Shown here one piece after another: positions 1 through 64,000 of a DNA stretch of 64,000 nt. This DNA is from Verrucomicrobiia bacterium. Its GTDB lineage: Bacteria > Verrucomicrobiota > Verrucomicrobiia > Limisphaerales > UBA1319. The notes below the pieces were generated by a model that was not told the origin of the DNA, searched no databases, and was given only the letters and a program-made list of their open reading frames with translations. Made by a program: the position numbers and the translations under genes. Each line of letters begins with the position of its first letter. The stretch's first letter is position 1. Location: the NCBI GenBank assembly GCA_963664225.1, contig OY760937.1, positions 1,888,001-1,952,000 of the forward strand. The letters run 5' to 3'.

Positions 1-1014
1 GCCATTTTGGCCACCATCGAGTCCAGCGCGCAGCGCGCAGCGGGAATCATCCGTCAACTTTTGGCCGTGGCCCAGGGTTTGACCAGTCAATACGGCCCCA
101 TTCCTCCGCAACAAATCATCCGAGACGTCGCCGGCACAATTCAGGAAACTTTCCCCTCGGCCATTGGCATCGAGACCTGTCTGGCGCCCAGCCTCTGGCC
201 CATTATCGGTGACGCGTCCCAACTCCACCAGGCTATCCTCGCCTTATCTCTTAACGCGCGGGATGCCATGCCCGGCGGCGGACGGCTCACGCTCAAAGCT
301 GAGAATATCCTTATCGATGCGGGAACACTGCCCGACCTTCCCACAGCCAAACCCGGACCCTATGTCATCATCACTGTGGCTGATACCGGGCACGCCTACT
401 CCCCCGAAAACGCCAGGCGGTTACAGGACGCGCTGCAAACCAGCCATTTCGAGGGATTGGGCCAGGAAGAGCACCTGACTGCCGCCGTCTGGATTGCGCA
501 CAGCCACGGAGGCTTTGTAACCGTCGATTGCGGGAGGGAGGGGGCGGCGTTTCATGTCTTCATTCCCGCGCAGCCGGTTTCCACATCCGCCGCCGCCTCG
601 CCTAAGGATGCTTCCGATGCCATGCAGGGCGCCGCAAGCAAGGGACTGGGTATTCTGGTGGTGGACGACGAGGAGATCATGCGCGATATGACGCGCACCA
701 TTCTTGAGTCTCAAGGCCATCGTGTTGTGGCGGCTTGCGACGGACCAGAGGCCATCGCCCGCCTGGTGGAGCGAAAAATACCCATCCAAGTGGCCCTGGT
801 CGATCTGGTCATGCCCTATCTGGACGGTCTGGCCACAATCCAGGCTCTGCAAAAAATCAATCCCGATATCCGCTCCATCCTGATTACCGGCGCCGTTCTG
901 GATCAGAAGGAATGGGATTTAAAACGCAACCAGATCGATCTGCTGCTGCAGAAACCTTTTTCCTCCGCCGAAATGATTGCCGCCGTCGCAAAGGTCATGG
1001 ACAGGACAAATTAA
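1..1014 (+). CDS. Hybrid histidine-kinase-like/response regulator, C-terminal part (5' truncated by window edge); HATPase G-boxes degenerate
   Basis: GDASQLHQAILALSLNARDAMPGGGRLT N-box region, then REC domain (LVVDDE...VDLVMP...ITG...QKPF). Frame is open to position 1. Confidence 0.85.
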   Translation, partial: AILATIESSAQRAAGIIRQLLAVAQGLTSQYGPIPPQQIIRDVAGTIQETFPSAIGIETCLAPSLWPIIGDASQLHQAILALSLNARDAMPGGGRLTLKAENILIDAGTLPDLPTAKPGPYVIITVADTGHAYSPENARRLQDALQTSHFEGLGQEEHLTAAVWIAHSHGGFVTVDCGREGAAFHVFIPAQPVSTSAAASPKDASDAMQGAASKGLGILVVDDEEIMRDMTRTILESQGHRVVAACDGPEAIARLVERKIPIQVALVDLVMPYLDGLATIQALQKINPDIRSILITGAVLDQKEWDLKRNQIDLLLQKPFSSAEMIAAVAKVMDRTN

Positions 1015-1151
1015 ACACTTTAATGCCCGGACCGGGTCGCACATCAGAGTCATACAGCTCTTGAGAAGGTCCCTTATACATTACAATGCCGGAGCGATTT
1101 TGTATCTCCTAAAACCTTGTGTAACTCCTGATTCGCGGTTAAACTGCATCC

Positions 1152-1730
1152 ATGAATAAAGGCGTATTGGTGCTCCTATTGGTTCCAATCCTGGTCCTGC
1201 TGGGTCTAGTGCTGATCGGCGCCCTTTGGGGTGTGGCCGCCTACAACGGCCTGGTGACGCTGCGCCAGAAGGTCCGCAACGCCTGGGCGCAGATCGATGT
1301 CCAGCTCAAGCGCCGCCATGATTTGATCCCCAACCTCGTCAATACGGTCAAGGGTTACGCAGCGCACGAGAAGGACACCTTCGAACGGGTCATCAATGCC
1401 CGCGCCAAGGCCACGAGTGTCACGCTCCCTGCCGATTGCATCAAAGCCGAAGGCGAGCTCAGCTCCGCCCTGGCCCGACTGATGGCGGTGTCAGAGGCCT
1501 ATCCCGATCTCAAGGCCAACCAGAATTTCATGGCCCTCCAGCAGGAGCTTACCGGAACAGAAGACCGCGTGGCCTTTTCCCGACAGGGTTACAATGACAG
1601 CGTGATGCAATTGAACACGCGCATTCAATCGTTCCCCACGGTATTCGTGGCGCGCATGTTCGGCTTCAAAGAAGAGCCATTCTTCGAATCTCCCGAGGAC
1701 GAGCGCCAGGCCCCCACCGTGCAGTTTTGA
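1152..1730 (+). CDS. lemA: LemA family protein
   Basis: N-terminal TM, YNGLVTLRQKVRNAWAQIDVQLKRRHDLIPNLV, EAYPDLKANQNF, YNDSV...FP motifs. Confidence 0.95.
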   Translation: MNKGVLVLLLVPILVLLGLVLIGALWGVAAYNGLVTLRQKVRNAWAQIDVQLKRRHDLIPNLVNTVKGYAAHEKDTFERVINARAKATSVTLPADCIKAEGELSSALARLMAVSEAYPDLKANQNFMALQQELTGTEDRVAFSRQGYNDSVMQLNTRIQSFPTVFVARMFGFKEEPFFESPEDERQAPTVQF

Positions 1731-1897
1731 ACGGTGTCTCATTCGTACTTAGCGGCGTCCCGGTAGGGCGGAGGCGGAAGTTTTTTCTGGATTCAAAATC
1801 GTTCAGCCCCTAGAAAAGGTTCAAGAAATCAATCCTTTGTGCCGGGACGGGCTTTGCCGCTGTGTGCGGTCGCGTTCATCAGCATGAGGATCAACCA

Positions 1898-3265
1898 ATG
1901 CATGACATGAATAAAGAACACATTCCTGCTTCCAACGCAGATCTTTCGCGCCGTCATTTTCTGAAAAACACCTCCCTGGGAATCGCCGGCGCAGCAGCAG
2001 CCGTGCAAATGCCCTTCATCCTCACTGCGCATGCCGCCCCGGATGATCCGATTAAAATCGGACTCATCGGCTGTGGCGGGCGGGGAACCGGCGCCGCACT
2101 GGATGCCCTGGGCGCCGCCGCGAACGTCATTTATCCAAAGGCCGGCTATCACACCGAGGACGTTCAGCAAAATGCCCAGGTCACTGAAAAAGGGGTCAAG
2201 ATCGTGGCCCTGGCCGATGTGTTTCCAGACCGCCTCGAGCGCTGCCGCACCCAGCTCAGCAAACTCAATATGGCGATTGGCGACGAATACTGCTTCACCG
2301 GATTCGACGCCTACAAAAAGCTCCTCGAGGTCAAGGAGATCAACTACGTCATCTGCGCCACTCCGCCCCATTTCCGTCCCATCCACCTGCGCGCCGCCAT
2401 TGAAGCGGGCAAAAACGTATTCCTGGAAAAACCGGTCGCCGTGGACGGCCCCGGCGTGCGTTCCGTGATTGAATCCGGCGAACTTGCCAAACAAAAAGGC
2501 CTGGGTATTGCGGTTGGAACCCAGCGTCGCCACCAAACCAGCTACATCGAAGCGATCAAACGCATCAAGGACGGCGCCATCGGCGATATCGTCTATGGAC
2601 GCGTCTATTGGAACGGCGGCGTGATCTGGGTCATCAAGCCCGATCCCAAGTGGAGCGACATGGAATGGCAGTTGCGGAACTGGAACTATTTCACCTGGCT
2701 CGGCGGCGATCACATTGTCGAGCAGCACGTTCACAACCTGGACATCGCCAACTGGGTCATGGGCACGCCCGTGAAGGCCTACGGCCGCGGCGGACGCCAT
2801 GCCCGTCCCGATAAGAATTACGGCCACATTTTCGACCATTTCTCGATCGAGTTCGAGTATGCCAACGGCGCGCGGCTCTTCAGCGCCTGCACCCAGATGG
2901 ATGGTTGCGAGGATCGCGTCGGCGAAGCCGTTGTGGGCACCAAAGGGACGAGTAATTGCCAGAACTTCATCCAACCCACGGGTGGCCAGGCCTGGCGCTT
3001 TTCCGGCAAGGATTCCAATCCCTACCGCCAGGAACATCTGGACCTGATCAACAGCATTCGCGCGGGCAAGCCGATCAATGAGGCCAAAAACGCCGCCGAA
3101 AGCACGCTCATGGGCATCATGGGCCGCGAAGCCGCCTACTCCGGCAAAAGCATCACCTGGGAGCAGGCCTTGAACTCGACGAAGCACCTGGGACCGGCCA
3201 CCTACGAAATGGGATCGCTGCCCTTCCCTGAAGTCGCCATGCCGGAAACATACAAAATATCCTAA
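1898..3265 (+). CDS. Gfo/Idh/MocA family oxidoreductase with Tat signal
   Basis: SRRHFLK Tat motif, IGLIGCGGRG, ATPPHFRPIH, EKP, VEQHVHNLD. ATG 1898 follows GAGGA RBS. Confidence 0.92.
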   Translation: MHDMNKEHIPASNADLSRRHFLKNTSLGIAGAAAAVQMPFILTAHAAPDDPIKIGLIGCGGRGTGAALDALGAAANVIYPKAGYHTEDVQQNAQVTEKGVKIVALADVFPDRLERCRTQLSKLNMAIGDEYCFTGFDAYKKLLEVKEINYVICATPPHFRPIHLRAAIEAGKNVFLEKPVAVDGPGVRSVIESGELAKQKGLGIAVGTQRRHQTSYIEAIKRIKDGAIGDIVYGRVYWNGGVIWVIKPDPKWSDMEWQLRNWNYFTWLGGDHIVEQHVHNLDIANWVMGTPVKAYGRGGRHARPDKNYGHIFDHFSIEFEYANGARLFSACTQMDGCEDRVGEAVVGTKGTSNCQNFIQPTGGQAWRFSGKDSNPYRQEHLDLINSIRAGKPINEAKNAAESTLMGIMGREAAYSGKSITWEQALNSTKHLGPATYEMGSLPFPEVAMPETYKIS

Positions 3266-3315
3266 GCCCGGCGAATATTCCGATGTAAAAACCGGGCCGC
3301 CCCGGTTCGATTGTG

Positions 3316-3350
3316 AACGCGCCTTTCAACCAACGTTGACAGGCGCGTTT
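3316..3350 (+). terminator. Possible intrinsic terminator after the oxidoreductase
   Basis: aacgcgcct-ttcaac...gttgac-aggcgcgtt imperfect hairpin with short T-run. Confidence 0.45.
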
Positions 3351-3375
3351 CCATGATCTGATATTGTCACAGTTT

Positions 3376-4065
3376 ATGTGCGGACGTTTCAGCCAGACGC
3401 AGGACCCCGGTGAGCTCGCGCCGCGCTTTCAGGCCCGGAACTTTGTTCCAGACTGGACGCCACGCTATAACATCGCGCCCACACAAAACGCGGCCGTTGT
3501 CATTGCCCTAGCTGAGGGCCGCGTGCTCCAATTAATGCGTTGGGGCCTCGTTCCATTCTGGGCCAAGGACGAAACGATCGGGGCCAAAATGATCAACGCC
3601 CGCGCGGAAACCCTGAGCCAGAAACCGGCGTTCCGCAAACTCTTCGAAAAGCAACGCTGTCTGGTCGTTGCGGATGGCTATTACGAATGGCGCAAGTCCG
3701 GCGTCCTCAAGGAACCGTTCCGCTTCGTTCTCAACAGCGGCGAACCATTCGCCATGGCGGGTCTTTACGAACGCTGGCCCCTGACTGGTCTCGAAACCTT
3801 CACGGTCATCACCACGCAGGCCAACGAACTGGCGCGCTCTGTCCATGATCGTATGCCGGTCCTGCTCGAACCCTCCCAATACACGGCGTGGCTCGATTTC
3901 AAATACCACGACACCGCCGCGCTCGAACGTTTCCTCGCGCCCTTCCCCTCAACACGCATGAAGTGCTTCCGCGTTTCGCCCCGCGTCAACAGCGCCCGCC
4001 ACGACGATCCCCAGTGCATCACTCCCCTGCCCAGCCAGGTTGTTTTTCCCGGGTTTAACGCGTGA
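3376..4065 (+). CDS. SRAP family abasic-site processing protein (YedK/HMCES-like)
   Basis: MCGRF N-terminus (catalytic Cys2), RYNIAPTQ, WGLVPFW, INARAET, HDRMP. Confidence 0.95.
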   Translation: MCGRFSQTQDPGELAPRFQARNFVPDWTPRYNIAPTQNAAVVIALAEGRVLQLMRWGLVPFWAKDETIGAKMINARAETLSQKPAFRKLFEKQRCLVVADGYYEWRKSGVLKEPFRFVLNSGEPFAMAGLYERWPLTGLETFTVITTQANELARSVHDRMPVLLEPSQYTAWLDFKYHDTAALERFLAPFPSTRMKCFRVSPRVNSARHDDPQCITPLPSQVVFPGFNA

Positions 4066-4195
4066 AAGGGCCAACGCCCATGTTACCAGTCATCACAACA
4101 TGGCAATGATTCCTGTATTTGACTTTAATATATTTGTGGCACGTATGATTCGTAGGTCATAATATCCATACATCTGGTTGGTCGAATGTTTATTT

Positions 4196-4786
4196 ATGAT
4201 CTCTCGCAATACGAAGATTGTTTTAGGTTCTTCTGCCTGCGTTATCGTATTGCTGGTGGCTCTCGTCGCAGCCTGGCTTCACCACTTGGGTAAGGTGCAC
4301 CGACACTGCATCAAAATCACGGGAATGGCATTCAAGATGTATGCCACCGATCACAATGGCACATTCCCTTACCATACAAACGGTTTTGGGGATGCGCTGT
4401 TGCTGCTGGTAAAAGAACATCATGTGGACCGCGTGACCTATCTCTGTGGACCCGGGGACGATGGGCATGTACTTACCAACGCTCTAGCTCAGGGGCTGGA
4501 TGTGCCAGAGGAACAGTGCAGCCGGGTTTACGTCCAGGGATTGTCCGAAACAAATGATCCAATGCTCTGCATCCTGTTTGATCGTCGCTCAGCGAAGGGA
4601 GGGGACCATAATTACGGCTTTGGAAAACCGCTTCGGGAAGTTTGCATGCTAGACGGATCCATGCTTTCTATTGGGGATGAGCGATGGCCCGAGTTCAGTC
4701 GCCAGCAGGTCGAGTTGCTGGTCACCGCCGGATTCAAACACGAGAAAGCATTGGAATATTATCCAGCAGCGGCCCAGTCAAAATAG
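4196..4786 (+). CDS. Membrane-anchored protein related to H-X9-DG/DUF1559 pilin-like family, lacking a clear methylation motif
   Basis: N-terminal TM, then HCIKITGMAFKMYATDHNGTFP (resembles C..NLKQIGLA..MY..DH.G.FP) and VCMLDGS near the C-terminus. Confidence 0.6.
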   Translation: MISRNTKIVLGSSACVIVLLVALVAAWLHHLGKVHRHCIKITGMAFKMYATDHNGTFPYHTNGFGDALLLLVKEHHVDRVTYLCGPGDDGHVLTNALAQGLDVPEEQCSRVYVQGLSETNDPMLCILFDRRSAKGGDHNYGFGKPLREVCMLDGSMLSIGDERWPEFSRQQVELLVTAGFKHEKALEYYPAAAQSK

Positions 4787-4831
4787 GTAATAAGACGTTC
4801 AATAAAGCTGAAGCAACCACTCGAAGCTAAA

Positions 4832-5479
4832 ATGAAGCTGACACAAACCAAATCAATCAGAGCGTTTACCAGAACCGAGCTTCTCGTCACCATCGCCTGT
4901 CTGGTGGTTATTTTGGCGGCAATTATTTTACCCGCCGTGGCAAAACGGACGGCCCACTCAGCAAGGATAGGTTGCCTAAATAATATTAAAAACATTGGAC
5001 TGGCATTTCGAATCTGGGCCACAGACAACCACGATCTCTTTCCAATGCAGGTGTCCACAAACGATGGGGGGACGAAGGAGTTGATCCCCAGTGGGGCGGT
5101 CTTCCCTCATTTTCTTGCCATGTCCAACGAACTAAGCACCCCGAAGATCCTGCTTTGTCCCAATGACAACAGGCCTGCGGCGACAAATTTCATGTCAGAC
5201 CTGACCGACACAAATATCAGCTACTTCTTAAACCTGGACGCGGTGGAAAATCCCTCCGACATGTTGGCCGGTGACCGCAACCTTACAAACAGGCCCCCGG
5301 CAGGCAGCCGGCTGGTTCCTATCACAAAAAACTCCATTCTCAGCTGGACCGAGGAAATGCATTTTGGGAAAGGAAACCTTGTTTTCGGAGACGGTCACGT
5401 TGCTCAATTCGCTAATGGCAGCACTGGCACTGTCGTCAACATCCCCGAAAGTGTCACGAATCGGCTGGCGGTTCCGTAG
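4832..5479 (+). CDS. Prepilin-type N-terminal cleavage/methylation protein with H-X9-DG motif
   Basis: RA|FTRTELLVTIACLVVILAAIILPA, CLNNIKNIGLAFRIWATDN, C-terminal HFGKGNLVFGDGHV. Confidence 0.9.
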   Translation: MKLTQTKSIRAFTRTELLVTIACLVVILAAIILPAVAKRTAHSARIGCLNNIKNIGLAFRIWATDNHDLFPMQVSTNDGGTKELIPSGAVFPHFLAMSNELSTPKILLCPNDNRPAATNFMSDLTDTNISYFLNLDAVENPSDMLAGDRNLTNRPPAGSRLVPITKNSILSWTEEMHFGKGNLVFGDGHVAQFANGSTGTVVNIPESVTNRLAVP

Positions 5480-5663
5480 CCATTTTAAAAATGAATTTGC
5501 CAATCGCTTAAAATAGAGAGTTTTCTGAAGCGAAGAGAATTTGTTAAGCACTGCGCCGGGCTGGCGGCCAGCGTGGTGGGATTGGAATGCAACGCGTCGT
5601 GACACTTAACGAGAGTCGATTTTTTGATTCATCCCCAGGGATTCCATCCTGTAGGCTCAGGCC

Positions 5664-7442
5664 ATGAACATGAATAGAACGCGCTGGAGGTTTTCAAAAC
5701 TTTCAATCTGGTCGTTCGGTCTGATTGCGATGCTGAACATGCTGGCGGGCTCAGCCTTCGCGGAGGAACAACCCAAGCCGTTGAAGGGCCGGGTGGTGGT
5801 TCTGGGCGATAGCATCACCTACGCGGGGCAGTTCGTGGATTATATCGAGGCCGGATTAAAGCTGGCCCAGCCCACAAACGCATTCGAGGTCTTCAATCTG
5901 GGTCTGCCCAGCGAGACGGTGTCCGGCCTGTCGGAACCGGGACATGCGGGCGGGGCATTTCCGCGACCTGATTTGCACGAGCGGTTGGAACGCGTGATGC
6001 AGAAGGCGAAGCCGGACGTGGTCATTGCCTGCTACGGAATCAACGATGGTATTTACTTCCCGCTGGGCGAGGACCGTTTCAAGGCGTTCCAGGATGGCAT
6101 GCGCCGGTTGCACGATCGGGCGCTGGCCGCAGGCGCGCGGATCATTCACCTCACGCCGCCCGTGTTCGACCCGTTACCCCTTAAAGGCCGAACGCTACCG
6201 GCTGGCCGCGACTCCTATCCCCAACCCTATGAAGACTACAACAAGGTCTTGGATCATTACTCGGCATGGTTGATGGCTCAGAAAGCTCAAGGCTGGGAAG
6301 TGGTGGACATTCACACGCCCATCAATGAGTTCCTCGCCGCGAAACGTCAGAGCGATCCCAATTTCACGCTGGCCGGGGACGGGGTGCATCCGAACGAAGT
6401 CGGACATTGGCTGATGGCCCGGCCGTTACTGGACTATTTGGTTCCCACGGCGGATTTTGCGAAATGGGCGGATGCCAACCAAATGGCGGCGCATTATCCC
6501 CACGGAGCGGAGTTACTGAAACTGGTACAGGAACGGCAACAGTTGCTCAAGGACGCCTGGCTGACGGACATCGGCCACAAACGGCCTGGCATGGGCAAAG
6601 GCCTTGCCCTGGCGGAGGCGCAGCAAAAAGCCGCCGCGCTGGAGGTCCAGTTGCAAGCCCTGCTGAAAACTTCAGGCGAGAGCCAGAACCATAACGCGCC
6701 ATTCCCCGGGAAGCGTTCCGATTGGAATGGATTCGAACGTTATGATTTCGCCATTGATGGAATAATTGTGACGGCCATCTGCCCGAAGCAGCGGCTGCCC
6801 GGCAAGCCATGGGCGTGGAAAGGCGAGTTTCTGGATGCTTTTCCAGGAACGGAAATCGCCCTGCTGGGACGGGGCTTTTATATCGTTTATGTGGCGATTC
6901 CGGACATGCTGGGTTGCCCCGAGGCGGTGCAGGGCTGGAACACGTGTTACCAGGAGTTGACCAGCAAATACGGACTGGCAAGGAAGGCGGCGCTCATCGG
7001 TTTGAGCCGTGGTGGTCTCTATTGCTACAACTGGGCCGCCGCCAATCCCGACAAGGTGGCCTGCATTTATGGCGACGCGCCGGTCTGTGATTTCAAGAGT
7101 TGGCCGGGAGGCAAAGGCAAGGGACAGGGCAGCGCCCGCGATTGGCAATTGGTCATGGAACGTTACCATTTCAAGACCGAAGCGGAGGCCCTGGCCTATG
7201 ACAAGAATCCAGTGGATAACCTCGCGCCATTGGCCAAGGCCGGCATACCATTGCTGCATGTTTATGGCGATGCCGACGATGTGGTGCCGTGGGAGGAAAA
7301 CACCGGCAAACTGGCCGAACGCTACCGCCAGCTTGGGGGCGGTATCACGCTGATCTCCAAACCTGGAGTCGGACACCATCCGCATGGCCTGACGGATCCG
7401 ACGCCAATCGTTGATTTTATTATAAAACACTTCGTCCAATAA
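5664..7442 (+). CDS. Secreted SGNH/GDSL hydrolase fused to alpha/beta hydrolase
   Basis: Signal peptide; LGDSIT, YGIND, DGVHP (SGNH); GLSRGG, HVYGDADDVVP, GVGHHPHG (alpha/beta hydrolase). Confidence 0.9.
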   Translation: MNMNRTRWRFSKLSIWSFGLIAMLNMLAGSAFAEEQPKPLKGRVVVLGDSITYAGQFVDYIEAGLKLAQPTNAFEVFNLGLPSETVSGLSEPGHAGGAFPRPDLHERLERVMQKAKPDVVIACYGINDGIYFPLGEDRFKAFQDGMRRLHDRALAAGARIIHLTPPVFDPLPLKGRTLPAGRDSYPQPYEDYNKVLDHYSAWLMAQKAQGWEVVDIHTPINEFLAAKRQSDPNFTLAGDGVHPNEVGHWLMARPLLDYLVPTADFAKWADANQMAAHYPHGAELLKLVQERQQLLKDAWLTDIGHKRPGMGKGLALAEAQQKAAALEVQLQALLKTSGESQNHNAPFPGKRSDWNGFERYDFAIDGIIVTAICPKQRLPGKPWAWKGEFLDAFPGTEIALLGRGFYIVYVAIPDMLGCPEAVQGWNTCYQELTSKYGLARKAALIGLSRGGLYCYNWAAANPDKVACIYGDAPVCDFKSWPGGKGKGQGSARDWQLVMERYHFKTEAEALAYDKNPVDNLAPLAKAGIPLLHVYGDADDVVPWEENTGKLAERYRQLGGGITLISKPGVGHHPHGLTDPTPIVDFIIKHFVQ

Positions 7443-7722
7443 ATCGACGGGCTCCAGAGGCAGGAAAATCACGGGCCACGCACGCGCTTCTGCGACTGCA
7501 TTGGCACGATCCCAGATTGCTGTGTGGGTACAGAAGATCTTCGGCACAATGTGTCTTCGTTTCCCGTTTGGAGGGCCGTTACTCGCCGGGCCATTCCTGA
7601 TCTTGTCCCCATCTCTCAAGTTTATTGACGCTCTGCCGATAAGAGGGCTGTGATGAACCGAAGGATTGTGTATTGAAAAGATTATTGCGAATGTTTTATC
7701 TTTCAGCCGATCATTTAATCCA

Positions 7723-9042
7723 ATGAAGACTATCACACGCGCTCACTGGTCACGGGTTTTCTTAACAGTGACGCTGATAGGTGCTTCAGTCCTTGCATTT
7801 CCACAATCCACCCTGTCCCAGGAGTTGTATAGCCATGGCAATCCCACGGATTTGGAGCAATACATGCTCGAACTGATCAACCGGGCGCGACAGGATCCGA
7901 CGGCAGAGGGAATCTTTCTCGATACTCTGAACACCTATTACACGATCGATGCGCGTTACAGAAAGCCTGCATTCTTTACCAATCTGCGTCAGGAGTTCCA
8001 ATCCTATCCAGTGGCCCAGCCCCTGCCATTCAATGCCAGCCTCATCCAGGCAGCCCGGGCCCATGCCAGCGATATGATCGCCCGCAAGTATTTTGCCCAT
8101 GTGACGCCCGAGGGAAAATATCCCTGGGATCGCGCCGCGGACGCGGGATATGACTCGACCTTTGTCGGGGAAAACATGCACAGCGTGGGCGCCACCAGCA
8201 GCGATAACGTGCTGTATGAACATTTTTCTCTGATGGTGGATTATGACAACCTGGCCCAAGCCACGAGTCCCCTTGGCCATCGGCTTAACATCCTAAATCC
8301 AATCTACAGTGAAATAGGTGTGGGGATCATTGGCACACTATCCAACGGAAAAACCGTTCAGGACTTTGGGGATGCGGGACATTCTTTTGTCCTGGGCGTG
8401 GTTTACAACGACCTAAATCATAATGGTTTTTATGATCCAGGCGAAGGATTGGCCGGTGCAACCATCAACCTCTCCATTGGACATCATTGCGCGATCACCT
8501 CGTCGTCCGGTGGATACGCCATCCCGCTGGATCCAGAGGAAACACGAACCGATACGGTGCTACTCACCGTGCCTGCGGAAGATGGTTGGACTGATGAAAT
8601 TGCAGCGCAGGACACTGCGTTCAGGGCGCAATTTACCGCGACCAACAAGGCGCCGGGGACCGTCATCGTTTCCGCTTCAGGAGGCGCCCTGACCAATCCA
8701 TTGGCCCGGATGGCGGCGATGACAAGACTCATTCAACTGGATTATAAACTCAAAGGCACCGATGGCTGGTATTTTAACCGCACATTGCTTGTGGGGCGGA
8801 ACACAAAAGTCGATTTTAATTCCGCGGCACAGTGCATTCCCAAGAAACTCAATGTCCCGATCATGGTTTCGAATAACGCCATTCGGTTGAGCTGGCAGGG
8901 AGGCACGGCGCCGTATCAGATACAAAAGCGCGCATCGATAACGCAGACAAACTGGCAAAATGTGGGAGTGCCGGTCACCGAGACCTCCTGCGTGTTGTCG
9001 AACAACGAATCGGCCTGTTTTTACCGGGTGATCTCGAATTAA
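7723..9042 (+). CDS. Secreted CAP (SCP) domain protein with SdrD-B-like segment and C-terminal FYRV domain
   Basis: Signal peptide; EQYMLELINRAR, AARAHASDM, GEN, GHRLNIL; GVVYNDLNHNGFYDPGEG; ends CFYRVISN. Confidence 0.85.
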   Translation: MKTITRAHWSRVFLTVTLIGASVLAFPQSTLSQELYSHGNPTDLEQYMLELINRARQDPTAEGIFLDTLNTYYTIDARYRKPAFFTNLRQEFQSYPVAQPLPFNASLIQAARAHASDMIARKYFAHVTPEGKYPWDRAADAGYDSTFVGENMHSVGATSSDNVLYEHFSLMVDYDNLAQATSPLGHRLNILNPIYSEIGVGIIGTLSNGKTVQDFGDAGHSFVLGVVYNDLNHNGFYDPGEGLAGATINLSIGHHCAITSSSGGYAIPLDPEETRTDTVLLTVPAEDGWTDEIAAQDTAFRAQFTATNKAPGTVIVSASGGALTNPLARMAAMTRLIQLDYKLKGTDGWYFNRTLLVGRNTKVDFNSAAQCIPKKLNVPIMVSNNAIRLSWQGGTAPYQIQKRASITQTNWQNVGVPVTETSCVLSNNESACFYRVISN

Positions 9043-9213
9043 CCGATCCGACGTCCGCATGGGAAATTAGATAATCCATCGCGAGACAAAGGCTGGGGTC
9101 AGGTGCATCTCCATTCTGGTTCGTCCCTTGAAAACCGATTCGAAGTCTCGAAAAAATATCGTTCAAGCCGTGGGATTCATGAAAACAATTCGGGCGCGGT
9201 CGGACGGCGGTGC

Positions 9214-9957
9214 TTAAATGTCCGTGCCGGCAGCGTTGGATTGATTGAGTCTGGCCAGAGTATTCAGCGCCTCCCTACTAACGGCTTCCATGGTCTGCAT
9301 GCCCCTGGAGATATTGGGAGCGTCACCGACCAGGATGGCCGCGCCGAGGCGATTGGCCGCATGGGCTAGGGCAGCCATGCCAAGCCTTTGTCCAGCGGTC
9401 CGAATGGTTTCAACTTCCTGCATGGCGGATTCCAGGTTGTCCACAGCAAGAGTTGCGCGCAACGCCCCAAAGTTATTGGAAGCCGAGCGGGTCAGTGCTT
9501 CAACAGCGTTACCGCAAGCCTTCAAATCGATGGGTTGTTTGGCGGACGATTCCGAATGGCCTGGGACAGGTGTTGGGGTGATGTTTTTATGAAAGATTTG
9601 CCGGACCTGGTCCAGGATGTTTTTGGAGGTAAACGGCTTGAGAATGTAACCGTCAATATCCAGGGAGTTGGCGCTGAGCATCCGGGGGCGATCATTGACC
9701 GCCGTACACATGATGACTTTCACCCCATGAAGGTGGTCGCTGGCGCGGATGCGGGCCAGGAGGTCCAACCCATCCATGCGCGGCATCATGATGTCCAGCG
9801 TGATGAGCACGGGCAGGAGCCCCCCCTGAAGCATCTCCCAGGCGGCCAAGCCATCCCTTGCCTCAACCACTTCAAAATTCGGCTCTGAACGCAGCACGCG
9901 ACGCAGAAGCATGCGTCCCAGATCATCATCATCAACAACAAGTATCTTTTGGTTCAA
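9214..9957 (-). CDS. Response regulator with C-terminal Hpt-like helical domain
   Basis: ILVVDDD, LDIMMPRMDG, MCTA, ILKPF; helical C-terminus. TTG start uncertain. Confidence 0.8.
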   Translation of the reverse strand: MNQKILVVDDDDLGRMLLRRVLRSEPNFEVVEARDGLAAWEMLQGGLLPVLITLDIMMPRMDGLDLLARIRASDHLHGVKVIMCTAVNDRPRMLSANSLDIDGYILKPFTSKNILDQVRQIFHKNITPTPVPGHSESSAKQPIDLKACGNAVEALTRSASNNFGALRATLAVDNLESAMQEVETIRTAGQRLGMAALAHAANRLGAAILVGDAPNISRGMQTMEAVSREALNTLARLNQSNAAGTDI

Positions 9958-10111
9958 AGCTGAATAAGTGCAAAACTTTTTACTGCATTCTTATTCTCGT
10001 TTCAATGAAATATTTCGTTCATAATGAAACATATGCGGATATTCAGGGCTTTGTTCCCGGCCCGTGATTTTGCGGTGTTTCAACCACATTCCATAAACGC
10101 GGTTCAGAGTA

Positions 10112-12112
10112 TCAGGCTTTATTCGATGCTCCTTCCCGGATTGAAGCCAGCGTTTGGGCGATCATCGCGTTGGCATCGCCCGTTTTAAAAGGTTTGTCGA
10201 GGATTCTGACATCGGCAATCCCCTTCAAATGCTTGCGCTCATCCTCGCTCAGAAATCCGGAAGCCATGATAAATTTCATGTTCGGGTTGCGGGCGGCCAC
10301 CCTCTCAATAAGTTGCCCGCCATTCATCCCTTTCATTTTATAATCTGTAAACAGAAGGTCGATCGGATCCTTTTCCGTCTCGAGAATTTCCAGAGCCGCC
10401 TCGGCGCTTGTGGCGGGGAGGACTTCATAACCGACTGTGCGCAGGCAGGACACCGTCAGCTCCAGCATCAGATCCAGATCGTCCACCACGAGGATGCGTC
10501 CGAGTCCCGTCTCCGTTGTTGGCCGGGCGGGTATGACCTCAGATCCGAGTTCCGCATGGACGCTGGGCATGCAGAGTTTTATGACGGTACCCTGGCCCTG
10601 TTCGCTTTCCACATCGATAAATCCATTGGCCTGGTTGACAATGTCACAGACAATGGACAGACCCAACCCGGTGCCCTTCCCCTTTTCTGTGGCGGTGTAA
10701 AGGGGATCGAAAATCCGGTGCATTTGTTCCCGCGGAATGCCCGCGCCGGTATCTGTCACCGAACAGCATACAAAATCGGTTCCTGCGGGATACTGCGTCC
10801 TGCCAGCCTGACCGGGTGTCAGCTTGAAAAGATGGATGTCCAGAACAAGACGTCCGCCATGGGGCATGGCGTCCACCCCGTTGGCGCATATGTTAAACAC
10901 GATCTGCCTGGCGAGCGTGGAATCCATGCAAACCAGGGCTGGACGACTGGCAGGAGTGGCTTTCATCTCGATATTGCCCCCGGGCGCAAAATGGAAAAGC
11001 TGACAGGCCTCCTGAATAATCTGATTGAAATCCACAACCGCGACCTTCTCATCCGACACCCGGCTGAACGAGAGCAACTGCTGGGTGATGGTTGAAGCGC
11101 GCCCCGAAGCTTGCTCGATCACCTGAATCTTGCGGCGCATCGAATCGGGCAGCGCCGGATCCATGGAGATCAGGCTCGCATTGCCACAAATTACCTGAAG
11201 CAGGTTAATAAAATCATGCGCTGCGCCCGCAGTCAGAGACCCCAACAGCGCCATGTTCTGCGTCCGATACAATTGCTGCTCCAAATGACGAATCCGATTC
11301 TGGTCGGCGCCAGAGTTACTTCGGTCTCCGGCCTCCTCCTCCTGCCCTCGGGGGGGCCTGACCGCGTCCCGCTCAAAGGCCGCATACCCATTGAGCACCC
11401 CCTCCGCGTCATACAATGGCGAAATCCTGGCGTCCACAGTGTATCGAACGCCATCGGCGCGCACGTTCTCCAATTGACCCGTCCAACTTACCCCCTCTTT
11501 CACGCTGGCCAGATAAGACTGCATCTGGGCAACGCCTGCTGGCGAACGCAAAAAATCCGCTGTCTTCCCCAGAACCTCTTCCGCCGCGTATCCCGTTGTT
11601 GCGGAAAACGCCCGGTTGATATACTCGATTTTGAATTCCGGGCCTGTTAAATAGATGACTTCCGGCGTGGCATTAGCCGCCGACATAAGGCGTTGCGCAT
11701 GCGCCTCCATTCTCCACCGGCAATTGGCATCCTTGAGCGTGATCAGCGAAAAATCCTCATCGAGTGCCGTGACCTCCAAATCCGCCAGGAGGCAAATCTT
11801 CCCTTCCACGAGCAGGGAAACTGACAAAAGCGATTCTCTGTCGCCTGGATCCCGGCGCAACATCTCCATTACTTTGTTCCCGCTGCCAGCGGTCAAACGA
11901 GTCAAAATATTGGACTGTCCGCATTCCGCCGCTGTTTCGGGTAGCGCCAGCAATTGAGTCGCCTTTCTGTTCGCGGCAAATAACGTACCATCATCGCGGC
12001 ACACCACCCGCGCATGATCCGGCTGATCGAAAAGACGACGCCACCAATGTCCTTGGCTTGAAGGAGATACACTAAAGCCAACCGATTTTGAATTAATGTC
12101 TTCCACCATCAT
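10112..12112 (-). CDS. PAS-domain hybrid sensor histidine kinase/response regulator
   Basis: PAS (YINRAFSATTGY, WTGQLENVRADG), H-box AHDFINLL, DTGAGI, GKGTGLGL, REC (VVDD...TDY.M...KPF). Confidence 0.92.
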   Translation of the reverse strand: MMVEDINSKSVGFSVSPSSQGHWWRRLFDQPDHARVVCRDDGTLFAANRKATQLLALPETAAECGQSNILTRLTAGSGNKVMEMLRRDPGDRESLLSVSLLVEGKICLLADLEVTALDEDFSLITLKDANCRWRMEAHAQRLMSAANATPEVIYLTGPEFKIEYINRAFSATTGYAAEEVLGKTADFLRSPAGVAQMQSYLASVKEGVSWTGQLENVRADGVRYTVDARISPLYDAEGVLNGYAAFERDAVRPPRGQEEEAGDRSNSGADQNRIRHLEQQLYRTQNMALLGSLTAGAAHDFINLLQVICGNASLISMDPALPDSMRRKIQVIEQASGRASTITQQLLSFSRVSDEKVAVVDFNQIIQEACQLFHFAPGGNIEMKATPASRPALVCMDSTLARQIVFNICANGVDAMPHGGRLVLDIHLFKLTPGQAGRTQYPAGTDFVCCSVTDTGAGIPREQMHRIFDPLYTATEKGKGTGLGLSIVCDIVNQANGFIDVESEQGQGTVIKLCMPSVHAELGSEVIPARPTTETGLGRILVVDDLDLMLELTVSCLRTVGYEVLPATSAEAALEILETEKDPIDLLFTDYKMKGMNGGQLIERVAARNPNMKFIMASGFLSEDERKHLKGIADVRILDKPFKTGDANAMIAQTLASIREGASNKA

Positions 12113-12346
12113 TATTCCTTTGGGGCAGCGAATTATTTTTACGGCGCCCTAGCCCACCGACTCCGTCTTCTGCGTCAGCGTATGAACTTGATCTGCAAAT
12201 TACCAGTTTCTTATCGGCTATACAGGCCTCCCACTTTAGCGTTGTTTACCAGGGAAATCGCACCATCGAGAACCGGTATAAATCCAAACTCCTAGTTTTA
12301 GTCTTTCCCACGCTCCCTTCTTTGTAGTAGGGTCTGGCTCTCTGAA

Positions 12347-13048
12347 ATGAAGATTTGTTTTTTAGGAATACCGGGAATTAACATCGGCAAGCACAACGTC
12401 AAAGATCCCCGATTGGATCAGGCGGACAAATTGGTGGAAGCCAAGAAGAAGATCTGTGTCCAGGTGGATGTCCTCCCCGAGTCAGATCAGGCGGATGCCG
12501 ATGCGCTGATCATCTCCGCCGACACCAAGCCGGATGTGATCCTGAACGATTTGGAATTCGTGGAAACCCGCCTCAGCCGCGGCGCCGATGGGGTCGAATT
12601 GGAACTGCTCAAGAAGGTGAAACCGCGCCTGGATGCCGAGCAATTCGTTTTTGGAGTGGAAACCAACCCCGAAGAAGCCGCCATCCTGGCCAGTTACCGG
12701 CTCTCAACCGCCAAACCGATTGTCGTCGGGGGTGCTGACGCGATCGAACAATCCGGCACACTGATTTTTCAGGCCTATCAGCTCAGCGGCTTCATTTCCT
12801 TCCTGACCGTGGGCGGTAAGGAAAACCGGGCCTGGCAGATCCGAAAGGGCGCCACGGCGTGGGATGCCGCCGGAGCCATCCATACCGATATCCAAAAAGG
12901 ATTCATCCGGGCTGAAATCATCAATTTCGAGGACCTGGTTCAAGCCGGCGGGGAAACCCAGGCGAAGCGCGCCGGGAAAATGCGCCTTGAAACCAAGGAA
13001 TATGTGATGCTCGACGGCGATATCACCAATTTCCGGTTTAACAAGTAA
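12347..13048 (+). CDS. Short YchF-like protein (DUF933/TGS C-terminal domain, reduced G-domain)
   Basis: ISFLTVGGKENRAWQIRKGATAWDAAGAIHTDIQKGFIRAE...KEYVMLDGDITNFRFN matches the YchF C-terminus; only 233 aa. Confidence 0.85.
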   Translation: MKICFLGIPGINIGKHNVKDPRLDQADKLVEAKKKICVQVDVLPESDQADADALIISADTKPDVILNDLEFVETRLSRGADGVELELLKKVKPRLDAEQFVFGVETNPEEAAILASYRLSTAKPIVVGGADAIEQSGTLIFQAYQLSGFISFLTVGGKENRAWQIRKGATAWDAAGAIHTDIQKGFIRAEIINFEDLVQAGGETQAKRAGKMRLETKEYVMLDGDITNFRFNK

Positions 13049-13067
13049 TAGAGAAGTACACGACTTG

Positions 13068-13088
13068 GAGCGGTGAAAACCGCTCTTT
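13068..13088 (+). terminator. Putative intrinsic terminator after ychF-like gene
   Basis: gagcgg-tgaaaa-ccgctc stem followed by a short T-run. Confidence 0.45.
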
Positions 13089-13205
13089 AGTGAGACATCG
13101 AATGTGTTCCGGAATCCTGAAAGATTTCAAGGAAGCACTGTGCTGGTTTTTCACAAGGCGGTAAACTTTTCGGGTTTCCGCGCTTCCCAGCCGCCATAAG
13201 TCGCG

Positions 13206-13598
13206 TTAAAGACCACCCAGCCAATAGACCAAGGCAATTTGCCCAAAGCCCAAACCGACCAGCGCAGCCCAAATGATCGCCTCCCGCCATTTGAGTTCAA
13301 ACTGCCGGGGATCACTGAGCCAGAACCGGATCTTTGCGGAGCCCAGCTCGATCAGGTCTCCATTTCGCAAAATTTGCCGTGTAAAATCGCTCCCGTTGAC
13401 CAGGCCTGATGCGTGCGACTGAACAACGGCCACAATCCTGTCATCCTCGTCCAGGCCAAGTTCCAGATGTCGATCCCACACCCCGAAATCATCGAGTTGT
13501 GTGTCGTTGCCCGATGCCCGCCCAATTTTCCACGGCAATCGGGGCACAAGAACGCCTTGACCCGCCCGCTTGCCAGAAAGAAAACGCAGTTGAACCAT
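13206..13598 (-). CDS. FHA-domain protein with C-terminal transmembrane helix
   Basis: KIGRASGND...RHLEL...LVNG...LRNGDLIELGSAKIRF; C-terminal hydrophobic helix; start overlaps wza stop. Confidence 0.85.
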   Translation of the reverse strand: MVQLRFLSGKRAGQGVLVPRLPWKIGRASGNDTQLDDFGVWDRHLELGLDEDDRIVAVVQSHASGLVNGSDFTRQILRNGDLIELGSAKIRFWLSDPRQFELKWREAIIWAALVGLGFGQIALVYWLGGL

Positions 13599-14218
13599 CA
13601 GATAAGCCGCCGTGGAACCACGATGCGATCACCAGGGTAGATCTCAAGATCCAGAGTTGGATTCTCGAGTGCCTTGACGCAATTGACATAGACGATCTTG
13701 CCGTTGCCGCGAATAATCTGAACCTTGGTTTTCTTGGCGAAATCCGTGAAGCCGCCTGATGCCGCAATGGCGCCCAAAACCGTGATGCGTCCAGAATAGA
13801 CCTGGCGACTGCGGTTGTTGACCTCCCCCTGCACATACACGAACCGGTTCTCCGAATTCACATTGACACTTAACTGGACGAAATACTTGGGCACGTACAT
13901 TTCGTGCAGCTTTTTCTCCAATTCCGCTGTCGTCATTCCCATAACCTGCACCGATCCAATCAAGGGCAGGCTGATCACGCCATCCTGCTTGATGCGGCCT
14001 TCGAAACGATCCGGCGGGCTGGGCGGGCCTGAGAACACGACGGTGACGGAATCCTCGGCCTGAAGCCGGCCGGAGCCAACCGTGGTTGAGATTTGATCAG
14101 AGCCATCCCTGGCGCCGACGCCGTTCTGCATCGAACCGCACCCTGTAAGGACGGCCAGCAGACACACGCAACCCAATCCCGCGCACCATGCGCCCCATGT
14201 CTTCAGCGTTAAGCTCAT
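13598..14218 (-). CDS. Polysaccharide export (OPX/Wza-like) lipoprotein, short form
   Basis: Lipobox LTGC, DGVISLPLIGSVQVMGMT (Poly_export), VYVQGEV, AIAASGGFTDFA (SLBB), PGDRIVVP. Confidence 0.92.
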   Translation of the reverse strand: MSLTLKTWGAWCAGLGCVCLLAVLTGCGSMQNGVGARDGSDQISTTVGSGRLQAEDSVTVVFSGPPSPPDRFEGRIKQDGVISLPLIGSVQVMGMTTAELEKKLHEMYVPKYFVQLSVNVNSENRFVYVQGEVNNRSRQVYSGRITVLGAIAASGGFTDFAKKTKVQIIRGNGKIVYVNCVKALENPTLDLEIYPGDRIVVPRRLI

Positions 14219-14252
14219 ACTATTTTTATAAAAACTGCTACAATAATGACAA

Positions 14253-16427
14253 TCAATACTTTTTATTCAGATCGACTTTCGCCTGATCACCGACCGCCTT
14301 TTTGTCTGTTTCCCCGGGCTTTTCCGCGGAATCTTCGGACCGCTTGTAATAGTAATCGTAATAATAACCGCTGTAGTAGTAGTAGTAGGAATCCTGGGAA
14401 ATGTTGATGTTGTTCAGGACCACACCCATCAGATGCCCGCCCACCTTCTCCACCATCTGTTTGGCGCGCAGGGTCATCATTTGAGGATACTTGCGGTATT
14501 GCACCACCAGCAGCGTCATGTCCACTTCGCTCGCCAGGACGGAAGCGTCGCTGACACCCATGATGGGCGGCGAGTCGAAGAACACCACATCATAACGCTG
14601 GCGGACATCCTTGATGAATTCGCGCATGCGTGTCGAATTCAAGATGCCCATGGAACTGCTCGGCAGCTTGCCGCTGGGCAGGAAGTCCAGCATGGGCTGT
14701 TTGGTCGTCTGAATCACTTCTTCAAGCGTCTTTTGCTTAAGCAAATAATTCGTCAAACCTATCGCATTGCTGATCTTGAGGAATTTGTGCAGGCTGGGGC
14801 GGCGCAAGTCCGAGTCCACGACGAGCACGCGCTGGCCGTTCTGGGCAAAAACGGTCGCCAGGTTGAACACCGTGGTCGATTTTCCTTCGCCGGCGCCGCC
14901 GCTGACGACGGTGATCGTATTGATGCCCTCGTTCTTGCGCGAAAACATCAGGTTGGTGCGCAAGACACGATAGGCCTCCGCATGCGGGCTGTCCGGTCCC
15001 TCGTCCATGAGGAAGCCCACGTTTTGGGGAATGACCCCGAGCACCGGGGCTTGCAGCGCCCGTTCCACATCGTCGATTGTCTTGACGCTGGTATCCAGAT
15101 ACTCGATGAAAAACGCCAGGCCGACGCCCACCGCCAAACCGACGATCACCCCCAGGGCGATGTTCAGCGCCACGCGGGGTCGCTCAAATTTCAAAGCCGG
15201 CTCTGCGCGATCCACCACCTCCACGATTGAGCTTTTCGGAAGCTTCGTATCCACCTTTTCCTGGATGATTCGCATGTTGATCGTCTGACGAATCTGTTTC
15301 TGGAAATCCAAATCGCGCTTGGCCATGGCGAAGCCGCTGTATTTTTTGGCATTCTCCACATCCGCTGTCTTGGCTCTTTCCAATTCCGCCGTGCGCAGGT
15401 CCAAATCCTCCTTGTAGCCGGCCGCCTTGATCTGCAAGCCCTCCAAAACACCGGCCACCTTGTTCGTAATCTGCGAGTCGATCTTCGCCAGCAATTGCTG
15501 CGCCCTCACCACCTGCGGATGATCCGCGCTGTAGTCCTTGCGCAACGTGGTCAATTCCTGCTCCGTCATGTCATAACGGGAAAACAGATCATTCAAATTC
15601 ACATCCGGAGCGACCGTCGGCAGCACGATTCGCAACTCCTCCTTGTTAAGCTTCAACAATTTCGTCAGCGTCGATTGCATTTGCCCATAGGCCGTCATCG
15701 CTTCAATGCGTGAATTCTCCAGACGCCGCACCGTCTCCGGCTCCAGGGTGCTTACCTGGCCGCTGTCCGCCTGAATTTCGGAGATATTGAATTTCTCCCT
15801 CAAATCATCCACGGTAGCCTGAGCCTTCTTGACCTTTTGCTCCTGGATAAGCAACTCGTCTTCCAAGACTTGAACGCCCCGGGCGGACGCTTCCCGCCGA
15901 CTGGAAAGGCGGGTCTCCCTGTAAACATCCGCAATTTTATTGGCGATTTCCGCCGCCTCGTCCTTTTCCTCGCTCAACACCTTGATTTCGATAAGCGAGG
16001 TATTGCGAAATTGACGCACATCCAAATGTTTGCGCAGCACCATGAAAGTCTCGGGCGTCTTCAATGAAACGCCACCCCCGAATCTCTTGGCCCAACGATC
16101 GTTGAGACCCAGATTCGTGATCACATTATAGAGAACCGTCTTGGATGTGATCTTTTCAAATTCCGTCTGAATAAAGAAGGCGTCGTAACTGGAGCCTGCC
16201 TGGCGAAATTCGAACAAGCCGGGAATATCGGAAATATCTTTTTCCACGGAAATGCGCACCGTGCTTCCGTAATATTTGGGCAGCCAGTAGGTGACAATTG
16301 TGGTCGTGATGACCACGAGAAGAAACACCGCAAAAATAACGGTCTTGCGGATGCGTATGATCCGCCAGTAGTCCAAAAAGTGGAGCTTATTGTCGGGGGC
16401 CTGCTGAGCAATATTCGGGGTATCCAT
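14253..16427 (-). CDS. Polysaccharide co-polymerase / BY tyrosine autokinase (Wzc-like)
   Basis: Two TMs flanking a coiled periplasmic region, EAYRVLRTNL, Walker A GAGEGKST, DSDLRRP, DSPP, C-terminal Tyr cluster. Confidence 0.95.
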   Translation of the reverse strand: MDTPNIAQQAPDNKLHFLDYWRIIRIRKTVIFAVFLLVVITTTIVTYWLPKYYGSTVRISVEKDISDIPGLFEFRQAGSSYDAFFIQTEFEKITSKTVLYNVITNLGLNDRWAKRFGGGVSLKTPETFMVLRKHLDVRQFRNTSLIEIKVLSEEKDEAAEIANKIADVYRETRLSSRREASARGVQVLEDELLIQEQKVKKAQATVDDLREKFNISEIQADSGQVSTLEPETVRRLENSRIEAMTAYGQMQSTLTKLLKLNKEELRIVLPTVAPDVNLNDLFSRYDMTEQELTTLRKDYSADHPQVVRAQQLLAKIDSQITNKVAGVLEGLQIKAAGYKEDLDLRTAELERAKTADVENAKKYSGFAMAKRDLDFQKQIRQTINMRIIQEKVDTKLPKSSIVEVVDRAEPALKFERPRVALNIALGVIVGLAVGVGLAFFIEYLDTSVKTIDDVERALQAPVLGVIPQNVGFLMDEGPDSPHAEAYRVLRTNLMFSRKNEGINTITVVSGGAGEGKSTTVFNLATVFAQNGQRVLVVDSDLRRPSLHKFLKISNAIGLTNYLLKQKTLEEVIQTTKQPMLDFLPSGKLPSSSMGILNSTRMREFIKDVRQRYDVVFFDSPPIMGVSDASVLASEVDMTLLVVQYRKYPQMMTLRAKQMVEKVGGHLMGVVLNNINISQDSYYYYYSGYYYDYYYKRSEDSAEKPGETDKKAVGDQAKVDLNKKY

Positions 16428-16431
16428 TGTC

Positions 16432-16466
16432 AAAAAAAAGGAGGCTAGATTTCAACTCCAGCCTCC
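16432..16466 (-). terminator. Intrinsic terminator-like hairpin between OM barrel gene and wzc
   Basis: Minus strand GGAGGCTGGA-GTTGAAA-TCTAGCCTCC followed by T8. Confidence 0.75.
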
Positions 16467-16488
16467 CTCGCATTTGGTTTAAATAGGC

Positions 16489-17763
16489 TTAGTAAGAGGC
16501 GCGCAGGCCGAGATACACCCGGTTCCGCGTGAAACTGCGATCTTGAATGTCCGAGTCAAGACGATCAAAATTATAACCAGCTTCCGCCGCCAAATACTGG
16601 TTGATCGTATAGGTCAGATTCAAACCCACAACGAAATAATTGTCTTCCCTGCTGTTGTAGGGCCCCTGATTGAAGCTCGAGTTTTGCAACTGGCCCATCA
16701 CGCTGCCCATTAACTTGGCCGTGATCTGGTGGTTGATCGATCCATAAACCGTGGTGGCCTCCTGGTCCAGCGCCAGAATATCGGTCGCCATCCGCGAGTG
16801 CTTGATCCCCAACTGGGCATAGCTGCCCGTGGTGTAGGCATAGGTCACATTGGCATCCGCGTAAGGAATGGTGGAATCGTCATTGAGCTTCCCGCCGGAT
16901 AGCGACTTGGCGTTTTGGTATTCCGTGAACTGGCCGCCCACGCGTGCGGAGGCGCTCAACTTGGAGTTGATCGTCTGATCGACACCCACATACGCATAGT
17001 GCGAGCGATTGTCACGAATCTTGGAATTAACAGTGCCAGGAGCTCCGTAAGCGGATGCGTCAATGGTCTTCTTGTCGTCGTAATTAACCATGCCGTACTG
17101 ATAACCCAAAATGCCGACCGTCTTGGGCAGCAGATGCCAGCGTGTATCGAAGGTGATCAGGTGCTCCATGCGGTTCAGCAACCCGGCGTAAACTTCGTTA
17201 TCATAGTCATAGAGCGAGTTGGAATAACCCAACTCGATTCCAAACAGACGGGTGATCTCGGCCTGAAACTTCGCCGCAGCCGTATTGCGGATATTATTGC
17301 CATTCAAACGCAGGGGAATCGCAACAGGACCGTCGCCCGCCATCAGGGCGGGTTCCTGGGCAATGACGAATGAATCGTTCAAATCCAAACGATAGTTCTC
17401 GGTAAACGCATGATTCAAGTGCGCATTAAATTGATGAGAATGATCGGCCTTGTTATCTTTCCGATCCTCATAATAACGCATGCTGTACTGATAACTCAGG
17501 CTGATCAAGGTCTGATCCAGCGGCAGATTCAAGCTGGCTGAAGGGCTGATCTCCATGCCATAGCTGGAACGCGCGGTCCCCAGGGCGGGATTCGAGCGAG
17601 TCTCCGGCGAGGTGGTGTAATTGTCATCGTAGAAACCGCGCAAGGACGCAGCAACACTCCAAGGTTTCGAGCGCTCTGTGGCGGAAAGGCCTGGAGCGTA
17701 AGCGGCCTGGAGGCTGACAGCACCCAAGGCAGCCAGACTGGCGGTCATGATAATCTTTTTCAT
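16489..17763 (-). CDS. Outer-membrane beta-barrel protein associated with polysaccharide export
   Basis: Signal peptide, RGFYDDN, alternating amphipathic strands, terminal RNRVYLGLRASY beta-signal; position upstream of wzc/wza. Confidence 0.85.
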   Translation of the reverse strand: MKKIIMTASLAALGAVSLQAAYAPGLSATERSKPWSVAASLRGFYDDNYTTSPETRSNPALGTARSSYGMEISPSASLNLPLDQTLISLSYQYSMRYYEDRKDNKADHSHQFNAHLNHAFTENYRLDLNDSFVIAQEPALMAGDGPVAIPLRLNGNNIRNTAAAKFQAEITRLFGIELGYSNSLYDYDNEVYAGLLNRMEHLITFDTRWHLLPKTVGILGYQYGMVNYDDKKTIDASAYGAPGTVNSKIRDNRSHYAYVGVDQTINSKLSASARVGGQFTEYQNAKSLSGGKLNDDSTIPYADANVTYAYTTGSYAQLGIKHSRMATDILALDQEATTVYGSINHQITAKLMGSVMGQLQNSSFNQGPYNSREDNYFVVGLNLTYTINQYLAAEAGYNFDRLDSDIQDRSFTRNRVYLGLRASY

Positions 17764-17818
17764 ATCTTTATAAATTAACTAGTTTGGCCCGAGATCAGCT
17801 TTTTGAATCTTGGTTCCC

Positions 17819-17847
17819 TTTCTACGTTGGTTCCAAGACCTTGTCAA
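17819..17847 (-). promoter_or_regulatory. Possible sigma70 promoter for barrel-wzc-wza-FHA
   Basis: TTGACA-17 nt-TAGAAA on minus strand; -10 is imperfect. Confidence 0.4.
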
Positions 17848-17880
17848 ATACAAACGTTGTTTTTCTGTAGAATATTTCAG

Positions 17881-19656
17881 TTACCGATTTCCGTTCCGCC
17901 ACCGTTCCCAATCCGACAGAAACACTTGATCCGGCAAGACATCCGACCAGGCATTGCGCAAAGGGAACCCCACTGGCACACTTCCCTTAAGCAGGCTCTC
18001 CAAAACGAACTGGCCCCATGATCGGTCATCTCCTTTGACCAATCGTGTCAAAAAGCGTTCATCCAAAGTTAAATGCGTTAAATATAGTCCTTTGATCGGC
18101 TTTTGTAAGTCGTTTATGCTGAAGAAGTCGGGCTTTATTCTCATCGTCAGCCAAATGGTTTCCCGACGCCCATACCAGGCCACCGCCCAGGGCATGTCGC
18201 TCATCATCACTTCATTGGTCTCCAGATACCCCGCCGTCTTTTGAATCAGCCAGGGATAATACGGTGGATAGCTGATCGGATAGGTCTTTGGCGGCAGCAG
18301 CGTCAGAGCCATCGGCGCGCAAAGAATTATCCCGGCCAGACTGAGAATCCAAGTCCGAGCGCTCGGAAAGGGCAATTCCAAGCTGTCCAGGAGCACCATG
18401 AACAAAGCCGCGCCGAACATGATGACCAGGGGTCCGAAGATCGCCAATAAATTTTCCGAACGCACCTCGACCACGCCGTCAGTCAGCCATGTTTGAGTCA
18501 AGGCCTGCACCACGACAAAAATCAGGAGGCTGAACACCAGAAAATAGCGCAACCGCGATAAACCCGCCCGTTTAAAGGGCATCATCAGCCCCACCAGGAA
18601 CAACGCGGACACCCAGCTTCCGCAAATATTTGCCAGTTCGAGACGAATGATATGGCGGGCATTGCCAACAAGTTTGCGCAACCCGTCATCGACCAGGCTC
18701 ACATTCAGCAGCGCATCGTCAATCTTAAGGGACCGTTCAATCGTCGCCTCCTGCAAACCAGGCATTCCCTGATTGACCGCATAGCCGGCCGTGCCAAAAA
18801 GTGTGCCGCTGATCTGATAATTGCGCGCCAGCCACGGGGTCATCACAAGCGCGCAGGCCAGCAAGGCCAGGGGCAACGTTACCGGGCGCTGCTTTCCACC
18901 AAAGACCGCCAGAAACAACACGGCGGGGAGCAACAACCATACCATCGAATACTGCGTCATGGCCGCAGTTCCAATCAGCGAGCCCACCGTTATCGCCATA
19001 ACGGCGAACCATGTGGTCGAATGCGCCTGCTCCTCTCTGACTGCGGATTCAATGCGGGTCAAACATTCGACAAGCGCCAGAACCAGCACAATCAGCAACA
19101 TCGTTGGCAAACCAGAAATGCTGAAGTGCCAGTAGAGGCTCGTGCAGACGAACAAAATGGCCGAAAACCAGGCCACGCTCCGGTCAAACAGGCGTAGGGA
19201 GAGTCGAAAGAGCATCCATGCGGCCAGAGCAAACCATAATTGGTTGAACAAAGCGATGTAAAACTCCGGCTGGTATCGGATCAACTGCTGGTTTTGAGGG
19301 ATCACCCATTGCATGGGGATGATTTTCATCCAGCCTGCCAGGAGATAAGGATAGACGGGCGGATAGGTCAAATCCGGGACCGCTGTCTTCAGCACATTGG
19401 GATTGCCCCCCTGCTGCTTCTCGAGCATGCCGATGACCAATGGACGCACGCAATCCGTCACGAAGCCCTTGCCTTCGGAAATGTTTCGGGCCACCTGTGA
19501 CATGTCCATGGCTTCGGGGGCGGTGAAATTCCGGAATTCCCGCAAATCATAGATCGCCGCCATGGCGAGCAGGGCCAGGAATACCGCAGCCAATTTGATG
19601 ATCCGCACGCCTTCGCCCTCTTCAAATTTGTGAATTATTTCTTGTAATGGAAGCAT
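17881..19656 (-). CDS. GT-C fold membrane glycosyltransferase (GT39/PMT/ArnT-like)
   Basis: N-terminal TM, EAMDMSQVARNI..GKGF, YPPVYP, about 12 TMs, PWLARNY..SG, MSDMPWAVAWYG. Confidence 0.8.
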   Translation of the reverse strand: MLPLQEIIHKFEEGEGVRIIKLAAVFLALLAMAAIYDLREFRNFTAPEAMDMSQVARNISEGKGFVTDCVRPLVIGMLEKQQGGNPNVLKTAVPDLTYPPVYPYLLAGWMKIIPMQWVIPQNQQLIRYQPEFYIALFNQLWFALAAWMLFRLSLRLFDRSVAWFSAILFVCTSLYWHFSISGLPTMLLIVLVLALVECLTRIESAVREEQAHSTTWFAVMAITVGSLIGTAAMTQYSMVWLLLPAVLFLAVFGGKQRPVTLPLALLACALVMTPWLARNYQISGTLFGTAGYAVNQGMPGLQEATIERSLKIDDALLNVSLVDDGLRKLVGNARHIIRLELANICGSWVSALFLVGLMMPFKRAGLSRLRYFLVFSLLIFVVVQALTQTWLTDGVVEVRSENLLAIFGPLVIMFGAALFMVLLDSLELPFPSARTWILSLAGIILCAPMALTLLPPKTYPISYPPYYPWLIQKTAGYLETNEVMMSDMPWAVAWYGRRETIWLTMRIKPDFFSINDLQKPIKGLYLTHLTLDERFLTRLVKGDDRSWGQFVLESLLKGSVPVGFPLRNAWSDVLPDQVFLSDWERWRNGNR

Positions 19657-19657
19657 A

Positions 19658-21031
19658 TTAAAACCCTTCTAAATGGTAGGTATGGAGTTTGCGATGGAGC
19701 GTGCGGCGACTCACGCCGATTTGCCTGGCCGCCTGAGATCGATTTCCCCCGCATTCGTCCAGGGCGCGCGCGATCAGTTTCTTTTCGGCCTCCTGCACCG
19801 TCAGGGAACCCTCCGGCAGTGCGGCAGCGTCGGGCTGAATCACACCGGCGCCAGCGGCCTTGCGCACCGTGGCAGGCAGATCCCGAAGTGCGATCTTGTC
19901 TCCCCGGCAAAAAACAACCGAATGTTCGATGGCTGTGTGCAATTCGCGCACATTTCCCGGCCAGGAATAACCCATGAGGGCCTCCAGGGCTTCGGGTGCA
20001 ATGCCGGTGACTTTCTTGCCGTTCTCGCGCGCCATGTCCCGAACGAATGCGTTGGCGAGCAATGGAACGTCGTCCAACCGCGCGCGCAACGGCGGTAGCG
20101 TGATTTCCACCACACTCAAACGAAAGAACAAGTCCTCGCGGAATGTTCCCGCCTTGACCAGTTCCTTGAGATTCTTATTGGTGGCCGCCACCACTCGAAC
20201 ATCCGCAGTGAGGGTTTGATTGGACCCCACCCTTTCGTAGGTTCGCTCGCCCAGGAAACGGAGCAGCTTCACCTGCACGGCGGCGTCGATTTCCCCAATC
20301 TCGTCCAAAAACAGCGTGCCGCCCTGGGCCTGTTCAAAACGCCCCATATGCCGCTCGTGCGCGCCGGTGAACGCCCCTTTTTCATGGCCGAAAAGCTCAC
20401 TTTCGAGCAGCGTCGGGCTCAACGCGGCGCAATGGACCGTGACCAGGGGATTTCTCGCCCTCGGACTCAGTTGGTGAATGGCTTTGGCGATCAGTTCCTT
20501 GCCCGTGCCGCTCTCCCCCAGTATCAGCACCGTCGCCCGGGTGGGGGCCACCTGCTGCACGATCTCAAAAACGTCTCGCATCGGCTGGGATTCGCCCACC
20601 ATGTTTTCCAGGCCGAACTTGGTATCCAACTGCTGGTGAAGGCTTTCGTTTTCCGTTTCCAGACTTTGCTGGCGCAGCACTCGGCTGATGCGCATCTCCA
20701 GTTCGTCGATCTGCAACCGGCCCTTGGCCACATAATCGTCCGCCCCCTGTTTCATGGCCTCGACCGCCACCTCTTCGGAGCCGTAGGCGGTCATCAGGAT
20801 GCATACTGGCGGACGTCGCAAGGATTTGGCGCGGCGGATCAACTTCATGCCGTCCTCCTTGGGGAGGCGCAGATCGGTCAGCAACACGTTGAAACGCTCC
20901 CGTTCCAGCAATTCCATGGCGGAGGCGGCGTCCTCGCTCACATACACGTCGTAGTGATCCTCCAACGCGGAACGCAAACCTTCGCGCGTGGTTTTCTCAT
21001 CATCGACAATCAGCAGGCTGGGTTTCTTCAT
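19658..21031 (-). CDS. Sigma54-dependent response regulator (NtrC/PilR-like bEBP)
   Basis: [42 protein letters not shown], Fis-type HTH. Confidence 0.97.
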
Positions 21032-21032
21032 G

Positions 21033-22295
21033 TCAATCAGGGAGGCGCGCCTCCAAAAGCCGGGGTTGCGGTTCATGCATGGGCAGACGGACGCGGAATG
21101 TGGTGCCCTGGCCAACCCGGCTCTCCACCTCGATGCGCCCGCCGTGGGCCCGAATGATGCGTTGGACGATCATCAAGCCCAGGCCCGAACCTTTGGCTTT
21201 GGTCGTGTAATAAGGTTCGAAGAGGCGCTTGATCGTTTCCTGGGGAATGCCGCCGCCGGTGTCGTTGACACTGAACCAGACATCATCGCCCTCGTGTCCG
21301 GTGGCCACCGTCAATTCACCACCCTTGGTCATCGCCTGCATCGCATTTTTCATCAGGTTGACGAGCACTTGCGTGATCTGTGCCGAATCCAACGGCGCCA
21401 GTGGGAGGGCGCGGGTGAGTTTTTCATTCACATACAAACCACGATTCTCCAATTCCGGCTTCAGCAGGGCCAGTGCGCCGCCCACCACATCGTTGAGCGA
21501 GGCCAGATTCAGCCGCAACGGCGTGGGCCGGATGGCCTGTAAAAATTGGGTGATGATATAGTCCAAGCGGGTCAACTCCCCTTTGGCCACGCCCAAAAAG
21601 CGCTCCATCTGGCGGACGGCATCCCGGGCGACTGCCGTCGATTTTCCGCCGGAACGGGATCGCAACACTTCTTTGAACGATGCGGATTGGTTCGCACCAA
21701 CGGCTGCCGATATTTTATTTAACTCTCTCTCCATCAATTGGATGTGAATGTTCAACGCGTTGAGCGGGTTGCCGATTTCATGCGCCACGCTCGCCGCCAG
21801 CAGAGTCAGGGCCTGCACACGCTCGCTTTCGATGGCCTCAAAGGTCTTTTGTCGCGCCTCCGTGGCGTCATGCAGGATCAAGGCCAGGCCGCCCTCTGCC
21901 CCCTTGATGCTGCCTTCCAACGGGGCGGCGTAGAGGCGCAGGAACCGGGGCATCGGATAGTTGATTTCAAATTCATGGCGCGAAACGCCCCGCGCCCCCT
22001 CCGGATCAGGAGTGCAGAGGTGCTCCCAATTCAACCCGGGCAAATACCGCGCAATGGGCTGCCCCTCGGCTGTGTCCTGGCGCAATCCGATCAGATTGGT
22101 GACCGCCTGGTTGAAATAGAGAATCGATCCTGAGCGATCAACCACGATGACGCCGTCTTCAATCGTGTTAAAGAGCACCTCCAGGAAACTTCTCTCATTG
22201 GCCAGACGCTCCACCACGGTCTGCAATCCCTCGGGATTGAGCCGGTCGATGCGGCCAAGCAGCTTGCCTAGAAAACTGGATTTTGGAGAGGCCAC
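21033..22295 (-). CDS. Cytoplasmic PAS sensor histidine kinase (NtrB-like)
   Basis: PAS, AHEIGNPL, NLMKNA, DTGGGI, GSGLGL; adjacent to bEBP. Confidence 0.95.
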   Translation of the reverse strand: MASPKSSFLGKLLGRIDRLNPEGLQTVVERLANERSFLEVLFNTIEDGVIVVDRSGSILYFNQAVTNLIGLRQDTAEGQPIARYLPGLNWEHLCTPDPEGARGVSRHEFEINYPMPRFLRLYAAPLEGSIKGAEGGLALILHDATEARQKTFEAIESERVQALTLLAASVAHEIGNPLNALNIHIQLMERELNKISAAVGANQSASFKEVLRSRSGGKSTAVARDAVRQMERFLGVAKGELTRLDYIITQFLQAIRPTPLRLNLASLNDVVGGALALLKPELENRGLYVNEKLTRALPLAPLDSAQITQVLVNLMKNAMQAMTKGGELTVATGHEGDDVWFSVNDTGGGIPQETIKRLFEPYYTTKAKGSGLGLMIVQRIIRAHGGRIEVESRVGQGTTFRVRLPMHEPQPRLLEARLPD

Positions 22296-22301
22296 AAGCG
22301 T

Positions 22302-23300
22302 TTATACCCACTTCTTCTTCTTGAAATACAGATAGGTCGCCAGAGTCGAAACCACCGTGATCCCCATCGCCAGCCAATAGCCATACCGCCACTTGACCTC
22401 AGGCAGTTCCGTAAAATTCATTCCATACCAGGTCCCCACCATCATTAAAGGCGTCGTGATGACGGTAATCATGGTCAATAGCTTTACCACCTCCCCGGTC
22501 TGATTCGAGGACATGTTCAAATAGACCTGAAGAATGCCCGTCAGCGAATCGGCGTAATTCTGGGACAGCTCGGAAATATGAAACAGCCCGTCGTAAACGT
22601 CCCGGTAATAAGGCACCATGTGCGCCCGTATCATCTTGAAGTCACCGCGCGCAAACCGGGCCAGCACTTCCCGCTGCGGCCCCACGATCTGACGCAGGTG
22701 GAGCACTTCCTTTTTGATTTTGATGATCTTGTTCAATACGGAGACGTTGGAATGCTGGAGCACCTGCTGCTCCAATTCGCCAATCTCCAGCGAGAAAGCG
22801 TCCAGCGCCGGTTTGTAGTTGTCCACAATCCCGTCGAGCAGCGTGTGCGCAACACGGTCTGGCGCGCGCGCGATATGCACCGTGCTCTTCATGCAACGCT
22901 CTTCGGTGGCTTGGACGCTTTTTAATGGGACGGTGTGGTAGGTGACCAGAAAGTTTTTTCCGAGGAAGAAATCCAGCTCCTGCGTTGCAAATCCGCCGTC
23001 CTTCTTATTGTAATCGACCGCGTGGATCACCATGAACAGGTAGGGAGCAAACCTATCCTCTTCTCGTGGAGTATATTCCTCGACCTTGGGAGAGGAGCTA
23101 ACAGTGACGCAATCCTCGATCGAAAGGGGATGGAAATGAAAGACGTCCTCGAGAATGCATTTGACCTCTTCGGGGGTCGCATTTTCAAGGTCCACCCACA
23201 AAAAGAGATTTGTGTCCGCCAATAGGGTCGGCATCAGAAAGACTTCCAAGTCTTTGCTGTGCAAGCGGCCCTGAGTTGTGAACGCAAATGAACGAACCAT
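22302..23300 (-). CDS. corA: CorA family Mg2+/Co2+ transporter
   Basis: WVDL, FHFHPLSIED, YGMNF signature, two C-terminal TMs. Confidence 0.95.
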   Translation of the reverse strand: MVRSFAFTTQGRLHSKDLEVFLMPTLLADTNLFLWVDLENATPEEVKCILEDVFHFHPLSIEDCVTVSSSPKVEEYTPREEDRFAPYLFMVIHAVDYNKKDGGFATQELDFFLGKNFLVTYHTVPLKSVQATEERCMKSTVHIARAPDRVAHTLLDGIVDNYKPALDAFSLEIGELEQQVLQHSNVSVLNKIIKIKKEVLHLRQIVGPQREVLARFARGDFKMIRAHMVPYYRDVYDGLFHISELSQNYADSLTGILQVYLNMSSNQTGEVVKLLTMITVITTPLMMVGTWYGMNFTELPEVKWRYGYWLAMGITVVSTLATYLYFKKKKWV

Positions 23301-23516
23301 ATATTCGGAGGCGGACCGCCTTTAGGGCTCCGCGCCATGTTGGCACACAGAATAGACAGGACTCCTTGTATGGCAAGCGCAGATTGTGTGACAAAATGAA
23401 CCACTTCTCGCCTGGATTTCAAAAAAAACAGTTCTTACTGCGTTCCCCAAAAACGGGCGCTTCTGCAATCAAGGCTTGGGTTTTTTCGCGCCCGGTGTCA
23501 TAGTGATCCCTGGATT

Positions 23517-24290
23517 ATGCTGGCAAAAAGAGTCATACCGTGTCTGGACGTTCATGCGGGCCAGGTGACGCGAGGAGTGCAATTCGGCAAGGCCGAGGCG
23601 GGGGAACTGCGCAATGTGGGCGATCCGGTGCAACTGGCGCTGTCTTACAATGCGCAGGGGGCGGACGAAATGGTGTTTTACGACATCACGGCCAGCGCCC
23701 ACGGACGAACCACGATGGTGGAAGTCATTCAACGCGTCGCGGACCAGTGTTTCATGCCGCTGACCGTGGGGGGCGGCATCCGGGCCATTGAAGACATGAG
23801 CATCATGCTCAAGGCGGGCGCCGACAAGGTCAGCATCAATTCCAGCGCCCTGTCCACGCCGGACCTGATTCGCGCCGGGGCGGAGAAATTCGGCAGCCAG
23901 TGCATTGTGGTTTCCATCGACGCCAAGAAGACCGGGCCGGACACCTGGGAGGTTTATTCGCATGGGGGACGCAAGCCGACGGGATTGCAGGCGGTGGATT
24001 GGGCGGTGCGGGCAGTGACACTGGGCGCGGGGGAGATCGTGCTCAACAGCATCGATGCGGACGGGACCAAGGCGGGTTACGACCTGGTGATCACCTCGCG
24101 GATCAGCGAGGCGGTTGGGGTTCCGGTGGTGGCCAGCGGCGGTGCGGGCAATCTGGATCACATGGTGGCGGTGCTGCGGGAGGGCAAGGCGGACGCGGTG
24201 CTGGCGGCGAGCATTTTTCACTTTGGCACGTACACGGTCGGGGACGTGAAAAAATACCTGGCCAGGCATTCCATTCCCGTACGCTCATAA
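23517..24290 (+). CDS. hisF: Imidazole glycerol phosphate synthase cyclase subunit
   Basis: [58 protein letters not shown]. Confidence 0.98.
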
Positions 24291-24304
24291 AGCTCCTGAT
24301 TCCC

Positions 24305-24664
24305 ATGACTGCAATTTCAATACCCATTGCCCGGGTTCTCCCGGTGTTTTTACTGGTGTCGTCGAATGTGTTCATGACCTTTGCGTGGTATGGGCACTTG
24401 AAATTCCGGAGCGCGCCCCTGTGGCTGGCGATTCTGGCCAGTTGGGGGATTGCCTTTTTCGAATACACCCTCATGGTGCCCGCGAACCGGGTGGGCTACC
24501 GTGTCTATAGCGCCACGGAGCTAAAAATCATTCAGGAGGTTATTACCTTGTGCGTCTTTGCCTGTTTTGCCATTTTTTATCTCGGTGAAAGTTTGCGCTG
24601 GAATCACCTGGCGGCCTTTGTCTGTATTTTAGCGGCGGTTGCCTTTACCTTTATACCCAAATGA
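24305..24664 (+). CDS. DMT family small membrane protein (DUF486-like)
   Basis: [40 protein letters not shown]; true start ATG 24305 within the longer ORF. Confidence 0.92.
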
Positions 24665-25053
24665 GCAGCTTTATTGACGGATTGAAGTTTGGCGCGGATG
24701 GATTGCTCCCCGCGATTGTGCAGGATCATGTCAGCGGCCGGGTGCTGATGCTGGCCTACATGAACCGCGAATCGGTGCAAAAGACGCTGGAACTGGGAAA
24801 GACCGTCTTTTGGAGCCGCTCGCGCAAAAAGTTCTGGATCAAAGGCGAAACGAGCGGGCATTTCCAGGTGGTCAAGGACATCGCGTTCGACTGCGATGGC
24901 GACGCGCTGCTCATTCAAGTGGAGCAGACGGGGCCGGCATGCCACGAAGGTTATCGCTCGTGCTTCTTTCGCTCGGTCAATGACGGTGGAAAGAAAATCG
25001 TCACGACCGAGGAGCGCATGGTCGATCCCGAAAAGATTTACGGGAAAAAGTAA
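24661..25053 (+). CDS. hisI: Phosphoribosyl-AMP cyclohydrolase
   Basis: [36 protein letters not shown]. Confidence 0.97.
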
Positions 25054-25580
25054 TGGAAGACCGTGTCGCATTCGGCGGCGGGTATTATTTGATTTGCCTG
25101 GCCCTGCTGATGGTGGCACGGGGCATGGATTTTTTAAGCACATGGATTGCGACGCCCAACCTGGTGCTGGAAGCCAACCCAATTGCCAAGAAATTGGGCT
25201 GGAAGCTGGGGGTCGTGATCAATGTCGTTCTGTGCGCCACATTCGCCTTGTGGCCGCTGCCGGCGATCGTCATCGCCACCACGAGCATTCTGGTGGCCGC
25301 CCGCAATTTTCAATCGGCATGGCTGATGCGCACGATGGGCGAGGAGCAATATCGCGGTTTCATGGCGGAGCAGATGTCCTATACCCCGTTCGGCCTTTAC
25401 CTGTTCTGTCTGGGATTCCAAACCGTCCTTTACCTGGTCATCGGTCTGGCGCTTGTTTTTTTCGACGATTCACAACTCGTGCCCTTTGCGGTGGGCATGG
25501 GCATGGTGGCCTATGCCATGGCCGTGGCCTTTTACAGCCTGCTGGCGGCGCGCCGCCATCGCCATCCACCCGAATGTTAG
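25053..25580 (+). CDS. Hypothetical integral membrane protein (DFLST...EANP motif)
   Basis: Several TM segments; translationally coupled to hisI (TAATG). Confidence 0.75.
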   Translation: MEDRVAFGGGYYLICLALLMVARGMDFLSTWIATPNLVLEANPIAKKLGWKLGVVINVVLCATFALWPLPAIVIATTSILVAARNFQSAWLMRTMGEEQYRGFMAEQMSYTPFGLYLFCLGFQTVLYLVIGLALVFFDDSQLVPFAVGMGMVAYAMAVAFYSLLAARRHRHPPEC

Positions 25581-25608
25581 CCGCTTTCACTTATTTCTCC
25601 TGATTGCC

Positions 25609-27111
25609 ATGTATTACCCAAGCCCGGAACAATTCGCCCAATTCGCCACGCAGGGAAATCTCATCCCGGTCACGCGCAAATTGCTGGCCGATCTGGAAAC
25701 CCCGCTCTCGGCCTACCACAAAATTCGCGGTCAGGGCGAATCCTTCCTGTTCGAGTCCGTGGAAGGCGGGGAACACCTCGGGCGCTTTTCGTTCGTGGGG
25801 AGCAATCCGCGCGCGGTGGTGCGCCAGACCGGGAACGTGGTTGAGGTGCTGTCCAAAGGGATGGTTTTGGAAAGCGCCGTGGTGGGCCGCGACATTAAGG
25901 ACGGACTGGAACTGGTGGAGCGCCTGCTCAAACGCTACCGGCCGGTCACGGTGCCGGGGCTGCCCCGGTTCACGGGCGGCGCCATCGGGTTCATCGGGTA
26001 CGAATTCATTCACGACGTGGAGCCTGTGGTCCCCCGCCCCGCGCAGGATGATCTTAAAACCCCGGTGCTTTATTATTTGATCGCGGATGAATTGCTGGTG
26101 TTCGATCGCGTGGCCCAGACGCTGACCATCATCGTCAACGCCCTCGTGGATGAGGCCACTCCGGCGGAAACCGCTTATGCGATGGCGACGGCGCGGATTG
26201 ACCATATTGTGTCGCTGCTGCGGCGTCCGCTCGAGTCGCGCCCGGTGAGCCTGCCCGAGGAAACGCCCGATTTGCCGGTGGTTTCCAATGTGAGCCGGGA
26301 GAAATTCATCGAAAACGTCAAGGCCGCCAAGAAATACATCACGGCCGGGGATATCATCCAGGTGGTGGGTTCGCAGCGGTTCTCGACCCCGATTCACGCG
26401 ACGCCCCTGGATGTCTATCGCGCCGCGCGCACGATCAATCCCTCGCCCTACATGTTTCTGCTGGAACTGGACCGGTTCTCGCTGGTGGGGGCGTCACCGG
26501 AGATTCATGTTCGGTGCGAAGAAAACGCGGTGGAAATCCGGCCCATTGCGGGGACGCGGGCCCGCGGCAAAACGTCCGAGGAAGATCTGGCGCTCGAAAG
26601 GGAGTTGCTGGCCGATCCCAAGGAACGAGCCGAGCATGTGATGCTGGTGGACCTGGCGCGCAACGACCTGGGCCGGGTGTGCGATTACGGCACGGTGCAG
26701 GTGAAGGACTTGATGATCATTGAGCGCTACAGTCATGTGATGCATATCGTCTCCCAGGTGGTGGGGCATTTGCAGAATGGGCATACGCCTTATGACCTGA
26801 TGCGCGCGACTTTTCCGGCGGGCACGCTTTCCGGCGCGCCAAAAATCCGCGCGATGCAGATCATCTCGGAACTGGAGAAGACGCAGCGCGGGCCTTATGG
26901 CGGGTGCGTGGGCTATTTTTCGTTCAACGGCAATCTGGACTGCTGCATCACGATCCGCACGGCGCTGCTCAAGGATGGCATGGCCTATGTGCAGGCGGGC
27001 GGCGGGTGGGTCAACGATTCCGATCCGCAGGCGGAGTATCAGGAGACGGTGAATAAGTCGAAGTCGATGCTCAAGGCGGTGGCGATGGCGGAGAGTTTTG
27101 CAAGGCATTAA
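25609..27111 (+). CDS. trpE: Anthranilate synthase component I
   Basis: DLETPLSAY, FLFESVEGGE, NPSPYMF, RPIAGTR, KERAEHVMLVDLARND, FPAGTLSGAPK. Confidence 0.96.
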   Translation: MYYPSPEQFAQFATQGNLIPVTRKLLADLETPLSAYHKIRGQGESFLFESVEGGEHLGRFSFVGSNPRAVVRQTGNVVEVLSKGMVLESAVVGRDIKDGLELVERLLKRYRPVTVPGLPRFTGGAIGFIGYEFIHDVEPVVPRPAQDDLKTPVLYYLIADELLVFDRVAQTLTIIVNALVDEATPAETAYAMATARIDHIVSLLRRPLESRPVSLPEETPDLPVVSNVSREKFIENVKAAKKYITAGDIIQVVGSQRFSTPIHATPLDVYRAARTINPSPYMFLLELDRFSLVGASPEIHVRCEENAVEIRPIAGTRARGKTSEEDLALERELLADPKERAEHVMLVDLARNDLGRVCDYGTVQVKDLMIIERYSHVMHIVSQVVGHLQNGHTPYDLMRATFPAGTLSGAPKIRAMQIISELEKTQRGPYGGCVGYFSFNGNLDCCITIRTALLKDGMAYVQAGGGWVNDSDPQAEYQETVNKSKSMLKAVAMAESFARH

Positions 27112-27203
27112 AGGGAGGCGGGGGAAAAAAACACGGATGAGAGAAAAAGAATTAACCGCATAGATCTCAAAGAAAAAAACGCATAAAAGGCTGAAAAGAT
27201 TTA

Positions 27204-27334
27204 TAACATGGATGTGCAGGATGGGAGGGGACTGCAAAACGGCGAACCGCTAATGGGCAGGGAATAGGCGCTAATAGGGATGTGACTTAACCGCAGGGTG
27301 AGTCCGGTAGAATTTAACATGGCTGTGCAGGATG
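27204..27334 (+). repeat. Direct repeat TAACATGG(A/C)TGTGCAGGATG (27204-27223, 27315-27334) in a purine-rich repeat mosaic
   Basis: Two 20-mers identical at 19 of 20 positions, interspersed with TTAACCGCA and CGCTAAT repeats. Confidence 0.7.
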
Positions 27335-27454
27335 TTCAGGATGGGGCAAGGTGTAGAGGCGGAGGCAGGGGCGGAATGGATAATTGATAATGGCCATTTC
27401 AGGAGACGCGCGATTTGCAACGGTTCGGCAATGCGATGGCCGAGTCGGCTGAAG

Positions 27455-27487
27455 GTAGGGACGCCGGGTCAGGGGACCCGGCCTACA
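27455..27487 (-). repeat. GTAG-type REP-like palindrome
   Basis: Minus strand TGTAG-GCCGGGTC-CCCT-GACCCGGC-GTCCCTAC. Confidence 0.6.
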
Positions 27488-27578
27488 GGATGGTGCGCCC
27501 AATAGTGCGATGAGTTGAATGGATGTAGCAGGGGTGCAGGCCTGTGAATCTGGGCGAGATTGAGGAGGATCAACGAAT

Positions 27579-27600
27579 GCAGACTGGAAATCTGCGATAC
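27579..27600. repeat. REP-like palindrome GCAGACTGGAAATCTGCGATAC
   Basis: Related copies at 30060-30100. Confidence 0.65.
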
Positions 27601-27604
27601 TTGG

Positions 27605-27637
27605 AAAAGGGGCGCATTCGTGAAGGAATGCGCCCCT
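27605..27637 (-). terminator. Intrinsic terminator of the secreted-protein gene 27667-29619
   Basis: Minus strand AGGGGCGCATTC-CTTCAC-GAATGCGCCCCT-TTT. Confidence 0.8.
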
Positions 27638-27666
27638 GTGTTGTGGATTAACGGAAGTCGAACCGT

Positions 27667-29619
27667 TTAAGGTAAAGGCTCGACTTTGGTCGCGGTGCCC
27701 GTGTTGGCGGGTTTGGTGGTGTCGGTCGTGTCGGTGGCAGTGACGGTGAAGTTGCCTTCGGATCCGAATGTGACGCTAAAGGTGTGGGATCCGCCCACCA
27801 GGACTGCTTCTCCCGGAAGATAGGCCGTGGCGTCGTCACTGGTAAGGGTCACGGTGTTGTTTGGCGCGAGTTTGATGATGTGCCAGGTGTCATCGACCGC
27901 GTTGACAACGACGTCGAAGGGCACGCCGACGTTCTGCGTTGTCGGGGTGCCGATCTTGCCTGTGGCCGTTCCGGGCGCGTTGGTTTCGCCGGGCATCAGG
28001 ACCTGCAGTTTGCTGTAAGCCCGTTTAATCATCCGGTAGTAGCCCTGGCTTGCACCTGTCAAGTCGCCACGGCTTATCAACAGCTTCTTGCCGTTAAATC
28101 CAACAAATGGAGCGGCTCCGCTTTCGTTCCAGCCGTTCGTAGCGATGATTGAGTTCGTTTGCAATGCGAAGCCGGCGTCGGGAAGCGTCCATCCGATCCA
28201 CCAGAGGCTGTCAGTGGATATTAGTTGAATACTACCAGAGGTGGCGGCTGCCATCTCCCAGAGGTTGGTGTTGAAGGTTGAATCCGCCATGAAGTTATCG
28301 TCGATATTCGAGGTGAAACCCTGGAGTTTGACGTCGGAGATGATGGCGCTGAGTCCGCGATTGGTCATTTCCTGCGGTTTGGCTCCCAGGTAATAGTATA
28401 AGGGGAGAGCGGCTTTGGCGGCGTCCACATAACCGGCGAGTTTATCGGCGGAGAATTCGAAGTTAGTAGTGGAACCGCCCGGGCTGGTCATGGTGACATT
28501 GGTGTCATTGACGAAGCTGAGCGTCCAGGTGCCGATGGGGCCATTGGTTTCGGTCAGGATGGCGAGCGGAGAGGAGTAGTAGGTAGCGTTGCCGTCTGGA
28601 ATGGAATTGGTCTTCCAGCGGAATGTATATAGGGCGGAACCGTCGGCCTTGTTCTGCAATTCCATGAAAATGCAGTTGGTTTGGTCCCAGTCAGGGGAGC
28701 TGCCTGTGCCAATGGTTCCGAGGCCCACGGCGGGATCGTAGGGCACCGGAATTAAATAGCTATGGATTTCGAAGTTGGGATTGTTTGTGCCGGGATAGGA
28801 TTTGACCGTGAACGAATAAGTGACCGGCGTGCTGCCTTTGCCCACCCAGGAGTATTCGGGATTGACGGTTCTGAAGTTCTGGCGGTCATACTGGCCGGTG
28901 CCTTCGGCAGTCAAATTGAGACCTTTGGCAGGTTTGGTCAGGCTCAAGGTGGGCGGGGCCGGTGGCGGCTCATTGGTGGAGGGTTCCAGGTAGATGTTAT
29001 CGACGTTGAACATCACGGTATTCGTATAGGCGCCACCCGACCACATGTAGATGTAGTAACCGACGACGAGGTCCAGTCCCACTGCGGATTGATCGATGGG
29101 GAATGACAGATGTGTCCAGTTCGTGCTCGAAGCCGGTATATTGTAGTCGGCGAGTTTGATCTGTTTCCAATCGATTCCAGTCTTATATACCAGGCCGATC
29201 TGGAGCCCTCCAAAGTTGTCATTCTTTGTGGGGGATGTGGTGGGATCGAGCTTGAAGTCCAGCGTCATGTTCTTGTAGTTGCCAACGCAGTTAATGATTG
29301 TGGCCGCATCCCAGCCCCCACCGTCGTGGAGGGTGCCGAAGGTCATGAACTGGTCCTGAGAATCGCCCGTGAACGGGAACGCGTATCTGAGGGAGCCGGA
29401 ATTGGGATCGCCCAGCGCGTCCAGACTTGGATCCTGGGTGAGCATTGTTCCATCGTCCTGCATGCCCCATCCATTCCAGGTGATCCATGATCCCTTGCCG
29501 TAATCAAAGGTCTTGGGGTTTGCCCAGGTCTGAGCCAGTGCGGTACCCGCGGAAGCAGCCAGGGCGAGGCCCATGACGACTGACGGGAGCCATCTTGATA
29601 GTTTTGATTTTTGTTTCAT
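27667..29619 (-). CDS. Secreted beta-rich hypothetical protein (CBM-like N-domain, internal YYRM domain, C-terminal Ig-like domain)
   Basis: Signal peptide from MKQKSK ending ALA|Q; Trp-rich beta-sandwich ending FNVDNIYL; Pro linker; GYYRM; Thr-rich C-terminal domain. Confidence 0.8.
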   Translation of the reverse strand: MKQKSKLSRWLPSVVMGLALAASAGTALAQTWANPKTFDYGKGSWITWNGWGMQDDGTMLTQDPSLDALGDPNSGSLRYAFPFTGDSQDQFMTFGTLHDGGGWDAATIINCVGNYKNMTLDFKLDPTTSPTKNDNFGGLQIGLVYKTGIDWKQIKLADYNIPASSTNWTHLSFPIDQSAVGLDLVVGYYIYMWSGGAYTNTVMFNVDNIYLEPSTNEPPPAPPTLSLTKPAKGLNLTAEGTGQYDRQNFRTVNPEYSWVGKGSTPVTYSFTVKSYPGTNNPNFEIHSYLIPVPYDPAVGLGTIGTGSSPDWDQTNCIFMELQNKADGSALYTFRWKTNSIPDGNATYYSSPLAILTETNGPIGTWTLSFVNDTNVTMTSPGGSTTNFEFSADKLAGYVDAAKAALPLYYYLGAKPQEMTNRGLSAIISDVKLQGFTSNIDDNFMADSTFNTNLWEMAAATSGSIQLISTDSLWWIGWTLPDAGFALQTNSIIATNGWNESGAAPFVGFNGKKLLISRGDLTGASQGYYRMIKRAYSKLQVLMPGETNAPGTATGKIGTPTTQNVGVPFDVVVNAVDDTWHIIKLAPNNTVTLTSDDATAYLPGEAVLVGGSHTFSVTFGSEGNFTVTATDTTDTTKPANTGTATKVEPLP

Positions 29620-29884
29620 TGTTTTTAAGGATTTGGAGTTTACTTGGGATGAAGCTCGAAATGGGCGGCAGATGGATGCATTAACGCCGGGCGGGCATTG
29701 AGTTCGGACGAGCGAACAGGCGATGAGAACAAATGACACGGATTCCCCGGGCACGATTGTCTCATGCGCATCTGTGGAGTCATGACGGAAAGCTATTCAT
29801 TTGGCAAATGGCGTCAAACGAAAAATCGGAATGGGGGCGCGAGAAAATATTCGCCTGGAATCTGGAAAATGCCAAAAAAGGTTC

Positions 29885-29986
29885 CAACCGTCGCTACGCG
29901 ACGGGCGTCGGGCAAAGGAATGGTGATGGGTTGGTGTTGAACCGTGGGTTGAAACCCACGACTACCGTCAATGGTCGCTACGCGAC
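29885..29986. repeat. REP-like composite element (CCGTCGCTACGCGACGG ... CGTGGGTTGAAACCCACG ... GTCGCTACGCGAC)
   Basis: Three short palindromes; related degenerate copy TTCAACCGTCGCCACGCGATGG at 34273-34294. Confidence 0.7.
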
Positions 29987-30059
29987 ACGGGGGAAGGCAA
30001 GCGCCAGCGGTCGTTACGGGATCTGGATCGCGACGTTTATGTTTTGAGGGGGTGCGGGT

Positions 30060-30100
30060 GCGGATTGGAAATCCGCGATACGACTGGAAGTCTGCGCTAC
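30060..30100. repeat. Tandem REP-like palindromes GCGGATTGGAAATCCGCGATAC / GACTGGAAGTCTGCGCTAC
   Basis: Two related units ending CTAC (GTAG on the minus strand); same family as 27579-27600. Confidence 0.7.
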
Positions 30101-30116
30101 GGGTTGTCATTGGGGA

Positions 30117-30878
30117 TCATTTCAAGCGGTCGCTCCCAGGGTTCTGCTGGGAGGTTTGCGCCAACTGTTTTTGAAGCTGATCCAGGCGGGCGAGGATTTC
30201 CTTGTTATCGGCGGCTTTCTGATCCCCGGCCCCCATGAAGAACGAGGCGACGAGGCCGCTCAGGCCGCCGAAAAGGGCCATGCCCGAGATCATGAGGCAC
30301 ATGCTCAGAATGTGGCCCTCGGTGGTGACGGGGTATTTGTCCGATCCGCCTGCGGTCGTAACGGTGGCGATGCTCCACCAGACGGCGTCCTCGGCGGTTT
30401 TGATGTTGGACTCGGGGGCGCGTTCGCAAACGAGGACCGAGATGGAGGAGAATATGACGAGGAGAAACATGGTGAGGACCATGGAGACGGCGCCGCCCTG
30501 AATTTTGTCCTTGAAGACAATCATCATGACTTTGTGGACGGAGCGAATGCCGCGGAACAGGCGGATGATGCGCAGGACGCGGATCATGCGGCCCCAACGG
30601 AGGACGTTGATGCTGGGAATGCTGGCCAGGAGATCAATCCAGCCCCATTTCATGAAGGCCCATTTGGAGGGGGCGCGATGGAGCCGCCAGCAAAAGTCGG
30701 CCAGAAAAACAAAGCAGACGACGGTGTCCATGACCTCAATGATGGAGGAGACTTCGGCGGGTAGAGACCACAAGGTATCGACCGCCAGGGCGGCCAGGAC
30801 GACCAGGCTCAGGACCAAAATGACGATCTGAAAGATTCCAATCCGGGAATCGTCAGAACTGCGAACATCGCGACTCAT
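30117..30878 (-). CDS. 6-TM voltage-gated ion channel (Kv-like) with non-canonical filter
   Basis: GWIDLLASIP (S3), Arg-repeat S4 RWGRMIRVLRIIRLFR, pore DAVWWSIATVTTAGGSDKYPVT. Confidence 0.9.
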   Translation of the reverse strand: MSRDVRSSDDSRIGIFQIVILVLSLVVLAALAVDTLWSLPAEVSSIIEVMDTVVCFVFLADFCWRLHRAPSKWAFMKWGWIDLLASIPSINVLRWGRMIRVLRIIRLFRGIRSVHKVMMIVFKDKIQGGAVSMVLTMFLLVIFSSISVLVCERAPESNIKTAEDAVWWSIATVTTAGGSDKYPVTTEGHILSMCLMISGMALFGGLSGLVASFFMGAGDQKAADNKEILARLDQLQKQLAQTSQQNPGSDRLK

Positions 30879-31073
30879 GCCGATCTTCCTAATCCCGGGA
30901 CATGCGGGGCACAAGGCTTTTCGAACCTCTCTAATACCACAATTAATTGAAATTAACCGTCCGCACGAGGTGTGAGAATCCGAAGGCGCGTTTATTCCTC
31001 AGATCGACCAGATCAACGCACCATGCTGTTTTGGTTTGTCAGATCCCGGACAGAGTGTTATAAGCATGTTCGA

Positions 31074-34000
31074 ATGAACACCGTGGCCTATCTTCAGGGG
31101 GAAGTTGCATTTAATTTTCGTTTTGCGAATCGCCGACTTGAGTGGTCGCGCACGTTTGCCTTACTCGCAGCGGTCTTTCTACTGGGGTTCAGTTCCGCCC
31201 CGGCACAGGCCCGGGTGATTTACGTCAATGGCGCGCTTCAGACTGATCCCGTTCCCACGGGCCAGACATGGGCCACGGCATGGAACACCATCGGAGACGC
31301 TGTGAACGAAGCGAGCGAGGGGGACGAAATCTGGGTGGCCCAAGGCACCTACAAGGAATTCGTGGTCATCACAAACGCCGTCGCGCTGTATGGCGGTTTT
31401 GTGGGAACGGAGACCAATCGTGACCAGCGCAACTTCACGGCAAATACCACGACCATTTATGGGGAAGGGGGTGGGGCAGTTATTCGGCAAGATGTTGTGA
31501 CTATTGCGGGCTTCACCAACGACATGGCCCGCCTGGACGGTTTTACCGTCAATAAGGACTCGAAGGTTTTCGGCAGCGCCATTTGCAGTAGCAATGCCTC
31601 ACCGGTCATCGCCAACAACCAAGTCTGCGGATTGACGAATTTTATTTACGGCGTGATTCAATGCAGAGGCGGTGCTCCTCTGATTGTAAGTAATTATGTT
31701 GCATACAATGAAACAGCCTCAGTTTTGATTGCGGGCATTAATTACACAAGCTCAGGTGGAATTTATTCCCATGACAGTGATGCTCATATTCTTGCAAACC
31801 AGATATTGTGGAACAAAGCGACTTTGTGCTCGGGAATTTATATAGACTACGGATCGTCTCTGATTGAATTTAACGATATCGTGGGTAATTCAGCCGACAT
31901 TGGTTCAGGAGGTGTTGATTGTTGGCTTTCCTGCGTGCGACTTTTCAGTAATAAAATTGTGGGAAACATGGTCACCGCGGCTAATGGCGTTTCCTTTGGC
32001 GCAGGTATCTATGCCTCCAAATGCACCAATTCGTGGATTGCCAACAACCTTATCATGGCGAATTTCCAGACTTCATTTCCCCTCAGCGGAAATGGCGCTG
32101 CAGGGGGCATTTTTTGCGACCAATATGTCACCGGAACGATCATCAACAATACGATACTGAATAATTTGGGAGGGGCCTCAGGGCTATGGTGTGGCAGTGC
32201 TCAGGTGGTGGTCCTGAACAACATTATAGCCTTTAACTCTACAGGTGTGGGAGGCATTTCAAATATCCAGTTCACAAACAACTGTGTTTACGGCAATGCG
32301 ACAAATTATTATGTTAAAATCCCCGATCTGACTGGAACGAATGGCAACATTTCGCTCGATCCAAAGTTGGATGGTAACGCTCAACGTCCCGGATGGCACT
32401 TGATGCCGGGATCTCCCTGCATCGGCACAGGAGACATCAGCCTGGTTTCACCCGATTGGCGAGATATCGATGGCGAGCCCCGAATCCAGGATTCGCATGT
32501 GGATATTGGAGCGGATACCTTTCAGGCGGATTATTCGCCAGCACCGCCACTCATCATTTATGTCAGCCCAACAGGTGACGATCACAATGACGGGCTGAGC
32601 TGGACGACAGCCTTGCGATCAGTACAGACAAGCATGGACCGGGCTGTCCTGACACCCAAGGATATCTGGGTTTCGGAAGGCACCTATCATGAGCGAATTG
32701 TCATGAGGGCTTTAGTCAATTTATTCGGTGGGTTCTCTGGAGTCGAAACCAACCAAGACCAGCGGGATTGGAGCCGCAACGCCACGATTCTGGATGGCCA
32801 GGGCTTGGGGAGCGTGGTCCAAATGAAATTTTTGCCCGGCTTAATCCGGCTGGATGGATTCACCATACAAAATGGCCGCGCACCTACCGGCGGTGGTGTT
32901 CTTGCCCGGCTATGTTCACCGTTCATTGCTAACAGCATCATACAAAGCAATAGTACATACCCGAGTTCCGGAATAACCACCTCAGGTGGGGGAGTGCATT
33001 CCGAAAGATGCTCGTTAGTTCTGTCCAATAATCTCATCCAACGCAATGATGCACGTTCAGGGGGCGGAGTCAGCATGCGGTCCGATACAGGGGATATCGT
33101 GGTGAAAAACACCTTCGAATCGAACCGAGCCCTGCAAACAGAATCGTCGACTTATGAGGATACCGGTGGTGCGGGCCTCTGGGCGACAGAAAGTCGAACT
33201 ATGATTCTGAATAATTTGTTTCACTCAAACATTTGCACCAATCAAACGCGGTGGATGAACCTCACTGCTTATGGTGGAGCTATTTATTTTCGCCAAGGAT
33301 ATGCGAATTCTTTTGGCACCAGCACAATTTGCAATAACAGCTTTATTGGTAACAAAACCGCAAGTTGCAACGAATCCGGGGGTATTGCGTTGCGCGTAAC
33401 CATGAACACCCTGTTTGCAAACAACCTGTTCGCGTATAACTCCTCAGGAATCTATTGCAGTTCAATTACCAACATTCAATTTTTGAATAACTGCGTTTTC
33501 TCCAACACCGCCTTTAACTACAATGGCCTCACCAGTCCGACAGGCACCAACGGCAATATTTCCGTGGACCCTCTATTTATACCTGGAACATACCAACTCT
33601 CTTCGAATTCCCCATGCATCGATGCGGGTAATGATTCGGTGATCACGCCGGATATGTTGGATCTCCTGGGAGCACCGCGGCTGCAGGGAGCGCATGTGGA
33701 TATCGGGGCCTATGAGTATGCGGCGACGGGGGATTGGACGAGCTTTGTGCCGGGTGGAGAATTGGTCCATGTCACGCCGGTAACGGTCGGTGGCATCACC
33801 TATGTGCAATGGCAGTTTGAGTTTTCGGAGTCAAAGTATCGGATGATTGAGCCGGGAACCGTGAACACGGACGGCACCAATATCGCGTGCCGATTCAATC
33901 TTGAAAAATGGTCTGGAGCGGAAACTCCGGGAACGAATGTTCTCGCGGGAACGTTCGTTCTGGGGGCGTTGAGTCCGGTAGATTACACGCTGGGGGTTAG

Positions 34001-34262
34001 TGTGAGCGGCACCGAGGTGAAGACCGTGCCGTTCAGCATATCCGCAGAGAAGGCTTCGACTTTAAGCTGGCAGCAGCGGAGTGAAGGCGCGCTGAAGTTG
34101 CAGGTGCTCGGGGTGGCGGATGTGACCTACCGGTTGCTCTGCGGGACGAACCTGATGAATTGGGAGATTCTTTCGACACATCGCGGGGCGCCGTTTGAGT
34201 TGGAGGTGACCAATAACGCGGACATTCCCACGCTGTTTTACCGGGTGGAGATCGTGAAATAA
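31074..34262 (+). CDS. Large secreted protein with two tandem right-handed beta-helix modules (choice-of-anchor-Q-like ends) and C-terminal FYRV domain
   Basis: Repeated IYV...G.SW.TA...IWV..GTY.E...GGF.G.ET..DQR; GGGI.. rungs; NGNIS.DP...SPCI..G...PR.Q..HVDIGA twice; ends LFYRVEIVK. Start uncertain. Confidence 0.88.
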   Translation: MNTVAYLQGEVAFNFRFANRRLEWSRTFALLAAVFLLGFSSAPAQARVIYVNGALQTDPVPTGQTWATAWNTIGDAVNEASEGDEIWVAQGTYKEFVVITNAVALYGGFVGTETNRDQRNFTANTTTIYGEGGGAVIRQDVVTIAGFTNDMARLDGFTVNKDSKVFGSAICSSNASPVIANNQVCGLTNFIYGVIQCRGGAPLIVSNYVAYNETASVLIAGINYTSSGGIYSHDSDAHILANQILWNKATLCSGIYIDYGSSLIEFNDIVGNSADIGSGGVDCWLSCVRLFSNKIVGNMVTAANGVSFGAGIYASKCTNSWIANNLIMANFQTSFPLSGNGAAGGIFCDQYVTGTIINNTILNNLGGASGLWCGSAQVVVLNNIIAFNSTGVGGISNIQFTNNCVYGNATNYYVKIPDLTGTNGNISLDPKLDGNAQRPGWHLMPGSPCIGTGDISLVSPDWRDIDGEPRIQDSHVDIGADTFQADYSPAPPLIIYVSPTGDDHNDGLSWTTALRSVQTSMDRAVLTPKDIWVSEGTYHERIVMRALVNLFGGFSGVETNQDQRDWSRNATILDGQGLGSVVQMKFLPGLIRLDGFTIQNGRAPTGGGVLARLCSPFIANSIIQSNSTYPSSGITTSGGGVHSERCSLVLSNNLIQRNDARSGGGVSMRSDTGDIVVKNTFESNRALQTESSTYEDTGGAGLWATESRTMILNNLFHSNICTNQTRWMNLTAYGGAIYFRQGYANSFGTSTICNNSFIGNKTASCNESGGIALRVTMNTLFANNLFAYNSSGIYCSSITNIQFLNNCVFSNTAFNYNGLTSPTGTNGNISVDPLFIPGTYQLSSNSPCIDAGNDSVITPDMLDLLGAPRLQGAHVDIGAYEYAATGDWTSFVPGGELVHVTPVTVGGITYVQWQFEFSESKYRMIEPGTVNTDGTNIACRFNLEKWSGAETPGTNVLAGTFVLGALSPVDYTLGVSVSGTEVKTVPFSISAEKASTLSWQQRSEGALKLQVLGVADVTYRLLCGTNLMNWEILSTHRGAPFELEVTNNADIPTLFYRVEIVK

Positions 34263-34272
34263 GATGACGCAG

Positions 34273-34296
34273 TTCAACCGTCGCCACGCGATGGGG
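34273..34296. repeat. Degenerate REP-like palindrome related to 29885-29904
   Basis: TTCAACCGTCGCCACGCGATGGGG versus CCAACCGTCGCTACGCGACGGG. Confidence 0.55.
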
Positions 34297-34512
34297 CATT
34301 GCGTGCGGCGGCAATGTGTTGTTCTGGGGGGATTTTGAATTCCGAAATGATGTCCGGCTTCAAATGTCTCTGCGATACGACAGCCGAACCGGCTGAAGCC
34401 GGGACTCCATGCCCCGGAACGGCGGGGCGCGTGTGGCGGCGAACAACGCATCCATGAAGGCCGGTTGGGCCTTTTGGAATGGGGGCCTCTGTGTTTGGAC
34501 AGGCTCCGGCAG

Positions 34513-34552
34513 AAAAAGGCCCGCGTCCAATGGATTGATCGGAAGCGGGCCT
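34513..34552 (-). terminator. Intrinsic terminator of the DUF1080 gene
   Basis: Minus strand AGGCCCGC-TTCCGA...TTGGAC-GCGGGCCT-TTTT. Confidence 0.7.
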
Positions 34553-34581
34553 GCATCAAAAACCTAGGTTGGACGACCGCC

Positions 34582-35634
34582 TTATTTGGTTTTTGTCCCC
34601 TTCATGCCGCCATCCTCCCCGACGGAGACGTACACCACTTTGTTGTCCCCTTCGGTCTTGAAGTCGCATTGCACGTCGGTGGATTTGGCAAAGAACTTCG
34701 TGGGGGTTTCGGCAAACAACACGAAGCGGTGACCCTGGAACAGGAGAATCAACTGGCCATTATCCTTGAGGATTTCCGCATTGTTATTGCGGCTGATTTC
34801 ATATTTGCCGACATAACTTTCGAGCAACGCATTGGCCAGCGTAAACTCCTTGTGATGCGCGGGCTGACCCAATTCGCGCACCCAGATGTTGCGGTAGCGC
34901 ACGGGATTGCCATGGTCCTGGAGGCAGATGGGCTGTTTCTCGGGATGGGGCTGATAGGGAGCGCGATCCAGCCAGCCGGTGGGACCGGTGAGTTCGACGT
35001 TGTTTTGAATTAGCACGCCATTAAGAAAGGCGGTGATGCGGGCCGGGGACAGAAGCTTCCCGGCCGCGTCGAACCGGGGTGCGGTGTAAAGGATGTCGTA
35101 GGTCTGCCATTGGCCCGGAGGACGTGTGGCATTGACCAGGGGAGGATACTGGCCATAGACGGAACCGGCGGCACCGTCCGCGTAGGTTTTGCTGTTATAG
35201 GAGTCGAGCACCTGGATTTCGTAGCGATCCATTCCCAGAAAGACGCCGCTGTTTCCCCGGCCCTGGCTGTTCCCCTCGGGCGGTGTGGGAGCGGCCCACT
35301 CCACATGCAACTGGCAATCCCCGAAATTCTGAAGGGTGCGGACGTAGCCGCTGCCGGGCACGCAAGCCATGTATCCATCTTTGGCAATCCATTTGGTGGG
35401 GCTGCCGTCCATGGAAACCCATTGGGAAACGTCCTTGCCGTCGAAGAGAACGACCGCGTCCGAGGGCGCTTTGCCGACCTGATCCTGTGTGCTGGCCAGA
35501 CCGGGATCGATGACCGGCGCCATGGGGCGTAAGCGGTCGTGGTCCACCCAATTGGGATCGGGTTGGGCCATGGAATTCAAACCGAGCGCGGCCAGGAGGA
35601 CCACCGCGCCACCGAGAGCTTTTGTGGTATTCAT
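34582..35634 (-). CDS. Secreted DUF1080 (3-keto-disaccharide hydrolase-like) protein with extra C-terminal domain
   Basis: PSDAVVLFDGKD, FGDCQLHVEW, GNSGVF, YEIQVLDS, LQDHGNPVRYRNIWVREL; tail LESYVGKY resembles DUF3471. Confidence 0.92.
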   Translation of the reverse strand: MNTTKALGGAVVLLAALGLNSMAQPDPNWVDHDRLRPMAPVIDPGLASTQDQVGKAPSDAVVLFDGKDVSQWVSMDGSPTKWIAKDGYMACVPGSGYVRTLQNFGDCQLHVEWAAPTPPEGNSQGRGNSGVFLGMDRYEIQVLDSYNSKTYADGAAGSVYGQYPPLVNATRPPGQWQTYDILYTAPRFDAAGKLLSPARITAFLNGVLIQNNVELTGPTGWLDRAPYQPHPEKQPICLQDHGNPVRYRNIWVRELGQPAHHKEFTLANALLESYVGKYEISRNNNAEILKDNGQLILLFQGHRFVLFAETPTKFFAKSTDVQCDFKTEGDNKVVYVSVGEDGGMKGTKTK

Positions 35635-35854
35635 GATGATTTTAAATTGTGACAACGTGTTGGAGGATCAGTGAATCAGGTTGGCTTAAAAAATCAACAG
35701 CCATTGAGATGCCAGATTATCAACGTGTTGACGCCTGGCCGGGTTGCGTCACTGACAGGCCCGGAGCCATTATTTGGCCATCCCTGGAAGGAAACAGGCC
35801 GCACAACCGTGATTTTGCGCTTGCGATTCCGCGTAATATTGCGATAAACACGGC

Positions 35855-37282
35855 ATGACTAACTCACAGAATAATTCCGCTCAATTGCCGTCGTACATTG
35901 CGAGCGCCGTGCCTAATCCACCTGGCAGCCGGGCTCCATGGTACAAAAACACCGCTCCAACTTATGCAGGCATCTTCCTGTGGTTCGTATTCTGGCAGGA
36001 TGCCGTGAATGCGCCCAGCCTGGGTGGTGGCCTGTCACAGGGAATCGGTTTGGCCCTCGGCAGCCTGGTTCTGGCCGCGCTGGTTTGCCATTTTCTGTTT
36101 TACCTGGTGCCGGGCATGCTGGGCATGAAGACGGGTTTGCCGCTGTATATCGTTGGCACATCGACATTTGGGGCCACGGGCGGCTTCGTGATGCCTGGTT
36201 TCATCATGGGAGTGCTTCAATTCGGCTGGCTGGGTGTGAATATTTATTTCTCCTCGAAGGCGCTCAATGAGATGATCGGCCTGGCGCACCCGGAGATTCT
36301 GATGGTACTCTGGGGTGTATTAGCCGCGTTCATGGGCCTTAAAGGCATTCAATATGTGGCCAAAGTGGCCTCCCTGCTGCCCATCATTCCATTTGCCATT
36401 TTGCTCATCCTGCTGGTCAAGACCATTGGAGGTGTCAGTTCCTTTAATCCCGCGGATTTGATCGCGAGTAATAAAATCCTCGCTCCGACCGCTCCGGCGG
36501 CTCTGGATTCGATGGGTGTTGTGGCGCTGATCCTGACCTACGTTGTTGGCTTTTTCGCGACAGCGGGCGCGGCGGGTTGCGATTTCGGTTCGGGCAATCG
36601 CGACAAGAGCGATGTGAAGATGGGCGGTCTGGTGGGTGTGGCCCTGGCCATCATCTTCACCATGGGCGCTTCCGCCCTGATCGTTGCCGGCGTTTATGGC
36701 AATCCTGAAATGCACAAGGCCGCAGTCACCGCTGCCGGCGCCAAGGGTGGTTTGATCCTGCAATCCACCGGATTGATCTCGGTGATCATGGGATCGGAAG
36801 CCGCCAAAGTCATCATGTTCCTGCTGGCGCTCACCGCGTTCCCCTCGGCCTGCTTCTCCTCGCTGATCGCGGCGAACTGCTTCAAGACCACCCTGCCAAA
36901 GGTTAATCCGTTCATCTCGGTGGGCATCGGCGCCGCCGTCAGTATCGCGCTGGCCGTCACCGGTTACGCGGGCAAAGTGGTTCCCGTATTCGTGATCATC
37001 GGCGCCTCCTTCGGCCCGATCTGCGGCGCGATGATGGTGGACTACCTGTTGTCCGGCAAACGCTGGGTGGGTCCTCGCGCGGGGCTGAATCCCGCCGGCT
37101 GGATCGCCTGGGCGCTGGGCTTCATCGTGGGCATCCTGCCCAATCTGGGCGTGGCGGTACCCGCCGCTCCCGTGATGGCCTTCATCGTGGGCGCAGTGGT
37201 TTATTTCGTCTGCGCCAAGGCGGGCCTGCAATCGGCCACGATCCCCCTGACCGGGGCCATGGCCAATGCGACCAAGGCTTAA
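35855..37282 (+). CDS. NCS1 family (cytosine/purine permease-like) transporter
   Basis: About 12 TMs; GMLGMKTGLPLYIVGTSTFG, QFGWLGVN, PICGAMMVDY. Confidence 0.85.
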   Translation: MTNSQNNSAQLPSYIASAVPNPPGSRAPWYKNTAPTYAGIFLWFVFWQDAVNAPSLGGGLSQGIGLALGSLVLAALVCHFLFYLVPGMLGMKTGLPLYIVGTSTFGATGGFVMPGFIMGVLQFGWLGVNIYFSSKALNEMIGLAHPEILMVLWGVLAAFMGLKGIQYVAKVASLLPIIPFAILLILLVKTIGGVSSFNPADLIASNKILAPTAPAALDSMGVVALILTYVVGFFATAGAAGCDFGSGNRDKSDVKMGGLVGVALAIIFTMGASALIVAGVYGNPEMHKAAVTAAGAKGGLILQSTGLISVIMGSEAAKVIMFLLALTAFPSACFSSLIAANCFKTTLPKVNPFISVGIGAAVSIALAVTGYAGKVVPVFVIIGASFGPICGAMMVDYLLSGKRWVGPRAGLNPAGWIAWALGFIVGILPNLGVAVPAAPVMAFIVGAVVYFVCAKAGLQSATIPLTGAMANATKA

Positions 37283-37297
37283 GCTTAATTAGAAACA

Positions 37298-37333
37298 CAC
37301 CCCTCCCCGGCCACAAGGCTTGGGAGGGGTTTT
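37298..37333 (+). terminator. Intrinsic terminator after permease
   Basis: ACCCCTCCC...GGGAGGGGT stem followed by TTT. Confidence 0.7.
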
Positions 37334-37452
37334 CATGTACCGATGCAACACCTTTAAAAATATTTATTAAATCAGGGTTTGCCATCCGGCCCGGTAAGGA
37401 GCTATTATCACCGTCGTATCCGGCGTCTTGAAGAGTCTTAATTCTCCAAATC

Positions 37453-37896
37453 ATGTTTATGAGCGACGATCCAGAGCAAACAGCAGAGATCAAGGTGTAT
37501 GACCTCACCGAATCCGAAGCATCCTTCACGCCCAGACGCATTCTGATGCTCGAAGACGAAATCGAGTTCAGCAAAATCATCAAAGAGCTTTTGGAATCCC
37601 ATGGGTGCGTCGTGACTTGCGTTGGCAGCGGCACAGAGGGTTTCAAATGCGTCATGACTCAGGATTTTGACATCATTCTCTGTGACCTGCTCATGCCGAC
37701 CTTGCCTGGAGATATGTTTTACCTGGCGATTGAAAAAACCAGGCCCAAGCTCTGCAAGCGGTTCATTTTCATCTCGGGACACCGGGCCGATCCGCGCTGG
37801 GAGGCTTTCATCAAAAAGATCAACGGCATCATTTTGTGGAAGCCCTTCCCCACGGACGAACTTCTCGCAACCATAGATAGAGTGCTCGCATTTTAG
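37453..37896 (+). CDS. Single-domain response regulator
   Basis: ILMLEDE, CDLLMP, FISG, WKPF. Confidence 0.88.
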   Translation: MFMSDDPEQTAEIKVYDLTESEASFTPRRILMLEDEIEFSKIIKELLESHGCVVTCVGSGTEGFKCVMTQDFDIILCDLLMPTLPGDMFYLAIEKTRPKLCKRFIFISGHRADPRWEAFIKKINGIILWKPFPTDELLATIDRVLAF

Positions 37897-38003
37897 TTTA
37901 TTCGAGATCCAACCAGTCTGGCAGCCTGTCCCTGCATCTTCCACTTACTTTCCGCTGGCCTCCATTGGCGGATTCCTTCCTGCGGCTATACCGCGCCCTG
38001 CAC

Positions 38004-40007
38004 TTAATCCAATAATTGGGCGGCGATCCGGCGGGCCTGCTCGATGAGCTTCAAATCGGTCGCCAGATTGCCAAAACGGAAGGGGGGAAGGCCGCTCTGA
38101 TGACTGCCCAAAAACTCACCTGGTCCGCGCAGCGCCATATCCTCCTCCGCAATGCGAAAACCATCGTTCGTTTCCGCCATCACTTTTAAACGCTGAATGG
38201 CCTCGGGAGTTTTGGCCTCTGCAATGAGAATGCACCAGGATGCCTGGCCGCCCCGCCCGATGCGCCCCCGCAACTGGTGCAGTTGGGCGAGGCCGAAACG
38301 ATCGGCGTTCTCGATGACCATCACCGTGGCGTTGGGCACGTCCACGCCGACCTCGATCACGGATGTGGCGAGCAGCACCCCGAGACGCCCCTCGCGGAAT
38401 TCTTTCATCACGCGCTCCTTTTCCACTGCGCTCATGCGGCCGTGCAACAATTCAACGCTGGAAGGAGCAAGGACGCGCCGTACGTTTTCCAATTCCGCGG
38501 TCACCGCCTTTAATCCGGCCACCTCCGGCGCATCGATCAAGGGATACACCACGCAAGCCTGGCGGCCTTTCGCCAATTGCTGGCGCACAAACTCCCAGAC
38601 TTTGGGGAGGCGGTCGGCCCCGCGAACGAAGGTGCGGACCTGGTTGCGGCCCAGACCCAGCCCCACACTGGGGGACTGGTCGAGCACTGTGATCTCCAGA
38701 TCGCCATAGAGCGTGAGGCCCAAGGTGCGGGGAATGGGTGTGGCGGTCATCACCAATAAATGCGGGTAATGCCCTTTGCGCAGCAGACGTTCCCTCTGGG
38801 AAACACCGAATTTGTGCTGTTCATCGATGATGACCAGTCCAAGTTTTTCGATCGTAAAGCCCTCTTCCACCAGGGCGTGCGTGCCAATGACCATCTGCGG
38901 TCGGGAGGACTCAAACAGGGTTTCCGACTCGGTTTTGATCGCACCCGTTTGCAGCAGAACTTCAATCCCCAGCGGTTCGAACCAGCGACAGAAATTATTA
39001 AAATGCTGGCTGGCCAGAATTTCCGTGGGGGCCATAAGCGCCACGTTGTAACCGCTCTCCAGAGTCATCAGCGCACAGGCGGCGGCGACCACCGTCTTGC
39101 CGGAACCCACATCGCCCTGAAGAAGTCGCCGCATCGGCTCCCCGCCAGCAAGGGCGGCCCGCAGTTCCCGCAGAACGCGCTTCTGGGCGTCGGTCAATTC
39201 AAAGCCCAAAGTGGCCAGCCAGGGTTTCATCCAATGATTATCCCCCGCGCATCGCAGGGGCGAGGCATTGCTCATGAGCTTGCGGCGGCGTCGTTGCAGG
39301 GAGAGCTGCAATTCGATGAATTCGTCCAGGGCCAGCCGTTCCCGCGCACGGCTGGCATCGGCAGATTCCGCTGGAAAATGGAGCGATTGAATGGCTTGGG
39401 CGCGGGATGGCCACCCGTTCACGTTCAATGCGGAATGCGGTTCCGGCAGAGACGCCCCGACGGATTGCACCATGCGCCAGACCAGGGAGCGGAGCGTTCG
39501 CTGTGTGAGTCCCTCGGTGAGTGGATAGACAGGGACGATGCGGCCCAAGTGGATGTTATCCGCCCCCGTATCCGCCTCGATCAATTCCGTTTCGGGATGA
39601 TCCATGGTGCGCGGTTTGACGGAAAGCGGTTTTCCAAAGACCATCACATGCTGGCCAATTTGAAAGCGATGTTGCATGAAGGGCAGATTCCACCATCGGC
39701 AATGCAGCCGGGCGGTGCCGTCGTCGATCACCATTTCAAATATCGATTGAGTGCGCTGCCGGAAATACTTCAAGCCCTGAACCACAATGGAGCCCTGAAC
39801 GATGGCGGGTTGGTCAAGGACAAGATCATGAATGGGAAGGAAATGGCGGCGATCTTCATAACGCCGCGGGCGCAAAAGCAATAAATCACCGATGGAATGA
39901 CATTTTATGCGGGCCAGCAACGATAAGCGGTCAGGCCCGACCCCGCCGACTTCGGAAAGGGGGGTGTCCACGGTCCATTGGATTGGCGTCTTTGCTGCCT
40001 CTGTCAT
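38004..40007 (-). CDS. recG: ATP-dependent DNA helicase RecG
   Basis: PRRYEDR, LLQGDVGSGKT, APTEILA.QH, IDEQHKFG, MTATPIPRTL, QLHQLRGRIGRG, RGPGE. Confidence 0.98.
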   Translation of the reverse strand: MTEAAKTPIQWTVDTPLSEVGGVGPDRLSLLARIKCHSIGDLLLLRPRRYEDRRHFLPIHDLVLDQPAIVQGSIVVQGLKYFRQRTQSIFEMVIDDGTARLHCRWWNLPFMQHRFQIGQHVMVFGKPLSVKPRTMDHPETELIEADTGADNIHLGRIVPVYPLTEGLTQRTLRSLVWRMVQSVGASLPEPHSALNVNGWPSRAQAIQSLHFPAESADASRARERLALDEFIELQLSLQRRRRKLMSNASPLRCAGDNHWMKPWLATLGFELTDAQKRVLRELRAALAGGEPMRRLLQGDVGSGKTVVAAACALMTLESGYNVALMAPTEILASQHFNNFCRWFEPLGIEVLLQTGAIKTESETLFESSRPQMVIGTHALVEEGFTIEKLGLVIIDEQHKFGVSQRERLLRKGHYPHLLVMTATPIPRTLGLTLYGDLEITVLDQSPSVGLGLGRNQVRTFVRGADRLPKVWEFVRQQLAKGRQACVVYPLIDAPEVAGLKAVTAELENVRRVLAPSSVELLHGRMSAVEKERVMKEFREGRLGVLLATSVIEVGVDVPNATVMVIENADRFGLAQLHQLRGRIGRGGQASWCILIAEAKTPEAIQRLKVMAETNDGFRIAEEDMALRGPGEFLGSHQSGLPPFRFGNLATDLKLIEQARRIAAQLLD

Positions 40008-40084
40008 GTGCTCTTGTCAAAACCAGCATGGGACAAACAAAGACGATGGCCAAGGGAATATTCCATTGGCCGCAGAACAAGAGC

Positions 40085-40324
40085 CTATTTCAACTTCGCA
40101 TGGCTGCCATCGCAGAATGGCTTTGTATTGGTGTGTTTGCAACCGCACCAAGCGACTTGTTTGCTTTCCATGATCTCGGCTTTTACGGGCGTAAATTCGC
40201 TCCCTTTATGCGAGCCGTTACAGAACGGCTGCGTGGCGGATTTGCCGCACGCACACCACCAGTAAGATCCGGGCTCCATTTTTTGAACATACGGCCCCTT
40301 TTGAGCAATGACAGGTTCAGACAT
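40085..40324 (-). CDS. CDGSH iron-sulfur protein (two CDGSH motifs)
   Basis: WCACGKSATQPFCNGSH and WCGCKHTNTKPFCDGSH. Confidence 0.95.
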   Translation of the reverse strand: MSEPVIAQKGPYVQKMEPGSYWWCACGKSATQPFCNGSHKGSEFTPVKAEIMESKQVAWCGCKHTNTKPFCDGSHAKLK

Positions 40325-40721
40325 ATTATTTTCCTTTGATTTAAAACCCACCTTTCATGGAAAGCCACAAATGAACTGAGAAACAGCATAGTCCCTACGC
40401 TGAGAAAAGCAACCAGGCGGGAAACCGCCAAAATATTGCGCCCTGCTTGTTATCGGTCCGGGCTGCCTCCCTAACCCAACTTCAAGCAGGGCGTTTCTCC
40501 AGTTTCTTATGGAAAAAACCTGTGCGAGGCCGTAACGACGTACGGCCCATTGAAAATTTCTTACCCGCTACTTTCCGTATTGTCTAATGAAACCATAAAT
40601 ACCGATCCAATGTTTTCAAATCAAACGCGGAAACAACCAGCCAATTCCATAAGTAACACAGATCTTCGCGAATGCAAATGCATCCCGCGCATGTATTGGC
40701 AGGTAAAGGCACTGAGCTGCA

Positions 40722-41438
40722 TTACAGCTTTCGCCACTTGATGTTGCGAATGGCGCCAGTGGTGCACCACGTGGCCACGCCGAAGGGTTTGGAGGAATCG
40801 ACCTCCATGCGCGTGCTCATTTTGTGATCCTCGATCTTGAAATCGATAACGCGTTCCTCGTCCAGCCAGACCTGAATTTTTTCGTCCGTCACCTTAACCC
40901 GGACATGATACCACTGACCCTGTTTGAAAGACCGGAACGAGGTGGTCTGATTACTGGAGGCGTCGTTACCATCGATGCTCGAAATACCCACCACTCCCCC
41001 ACCCCAGCCACCGAGAATCAGCGAGCAGTATTCCTTTTTAACAGGAAACGTCAGGCCGCAAAAGAAATCCGAACCGTCCACGCGCATGCCGTCCAGGACC
41101 ACCTCGTATTGGGTCCGCGGCACGTCATTGGTCCAGGTGATGCCGGTCATGTTATTACCCAGACCGATAACGATGTGGTCCTTGTCCACGGTCACCTCTC
41201 CCTTGCCTGCGAAATCCGTTTCCTTCCAACCCTTGAGGGTTTTGCCGTCAAAGAGACTTTCCCACCCGTAAGTGACCTCGTCGGTTGAGGCCGTTTTGGA
41301 TGCGGCTGTCGGCGCATTGGTTTTTACAGGAACCGGCGCATTCGTGTCGTCCGCAGCCAGCGATAATCCAGCGCTCAGGCCCAGGCCGATTACCGCCGCG
41401 CAGGCCATCCGCGCCCATTGTGAAAGACTGATTTTCAT
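40722..41438 (-). CDS. Secreted DUF1080 family protein
   Basis: Signal peptide from MKISLSQW; WESLFDGKTLKGW, RVDGSDFFCGLTFP, GGWGGGVVGISSIDG, WYHVRV. Confidence 0.9.
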   Translation of the reverse strand: MKISLSQWARMACAAVIGLGLSAGLSLAADDTNAPVPVKTNAPTAASKTASTDEVTYGWESLFDGKTLKGWKETDFAGKGEVTVDKDHIVIGLGNNMTGITWTNDVPRTQYEVVLDGMRVDGSDFFCGLTFPVKKEYCSLILGGWGGGVVGISSIDGNDASSNQTTSFRSFKQGQWYHVRVKVTDEKIQVWLDEERVIDFKIEDHKMSTRMEVDSSKPFGVATWCTTGAIRNIKWRKL

Positions 41439-41537
41439 AAGTATTCCAAATTCGATTTTGCTTTTGCGTAATTTACACGGGCCGACCCCAAAAGTCAGCA
41501 CTGAATCCGCTGGCCAATTTTCGGAAATGATGTTTGC

Positions 41538-42485
41538 ATGGCGTCCATGCAACTCGTTCGGCGTGCGGTCATCGACGTTGGAACCAACTCTGTCAAGTTA
41601 TTGGTGGGGGAGGCCAATGGCGTCAAGGTGATCCCGTGTCTGGAACTGAGCCTGCAAACCCGTTTGGGGCGAGGGTTTTATCCCGCTCACAAGTTACAGG
41701 CAAAGGCCATAGCCGAAACAGCGGGCGCGGTCATGACATTCGCCCGCACCGCGCGCGATCAAGGCGCGGTCTCCACCCGGGTCATCGCCACCAGCGCCGC
41801 GCGGGACGCAGTCAACGCCGCCGACCTTATTGCCGCCATTCAAAAGTCGTCCGGTCTGGAAACTGAAATTATTTCAGGGGAGAAGGAGGCGCAATGGGCC
41901 TATCGCGGGATCGCCACCGATCCGCGCTTTGCCGGAAAACCGTTACTGGTCATTGAGGTGGGAGGCGGAAGCACACAGGTGGTCTTTGCAGATGCGGAGA
42001 ACCAACCCGTCTGCCATAGTTTCAAGTTGGGATCGGTCCGTCTCCTTGAGAAATTGTCAAAAGACGATCCGCCGCCACCCGGTGAATTAGCCGCCTGCCG
42101 GGCGCATGTGCGGGACTTCCTGAATCTTCACATGCGGCCTGCCATAGCGGACGCGCTCAAGAATTACCCCAATGGCACGATTCAGCTCGTTGGCTCCGGC
42201 GGCACCGCCAGCGTGCTCTGTTCCATGCGCCTGGGACTGACTCACTTTGACCGCGAGGCCATCGAATCGGTCACATTGCTTCGATCGGAGCTGCAAAGAA
42301 CGATGCTTCGCCTCTGGAGCCAGCCCCTGGCCGAGCGTCAAAAAGCTCCAGGTCTGCCACCGGACCGGGCGGATGTGATTCTCACCGGGATCGCCATTCA
42401 CGAAGTGTTGATGGATGCATTTGATTTCAAGACCCTGCGCGCCAGTACGCGGGGCATCAGGTTTGCCGCACTTTTGGAAAATTAA
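41538..42485 (+). CDS. ppx: Ppx/GppA family phosphatase (short form)
   Basis: AVIDVGTNSVKL, ATSAARDA.N, IISGEKEA, EVGGGST, GSGGT, RADVI. Confidence 0.92.
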   Translation: MASMQLVRRAVIDVGTNSVKLLVGEANGVKVIPCLELSLQTRLGRGFYPAHKLQAKAIAETAGAVMTFARTARDQGAVSTRVIATSAARDAVNAADLIAAIQKSSGLETEIISGEKEAQWAYRGIATDPRFAGKPLLVIEVGGGSTQVVFADAENQPVCHSFKLGSVRLLEKLSKDDPPPPGELAACRAHVRDFLNLHMRPAIADALKNYPNGTIQLVGSGGTASVLCSMRLGLTHFDREAIESVTLLRSELQRTMLRLWSQPLAERQKAPGLPPDRADVILTGIAIHEVLMDAFDFKTLRASTRGIRFAALLEN

Positions 42486-42498
42486 ATTAACCGAGCGC

Positions 42499-44361
42499 AT
42501 GATGCCTTCCAACACAAAGGCGCACCCTCAGAAATTCCGTGTCGGCGGAAATGGCGTCGGCCTGTTCCTGTCGTTATTGGCCCTGGCCGCCAATGTTTCC
42601 GCGGAACCGCTCGCGCGGGATGGGTTTGATTACGGTGATGGTCCGCTGGTCGAAGTTTCCTCGGGACTGTGGCGGCATCACAGCGGAAGCACGACCGGCG
42701 AAGTGTGCGTGATCAACGGCGCGGTCCAACTCACTCAAGCCGCCACTGAGGATGTGAATCTTCCCTGGACGCCGCCCACGGCCACAAACAACTCCACCTG
42801 GTACGCCCGGTTTACCGTTCAATTTTCCGAACCACCCAAAGGAGCTTCCGGCGGTTATTTCGCGCATTTCAAAGATGGCGGAAATGGATTTCGGTGCCGT
42901 ATTTTTGGAACCACGAACGGCGCGGCCCCGGGCTGTTTGCGCCTGGGCATTTCCAATGGCGCGAATACCGCCACCAACCTTGCGGCCGCCGATCTGACAC
43001 TTTGGACGACGCACACCATTCTCTGCCGCTACGATGGCGGGAGCGGCGTCTCTGCGTTGTGGGTCGATCCAGCCAACGTCCCCGGTGAGCCTGTCACCGC
43101 CGGGGACACGGTAAAACCGGTGGCGCCGACGGCGTTCGCCTTGCGCCAGAGCGACGGCATTGGTGCATTGGTCGTGGACGATCTCCAATTGGCAACAACG
43201 CTCGAGGATCTGGGTTTTGCGGACGGACCGCCGGCGGCCGCGCCGCCCGCTTTTGAATTCACCAATGTTCTGGAACAACTGGTGCGTCCCGGCGAGGCGA
43301 CCACGAATACTTTTGACGAACTGGCGCTTCAACCCGGAGAGCGATGGATCATGCGAACCCGCATCTCCGGCACTCCAGGATTCGCACTGCAAGTTCAACC
43401 GCCCAATCAGCTCCCAAACGCCGCCCTGCAATGGACGGCGCAAGCCAATGGAGATTCGGAAATCGATGCCGAACTCATCTTCCAGCCTGGCGAATCCGAA
43501 TCCGGGCAGGCTTTTGAATTTTCAATTTCAGCAGATTGTGGCGGGGCCACGAACACCCAAACTGTCAGCGTGTATGTTCCAAATGTGGCGGAACGCGCGT
43601 TGGTTTTGAGCGAGTTTCTGGCCAATCCAACTTCGGACCCCGGTGCGGCGCATTTCAATCCCCTGTCCCGGGAGTTTCCCAGTGACAAACCGGCCACGGA
43701 AGATGAATTCTTGGAATGGGTCAACAACTCGGATGCACCGCTGGACCTTTCCGGATGGACCATTTCTGATGCCATCCGAACACGTCACGCTTTCCCCACG
43801 AACTTCTCTCTGGCAGCCGGCAGCGCGTTGGTCGTTTTTGGCGGCCCCACAAATAATCCGCCCCTGCTCGATATTCCCGCCCTCCCCGCCAGCGAAAGCG
43901 CTTCCGGCCTGGCCTTGAACAATACCGGCACGGAAACGATTCTCCTGCGCAACGCCCAAGGCCGACTCCTCCAGCGCGTCGTCTATGGAGACACTCAACT
44001 TTCCGATACCGGTTCCCTCTCGCGTTGGCCCGATCTCAACGGCGCCTTCCGTCCACAGAACGAACTTTTCACAAATCCCGTCACCCCCGGACGCCAATGG
44101 GATGGCACCCCTTTTGAATCCACTCCACCCACTCCGCCTCCGCAGCCAGTCTTAAAAATCAGACTCAATGAACAGCGCCAATGTGTTCTGGAGTGGGATG
44201 CAGCAACCGCGCATTCCTATCAAGTCTGGAAGGCGGGCACATTGAATGGGCCATTCGAATCCATTCAAACCGGGCTGGAATTCGGAGACGGACATGGACT
44301 GTTCATCGATCCGGACACAACCCTGGAGAACAATCAGTATTACCGCGTCAGCACGCCGTAG
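42499..44361 (+). CDS. Secreted lamin-tail-domain protein with C-terminal YYRV domain
   Basis: Signal peptide; LSEFLANP...DEFLEWVN....LDLSGWTISD...LVVFGG...LNNTGTETI (LTD); ends QYYRVSTP. Confidence 0.85.
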   Translation: MMPSNTKAHPQKFRVGGNGVGLFLSLLALAANVSAEPLARDGFDYGDGPLVEVSSGLWRHHSGSTTGEVCVINGAVQLTQAATEDVNLPWTPPTATNNSTWYARFTVQFSEPPKGASGGYFAHFKDGGNGFRCRIFGTTNGAAPGCLRLGISNGANTATNLAAADLTLWTTHTILCRYDGGSGVSALWVDPANVPGEPVTAGDTVKPVAPTAFALRQSDGIGALVVDDLQLATTLEDLGFADGPPAAAPPAFEFTNVLEQLVRPGEATTNTFDELALQPGERWIMRTRISGTPGFALQVQPPNQLPNAALQWTAQANGDSEIDAELIFQPGESESGQAFEFSISADCGGATNTQTVSVYVPNVAERALVLSEFLANPTSDPGAAHFNPLSREFPSDKPATEDEFLEWVNNSDAPLDLSGWTISDAIRTRHAFPTNFSLAAGSALVVFGGPTNNPPLLDIPALPASESASGLALNNTGTETILLRNAQGRLLQRVVYGDTQLSDTGSLSRWPDLNGAFRPQNELFTNPVTPGRQWDGTPFESTPPTPPPQPVLKIRLNEQRQCVLEWDAATAHSYQVWKAGTLNGPFESIQTGLEFGDGHGLFIDPDTTLENNQYYRVSTP

Positions 44362-44377
44362 GACTTGATCGCAAAGC

Positions 44378-44406
44378 AAAAAGGTCGCAGCGGACTGCGA
44401 CCTTTT
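44378..44406. terminator. Bidirectional intrinsic terminator between convergent genes
   Basis: AAAAGGTCGCAG-CGGA-CTGCGACCTTTT perfect inverted repeat. Confidence 0.85.
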
Positions 44407-44457
44407 GACTTACTCAGACCAAACCTGACGGGAAGACCCTGCCCAAAGGGGCTGCGC

Positions 44458-47400
44458 TTATTCAGTCCGCACGCGATAAAATCTCGGTTCGTCTCCGACC
44501 GCATTGTCCGTATAATCCATATCCCAACCCGTTCCCTGGAGACCTGTGGCCAGGGTAACCCAGACGGGATCGGTCAGCGAGGGAGAGTATTCCATGACGT
44601 AGGCTTTGCCCGCCACACTGGGCCAGCGCAGTGTGACAGCGGCAGGAGCATCCTTGGCGTTCCTGGCGCTGTTAAGCCGCAGCGACGAATTCCGATCCAC
44701 GGGACTCGTCCCGGCGCGATATTCCTGCAGGTTGGTCATGCCATCGCCATCCGCGTCAGCGGAAGCGGCGGAAAGCAGATTCGAGATGGTACTGAAATGG
44801 CGCAGACGCCATTGATCAGGAATGCCGTCGTTCATGCTCGAAGCGCTCCGGTCTGCCAGCGTGACCAGGCCCTGTTCGAATTGATTGGGCAGAATACCCA
44901 AGCCATTCGGCGAGGCGGAGATGTGTGCAAAGGAGATCTTGTAGGCCGACTGGGCCGTGGCCGTGGCGGGAATTTTGATCACCAGAGTGCCGACCTCATT
45001 CGCACCCCACACTCCGACCGCATTATTATCCAGCCACGCGGCCCCGTATTGAGCGGGGGTGCTGGACGATGCGTAAGTCGGATTGCCCAGACCCGAGGCG
45101 GGAACAAATTGCACTGGATCGACAATCGCCGGGGAGCCGTCCATGGCCGGGACATTCAAGCTCATCATCATCACACGAATGGGATATTTCCCCGAAATCA
45201 CGGCTTTTATAGGCACGTAAACGGTCTGTCCGGGTTCTGCGCGAAAATCCCCGGCCACAAAGCGAACGGCAGGTTTATCGGTGGACTGCAGGATGGTGGC
45301 GGCCTCGGCAGGCAAGGTTGCTGAACTGGCGGAAGTGCGGGTCACTGGCGCGGCCCCCGCGTGTCCACGGAAGTTGTTTGTGGAGTATCTCCAGCTCAAT
45401 GCCCCGTTAGTCCAGTAACGATAGATCCAGTTCAGACCCGGATCGAGCGAGCGGCGAAATGTGGTGTAAACATCCGTTACATCCAGTTGACCATCCCCAA
45501 AAACAATGTTGTTGATGGAAGCATCGTTGCCATCCAACGATTGGTGTGTGCCATCGGAGGAATCCAGGGCGGCGTAAAAGTCGCTTTTCACCGGAGGCCG
45601 ATTAAGCCCGTAACCGGCAATTGAAACGCTTTGGTCGCCGAGATAAAGGTACCACATCGATTGAAATACCTGCAAAACATCGTTGTTAAGCAATGTGCCA
45701 TCACCAAAGTCCCCCGCGTTAAACCAGCGGAACGGCGCCACATCCCCGACAATGTAGCCCGGATTCTGCACCGCAACATTCTTGATCGCGTTGATCCTTC
45801 CGGCCGTCAGGGAACCATTGGTCGGGGTGTCGATATAGACATCCTGCGCAATGCCGTCAGACGTTGCGGAGGGACGCCCAAGGCGCACCTGGTAGTTGTC
45901 ATTCGATCTGGCATTCAATGGGATTTTAAAAGAGTACGCGCCAACGATGACTTTCCCATCCTTGCTTAAATACAGGTAATCGTGCGCGCTGGAGTACGTG
46001 ATCAAGTCCTGTTTGGTGGTGTCGAAGAGGTTTGTCATCGTGGCCCTCTCCAGCCAGCCCACACCGAGCAGGTTTGCGGACGCATTGGTGAACAAGAGGT
46101 TTGTGAATACATCCACCAGGCCACTATTGGTCACAAACACAGTCGTCAAATACATGGAAGGCGGTATTTTCTCAAACACTGGCGGCGTGATGCCGGGGAT
46201 GGGCCTCATCAACATGGAATCGAAAGTAAAAGCCCCGGGCTGGATGGAGGGGGCCGCGGCGACATTTGTTACGGTGGTATTGAACTGAAGCGAATACATG
46301 GTGGCGCCGGGTAGGAGCGACAGGGTCACCGGCGCCGCAAACCACTGCCCCGCCGCGCCGACAAACTGGCTGGAAGCCTCGCCATTCTCAAAGCCAAAGG
46401 AGATTCGATTCGCGGAGAACTGATTGGGAACAAATGTCTTGGTGACAATCTCGCTGGATTGATAATTATCACGGAAGGCCTGCGCATACATGGTGACTGG
46501 TTTGTCGATGTCGATGGAGGCAAACTCGCCATCCAGGAAGACCTTTGGGCTCTTGTCACGGGGAACCTCTAACTTGCCGGATGCATTGGTGATCACCCCT
46601 TCGAGGGAATAGTAGATCTGCGCGCCCACCGTGTAATCCTTGAACTGGAATGTGCCCGGGTTGTCCCCGACAATCTGCGGCGGCGCAGTGATAAACTGCA
46701 GGCGCGCCTGAACGACGGGACTGGGCCGGCGTCCCTGCTGGCTGCCAATCGCCTTGAGAGTGATATCGGTGGCATCCGAGGTTTTGCTATCCACAATGCT
46801 GCTGGGGGCTTTGTCAGGCGAGACACCATCAAAGTACGGCGGGGCGGCCTCCCCGACGACGCCCGGGCTGGGAACGGGAATCGTGTCCGATTCCGACAAG
46901 CCGGGAGTGTGTCCCTTGGTGTAGTATATGGTATTTAGCTCGCCCATAATGGCGATGATTTGATCGTTGTTGAAGACTTCATTCGTGAACGCCACCAGTC
47001 GTGTGACCTGCACTCCAATACTATTGGTCGCGATTGCCACGTAGCCGATGACCGGGGTCTGAACTTGCGGACGGGGTTGGTCGATTTGAATGCGGCGAAG
47101 CGCGTTGTTGCCCGAATCCACGATCATCCATCCACCCTCCTGATCCCGGGCCAAGGCCTGCGGAATGAAGAACCGGCTGGCTTCCACGGATCCGTCCTGG
47201 AACCCCGGATGCTGCATCGCGCCCGCATAAGTCTCAACGCTCCAATAGATATTAGGGTCGCCAATGGAAGCGAAATAGTCGTTCAAGTCCGGATCCTGAT
47301 AAATCCGGCGCAGGGCATTATTACCCGCATCCGCCACAATCAGGCCCGTGATCCCTCCGGCCCAAAGCAGCCCGCCCGGAGCGTTGAAGCGCGCGACATT

Positions 47401-48129
47401 TGCAAATAAGTCGTCGATGGCTCCCGCCTCTCCGGAAGTGCTGCCCGCCAGATGCGAAACCGTATAAGTAGTGTTGGTGCCGGTGCCCGATGGAGTGAGG
47501 GCTTTGATCGAATGGTTGCGCGTGTCCGAGACAAAAATGGTCCCGCTCGCCGGATCCAGGGCCATGCCGCTGGGCTCATTGAAACCGGAGGCAATGACCG
47601 TGACATAGTTGTTCGCATCCAGCCTGCGGATCACTCCGTTCTTGGTGTCCGCAATAAAAAGATTTTGCCCGTCGGTGGCCAGTGCCGCCGGATTGTTCAA
47701 ATGAACTTCAGACGCCTTGCCATCCGTCGGGGCGCCCTGGACATTGGTAAATCCAACCAGATTGCTCACCACGGTAAGCGCGCGGCTGGTATCGACAAAT
47801 CGAATAAGATGATTGCCCGAATCAGCGACAGCCAATCCGCCCCGGAAGGCCGCGACTCCCTTTGGGGCGTAGAATTGGGCGAACATTCCCAGGCCGTTGG
47901 TGTAGCCGGCGGAATTCTTGATGCCTGCCAGGGCCGTCAGCACGCCGGTGTTCGAGTCATACTTCAAGACGCGATGGCTGCTATCGGTCAGATAACAGAT
48001 ATTGGCCTGATCGATCGTCAACCCGTAAGGTTCAAAGAGACCGCTGTTTAGAACCGTATTGACCATGGGGCCGGCCTGCGCCAGCCAGGGCAGCAAAGCC
48101 ACTGCACAGCAAGTTAAAAATCGTTTCAT
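44458..48129 (-). CDS. Large secreted NHL-repeat / cohesin-like / dockerin-like / cohesin-like protein, paralogue 3
   Basis: Signal peptide; NHL repeats (VADSGNHLIR, IADTKNGVIR, VSDTRNHSIK); VGDVAPFRWFNAGDFGDG...GDGQLDVTDV; IPDQWRLRHF...DADGDGMTNLQEYRAGTSP; ends FYRVRTE. Confidence 0.85.
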   Translation of the reverse strand: MKRFLTCCAVALLPWLAQAGPMVNTVLNSGLFEPYGLTIDQANICYLTDSSHRVLKYDSNTGVLTALAGIKNSAGYTNGLGMFAQFYAPKGVAAFRGGLAVADSGNHLIRFVDTSRALTVVSNLVGFTNVQGAPTDGKASEVHLNNPAALATDGQNLFIADTKNGVIRRLDANNYVTVIASGFNEPSGMALDPASGTIFVSDTRNHSIKALTPSGTGTNTTYTVSHLAGSTSGEAGAIDDLFANVARFNAPGGLLWAGGITGLIVADAGNNALRRIYQDPDLNDYFASIGDPNIYWSVETYAGAMQHPGFQDGSVEASRFFIPQALARDQEGGWMIVDSGNNALRRIQIDQPRPQVQTPVIGYVAIATNSIGVQVTRLVAFTNEVFNNDQIIAIMGELNTIYYTKGHTPGLSESDTIPVPSPGVVGEAAPPYFDGVSPDKAPSSIVDSKTSDATDITLKAIGSQQGRRPSPVVQARLQFITAPPQIVGDNPGTFQFKDYTVGAQIYYSLEGVITNASGKLEVPRDKSPKVFLDGEFASIDIDKPVTMYAQAFRDNYQSSEIVTKTFVPNQFSANRISFGFENGEASSQFVGAAGQWFAAPVTLSLLPGATMYSLQFNTTVTNVAAAPSIQPGAFTFDSMLMRPIPGITPPVFEKIPPSMYLTTVFVTNSGLVDVFTNLLFTNASANLLGVGWLERATMTNLFDTTKQDLITYSSAHDYLYLSKDGKVIVGAYSFKIPLNARSNDNYQVRLGRPSATSDGIAQDVYIDTPTNGSLTAGRINAIKNVAVQNPGYIVGDVAPFRWFNAGDFGDGTLLNNDVLQVFQSMWYLYLGDQSVSIAGYGLNRPPVKSDFYAALDSSDGTHQSLDGNDASINNIVFGDGQLDVTDVYTTFRRSLDPGLNWIYRYWTNGALSWRYSTNNFRGHAGAAPVTRTSASSATLPAEAATILQSTDKPAVRFVAGDFRAEPGQTVYVPIKAVISGKYPIRVMMMSLNVPAMDGSPAIVDPVQFVPASGLGNPTYASSSTPAQYGAAWLDNNAVGVWGANEVGTLVIKIPATATAQSAYKISFAHISASPNGLGILPNQFEQGLVTLADRSASSMNDGIPDQWRLRHFSTISNLLSAASADADGDGMTNLQEYRAGTSPVDRNSSLRLNSARNAKDAPAAVTLRWPSVAGKAYVMEYSPSLTDPVWVTLATGLQGTGWDMDYTDNAVGDEPRFYRVRTE

Positions 48130-48219
48130 ATTCGCCTGTAAAATCTTTTTCTGGCCGTGTTTAATTTCAAAACCAACAACTGCGTTAAACCCACGCTTTC
48201 AATACACCGACTTCAACAT

Positions 48220-48252
48220 AAAAAGGGACGCCCCATTCCCGGAAGCGCCCCC
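48220..48252 (-). terminator. Terminator-like hairpin between paralogues 2 and 3
   Basis: Minus strand GGGGCGCTTC...GGGGCGTCCC-TTTT (with G-U pairs). Confidence 0.55.
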
Positions 48253-48313
48253 ATGAGTTTTTCATTCAAAGAGGGCTGGACGAACTTTTCCGCCCGGCCC
48301 GTCGGAACGCATT

Positions 48314-51300
48314 TTACTGCTCGATCACCCGATAGAACAGCGTGCCGCTCGCGCCGGTATTGGTGTCCCGAACTTCCTGAACATCGTCATTGCCCGTCTT
48401 ATCGCCCAGCTTGGACCAGTCTCCAGCCTTCAGGCTGGTTGCCCGTTCCACGGTGTACTTCATTCCCAACTTGGTGAACCAGCGCAGCGAGAATTGGTGC
48501 TGCTGCAATTCGGTCGCCCATCCCGCGCCCAGGTTGTGCAAACGGAGCTTCGCGGGATTCCGGCCCGCCAGATACTCCTGAAGGTTGGTGACGCCGTCGT
48601 CATCAGGATCCGCATTCACGGCCGCCCAACGGCTGTTGAAGCTGCCGAAGTACTTGATCTTGTACTCGTCCGATATTTGCTCGGCCGGCCTTTGCGCTGT
48701 TGTGCCCACCCAGACCACGCCCGGGAAACTCTCAAAGTCATACTGCGTGTTAATGTCTCCTGCGCCGTCCACGTTCAAATAACGAATCACATAGGTCTGG
48801 CCCGCAATCGCCGTGGCCGGAACCGTGAACTGGATATAACCCAGCAAGGTCGCATTACGCATCGGATTGGCGAACATGGTGCCAGCCTGTCCATTCTGGA
48901 ACTTGAATCCCCAGGCCGCCGCCACCTGATTGATCGGCAGTTCGCCGCTGGCGCCGGGAACGTTGATCGTGGGCGCCGGCAGGTCCGCAGCCTGCACAAA
49001 TACGGCTGGCTCCAGAAGCGCCGGGGCGTTGTCCACTGTCTCAACTTCCACGCGGAATTGCAGGCCGGCCACCGCATTATTGTCTTTGGCCCTGAGATAT
49101 ACGGGGACCTTGACGAGTTGACCGGGCTGCGCATTTTCCACAGGCTGCGAGTAAATCACCGCCTGGCGAACCCAAGCGGGCCTGTCCGCGCTGACAATCG
49201 TGGTCGCAACAGGCGTCGCAGGAGCACTATTCAATATGGCTCCCGCAGTCACACGGCGGCCACCCGCGCTCCAATTACGCATCCAATTATTAGTATCCAG
49301 ACGCAGTGAGCGCATCAGGATGACCTGCCAGTCCAGAAAACGAATCTGGCCGTCACCGCCCACCGAGGAGGTCGTATCCACAGGGAAAGCATCCATGGCA
49401 TCGAATACATCGCTGAAGGAGTAGGGAGTGCGCACGCCCAACGAGGCGTAGAACGCGTTGTTCACGTCGTTGTTGTTCAAGTTGCCGTTTCCATAGTCCC
49501 CGGCGTTGTACCAACTGGCGATCGCGCTATCACCCACGGTGTAGGCGATATTGGTCACCAGGATCGTCTGCGCGGGCAGCGTGCTGAAGATTACCGGAGT
49601 CTGCATGGCGTCCGATGTGCCGGACACCTCGAGAAGCCTGATCGAATAGGTCGAGCCGCTGGCCGCTGTGGGCGGCACGGGAATCGCGAGCAGAGCCACC
49701 GTCGAGAAATCCGACGCGGAGAAGTTGGCGTTGATCCCGATGTATGCGACAGCCAGACCCCGTGTCTTATTTGTGGCGAAATAGTAGGTGCTATAGGTAC
49801 CCGTCGATTTAAGACCGTTAGTCCCGGTGCCAATGACCTTGATAAAATCGTTGGTGTCGATATCGATGGGGCGGAACTGGGCCAGAATTTCGGGCGAGCT
49901 GGTGTCCGTCGGCGCGACTTCCACCCGGAATTGCAAGGACATGAGCTTGTCGTTTTCACCCATCTTGACTTGCACCGGCACCAGGATTGTGGAGCCAATG
50001 CCGGCGTTGTAACCCTTGAGAACGCCGATGGTCGTGGTCTGGAGATCGCTGAATTTGAAGGTTTTTTGCATCACGCTGCTGGTCTCGTAACCATCCTTGA
50101 ACGCGCGCACCTGAAAATTGACATCGTTGGTGCCGGTGAGAATGGCCGGAGTCTGACCGACAAATAACGGGATGTCGTTCGTGGTCGGAGCCAGACCGTT
50201 GGTCGTGTAGTACATCCGCGCTCCCAGCGTTGCGGAATCCACGGTAAAGGTTGCCGGGTTGATCCCCAGAATATTTGGATTGGCCACTTTGAATCGGACC
50301 TGCGCAGTCACGATTCTGCTCGACTGGCGCCCGCTGGCGGTGCCGTAGGTTTTGATCACCACGTTCGTCAAAACTCTCATCCCCTCGAGAATGCTCCTGG
50401 GGGTGTAATTCGCAACTGACTGACCATCCGAGTAGATGGGCGTGCTTGGATCGTCCTTGGTGGGATCCCGCAGAGAAGCGGCGTCATTGCCAACCACGTA
50501 ATGAAATTCCGTGTCGCTTTCCGTCAGGATCACGATGTTGGTGTTATTGTAAAATGTGGCGTTAGTGATGGCCACGGCCTGCCAGACCAGATTCTGGAGC
50601 GCGTTGGTGGTCGCCACCGCCACCGCGATGATCGGCTCGGCCACCGGCGCCTGCGGCAGGGAGACCTGGATTCGAAGCAACGCGTTGCGGCCCAAATCCA
50701 CCAGGGGATAGTTGCCGTCCTTGTCAATCGCCATGCCCATGGGTTTGACCAGGCCCGCTTTGGAGGAATTGGCATAAGTAATCACCTTCGGGATGCCGGG
50801 CGTCGATTCTAATATCTCACGAATCAGGGCATTGCCCGTATCGCTCACGAGCAAGCCTGTCTTGCCGCCCACCCATAAGAGACCCGCGGGCTTGAGAAAC
50901 CGCGCATTGGTCCCGATACCATCGGCGATGCCAAATTTCACATTCGATCCGCCGCCCGCGTAAAGCACCGGCGCCGCGGCGCCATTGGTCAGCACGAGAA
51001 TGGAATGGTTCTCCGTGTCGGCAATGAACAGACGCCCGCCCGCGCCGTCATAGGCCACCGCCGCCGGCTTGAAGAGATTCGAAGCCACCGTGGTCACATT
51101 GCCCGCCACATCGAGCTTGCGAATGGCGTTATTCAACTGGTCGGCAACGTAGATATCCCCGGCGGATCCCACCGCCAGACCGGCGGGAGAATTGAAGCGC
51201 GCGGAAGCGCCATTCCCATCCGCAAAGCCGCTGCCGCCCTCCATGCTCGAAACATCGCTGCCGGCCAGCAGGGTTGAGGTCCCGTTCGTGTTCAGAAACC

Positions 51301-51604
51301 GGATGGAATTGAAACCCGCATCCGCTACGATCAGGCCGCCGCGCGCCGTTACGATTCCCCGCGGATCGAAAAAGCCATCGTTTAGAACCGACTCTGTCCC
51401 CATGTTAGAATCGAACTGCACCACGCGTCCATTGACGCTGTCGGTGAGAAAAAATTGATCCTCCACCACGGCAACGCCGTAGGGTTCGTTCAGTTGCACG
51501 ACATTGTCGGGTGCATTGGTGATGACCGTCCCTATGGTTTGGGCGGTGGCGTTCAGGCCCAACAGGCCGGATGCCAGCAGTGTCATGGCGATGCTTTTAT
51601 TCAT
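48314..51604 (-). CDS. Large secreted NHL-repeat / cohesin-like / dockerin-like / cohesin-like protein, paralogue 2
   Basis: Signal peptide; ARFNSPAGLAV, YVADQLNNAIRK; MYYTTNGLAPT (CHB_HEX_C-like); VGDSAIASWYNAGDYGNG...GGDGQIRFLDW; DPDDDGVTNLQEY; ends FYRVIEQ. Confidence 0.85.
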   Translation of the reverse strand: MNKSIAMTLLASGLLGLNATAQTIGTVITNAPDNVVQLNEPYGVAVVEDQFFLTDSVNGRVVQFDSNMGTESVLNDGFFDPRGIVTARGGLIVADAGFNSIRFLNTNGTSTLLAGSDVSSMEGGSGFADGNGASARFNSPAGLAVGSAGDIYVADQLNNAIRKLDVAGNVTTVASNLFKPAAVAYDGAGGRLFIADTENHSILVLTNGAAAPVLYAGGGSNVKFGIADGIGTNARFLKPAGLLWVGGKTGLLVSDTGNALIREILESTPGIPKVITYANSSKAGLVKPMGMAIDKDGNYPLVDLGRNALLRIQVSLPQAPVAEPIIAVAVATTNALQNLVWQAVAITNATFYNNTNIVILTESDTEFHYVVGNDAASLRDPTKDDPSTPIYSDGQSVANYTPRSILEGMRVLTNVVIKTYGTASGRQSSRIVTAQVRFKVANPNILGINPATFTVDSATLGARMYYTTNGLAPTTNDIPLFVGQTPAILTGTNDVNFQVRAFKDGYETSSVMQKTFKFSDLQTTTIGVLKGYNAGIGSTILVPVQVKMGENDKLMSLQFRVEVAPTDTSSPEILAQFRPIDIDTNDFIKVIGTGTNGLKSTGTYSTYYFATNKTRGLAVAYIGINANFSASDFSTVALLAIPVPPTAASGSTYSIRLLEVSGTSDAMQTPVIFSTLPAQTILVTNIAYTVGDSAIASWYNAGDYGNGNLNNNDVNNAFYASLGVRTPYSFSDVFDAMDAFPVDTTSSVGGDGQIRFLDWQVILMRSLRLDTNNWMRNWSAGGRRVTAGAILNSAPATPVATTIVSADRPAWVRQAVIYSQPVENAQPGQLVKVPVYLRAKDNNAVAGLQFRVEVETVDNAPALLEPAVFVQAADLPAPTINVPGASGELPINQVAAAWGFKFQNGQAGTMFANPMRNATLLGYIQFTVPATAIAGQTYVIRYLNVDGAGDINTQYDFESFPGVVWVGTTAQRPAEQISDEYKIKYFGSFNSRWAAVNADPDDDGVTNLQEYLAGRNPAKLRLHNLGAGWATELQQHQFSLRWFTKLGMKYTVERATSLKAGDWSKLGDKTGNDDVQEVRDTNTGASGTLFYRVIEQ

Positions 51605-51661
51605 ACGTCGATGTTTTTTTAACGGCGATCTAAAACTGTTTATTGTTATTGGCGATCCGGC

Positions 51662-54658
51662 TCAATTGGCCGGGCGCACCCGGTAATACTGTGTCTGCGA
51701 AGTTCCGGAGTTATCCTGATACTCCGTGATGCGCCCCTCCCCGGTCACTATTGCCCCGGCCGCTTCCCAATGTTTCAAGTCAGGGGAGCGCTCCACCACG
51801 TATTGCTTCCCGGCTTCGGCATACCAGCGGACGGCAAAACCGCTCAACTCCATTTTGAATCGCCAATCCACCTGGGTTGGGCTGGTGCCCGAATTGAACT
51901 CCATCAGATTGGTGAAGCCGTCGTCATCCGTGTCCTTGTCGGCCGCCGCAGCAGGGTCGCTGAGAGCGCCGAAAAACTTGAGCTTCCACTCGTCGCTGAT
52001 TGTTGCGGGCGGCCTTAAGGCCCTTGTCCCCACCCAGACATCACCGGGCAACGATTGAATGTCATACTGGACATAATCGCCAAGCGTCATCGCAGCAGGG
52101 CTGGCATCAACATGCGAAAAATGGATCTGAAACGGTTGGCTGGAGCCAGCGCCATAAGGCAGCGAAAATCGCAGCCAGCCCAGAAGATTGCTGCCCTGCA
52201 GGGAGGGACTAAAGGAGGGCATCGCCCAGCCGCACAAAATATCGCTCGAAGTTGCGCCCGAAAGCGGCTCGCTCTTTGCCGGCGCCGACATGCCTGGCGC
52301 GGGCACGAAGCTCACGCTGCCGGAAATGGCCGGAGAAACCGCGGCTCGAAACATCAACCCGCTGACGTTATATCCCGGCGCCACCTTCAAATACACCGGG
52401 GCATCGACTCTTCCACCGGCCTGGGCATTTTCCACCGACAATGCGCCCAAAGTGGCTTGGCAAAACCAGGCAGCGCCTTGATCCGCTGTAACAGCCTGCC
52501 GCGTTGCCAGTCGTGCGGCACTTCCAGCCGCCGACGCCGATATCCGCACCCCGCCCGCACCCCACGTCCGATAAACCTGATCCGAGTCCAATCCCAGCGA
52601 ACGGCGTAAAATCACCATCCAATCCATGTAACGGATCATACCGTCGCCGCCCGCCGCACCCCCCGAATCCAGCGGGAAGGCGTCCATCGCGTCAAACGCA
52701 TCCGTGAATGGAAAAGGCAGTTTCACACCCATGGCGGCGTAGAAGACGTTGTTCACATCGTCGTTGTTCAGACTGCCATCCCCAAACGCGCCCGCCTCAT
52801 ACCAACGCGCGGGGGCGGTGTCGCCCACCTTGTACGTTATATTGGTCACGGTGATGTAAGTCGGCCCGTTGATTGTGAACGTCACACCCTTGTTGGCGTC
52901 GGTCGCGCCACTGGCCTGAAGAACATCGATCCGGTAACGCTGGCCCACGACCGCACCGGCGGGTACAGGCACCACCAGCATGGCCACCTGGCCGAAATTA
53001 TTCATTACAAACGCGGAATTGGTGCCAATGTAGCTGACGGTCAAACCGCGCGTGCGCCCGTACAGATACGACGCGGTGTAAAACATGGCCGGATTGGCGG
53101 CATCCGGGGAGGGACCCGCTGTGGGGATGAATGTCGAGTTCGTGATGGACAGAGCCTGGAATCCGTCTGAAATTACGGGCATATCTGCCGTTTCCGGCGT
53201 CACTTCCACACGAAATTGGAGGGAACGCAGATTTAGATTGCTCGCAAGGTTGACAATAACCGGCGCGGCTACGACCGAACCAATGCCCGCATTGAACTGG
53301 CCTGGAATGCCCATCTGACTTACAACAGGCTTAGTGCCCTGAACGACAGGACTGGCAACGCCACCCACAAAGGCAATCACTTTCAAGTCACTCAAGTCCC
53401 GGTTCGGTTCGTCCCACACAATCGTTCCCACTCCATTAATCATGGGCACCTTGAAACTGTTGGTCGTCGGCACCGATCCATCGGTCGTATAATACACCTC
53501 GGCCGCTTGGAAGAGATCGTTCGTTGGAAAATAAACTGTCACGAGTGTGCCCATCGGGAAAAAGCCGCTGGAGGGATCAATCGTGGGAACCGGGACAGTC
53601 GGCTGGCTCCCCGGAGTGGTCTCTATCGCGCCATTAAGTTTGCGGACGAGATGGTAATACACCTCGGTGTCGTAGATGACGCCGTCCGTCCCCACAGCCA
53701 CTCCCACCGGCTCCCGGCACTCGGCAAAGAGGGTACTCCCATCGGCCCAGCCCGGAAGAATGCCCGGTGCGGGAAACGTTTCCCAATCCGCCGCATCAAT
53801 ACCGCAGAGAGTCGTCACGATCCCCACGGAATTCACGAAGCGCAGCTTATGATTGTAACGGTCGGCCACGACCAGGCCTCCGCTGGGTGCCGCGGCGATT
53901 TGCTGAGGCGTGTTGAACCGGGCGATCGCCGAAGGGCCATCGGCAAAACCGGACATTCCCGCGCCGATGGTTCCCACCACAGCGCCTGTAGCCGGATTGA
54001 CTAACAAAATCACATGACCGGCACTGGAACTAACCGCCAATAAACCGCTGGTCAAGAAGGCAATGCCACGGGGTTGATTCAAACCTTCGGTGACAAGGGT
54101 CACCAGACCGCTGCTCAAAGACACCTTCTTGATCGCACCACCCGTTTCCGCCACATACAAATGATTCTGGTTGTCGGTGGTCATGGCGATCGGTCCCACC
54201 AGCAAGGCCAGAGTGGACCTATTGCCGAACCGGTCGCTTCTTATGATTTCACCCGTGCCCTGGCAGGCGATGTAGAGGTTTGAATTCGTATCCAACACCA
54301 CCGCCACCGGCTGACTCAGGTTTTTCAAAAGTGTGATGGTGCGCCCGGCGGTCAAATCCATGCGGCGAACGCTGTTATTATCGCGATCGGCAACATAGAG
54401 ATAATTTGTGCCGATGGCGCAGCCTGCCGGAGTGTGAAACTGGGATTGGCTCAGGCTCAATCCATCCTGATTGCCGTAGTTTGGACCGCCGCTCACGATT
54501 GGACCGCCACCCAAAGTGGTGACTTGCGCGCCGATCTGAGCCAGTAGAGCTGCGGGCATCATCGCCACCAGAGCACAGACTCCCACTGCCGCGCGCAATC
54601 CCAATCGGGAGGAAACCCGGCGCGGGAGAAACTGTTGAATAAATTTATAAAATGGCAT
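51662..54658 (-). CDS. Large secreted NHL-repeat / cohesin-like / dockerin-like / cohesin-like protein, paralogue 1
   Basis: Signal peptide; YVADRDNNSVRR, ARFNTPQQI; VYYTTDGSVPT; VGDTAPARWYEAGAFGDG...GGDGMIRYMDW; DTDDDGFTNLMEF; ends YYRVRPAN; starts 17 bp after secretin stop. Confidence 0.85.
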   Translation of the reverse strand: MPFYKFIQQFLPRRVSSRLGLRAAVGVCALVAMMPAALLAQIGAQVTTLGGGPIVSGGPNYGNQDGLSLSQSQFHTPAGCAIGTNYLYVADRDNNSVRRMDLTAGRTITLLKNLSQPVAVVLDTNSNLYIACQGTGEIIRSDRFGNRSTLALLVGPIAMTTDNQNHLYVAETGGAIKKVSLSSGLVTLVTEGLNQPRGIAFLTSGLLAVSSSAGHVILLVNPATGAVVGTIGAGMSGFADGPSAIARFNTPQQIAAAPSGGLVVADRYNHKLRFVNSVGIVTTLCGIDAADWETFPAPGILPGWADGSTLFAECREPVGVAVGTDGVIYDTEVYYHLVRKLNGAIETTPGSQPTVPVPTIDPSSGFFPMGTLVTVYFPTNDLFQAAEVYYTTDGSVPTTNSFKVPMINGVGTIVWDEPNRDLSDLKVIAFVGGVASPVVQGTKPVVSQMGIPGQFNAGIGSVVAAPVIVNLASNLNLRSLQFRVEVTPETADMPVISDGFQALSITNSTFIPTAGPSPDAANPAMFYTASYLYGRTRGLTVSYIGTNSAFVMNNFGQVAMLVVPVPAGAVVGQRYRIDVLQASGATDANKGVTFTINGPTYITVTNITYKVGDTAPARWYEAGAFGDGSLNNDDVNNVFYAAMGVKLPFPFTDAFDAMDAFPLDSGGAAGGDGMIRYMDWMVILRRSLGLDSDQVYRTWGAGGVRISASAAGSAARLATRQAVTADQGAAWFCQATLGALSVENAQAGGRVDAPVYLKVAPGYNVSGLMFRAAVSPAISGSVSFVPAPGMSAPAKSEPLSGATSSDILCGWAMPSFSPSLQGSNLLGWLRFSLPYGAGSSQPFQIHFSHVDASPAAMTLGDYVQYDIQSLPGDVWVGTRALRPPATISDEWKLKFFGALSDPAAAADKDTDDDGFTNLMEFNSGTSPTQVDWRFKMELSGFAVRWYAEAGKQYVVERSPDLKHWEAAGAIVTGEGRITEYQDNSGTSQTQYYRVRPAN

Positions 54659-54675
54659 GGCGGATTTCCAAGGCG

Positions 54676-56796
54676 TTAATATTGATCCTGGATCGGTTTA
54701 TTCCAGTTCACCGGTTTGCCGCTATCCCACGGAGACGTCTTTTTGTTGCTTGAATCCGTGGCCCTGGTTTCGAGGAATTTGCTTTCCCCCAACTCCTGGA
54801 AATCCTCGCTTTTGACTATCGATGGGGTGATGAATATCAGCAGGTTCTGCTTGAGTCTTGTCTTGCTGTCCTTGCGGAAAAGCAAGCCGATACCCGGCAT
54901 GTCGCCTAGGATTGGAACTTTGGTCTGGGCTTTCGTGTTGCTGTCGCTCATCAATCCGCCCATCACCAGCGTGTGTCCGCTGGGAATGACCACATGCGTC
55001 TCGATTTTGCGAATCGCGTAAATATTGGCCACGTTGTTCTGCCCGTTGATGACCTGCTGGTCCTTGCCATCGATATTCGAAACCTCAGGCTGAACATGCA
55101 ACGCGATGCTGTTACTGCCAGAGATCCTGGGGGTCACATTGAGCCGGGTGCCCATATTGGTGTATTGGACCTGTGAGCCACCCGCCACATTCGCGGATCC
55201 GGGCGTGATTTGGAAGATAGGGAAGGCTCGCGTGACCTCAAGCGTGGCCATTTCGTTATCCAAGGTGACCGCGCGGGGTGTCGAAACGACCTCGGTATCC
55301 GAGTCCTTGTTCAGAAAAGAGAGCACCGCGTTGACACCATCGGCATTCAAAAAGGCCACATTCGGAGAAAAACCCTTGGCCGTATTCATACTCAAACCAC
55401 CGGGCAGGCTGCTGGGCAAAACGCTGCTGCTGCTGCTCCCGCCACTGCTGCCACCGCCGCTCCCGCTGCTGCCCACGGTCGTCGTGTATGTCGAGGCCGA
55501 GGAGGATCCCCCATCCCCGGTCACGGTCCGCCCACTTGGCAAAACAACGGAGGATCCCGCGCCAGGAGTGGTGGTCGTGGAAGAACTGGTGGTTTGGCCG
55601 TTGCCGAAAGAGACATGCTGGGCCTCGAGCGTGCCGGACCAGTCGATGCCTTTGACTGACTGGGGATTCTGCGAGGTCTCCAACAGGCGCGCCTCAATGA
55701 GCACCTGGCGCGTGGCAGTGTCGAGTTTCTTGATCAATGCATCGACTGCCTCCATCTCCTTCTCCGTGGCCATCACCACCAACTGACTGGTGCGGGTGTC
55801 GGGTATCACCATGCTGCGCGTGGGTGGCGTCAGAGCGGCCTTGATGATGACCACCATGTTCGTGGGATCGCTGTACTGAAGCTGGATTATTTTCGTGACC
55901 AGCGGCTCCGGTGCGGCGGGGTCCTTGATGGTGACGCGCGAAACCTGCGTTTTGGGGTCCAACACCAACTGGTAACCATAGTTATTCAGAACCGCCATCA
56001 GAACCTGGCGCGCGGTGACATTCTCCAGACGCAAACTCACCATGGGCTGGGGCACTGGTTTGCCATCCGGTCCAACCGCCGCCTGAATGCGGGGATCGAA
56101 CTGAAAATTGATTTTGGCCTGGCGGCAGAGCGTTTTGATGACATCCAACAAGGGGGCGTCCTCAAATGTCACCAGCGGCATCACCTCGGTCGCCTCTGCA
56201 GCGCCCTGGAAAGCCCCCAGATCCACCGGTCCATTAGTGTCCCCGGCACTTGCGACCACCGGTGTGCGAACCTCCTCCAAAATGAGGGATGGCGCCGGCG
56301 GGGCCGCGTTGGTCCCCGTGATCACTGCGGGAGTGATTTTGACGGCTGTGGACGCCGCGTTGGTGACTCCTGTGTCGATTGAAGGATCTTTGATGGTGAT
56401 CCGGGAAATCCCCGTGGTCATATCCGGTACCAACTGAAAACCGTGTTCAACGAGCACCACGTTCAAAACCTGGCGGGCGGTGACATTTTCCATGTTCAGA
56501 TTAACCGATATCTCAGGCCTGTCGGACGCCCTGATCACGTCCTGAACACGCGGATCAATCTGGTAGCTGATCCTCGCCTGGCGACAGAGGATTTTGATTA
56601 CTTCCATCAGCGGCGCATCCTCAAATTTCACCTGGGGCATGACCACATCCGTCAGTGGCGAAGGCTCGGTGCCCGAAGCGATCTGCCCGGGAGGCGGACT
56701 TGCGGGAGAGTTGGTTGACGCGGAGCTCGCGGCCACGGCGCTCCATGCCAATAAATTGGCGCATACACACAGAAGAATTGCATCAATTGTTTTCAT
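54676..56796 (-). CDS. Secretin (PilQ/GspD family) with duplicated N-terminal domain
   Basis: PDTRTSQLVV, LIKKLD..TRQVLIEARLLE, STPRAVTLDN, GTRLNVTPRI, TLVMGGL, KVPILGDMPGIGLLFR, LLIFITP. Confidence 0.95.
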   Translation of the reverse strand: MKTIDAILLCVCANLLAWSAVAASSASTNSPASPPPGQIASGTEPSPLTDVVMPQVKFEDAPLMEVIKILCRQARISYQIDPRVQDVIRASDRPEISVNLNMENVTARQVLNVVLVEHGFQLVPDMTTGISRITIKDPSIDTGVTNAASTAVKITPAVITGTNAAPPAPSLILEEVRTPVVASAGDTNGPVDLGAFQGAAEATEVMPLVTFEDAPLLDVIKTLCRQAKINFQFDPRIQAAVGPDGKPVPQPMVSLRLENVTARQVLMAVLNNYGYQLVLDPKTQVSRVTIKDPAAPEPLVTKIIQLQYSDPTNMVVIIKAALTPPTRSMVIPDTRTSQLVVMATEKEMEAVDALIKKLDTATRQVLIEARLLETSQNPQSVKGIDWSGTLEAQHVSFGNGQTTSSSTTTTPGAGSSVVLPSGRTVTGDGGSSSASTYTTTVGSSGSGGGSSGGSSSSSVLPSSLPGGLSMNTAKGFSPNVAFLNADGVNAVLSFLNKDSDTEVVSTPRAVTLDNEMATLEVTRAFPIFQITPGSANVAGGSQVQYTNMGTRLNVTPRISGSNSIALHVQPEVSNIDGKDQQVINGQNNVANIYAIRKIETHVVIPSGHTLVMGGLMSDSNTKAQTKVPILGDMPGIGLLFRKDSKTRLKQNLLIFITPSIVKSEDFQELGESKFLETRATDSSNKKTSPWDSGKPVNWNKPIQDQY

Positions 56797-56865
56797 TCCA
56801 CACGATTCGCAGTTTTTCCGCGCTCAAACGCGCGGAGTCGTCCGGACCAGGCCGGACTTCTTCCA

Positions 56866-57372
56866 CTATTCCAGCCGCATACGGAGGTTGTAACGTTCGG
56901 GCTTGCCGACGACACACACGACCACGGAGCCTTCCTTGATTTCCAGGCATTGTACGACCAGTTTGCCCCCTTCGACATTGACCTCATTGGTTTCACCCGC
57001 CGCAAAATGCCGGTTATTAATCAGAGCCAGCTTCCGATTTTCCGTGCCAGAAACGATCCCTTTCAAAAAAAGAAGCGTATTCGCTTTGGGTGCCGCCGGT
57101 TTGGCATCCTTGTTTTCGCTGGTTGCCGGCGCCGATTGCATCCGTCTTGCAGATCTCGGATAAAATGGATCCCTGTCGCCGCTGGCCACGTCATCGTGAA
57201 AGACCGACTTTGGAATGACGACAACGATCGGCGCGGAATTTGTCATGGGAGCGGCTGCCTTTTGCGGCATCGCGGCAGGCGCGGCCTGAAGCATTCCACC
57301 GCACACGGCGAACATCAGGGCCAAAGCCCGGCCGCTGTGTACCCGCAGCCAGTATTTCATCGAAAATCTCAT
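56866..57372 (-). CDS. PilP/GspC-like alignment-complex protein
   Basis: Signal/TM, RDPFYP, LFLKGI...ALINN...GE; lies between PilO-like gene and secretin. Start may be 57360. Confidence 0.7.
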   Translation of the reverse strand: MRFSMKYWLRVHSGRALALMFAVCGGMLQAAPAAMPQKAAAPMTNSAPIVVVIPKSVFHDDVASGDRDPFYPRSARRMQSAPATSENKDAKPAAPKANTLLFLKGIVSGTENRKLALINNRHFAAGETNEVNVEGGKLVVQCLEIKEGSVVVCVVGKPERYNLRMRLE

Positions 57373-57385
57373 TTGCGGTCAGGAG

Positions 57386-57970
57386 TCATTTGATGCCCGC
57401 GACTTTTACCAGAGCCACTATTTCCATTCTGAACTCGAGTTTCTCTGGTTCGTCGGAGTTCAATCCAGTCGCGGGACGCAATTCCACATTCTGCACCTGC
57501 ATGTACGGATAATTGTTCTCGAAATCCGCCAAAAACCTTCCGAAATCGTGGTACAACGCCGTGCCGCTAATCGAAAACGTGGCGGCCGAATAGGGAAAAT
57601 CCGGCAGAAGGCCAATCGGGCCCAACTGTGCCGGGGAATAGCTCGGAATTGAAACCCGGTAGGGGGCCTTGAACTTGTTGAGTGTCAGGATCGCCCAGGA
57701 ATACACGTCGCCCGAAGCCATGCTGTCCTCAATATCCCGCAGATTGTTGATCTTCTGGTCCAGTTCCTCCTGAATCTGGCCCGAACGGTGGATGATCGAT
57801 GTAGCGTGATCCAGATTTGCCTGGGCGGCGCTGATCTTCTTCTGCCGCTCCACAAGAGTCCCGTTCAAGCTCTGCACCAGCAGCATCCACAACGCGACAA
57901 TCACGACGCACGTGCCTGCCACAATCATGATGATGCGGTCCCGCTGCGTCCTGGTCATTCCGGGCATCAT
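57386..57970 (-). CDS. PilO/GspM-like protein
   Basis: N-terminal TM, coiled coil, GTALYHDFGRFLADFEN..PYMQV. Confidence 0.85.
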   Translation of the reverse strand: MMPGMTRTQRDRIIMIVAGTCVVIVALWMLLVQSLNGTLVERQKKISAAQANLDHATSIIHRSGQIQEELDQKINNLRDIEDSMASGDVYSWAILTLNKFKAPYRVSIPSYSPAQLGPIGLLPDFPYSAATFSISGTALYHDFGRFLADFENNYPYMQVQNVELRPATGLNSDEPEKLEFRMEIVALVKVAGIK

Positions 57971-58632
57971 CGCACCACCTCCGGAAACTGGCCCTCCAAT
58001 GTGAACAGTACAAAGGTGCGGCCCGCCTCGGCAGGATCGATCTGCGGTTGGGCCCGCGCGGTCAATCGCAGACAGTTCTCATTGGTGAGATACTTCTTGA
58101 GCAACGAATTATCCAGCATCCTTTTCTTGAATATATCGATGGTCTCCCCGCTGGACGGACCGTAGTCTCTCGCATCGATCACCATGCTGATGTTCTCCCT
58201 GGATGTTGCGGGTTTGCCCTTGACGCCTTCCTTGGCTTTGACTGCGGGTGTCAGAACATAAGTTTGTTTGGTCCGAAGACTGACCAGTTGAACATTCTCA
58301 ACTGTGCTGAATTGAAGAGCGTCCAAAAATGATCCCCACAACATCCGGTTGGTCGCCAGATCATTGAGGGCGTCGAGTTTCTGGGTGATTTCGCGGATCC
58401 GGTTCAAATTCGTGGTCACGTTGCTGTTGGTTGCTTCCAGAGAGTGCCATCGCATGTCCAGCGAGGCCGCCTCCGATTCCGCAGCCCAGCACTTGAGCCA
58501 AATGCCAAGGCTCCAGATCAGGACCACCGCCACCGCAAAGCCCGCGAGCCATACCGCGCGCTTGACGGGATCCCGCAAGCGCATTTCCTGGGCCAGTTGC
58601 TGCTCCGCGAGCAAGTTGATGCGTATCGCCAT
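57967..58632 (-). CDS. PilN-like protein
   Basis: MAIRINLL (INLL PilM-binding motif), TM, coiled coil, W..FLDAL; start ATG 58632. Confidence 0.85.
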   Translation of the reverse strand: MAIRINLLAEQQLAQEMRLRDPVKRAVWLAGFAVAVVLIWSLGIWLKCWAAESEAASLDMRWHSLEATNSNVTTNLNRIREITQKLDALNDLATNRMLWGSFLDALQFSTVENVQLVSLRTKQTYVLTPAVKAKEGVKGKPATSRENISMVIDARDYGPSSGETIDIFKKRMLDNSLLKKYLTNENCLRLTARAQPQIDPAEAGRTFVLFTLEGQFPEVVR

Positions 58633-58634
58633 AA

Positions 58635-59705
58635 CTAAAAAGCCGACAATGCGGCCCCAATCGCCACCGCAAGATCCGCGGTTGCCTGCTCGAATTCCAT
58701 GCGCTGCTGGGCTGAAAGTGCAAGCTCCAATCCCAGCACACCGGCGGGATTCCAGCTCTTGCATGGAACCATGAGTTCTGTTTGCAGCACCTGAAGCACG
58801 AACTCCGACCGCGCCGCCGCGCCGGATACCAGCACCTGGGTCACGGTCTTGTCCTGCTGATGCTCATAAAAATCGATGGAAGCCCTGAGTTCCCGGCCAA
58901 TTGGCGCGAGCAGAGGTTGAAGCGTCGATTCGACATCCTGCGGCATGCCCACCTTGATGCCCTCGGCCTCGGCATAAGTGATGTTCATCATGTCCGCCAG
59001 GCTCGCCGTCAATTTGTCTCCTCCCAGCGCGACCACCCGGTTGAGCATCAATTCCCCACGCTCAAGTATGTTGATCGACGAATGTCGGAAGCCCAAATCC
59101 ACCAATGCGATCACTTCCTTTTGAAAAATCTCCGGCTGGGCGATCTCCAAGGCGTTGGGCGGTCCGATCAGGTTGGGGACCACCATCTCCAGCGTCACTC
59201 CCGCCAACCGCGCAGCCGCCTGTAATTCGTCCAGATATGGCCGTCGCGCCCCCCCCACAATCACCTTGCATTTGGCCGGCATCTTGCCTGTTTCAGGCCC
59301 CGGAACGACCGCCTTGGGCGGCAGCGCGACACAGTCGAAAACATAGTCGGGCAAATCCTGCTGCAAATAACTTTTCGGATTCAGCTTGAGCATCGTCCGC
59401 ATGTCAGAAACCGGAACCAGCGGCATCTCAGTATGCCGCATGAGCGATTCGCCCACATCCATCGCCAGCACAGCCTGTTTGGTGCGCCCCCCCAGGCTTT
59501 GCATCACTTTGCGCAAATGCTCACCCAGCACCTCGCGCGGAATCCCTGACTCGGAGATCGGAGTTGGTTGAATCGTGAAACTCAGAAGCGCGTAGCCCTC
59601 TCCCCGGCGCTGCAAATGAATGGCCTTGGTGGCATGCGCGCCCAGATCGATAGCGGCGATCTGTTCACGCCTCTTGGGTTTAACGCTGAATCCTGAAAAG
59701 GCCAT
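58635..59705 (-). CDS. pilM: PilM-like actin-fold assembly protein
   Basis: AIDLGAHATK, DYVFDC, ALVDLGFRHS, LGGDKLT, AEAEGIK, ELRASIDFY, VSGAAA, AVAIGAAL. Confidence 0.92.
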   Translation of the reverse strand: MAFSGFSVKPKRREQIAAIDLGAHATKAIHLQRRGEGYALLSFTIQPTPISESGIPREVLGEHLRKVMQSLGGRTKQAVLAMDVGESLMRHTEMPLVPVSDMRTMLKLNPKSYLQQDLPDYVFDCVALPPKAVVPGPETGKMPAKCKVIVGGARRPYLDELQAAARLAGVTLEMVVPNLIGPPNALEIAQPEIFQKEVIALVDLGFRHSSINILERGELMLNRVVALGGDKLTASLADMMNITYAEAEGIKVGMPQDVESTLQPLLAPIGRELRASIDFYEHQQDKTVTQVLVSGAAARSEFVLQVLQTELMVPCKSWNPAGVLGLELALSAQQRMEFEQATADLAVAIGAALSAF

Positions 59706-59814
59706 GATTGATTAGTTCTTCATTTCGCAGTAAACACTTTGACCGCACCCCGGCCCCAAATAGTCATCCTGTCATTCAATTCTGGAAACCCCTTCCCACG
59801 CTGTATGAAGGCAT

Positions 59815-59843
59815 ACCGTATTGGTTTGGGTTTTTACTGTCAA
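59815..59843 (-). promoter_or_regulatory. Candidate sigma70 promoter for the pilM operon
   Basis: TTGACA-17 nt-TACGGT on minus strand, with an AT-rich tract upstream. Confidence 0.55.
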
Positions 59844-59998
59844 GTTTACAATTATTAATTTTAATCAGACAGACTCCCGGCTTTTTACGTTCTTGGCGCA
59901 CAACCCCACTCCCTGCATTATCGCAACCGGCACGGACACCAATCGATCCGGCCGCACTCCCTTGCAGGTTGTGCCATTTATTCGATGTGTCCTTCGCA

Positions 59999-60014
59999 AG
60001 CAAGTGTAATGCCA
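59999..60014 (-). promoter_or_regulatory. Candidate sigma54 (-24/-12) promoter oriented toward the pilM operon
   Basis: TGGCATTACACTTGCT = TGGCA-N6-TTGC with correct GG-N10-GC spacing. Confidence 0.7.
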
Positions 60015-60204
60015 TAGCGAAAGCCCCTGTCTGTTAGCAATATGCCCAGCCGCACGTTGTCTTATTTGTGGAATCGTGTCCACAAAATCCGGTCGCTCGC
60101 AGGGAGCTCTGCGATCTCCCGCAAAGTTGCGCCTCGGATTATTTTTTCTCATTTCTTTTTCGCAATCATGAGAAACATTAGCTCAAAATCAGCGCAGATT
60201 TTTT

Positions 60205-60232
60205 TTGACAGGCAACGATTATTTGTTAAATT
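60205..60232 (+). promoter_or_regulatory. Candidate sigma70 promoter for cysK
   Basis: TTGACA-16 nt-TAAATT with TG extended -10. Confidence 0.5.
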
Positions 60233-60474
60233 ACGACAAGATTGATCGTTTATAGATTGTTGCCCGGCGATTTCCTGAACAAACTTGGGAATCGGATCAT
60301 GCGTCTTGCGCACGAATCATGCGAAGCGAATAAAGCTGGGATTAATTAACGACAACTCGAATCGACTTTACAGATTGCCTGAGGCGTCTTGGACGGGATT
60401 TTCGCGCCGTAGATTGGGATCTCCACGTCTGGCGGGAATTGGATAAATCGGTATAGTAAACGAAAAGGAAAAAT

Positions 60475-61434
60475 ATGGCACATATTTACAACGACATCAC
60501 CGAAACCATAGGCAATACTCCCCTGGTTCGGCTCAACCGCACCGCCCGCAAACATGGCGCCGTGGCGGAGATCCTCCTCAAGCTCGAGTTTTTCAACCCG
60601 CTCTCCAGCGTCAAGGACCGCATCGGCGTGGCCATGATTGATGCCGCCACCAAGGCCGGACTCATCAAGGCCGACACCGTCTTGATCGAACCGACCAGCG
60701 GAAACACAGGCATCGCCCTGGCCTTTGTAGCAGCCGCCCGGGGACTGAAGCTCATTCTCACAATGCCCGAAACGATGACGGCGGAACGCAAAAAGCTCCT
60801 GAAAATTCTTGGCGCAAAGCTCATCCTCACCGAGGGCGCCAAAGGAATGAAGGGCGCGATTGCCAAAGCCGAGGAACTTCGCGCGAAAATTCCCAACAGC
60901 ATCATCCTCCAGCAATTCTCCAATCCAGCCAATCCCGAGATTCACCGAAAGACCACCGCCGAGGAAATTTGGCGCGATACCGATGGAAAAGTGGACTTCC
61001 TCGTCGCGGGCATTGGCACGGGCGGCACCATCACCGGCGTCTCCGAAGTCATCAAATCGCGCAAACCCTCATTTAAATCCATTGCCGTGGAACCGGCAGG
61101 CTCCCCGGTCCTTTCAGGTGGCAAGCCCGGTCCCCATAAGCTCCAGGGCTTGGGCGCGGGATTCGTCCCCGATGTGCTCAACACCAAAATCCTCGACGAA
61201 ATCATTCAGGTAAAAGAGGAGGATTCCGGCCCCATCTCCAAAGAGGTCAACCAACTCGACGGCATCCCCGTGGGCATCTCGAGCGGAGCAGCCATTTGGG
61301 CCGCCCTGCAACTGGCAAAACGCCCCGAGAATAAAGGAAAACAAATCGTCGTCATCGTCCCCTCCTCCACAGAACGCTACCTCAGTTCCTGGCTCTTCGC
61401 CGATGTGAACATCGAAAGCGACAGCGCGGATTAA
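60475..61434 (+). CDS. cysK: Cysteine synthase A
   Basis: [72 protein letters not shown]. Confidence 0.98.
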
Positions 61435-61456
61435 CCGCCTTCGCCGTTTAATTGCG

Positions 61457-61487
61457 ATGGAACGGCCCGTTTTTCGGGCCGTTCCAT
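61457..61487. terminator. Perfect inverted repeat after cysK (terminator or RNA-stability hairpin)
   Basis: ATGGAACGGCCCG-TTTTT-CGGGCCGTTCCAT; no clear U-tract. Confidence 0.55.
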
Positions 61488-61582
61488 GAGCTTTGGCCCC
61501 TCCAAGCGCGCCTCATGGCGCCTGCTTGCATTCTTCCTTTGCCTTGCATTTCCCCTCGCATGGCACTCTATTGGTTACGGTC

Positions 61583-62074
61583 ATGATTAGTTTATGGTTT
61601 AAACGATTGCTTCCGGCATTGGTGTGGTCCGCGCTGATTTTCATCGGCTCCACCGATATGCTTTCGTCCAGCAACACCTCCCGGTGGCTTGTCCCCATCA
61701 TCCAGTGGGTACACCCAGGCATCAGCAATCTGGAACTCAAGCGCACCATGACGCTCATCCGCAAGGGGGGCCATGTCACCGAATACGCGATTCTCGCCAT
61801 CCTTTTATGGCGCGCCATCCCCAGGGACTCCGTCTCCGGCACGACCAAATCATTATGGCGATGGCCCGATGCCGCGATCACGCAAGGGGCCTGCGCCTTT
61901 TTCGCCATGTCCGATGAGTATCACCAATCCTTCTTCCCCTCACGCACGGCTGCATCCAGGGACGTGTTGATCGATATCGTCGGAGCGGCCATCGGCCTGA
62001 CGGTCGTTTGGTTCCTTTGTCGGCCCGGGAAAAAACGCCCCCAGCTCGTACCCATCTCCCAACCGTCAGCATAA
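61583..62074 (+). CDS. VanZ family membrane protein
   Basis: LIFIGST, IRKGGHVTEYAIL, DEYHQSFFPSR.AS.RDVLID..GA. Confidence 0.92.
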   Translation: MISLWFKRLLPALVWSALIFIGSTDMLSSSNTSRWLVPIIQWVHPGISNLELKRTMTLIRKGGHVTEYAILAILLWRAIPRDSVSGTTKSLWRWPDAAITQGACAFFAMSDEYHQSFFPSRTAASRDVLIDIVGAAIGLTVVWFLCRPGKKRPQLVPISQPSA

Positions 62075-62093
62075 AGACCAACCGTATTGCGGC

Positions 62094-62606
62094 ATGGCAA
62101 CGCCCCACAAAATTTCCACTCTGCTTTACGGATTCAACGACCAGGACGAAATACTTCTGCTCCACCGCAATCGCCCTCCCAATCAGGGCCTGTGGAGTCC
62201 CTGCGGTGGAAAATTGAACACGGGCGGTGGTGAATCCCCGCATGCCTGTGCCTGCCGCGAAGCCTTTGAAGAGGCCGGGTTGCACCTCAAACCGACCGAT
62301 CTGCATCTGACAGGCCTGGTCAGCGAATATGGCTACGAAGGCCAGGCCCACTGGCTCATGTTCCTTTTCGAGATCAAACCCCGCCTCCATGCCCTGCCCC
62401 CGCCGCATGACGAAGGCGCCTTTGGCTTTTTCTCAAAAGCGGCCTTGATCAACCTGGCCCTGCCACCCACGGATCGCGACTTCATCTGGGCCCTGTTCTG
62501 GCGCAACCGTGGCGGATTCTTTGCCGCGCACTGCCACTGTCATGCGGAAGGCCATTTCACATGGACGCTGGAGCAAGGCTTTGCTCCTGAAAAATACGCG
62601 CTGTAA
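62094..62606 (+). CDS. NUDIX hydrolase
   Basis: GGKLNTGGGESPHACACREAFEEAGL Nudix box. Confidence 0.92.
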   Translation: MATPHKISTLLYGFNDQDEILLLHRNRPPNQGLWSPCGGKLNTGGGESPHACACREAFEEAGLHLKPTDLHLTGLVSEYGYEGQAHWLMFLFEIKPRLHALPPPHDEGAFGFFSKAALINLALPPTDRDFIWALFWRNRGGFFAAHCHCHAEGHFTWTLEQGFAPEKYAL

Positions 62607-62658
62607 TCTCGGAGTCTGGTTCCTTTGGCGATAAATAATTAATCGGCGGCTTAAAGCT

Positions 62659-63549
62659 TCATTTCCTGCGGACGCACCGGTAGCCGTTTGAATCCATGGT
62701 CAGGCACACATCTGTCTGACCCGCCTCATCGCAATTTCGAATCCAGGATGTGCAACTGCCCGCGCTGCTGGACCACGCGCCCCCTCGGAGCACCCGCTTT
62801 TCGCCTTGCTTGGGACCGCGCGGATTGTCACCAGGACTTTCCCGATAATACTTCACTCCGTAAAAGTCGTTGCACCATTCCCACACATTGCCTGACATGT
62901 CGTATAACCCCCAGCCATTGGGCTTCCTCTGGCCGACCGGATGGGGCTTGGACTGGGAATTTCCGTCAAACCAGGCGAAGGATTTCAGCTCCTCGGGAAC
63001 GTCCCCAAAATAGAAGGGAGTGCTGCTGCCCGCCCGGCACGCATATTCCCACTCCGCTTCGGTGGGTAGCCGGTATCCACTGGCCGAAAAATCGCACTCC
63101 CAGTTGTTCGTGTCATAGCAGGGCTTCAAACCCTCCTGAACAGAACGCGCGTTGCAGAACTTCACCGCAGCCGACCATGTGACCTGCTCAACTGGATTCT
63201 TGGGATTCTTGCGCCGGGATGGATTTGTGCCAGTCACCTTCTCGTAAACTTCCTGCGTGATCTCATACTGATCCATGAGAAAACCATCCAATTTCACCTC
63301 GTGCGCCGGTTTCGCGTCGATGGGCCCCTCTTTCACTCCCATGGTGAATTGACCCGCAGGCACGGAAACCATGTCCATGCCGCACGCAGTCTTGATCAGT
63401 TGAGTGGCGACCGGTTGGGACTCTCCGGTTTGGCGATCGCAGCCGTTGAAGACACCGATCACCAGAAGTGCGACGAACAGCTTTCCAGCCGAGCCGAACA
63501 ATCCATTGTGAATCTGTTTGTTTGAATTCATACCTGTAGGTGCTCCCAT
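62659..63549 (-). CDS. SUMF1/FGE-domain protein, probable lipoprotein
   Basis: VFNGC lipobox-like, GQFTMG, YRLPTEAEWEYACRAG, GLYDMSGNVWEW, RVLRGGAW, GYRC; TAATG coupling to upstream gene. Confidence 0.92.
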   Translation of the reverse strand: MGAPTGMNSNKQIHNGLFGSAGKLFVALLVIGVFNGCDRQTGESQPVATQLIKTACGMDMVSVPAGQFTMGVKEGPIDAKPAHEVKLDGFLMDQYEITQEVYEKVTGTNPSRRKNPKNPVEQVTWSAAVKFCNARSVQEGLKPCYDTNNWECDFSASGYRLPTEAEWEYACRAGSSTPFYFGDVPEELKSFAWFDGNSQSKPHPVGQRKPNGWGLYDMSGNVWEWCNDFYGVKYYRESPGDNPRGPKQGEKRVLRGGAWSSSAGSCTSWIRNCDEAGQTDVCLTMDSNGYRCVRRK

Positions 63550-64000
63550 TACAGCTCAAAGAAATACAAGGTGCGACGTGATTCCCAACGGGTAGGCTGC
63601 CGCAGGACCGCGCGCGATTGATCCCAAATATATTTGGCGATCACCGCCTTTTCAGGCGAATCACCACATTTTAACGCCGCTGTTTGGGAAAGCCTCATGA
63701 CCAGCCGATTGTAACGGCGGCAAATATCATCCTGCGACCCGGCAGTGCCTCTGACGTCAAGATTGCCACAATCGAAGCCGTCTCCTTTGCCCTCCAGCAA
63801 TAGCTTCTTCATGGCCTCGATTTTCTTTTCCACTGAAGGAAGGGGCGTGGCATAAATCTCCTCGGATTGAGCCTGAGCCCCGGCGACCATCCCTTCCAAC
63901 TCGGCGATATAATCTTTCACTTCAGGATGGGCTTTCTTTTCGCTCGCAAGGTAGTCCTTCATCTGCGTGAAGAAGGTTCCGTATTGATCCACGCGACCGC
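63549..64000 (-). CDS. Hypothetical protein, C-terminal part (5' truncated by window edge)
   Basis: Open frame to the window edge; helical and Cys-containing; stop overlaps start of the SUMF1 gene. Confidence 0.7.
   Translation of the reverse strand, partial: GRVDQYGTFFTQMKDYLASEKKAHPEVKDYIAELEGMVAGAQAQSEEIYATPLPSVEKKIEAMKKLLLEGKGDGFDCGNLDVRGTAGSQDDICRRYNRLVMRLSQTAALKCGDSPEKAVIAKYIWDQSRAVLRQPTRWESRRTLYFFEL

Follow-up and report, generated by a model that had tools for sequence, protein, structure and literature searches.

Verrucomicrobiota are major polysaccharide degraders, and the locus described here raises the question of how their giant enzymes and adhesins reach the cell surface and stay there. 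The window, the whole 64,000-nucleotide stretch of Verrucomicrobiia DNA that was analysed, encodes six proteins that end in the same way. A sequence-only reading had taken this common tail for a lineage-specific export or anchoring signal and had named a secretin operon, which encodes three of the carriers, as its candidate cognate machine. We asked what the tail is, whether it requires that operon and what it may do for the proteins that carry it.

The tail domain and its carriers

The six carriers and their tail modules are as follows.

7723..9042, plus strand: CAP-domain exoprotein, 439 aa, carrier (Pfam CAP)
8824..9042, plus strand: tail module of the CAP exoprotein, ending FYRVISN (profile, ORF end)
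31074..34262, plus strand: beta-helix / choice-of-anchor Q exoprotein, 1062 aa, carrier (Pfam Beta_helix, NCBIfam choice-of-anchor Q)
34044..34262, plus strand: tail module of the beta-helix exoprotein, ending FYRVEIVK (profile, ORF end)
42502..44361, plus strand: lamin-tail-domain exoprotein, 619 aa, carrier (Pfam LTD)
44143..44361, plus strand: tail module of the lamin-tail exoprotein, ending YYRVSTP (profile, ORF end)
44458..48129, minus strand: NHL1, an NHL propeller giant, 1223 aa, carrier and final gene of the operon (Pfam NHL)
44458..44676, minus strand: tail module of NHL1, ending FYRVRTE; the copy folded with AlphaFold
48314..51604, minus strand: NHL2, an NHL / Fn3_assoc giant, 1096 aa, carrier (Pfam)
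48314..48532, minus strand: tail module of NHL2, ending FYRVIEQ (profile, ORF end)
51662..54658, minus strand: NHL3, an NHL / Fn3_assoc giant, 998 aa, carrier, immediately 3' of the secretin (Pfam)
51662..51880, minus strand: tail module of NHL3, ending YYRVRPAN (profile, ORF end)

All six ORFs stop and end as had been read (9042, 34262, 44361, 44458, 48314 and 51662). The four architectures are indeed unrelated, being CAP, Beta_helix, LTD and three NHL proteins by Pfam, and once the tails were removed BLAST matches remained between NHL pairs only. The common tail is real, in that a profile of five tails found the sixth at 10.1-42.8 bits in 6/6 leave-one-out trials, and the other C-termini of the window (n=36) scored at most 5.5 bits with the same profiles. 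The DUF1080 and SGNH proteins lack the tail, as had been claimed, because the converged profile matched only the six ORFs in the window. N-terminal signal peptides were called in all six carriers by a crude heuristic; among other large ORFs 44% were positive too, as were 15% of internal windows. Parts of the original description were revised: 1) the terminal module is one shared domain, but its length is about 70 aa instead of 55-65 aa, 2) the six endings have [FY]YRV as described, but the family motif is broader, [FY][FY]R[VLAI], and 3) the position is mostly C-terminal but not strictly so, since some copies lie elsewhere.

A profile search of the genome, one of the checks suggested earlier, gave 147 tail matches, of which 132 were C-terminal, so that the matches are mostly not internal. 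About nine of the 15 other copies sit directly behind a signal peptide, which makes a free C-terminus and C-terminal processing unnecessary. [FY]YRV was observed 43 times in the final 14 residues, against 0.5 expected from the internal rate (3091 genome ORFs of at least 300 aa), and the last tail residue was Pro in 74 of the 132 C-terminal copies. About 130 proteins of the genome carry the tail, with 69 passenger groups among 131 carriers. It was present on 11 of the 15 proteins of at least 2000 aa with a signal peptide and no TM, and on 20 of 44 exported proteins of 1200-2000 aa. The proposal of a lineage-specific terminal module on unrelated exported passengers is borne out by the passenger groups and by these largest proteins. 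One carrier is an ECF-sigma/TM fusion, which is expected to stay in the inner membrane, and several passengers have near paralogues without the tail.

The tail was found in 59 of 60 genomes of the order, with up to at least 95 matches per genome, and in 86-90 of 201 genomes in the 200-genome phylum sample. Tandem arrays occur in library proteins of other genomes; the last copy was within 12 aa of the end in 133 of the 149 top library proteins, a set biased to multi-copy proteins, and the spacing was mostly 70-89 aa. The figure of 98,283 library clusters is too high because of cross-matches to FN3 and CBM32, and an iterated broad profile was dropped after it drifted into an upstream TSP3-like motif and full FN3. 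Pfam and NCBIfam hold no model for the domain, and no description of it was found among the papers listed in literature searches, which covered few subscription titles. The tail is confirmed as a single domain of about 70 aa without a model in the domain libraries searched.

Predicted fold

An ordinary FN3 domain has a strand G and usually lies inside a protein rather than at its end. Fold prediction, the second check suggested earlier, gave a six-stranded FN3 sandwich without that strand. In the AF2 model of the NHL1 tail (pLDDT 89.9) the strands were A-B-C-C'-E-F, the FYRV strand belonged to the domain's own sheet rather than forming a free peptide, and the proteins stop 2-8 residues past strand F. 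A two-copy protein was modelled as two separate six-stranded domains (pLDDT 94.6, pTM 0.68), and its fold search returned single-domain FN3 matches only, an indirect sign that neither copy completes the other. The FN3 arrangement of ABE and C'CFG sheets was found for strands A-F, with strand G lacking.

The top VIA structural matches were FN3 domains, with Z up to 8.8 (CtXyl5A Fn3, 5g56, Z 8.8, rmsd 1.9, 67 aligned; Clostridium Fn3, 3mpc, Z 8.3, rmsd 2.2, 67 aligned), and Foldseek gave no match at E <= 0.001 for the tail model. The tail shares the beta-sandwich with FN3 (PF00041), but it is terminally placed, the alignments end before strand G (at residue 77/96 of 3mpc and 74/90 of 7jgu), none of 66 tails matched PF00041 at E 0.1 and one of 66 matched fn3_2, at 0.008. 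A Trp in strand C' and an Arg in strand F are near-invariant; the complete FN3 repeats picked up by the profile (P0006, P0016) have both of them too, so that the two residues need not mark a binding site. By these models, the tail is an autonomous FN3-derived domain without strand G.

The secretin operon and other secretion systems

The operon upstream of the NHL genes contains the following genes.

54676..56796, minus strand: secretin in the PilQ position, 706 aa (PF00263, PF03958; below the GspD and PilQ cut-offs)
56866..57372, minus strand: 168-aa conserved protein in the PilP position (label from gene order; no family match; conserved in L062, L063 and L065)
57386..57970, minus strand: PilO/GspM-like protein (weak T2SSM matches)
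57967..58632, minus strand: PilN-position protein, start estimated (no family match; conserved in L061-L063)
58635..59705, minus strand: PilM-like protein (PF11104, E 2e-25)

The order resembles that of pilMNOPQ, with PilM_2 and the secretin matched, PilO weakly so, and PilN and PilP assigned by position only; the secretin is below the TIGR02515 cut-off. The first NHL orthologue lies directly 3' of the secretin in 23/23 genomes having that orthologue, and the NHL carriers are the only ones to which the operon is truly tied. The suggestion that it serves the whole family is not supported, as no secretin orthologue was found in 10 of the 59 tail-positive genomes of the order. Of the 60 genomes, 49 have the window secretin, and eight genomes without it, 90-97% complete, carry 25-69 tails. 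In the 200-genome phylum sample its best match was 35% identical over most of the protein. These tail-rich genomes rule out the window secretin as a universal tail machine. What is new here is that the proposed secretin machine was put to the test and is not required for the tail.

A split-GspD T2SS, promising in 16 genomes, was rejected as well: 20 of the 60 genomes lack it, six of them with 89 to at least 95 tails, and no orthologue was found outside the order. Four of the 60 genomes lack both systems, about the chance expectation. Amuc_1098-like and GspD-like secretins occur in tail-negative genomes too, making profiling uninformative, and 42 of 43 mixed genomes have a secretin.

Possible roles of the tail

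The reading that we favour, tentatively, is a non-covalent surface-retention handle on proteins leaving through a secretin pore. The tail sits at one end or the other, in nearly all cases the C-terminal one, of proteins exported by Sec, and these would cross the outer membrane via one of the cell's secretin systems. Once exported, it would bind one common cell-surface ligand, glycan or protein, and so would keep enzymes, lectins and adhesins on the surface. Tandem arrays would be better explained by avidity than by a tag used once for export, and neither secretin type profiled tracks the tail. The mostly terminal position, with further copies directly behind a signal peptide, the separate folding of two copies in the model, the lack of overlap with PEP-CTERM-like proteins and the analogy with CBM37 (below) also favour a handle. 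Against the handle, neither ligand nor receptor was found, and no partner family recurred when 838 flanking proteins were clustered. The paralogues without a tail, the ECF-sigma/TM fusion and the near-invariant residues shared with complete FN3 repeats also sit poorly with a handle.

It is possible, if rather doubtful, that the folded tail serves instead as an export tag, recognised by a type IV filament machine (either a T2SS or a pilus system of PilQ type). The machine could be a GspD-like or Amuc_1098-like system, nearly universal in the phylum and hence hidden from profiling, and one of its strands could complete the edge left open by the absent strand G. The tail's frequency on the largest exported proteins points this way, as do the six full secretins of the genome, where no autotransporter barrel was found, and the clustering of carriers after two of five secretin loci (4 and 3 of them within 15 kb; p 0.013 and 0.046). 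Genomes that have the window secretin carry more tails per Mb than those without it (medians 13.5 and 8.2, p 0.004, with the highest counts entered as at least 95 and kin not independent), which fits an export tag and counts against the surface handle. Among distant secretins chosen without regard to the tail, a tail-bearing giant came next in 6/27 PilQ-like vs 0/20 GspD-like or other cases (p 0.03), but three of the six were assigned by eye, were missed by the independent profile and later seeded profile A2, leaving 3/27 independent. There is a precedent in the T2SS substrates PelI/Pel3 of Dickeya/Pectobacterium, where, according to the available text of PMC7949064, an FN3 domain bears secretion determinants. 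It is likewise a terminal FN3 fold on an exported enzyme and matches the tail (Pel3, Z 7.2, rmsd 2.1, 64 aligned), but that match ties with many eukaryotic FN3 domains, and the Pel domain has seven strands, lies at the N-terminus, is limited to one enzyme group and depends on further catalytic-domain signals (same source). Also against a tag, many tail-rich genomes lack the window secretin and many lack the split GspD, tail-negative genomes have secretins as well, and a tag has no need of arrays.

An improbable extension is that the FN3 domain without strand G marks substrates for an export-and-display route of Verrucomicrobiota that is as yet undescribed and built on a type IV filament, with the open edge at strand F filled in trans by a strand that comes from the secretin system or from pilin-like adaptors (H-X9-DG/DUF1559). 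If true, a single tag would serve many cargoes, as in the T9SS, but on a T2SS/T4P chassis, and the H-X9-DG expansion would gain its first role.

We also think it unlikely that the tail is a stable, readily shuffled FN3 remnant that caps extracellular proteins, for folding or protease protection, without a shared partner. Such a cap would suit the full FN3 arrays also picked up by the tail profile, the hairpin shared with CBM32 (E 3.5e-7), the mean column identity of just 24% and the paralogues both with and without the tail; it does not suit the terminal position, the many unrelated passenger groups and the near-universal presence in the order.

The last reading involves prepilin neighbours, one of which lies two genes upstream of the CAP carrier.

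4832..5479, plus strand: H-X9-DG prepilin-like gene (TIGR04294, weak)

The tail might dock carriers to pilin-like proteins, either H-X9-DG/DUF1559 prepilins or the tip complexes of minor pilins, much as PilY1 attaches to the tip through a C-terminal strand in the available text of PMC12918778; we consider this very unlikely. Prepilin-like genes of the genome had a co-oriented carrier within 600 bp in 9/32 cases vs 62/1255 for other signal-peptide genes (p 3e-5), two minor-pilin clusters end with a giant carrier (2570 and 1709 aa), and the giants behind PilQ-like secretins bear beta-propellers (NHL, RCC1, LVIVD, Kelch). However, replication at independent loci in other genomes of the order was weak (4/29, p 0.055 vs 5%, within 1.5 kb on either side), 40 tail-centred loci had no H-X9-DG prepilin next to the tail, the genome's other minor-pilin clusters had no carrier, and the FYRV strand is modelled inside the domain's own sheet. 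Prepilin and carrier genes may be neighbours merely because they share polysaccharide-utilisation loci, in which PEP-CTERM genes are found too. A complex prediction for one co-encoded H-X9-DG prepilin head and its neighbour's tail scored 0.00 and counts neither way.

The tail profile marks a probable surface proteome, and the conserved pilM-secretin-NHL operon offers a well-defined target for mutation. The tail would become an engineering tool if it is a portable export or display tag.

Four known systems invite comparison. PEP-CTERM/exosortase, to which the sequence-only reading had likened the tail, occurs in the same genomes (three exosortases here) and at similar loci, and one passenger ends in the tail in one protein and in PEP-CTERM in another (identity 32% across 166 aa). 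The likeness goes no further: the tail is a predicted folded FN3 derivative without TM helix or Cys/lipid motif, its alignments have no PEP motif or basic cluster, and 0/12 PEP-CTERM-like proteins also carried it. The T9SS CTD of Bacteroidota (Por_Secre_tail, PF18962 / TIGR04183) is alike in logic, a small folded beta domain that ends at least a hundred unrelated proteins with signal peptides in each genome. The tail differs in being also N-terminal and in arrays, and 0/66 tails matched TIGR04183, PF18962 or TIGR04131; T9SS CTD structures were not among the 50 fold matches listed, and a SprA search matched 0/5 genomes and 0/14 controls. In type IVa pili, PilC/PilY1 are likewise large propeller proteins with a signal peptide and are linked to an operon of the pilM-N-O-P-secretin type, but the window carriers are three paralogues with NHL rather than PilY1 propellers (no PilY1-family match in Pfam or NCBIfam, NHL only) and end in a folded domain rather than a free strand of about 10 residues. 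CBM37 of Ruminococcus albus has a role in cell-surface anchoring. Its host is Gram-positive, and it is likened to the tail by description, binding by the tail being our proposal; like the tail, it is a module annotated as fibronectin type III that stands, single or double, last in diverse secreted proteins, as described in the available text of PMC4300822.

Tails in the window and across the genome

The sequence-only reading had claimed that six secreted proteins of four unrelated architectures share a C-terminal module with a [FY]YRV-type ending (the tail; about 70 residues by our analysis), and an ORF check of the window found all six frames and endings as stated. The proteins bearing it (carriers) were indeed unrelated: Pfam and NCBIfam identified a CAP protein, a beta-helix protein with choice-of-anchor Q, a lamin-tail protein and three NHL proteins, and pairwise matches between passenger bodies were confined to the NHL proteins among themselves. 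The NHL1 tail was 16-34% identical to the five other window tails, and in leave-one-out profiles the held-out tail outscored all 36 other window C-termini in 6/6 trials.

13598-17763: polysaccharide export genes (Wza-like by eye, Wzc, BBP2 barrel)
27667-29754: a 695-aa ORF lacking the tail, with no Pfam or NCBIfam match
44458..54658, minus strand: NHL1, NHL2 and NHL3, giant NHL-propeller carriers
54676..56796, minus strand: secretin
44458-59705: the whole pilM-N-O-P-secretin operon with its dedicated trio of NHL giants (~1000-1200 aa)

The profile that the reading had called for, built from the six tails only, matched 42 ORFs in the 5.78 Mb, one-contig genome containing the window (G000), 41 of them at the protein end. 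The converged profile found 147 domains in 146 ORFs, 132 lying within 15 aa of the C-terminus, with a bias toward terminal matches because none but terminal hits served as seeds in the later rounds; about nine of the 15 non-terminal domains directly followed the signal peptide. A crude signal-peptide rule passed 113/131 terminal carriers and 969/2208 other large ORFs. Carrier bodies fell into 69 groups, and a TSP3-like motif preceded the tail in 27/131 terminal carriers. Some cases depart from this pattern: one ECF sigma factor, which has a TM helix and an extracytoplasmic region, ends in a tail (G000:C1:1624893-1627385), and several carriers have paralogues without one. At G000:C1:2678960-2680397 two neighbouring signal-peptide proteins, Hcp-like by eye, are 50% identical and the second bears the tail.

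Fold and range of the tail

No Pfam or NCBIfam model corresponded to the tail, each family matching at most 2/66 tails at E 0.1, and the passages of 10.1101/2023.06.07.544157 that the search terms reached do not refer to a domain of this kind. The AlphaFold model (pLDDT 89.9) has six strands, and its top structural matches were FN3 domains (5g56, Z 8.8; 3mpc, Z 8.3), as they were in Foldseek, there without any E under 0.001. The alignments reach strand F only, in the usual FN3 strand naming. Descent from FN3 is likely, since the tail profile also matched full FN3 arrays, whose repeats run on into the G strand. Tandem tail copies were mostly spaced 70-89 aa apart, and a two-copy protein was predicted to fold as two six-stranded units.

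Profile A1 (E 0.001) matched 90/201 phylum genomes and the broader profile A2 (E 1e-4) 86/201, while 59/60 genomes of the host's own order had the tail; families f6 (3/17), f17 (1/32), f8 (0/4) and f24 (0/17) were almost blank. The library count of 98,283 clusters is an upper bound, because the profile also matched the hairpin of CBM32 and cross-hit FN3. The tail is a real, large, uncatalogued domain family.

The secretin operon and its NHL proteins

Gene order in the window operon is PilM, N, O, P-like, secretin, NHL3, NHL2, NHL1, a pilMNOPQ-like arrangement, and its secretin is one of six full secretins at five loci in G000. NHL carriers followed the secretin at 5/6 close loci; the sixth had no co-oriented gene after its secretin within 2.8 kb. 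Across the order, 49/60 genomes had a secretin orthologue. An NHL3 orthologue occurred in 23, always (23/23) within 600 bp downstream of the secretin, and in 0/11 genomes lacking the secretin. Another 26 genomes had the secretin but no NHL3 match; in two of the 18 inspected, the next gene encodes a tail carrier. We infer from this co-occurrence and adjacency that this machine has the NHL proteins as dedicated partners, which may serve as its adhesins. A secretin orthologue in an assembly labelled Bifidobacterium (L066) sits on a contig of 2.8 kb, probably a binning contaminant, and at L062:2523-6559 similar polysaccharide export genes lie immediately upstream of the pilM operon.

The proposal that this operon is the cognate machine was supported for the NHL trio and not for the tail family overall. 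Eight order genomes with 25-69 tails gave no secretin orthologue, more than 90-97% completeness would explain. Among the best five candidates per genome phylum-wide, the best match to the window secretin was 35% identical over most of the protein, matches were also present in tail-negative genomes, and tail-rich G081, G197, G029 and G171 had none at 1e-20. Tail density was greater in genomes with the window secretin. A T2SS with GspD split over two genes in a full operon (G000:C1:3038490-3041341), with an orthologue in 40/60 order genomes, was also tested as the tail machine and rejected.

Seventy-four secretins were placed in a quick tree (SH-aLRT support only, long branches), where tail giants followed PilQ-like secretins in three groups. 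Leaving out G000, its five close relatives, and G017 L088 and G188 (rows picked knowing of the tail), a tail giant followed 6/27 PilQ-like vs 0/20 GspD-like or other rows, three of the six being assigned by eye, for an independent figure of 3/27. The figure was 1/3 in a separate three-row group and 0/11 for Amuc_1098-like rows scored outside G000. G000 itself matches Amuc_1098-1101 families, in line with its inferred membership of Verrucomicrobiota; at C1:57496-92059 its Amuc_1101-1098-like operon precedes a series of large exoproteins, of which four bear scored tails and a fifth a divergent tail. In tail-poor group f5, at a guess Opitutaceae-like, giants after PilQ-like secretins (L072:1528-6675; L140; genomes G180, G045) end differently, in ..IVEVYEVP and ..VLVEIWDAD, a candidate second end module. 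Secretin domains end open frames of 3600-4140 aa at L237, L238, L241, L243 and L253 (G201, G233, G251, G231, G206) and likewise at G230:C147. An RHS protein with SpvB, FG-GAP and TcdB_toxin_midN matches lies two genes after a secretin at L073:3116-9067 (G012).

Possible roles of the tail

Our tentative preference is for a putative non-covalent surface handle, by which the tail would hold carriers at the cell surface. It is favoured because 1) the tail occurs at either end of proteins, 2) it forms tandem arrays, 3) neither secretin type profiled tracks it, and 4) it excludes, yet exchanges with, PEP-CTERM. Close behind, and still doubtful, is a putative export tag, for which speak the dominance of the tail among the largest exoproteins (11/15 signal-peptide, no-TM proteins of at least 2000 aa in G000), the linkage to PilQ-like secretins and the PelI/Pel3 precedent (PMC7949064); handle and tag can be combined. 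That the tail is a neutral cap seems improbable.

Docking on pilins, also putative, is the least probable role. In G000, a co-oriented carrier lay within 600 bp of 9/32 H-X9-DG-type prepilin genes vs 62/1255 other signal-peptide genes, and two further prepilin genes neighbour sub-threshold tails; at 30 loci in 30 other genomes, 4/29 with a prepilin had a carrier neighbour (p 0.055). Shared surface-protein loci explain this adjacency equally well as binding, because the neighbours are proteins of the lectin, LRR, Ig and PQQ types and two loci additionally contain PEP-CTERM genes. Two minor-pilin cassettes (G000:C1:1078034-1093800 and 3612127-3621544) each have a giant tail carrier last, in PilY1's usual position. 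The pilM-secretin-NHL operon deserves attention as a candidate pilus whose adhesins would differ from PilY1.

CBM37 modules serve in cell-surface anchoring. The tail would act like known terminal targeting modules. By its lack of model matches it falls outside the T9SS CTD family, and it also falls outside PEP-CTERM; with respect to FN3 it is a truncated variant without a family model of its own.
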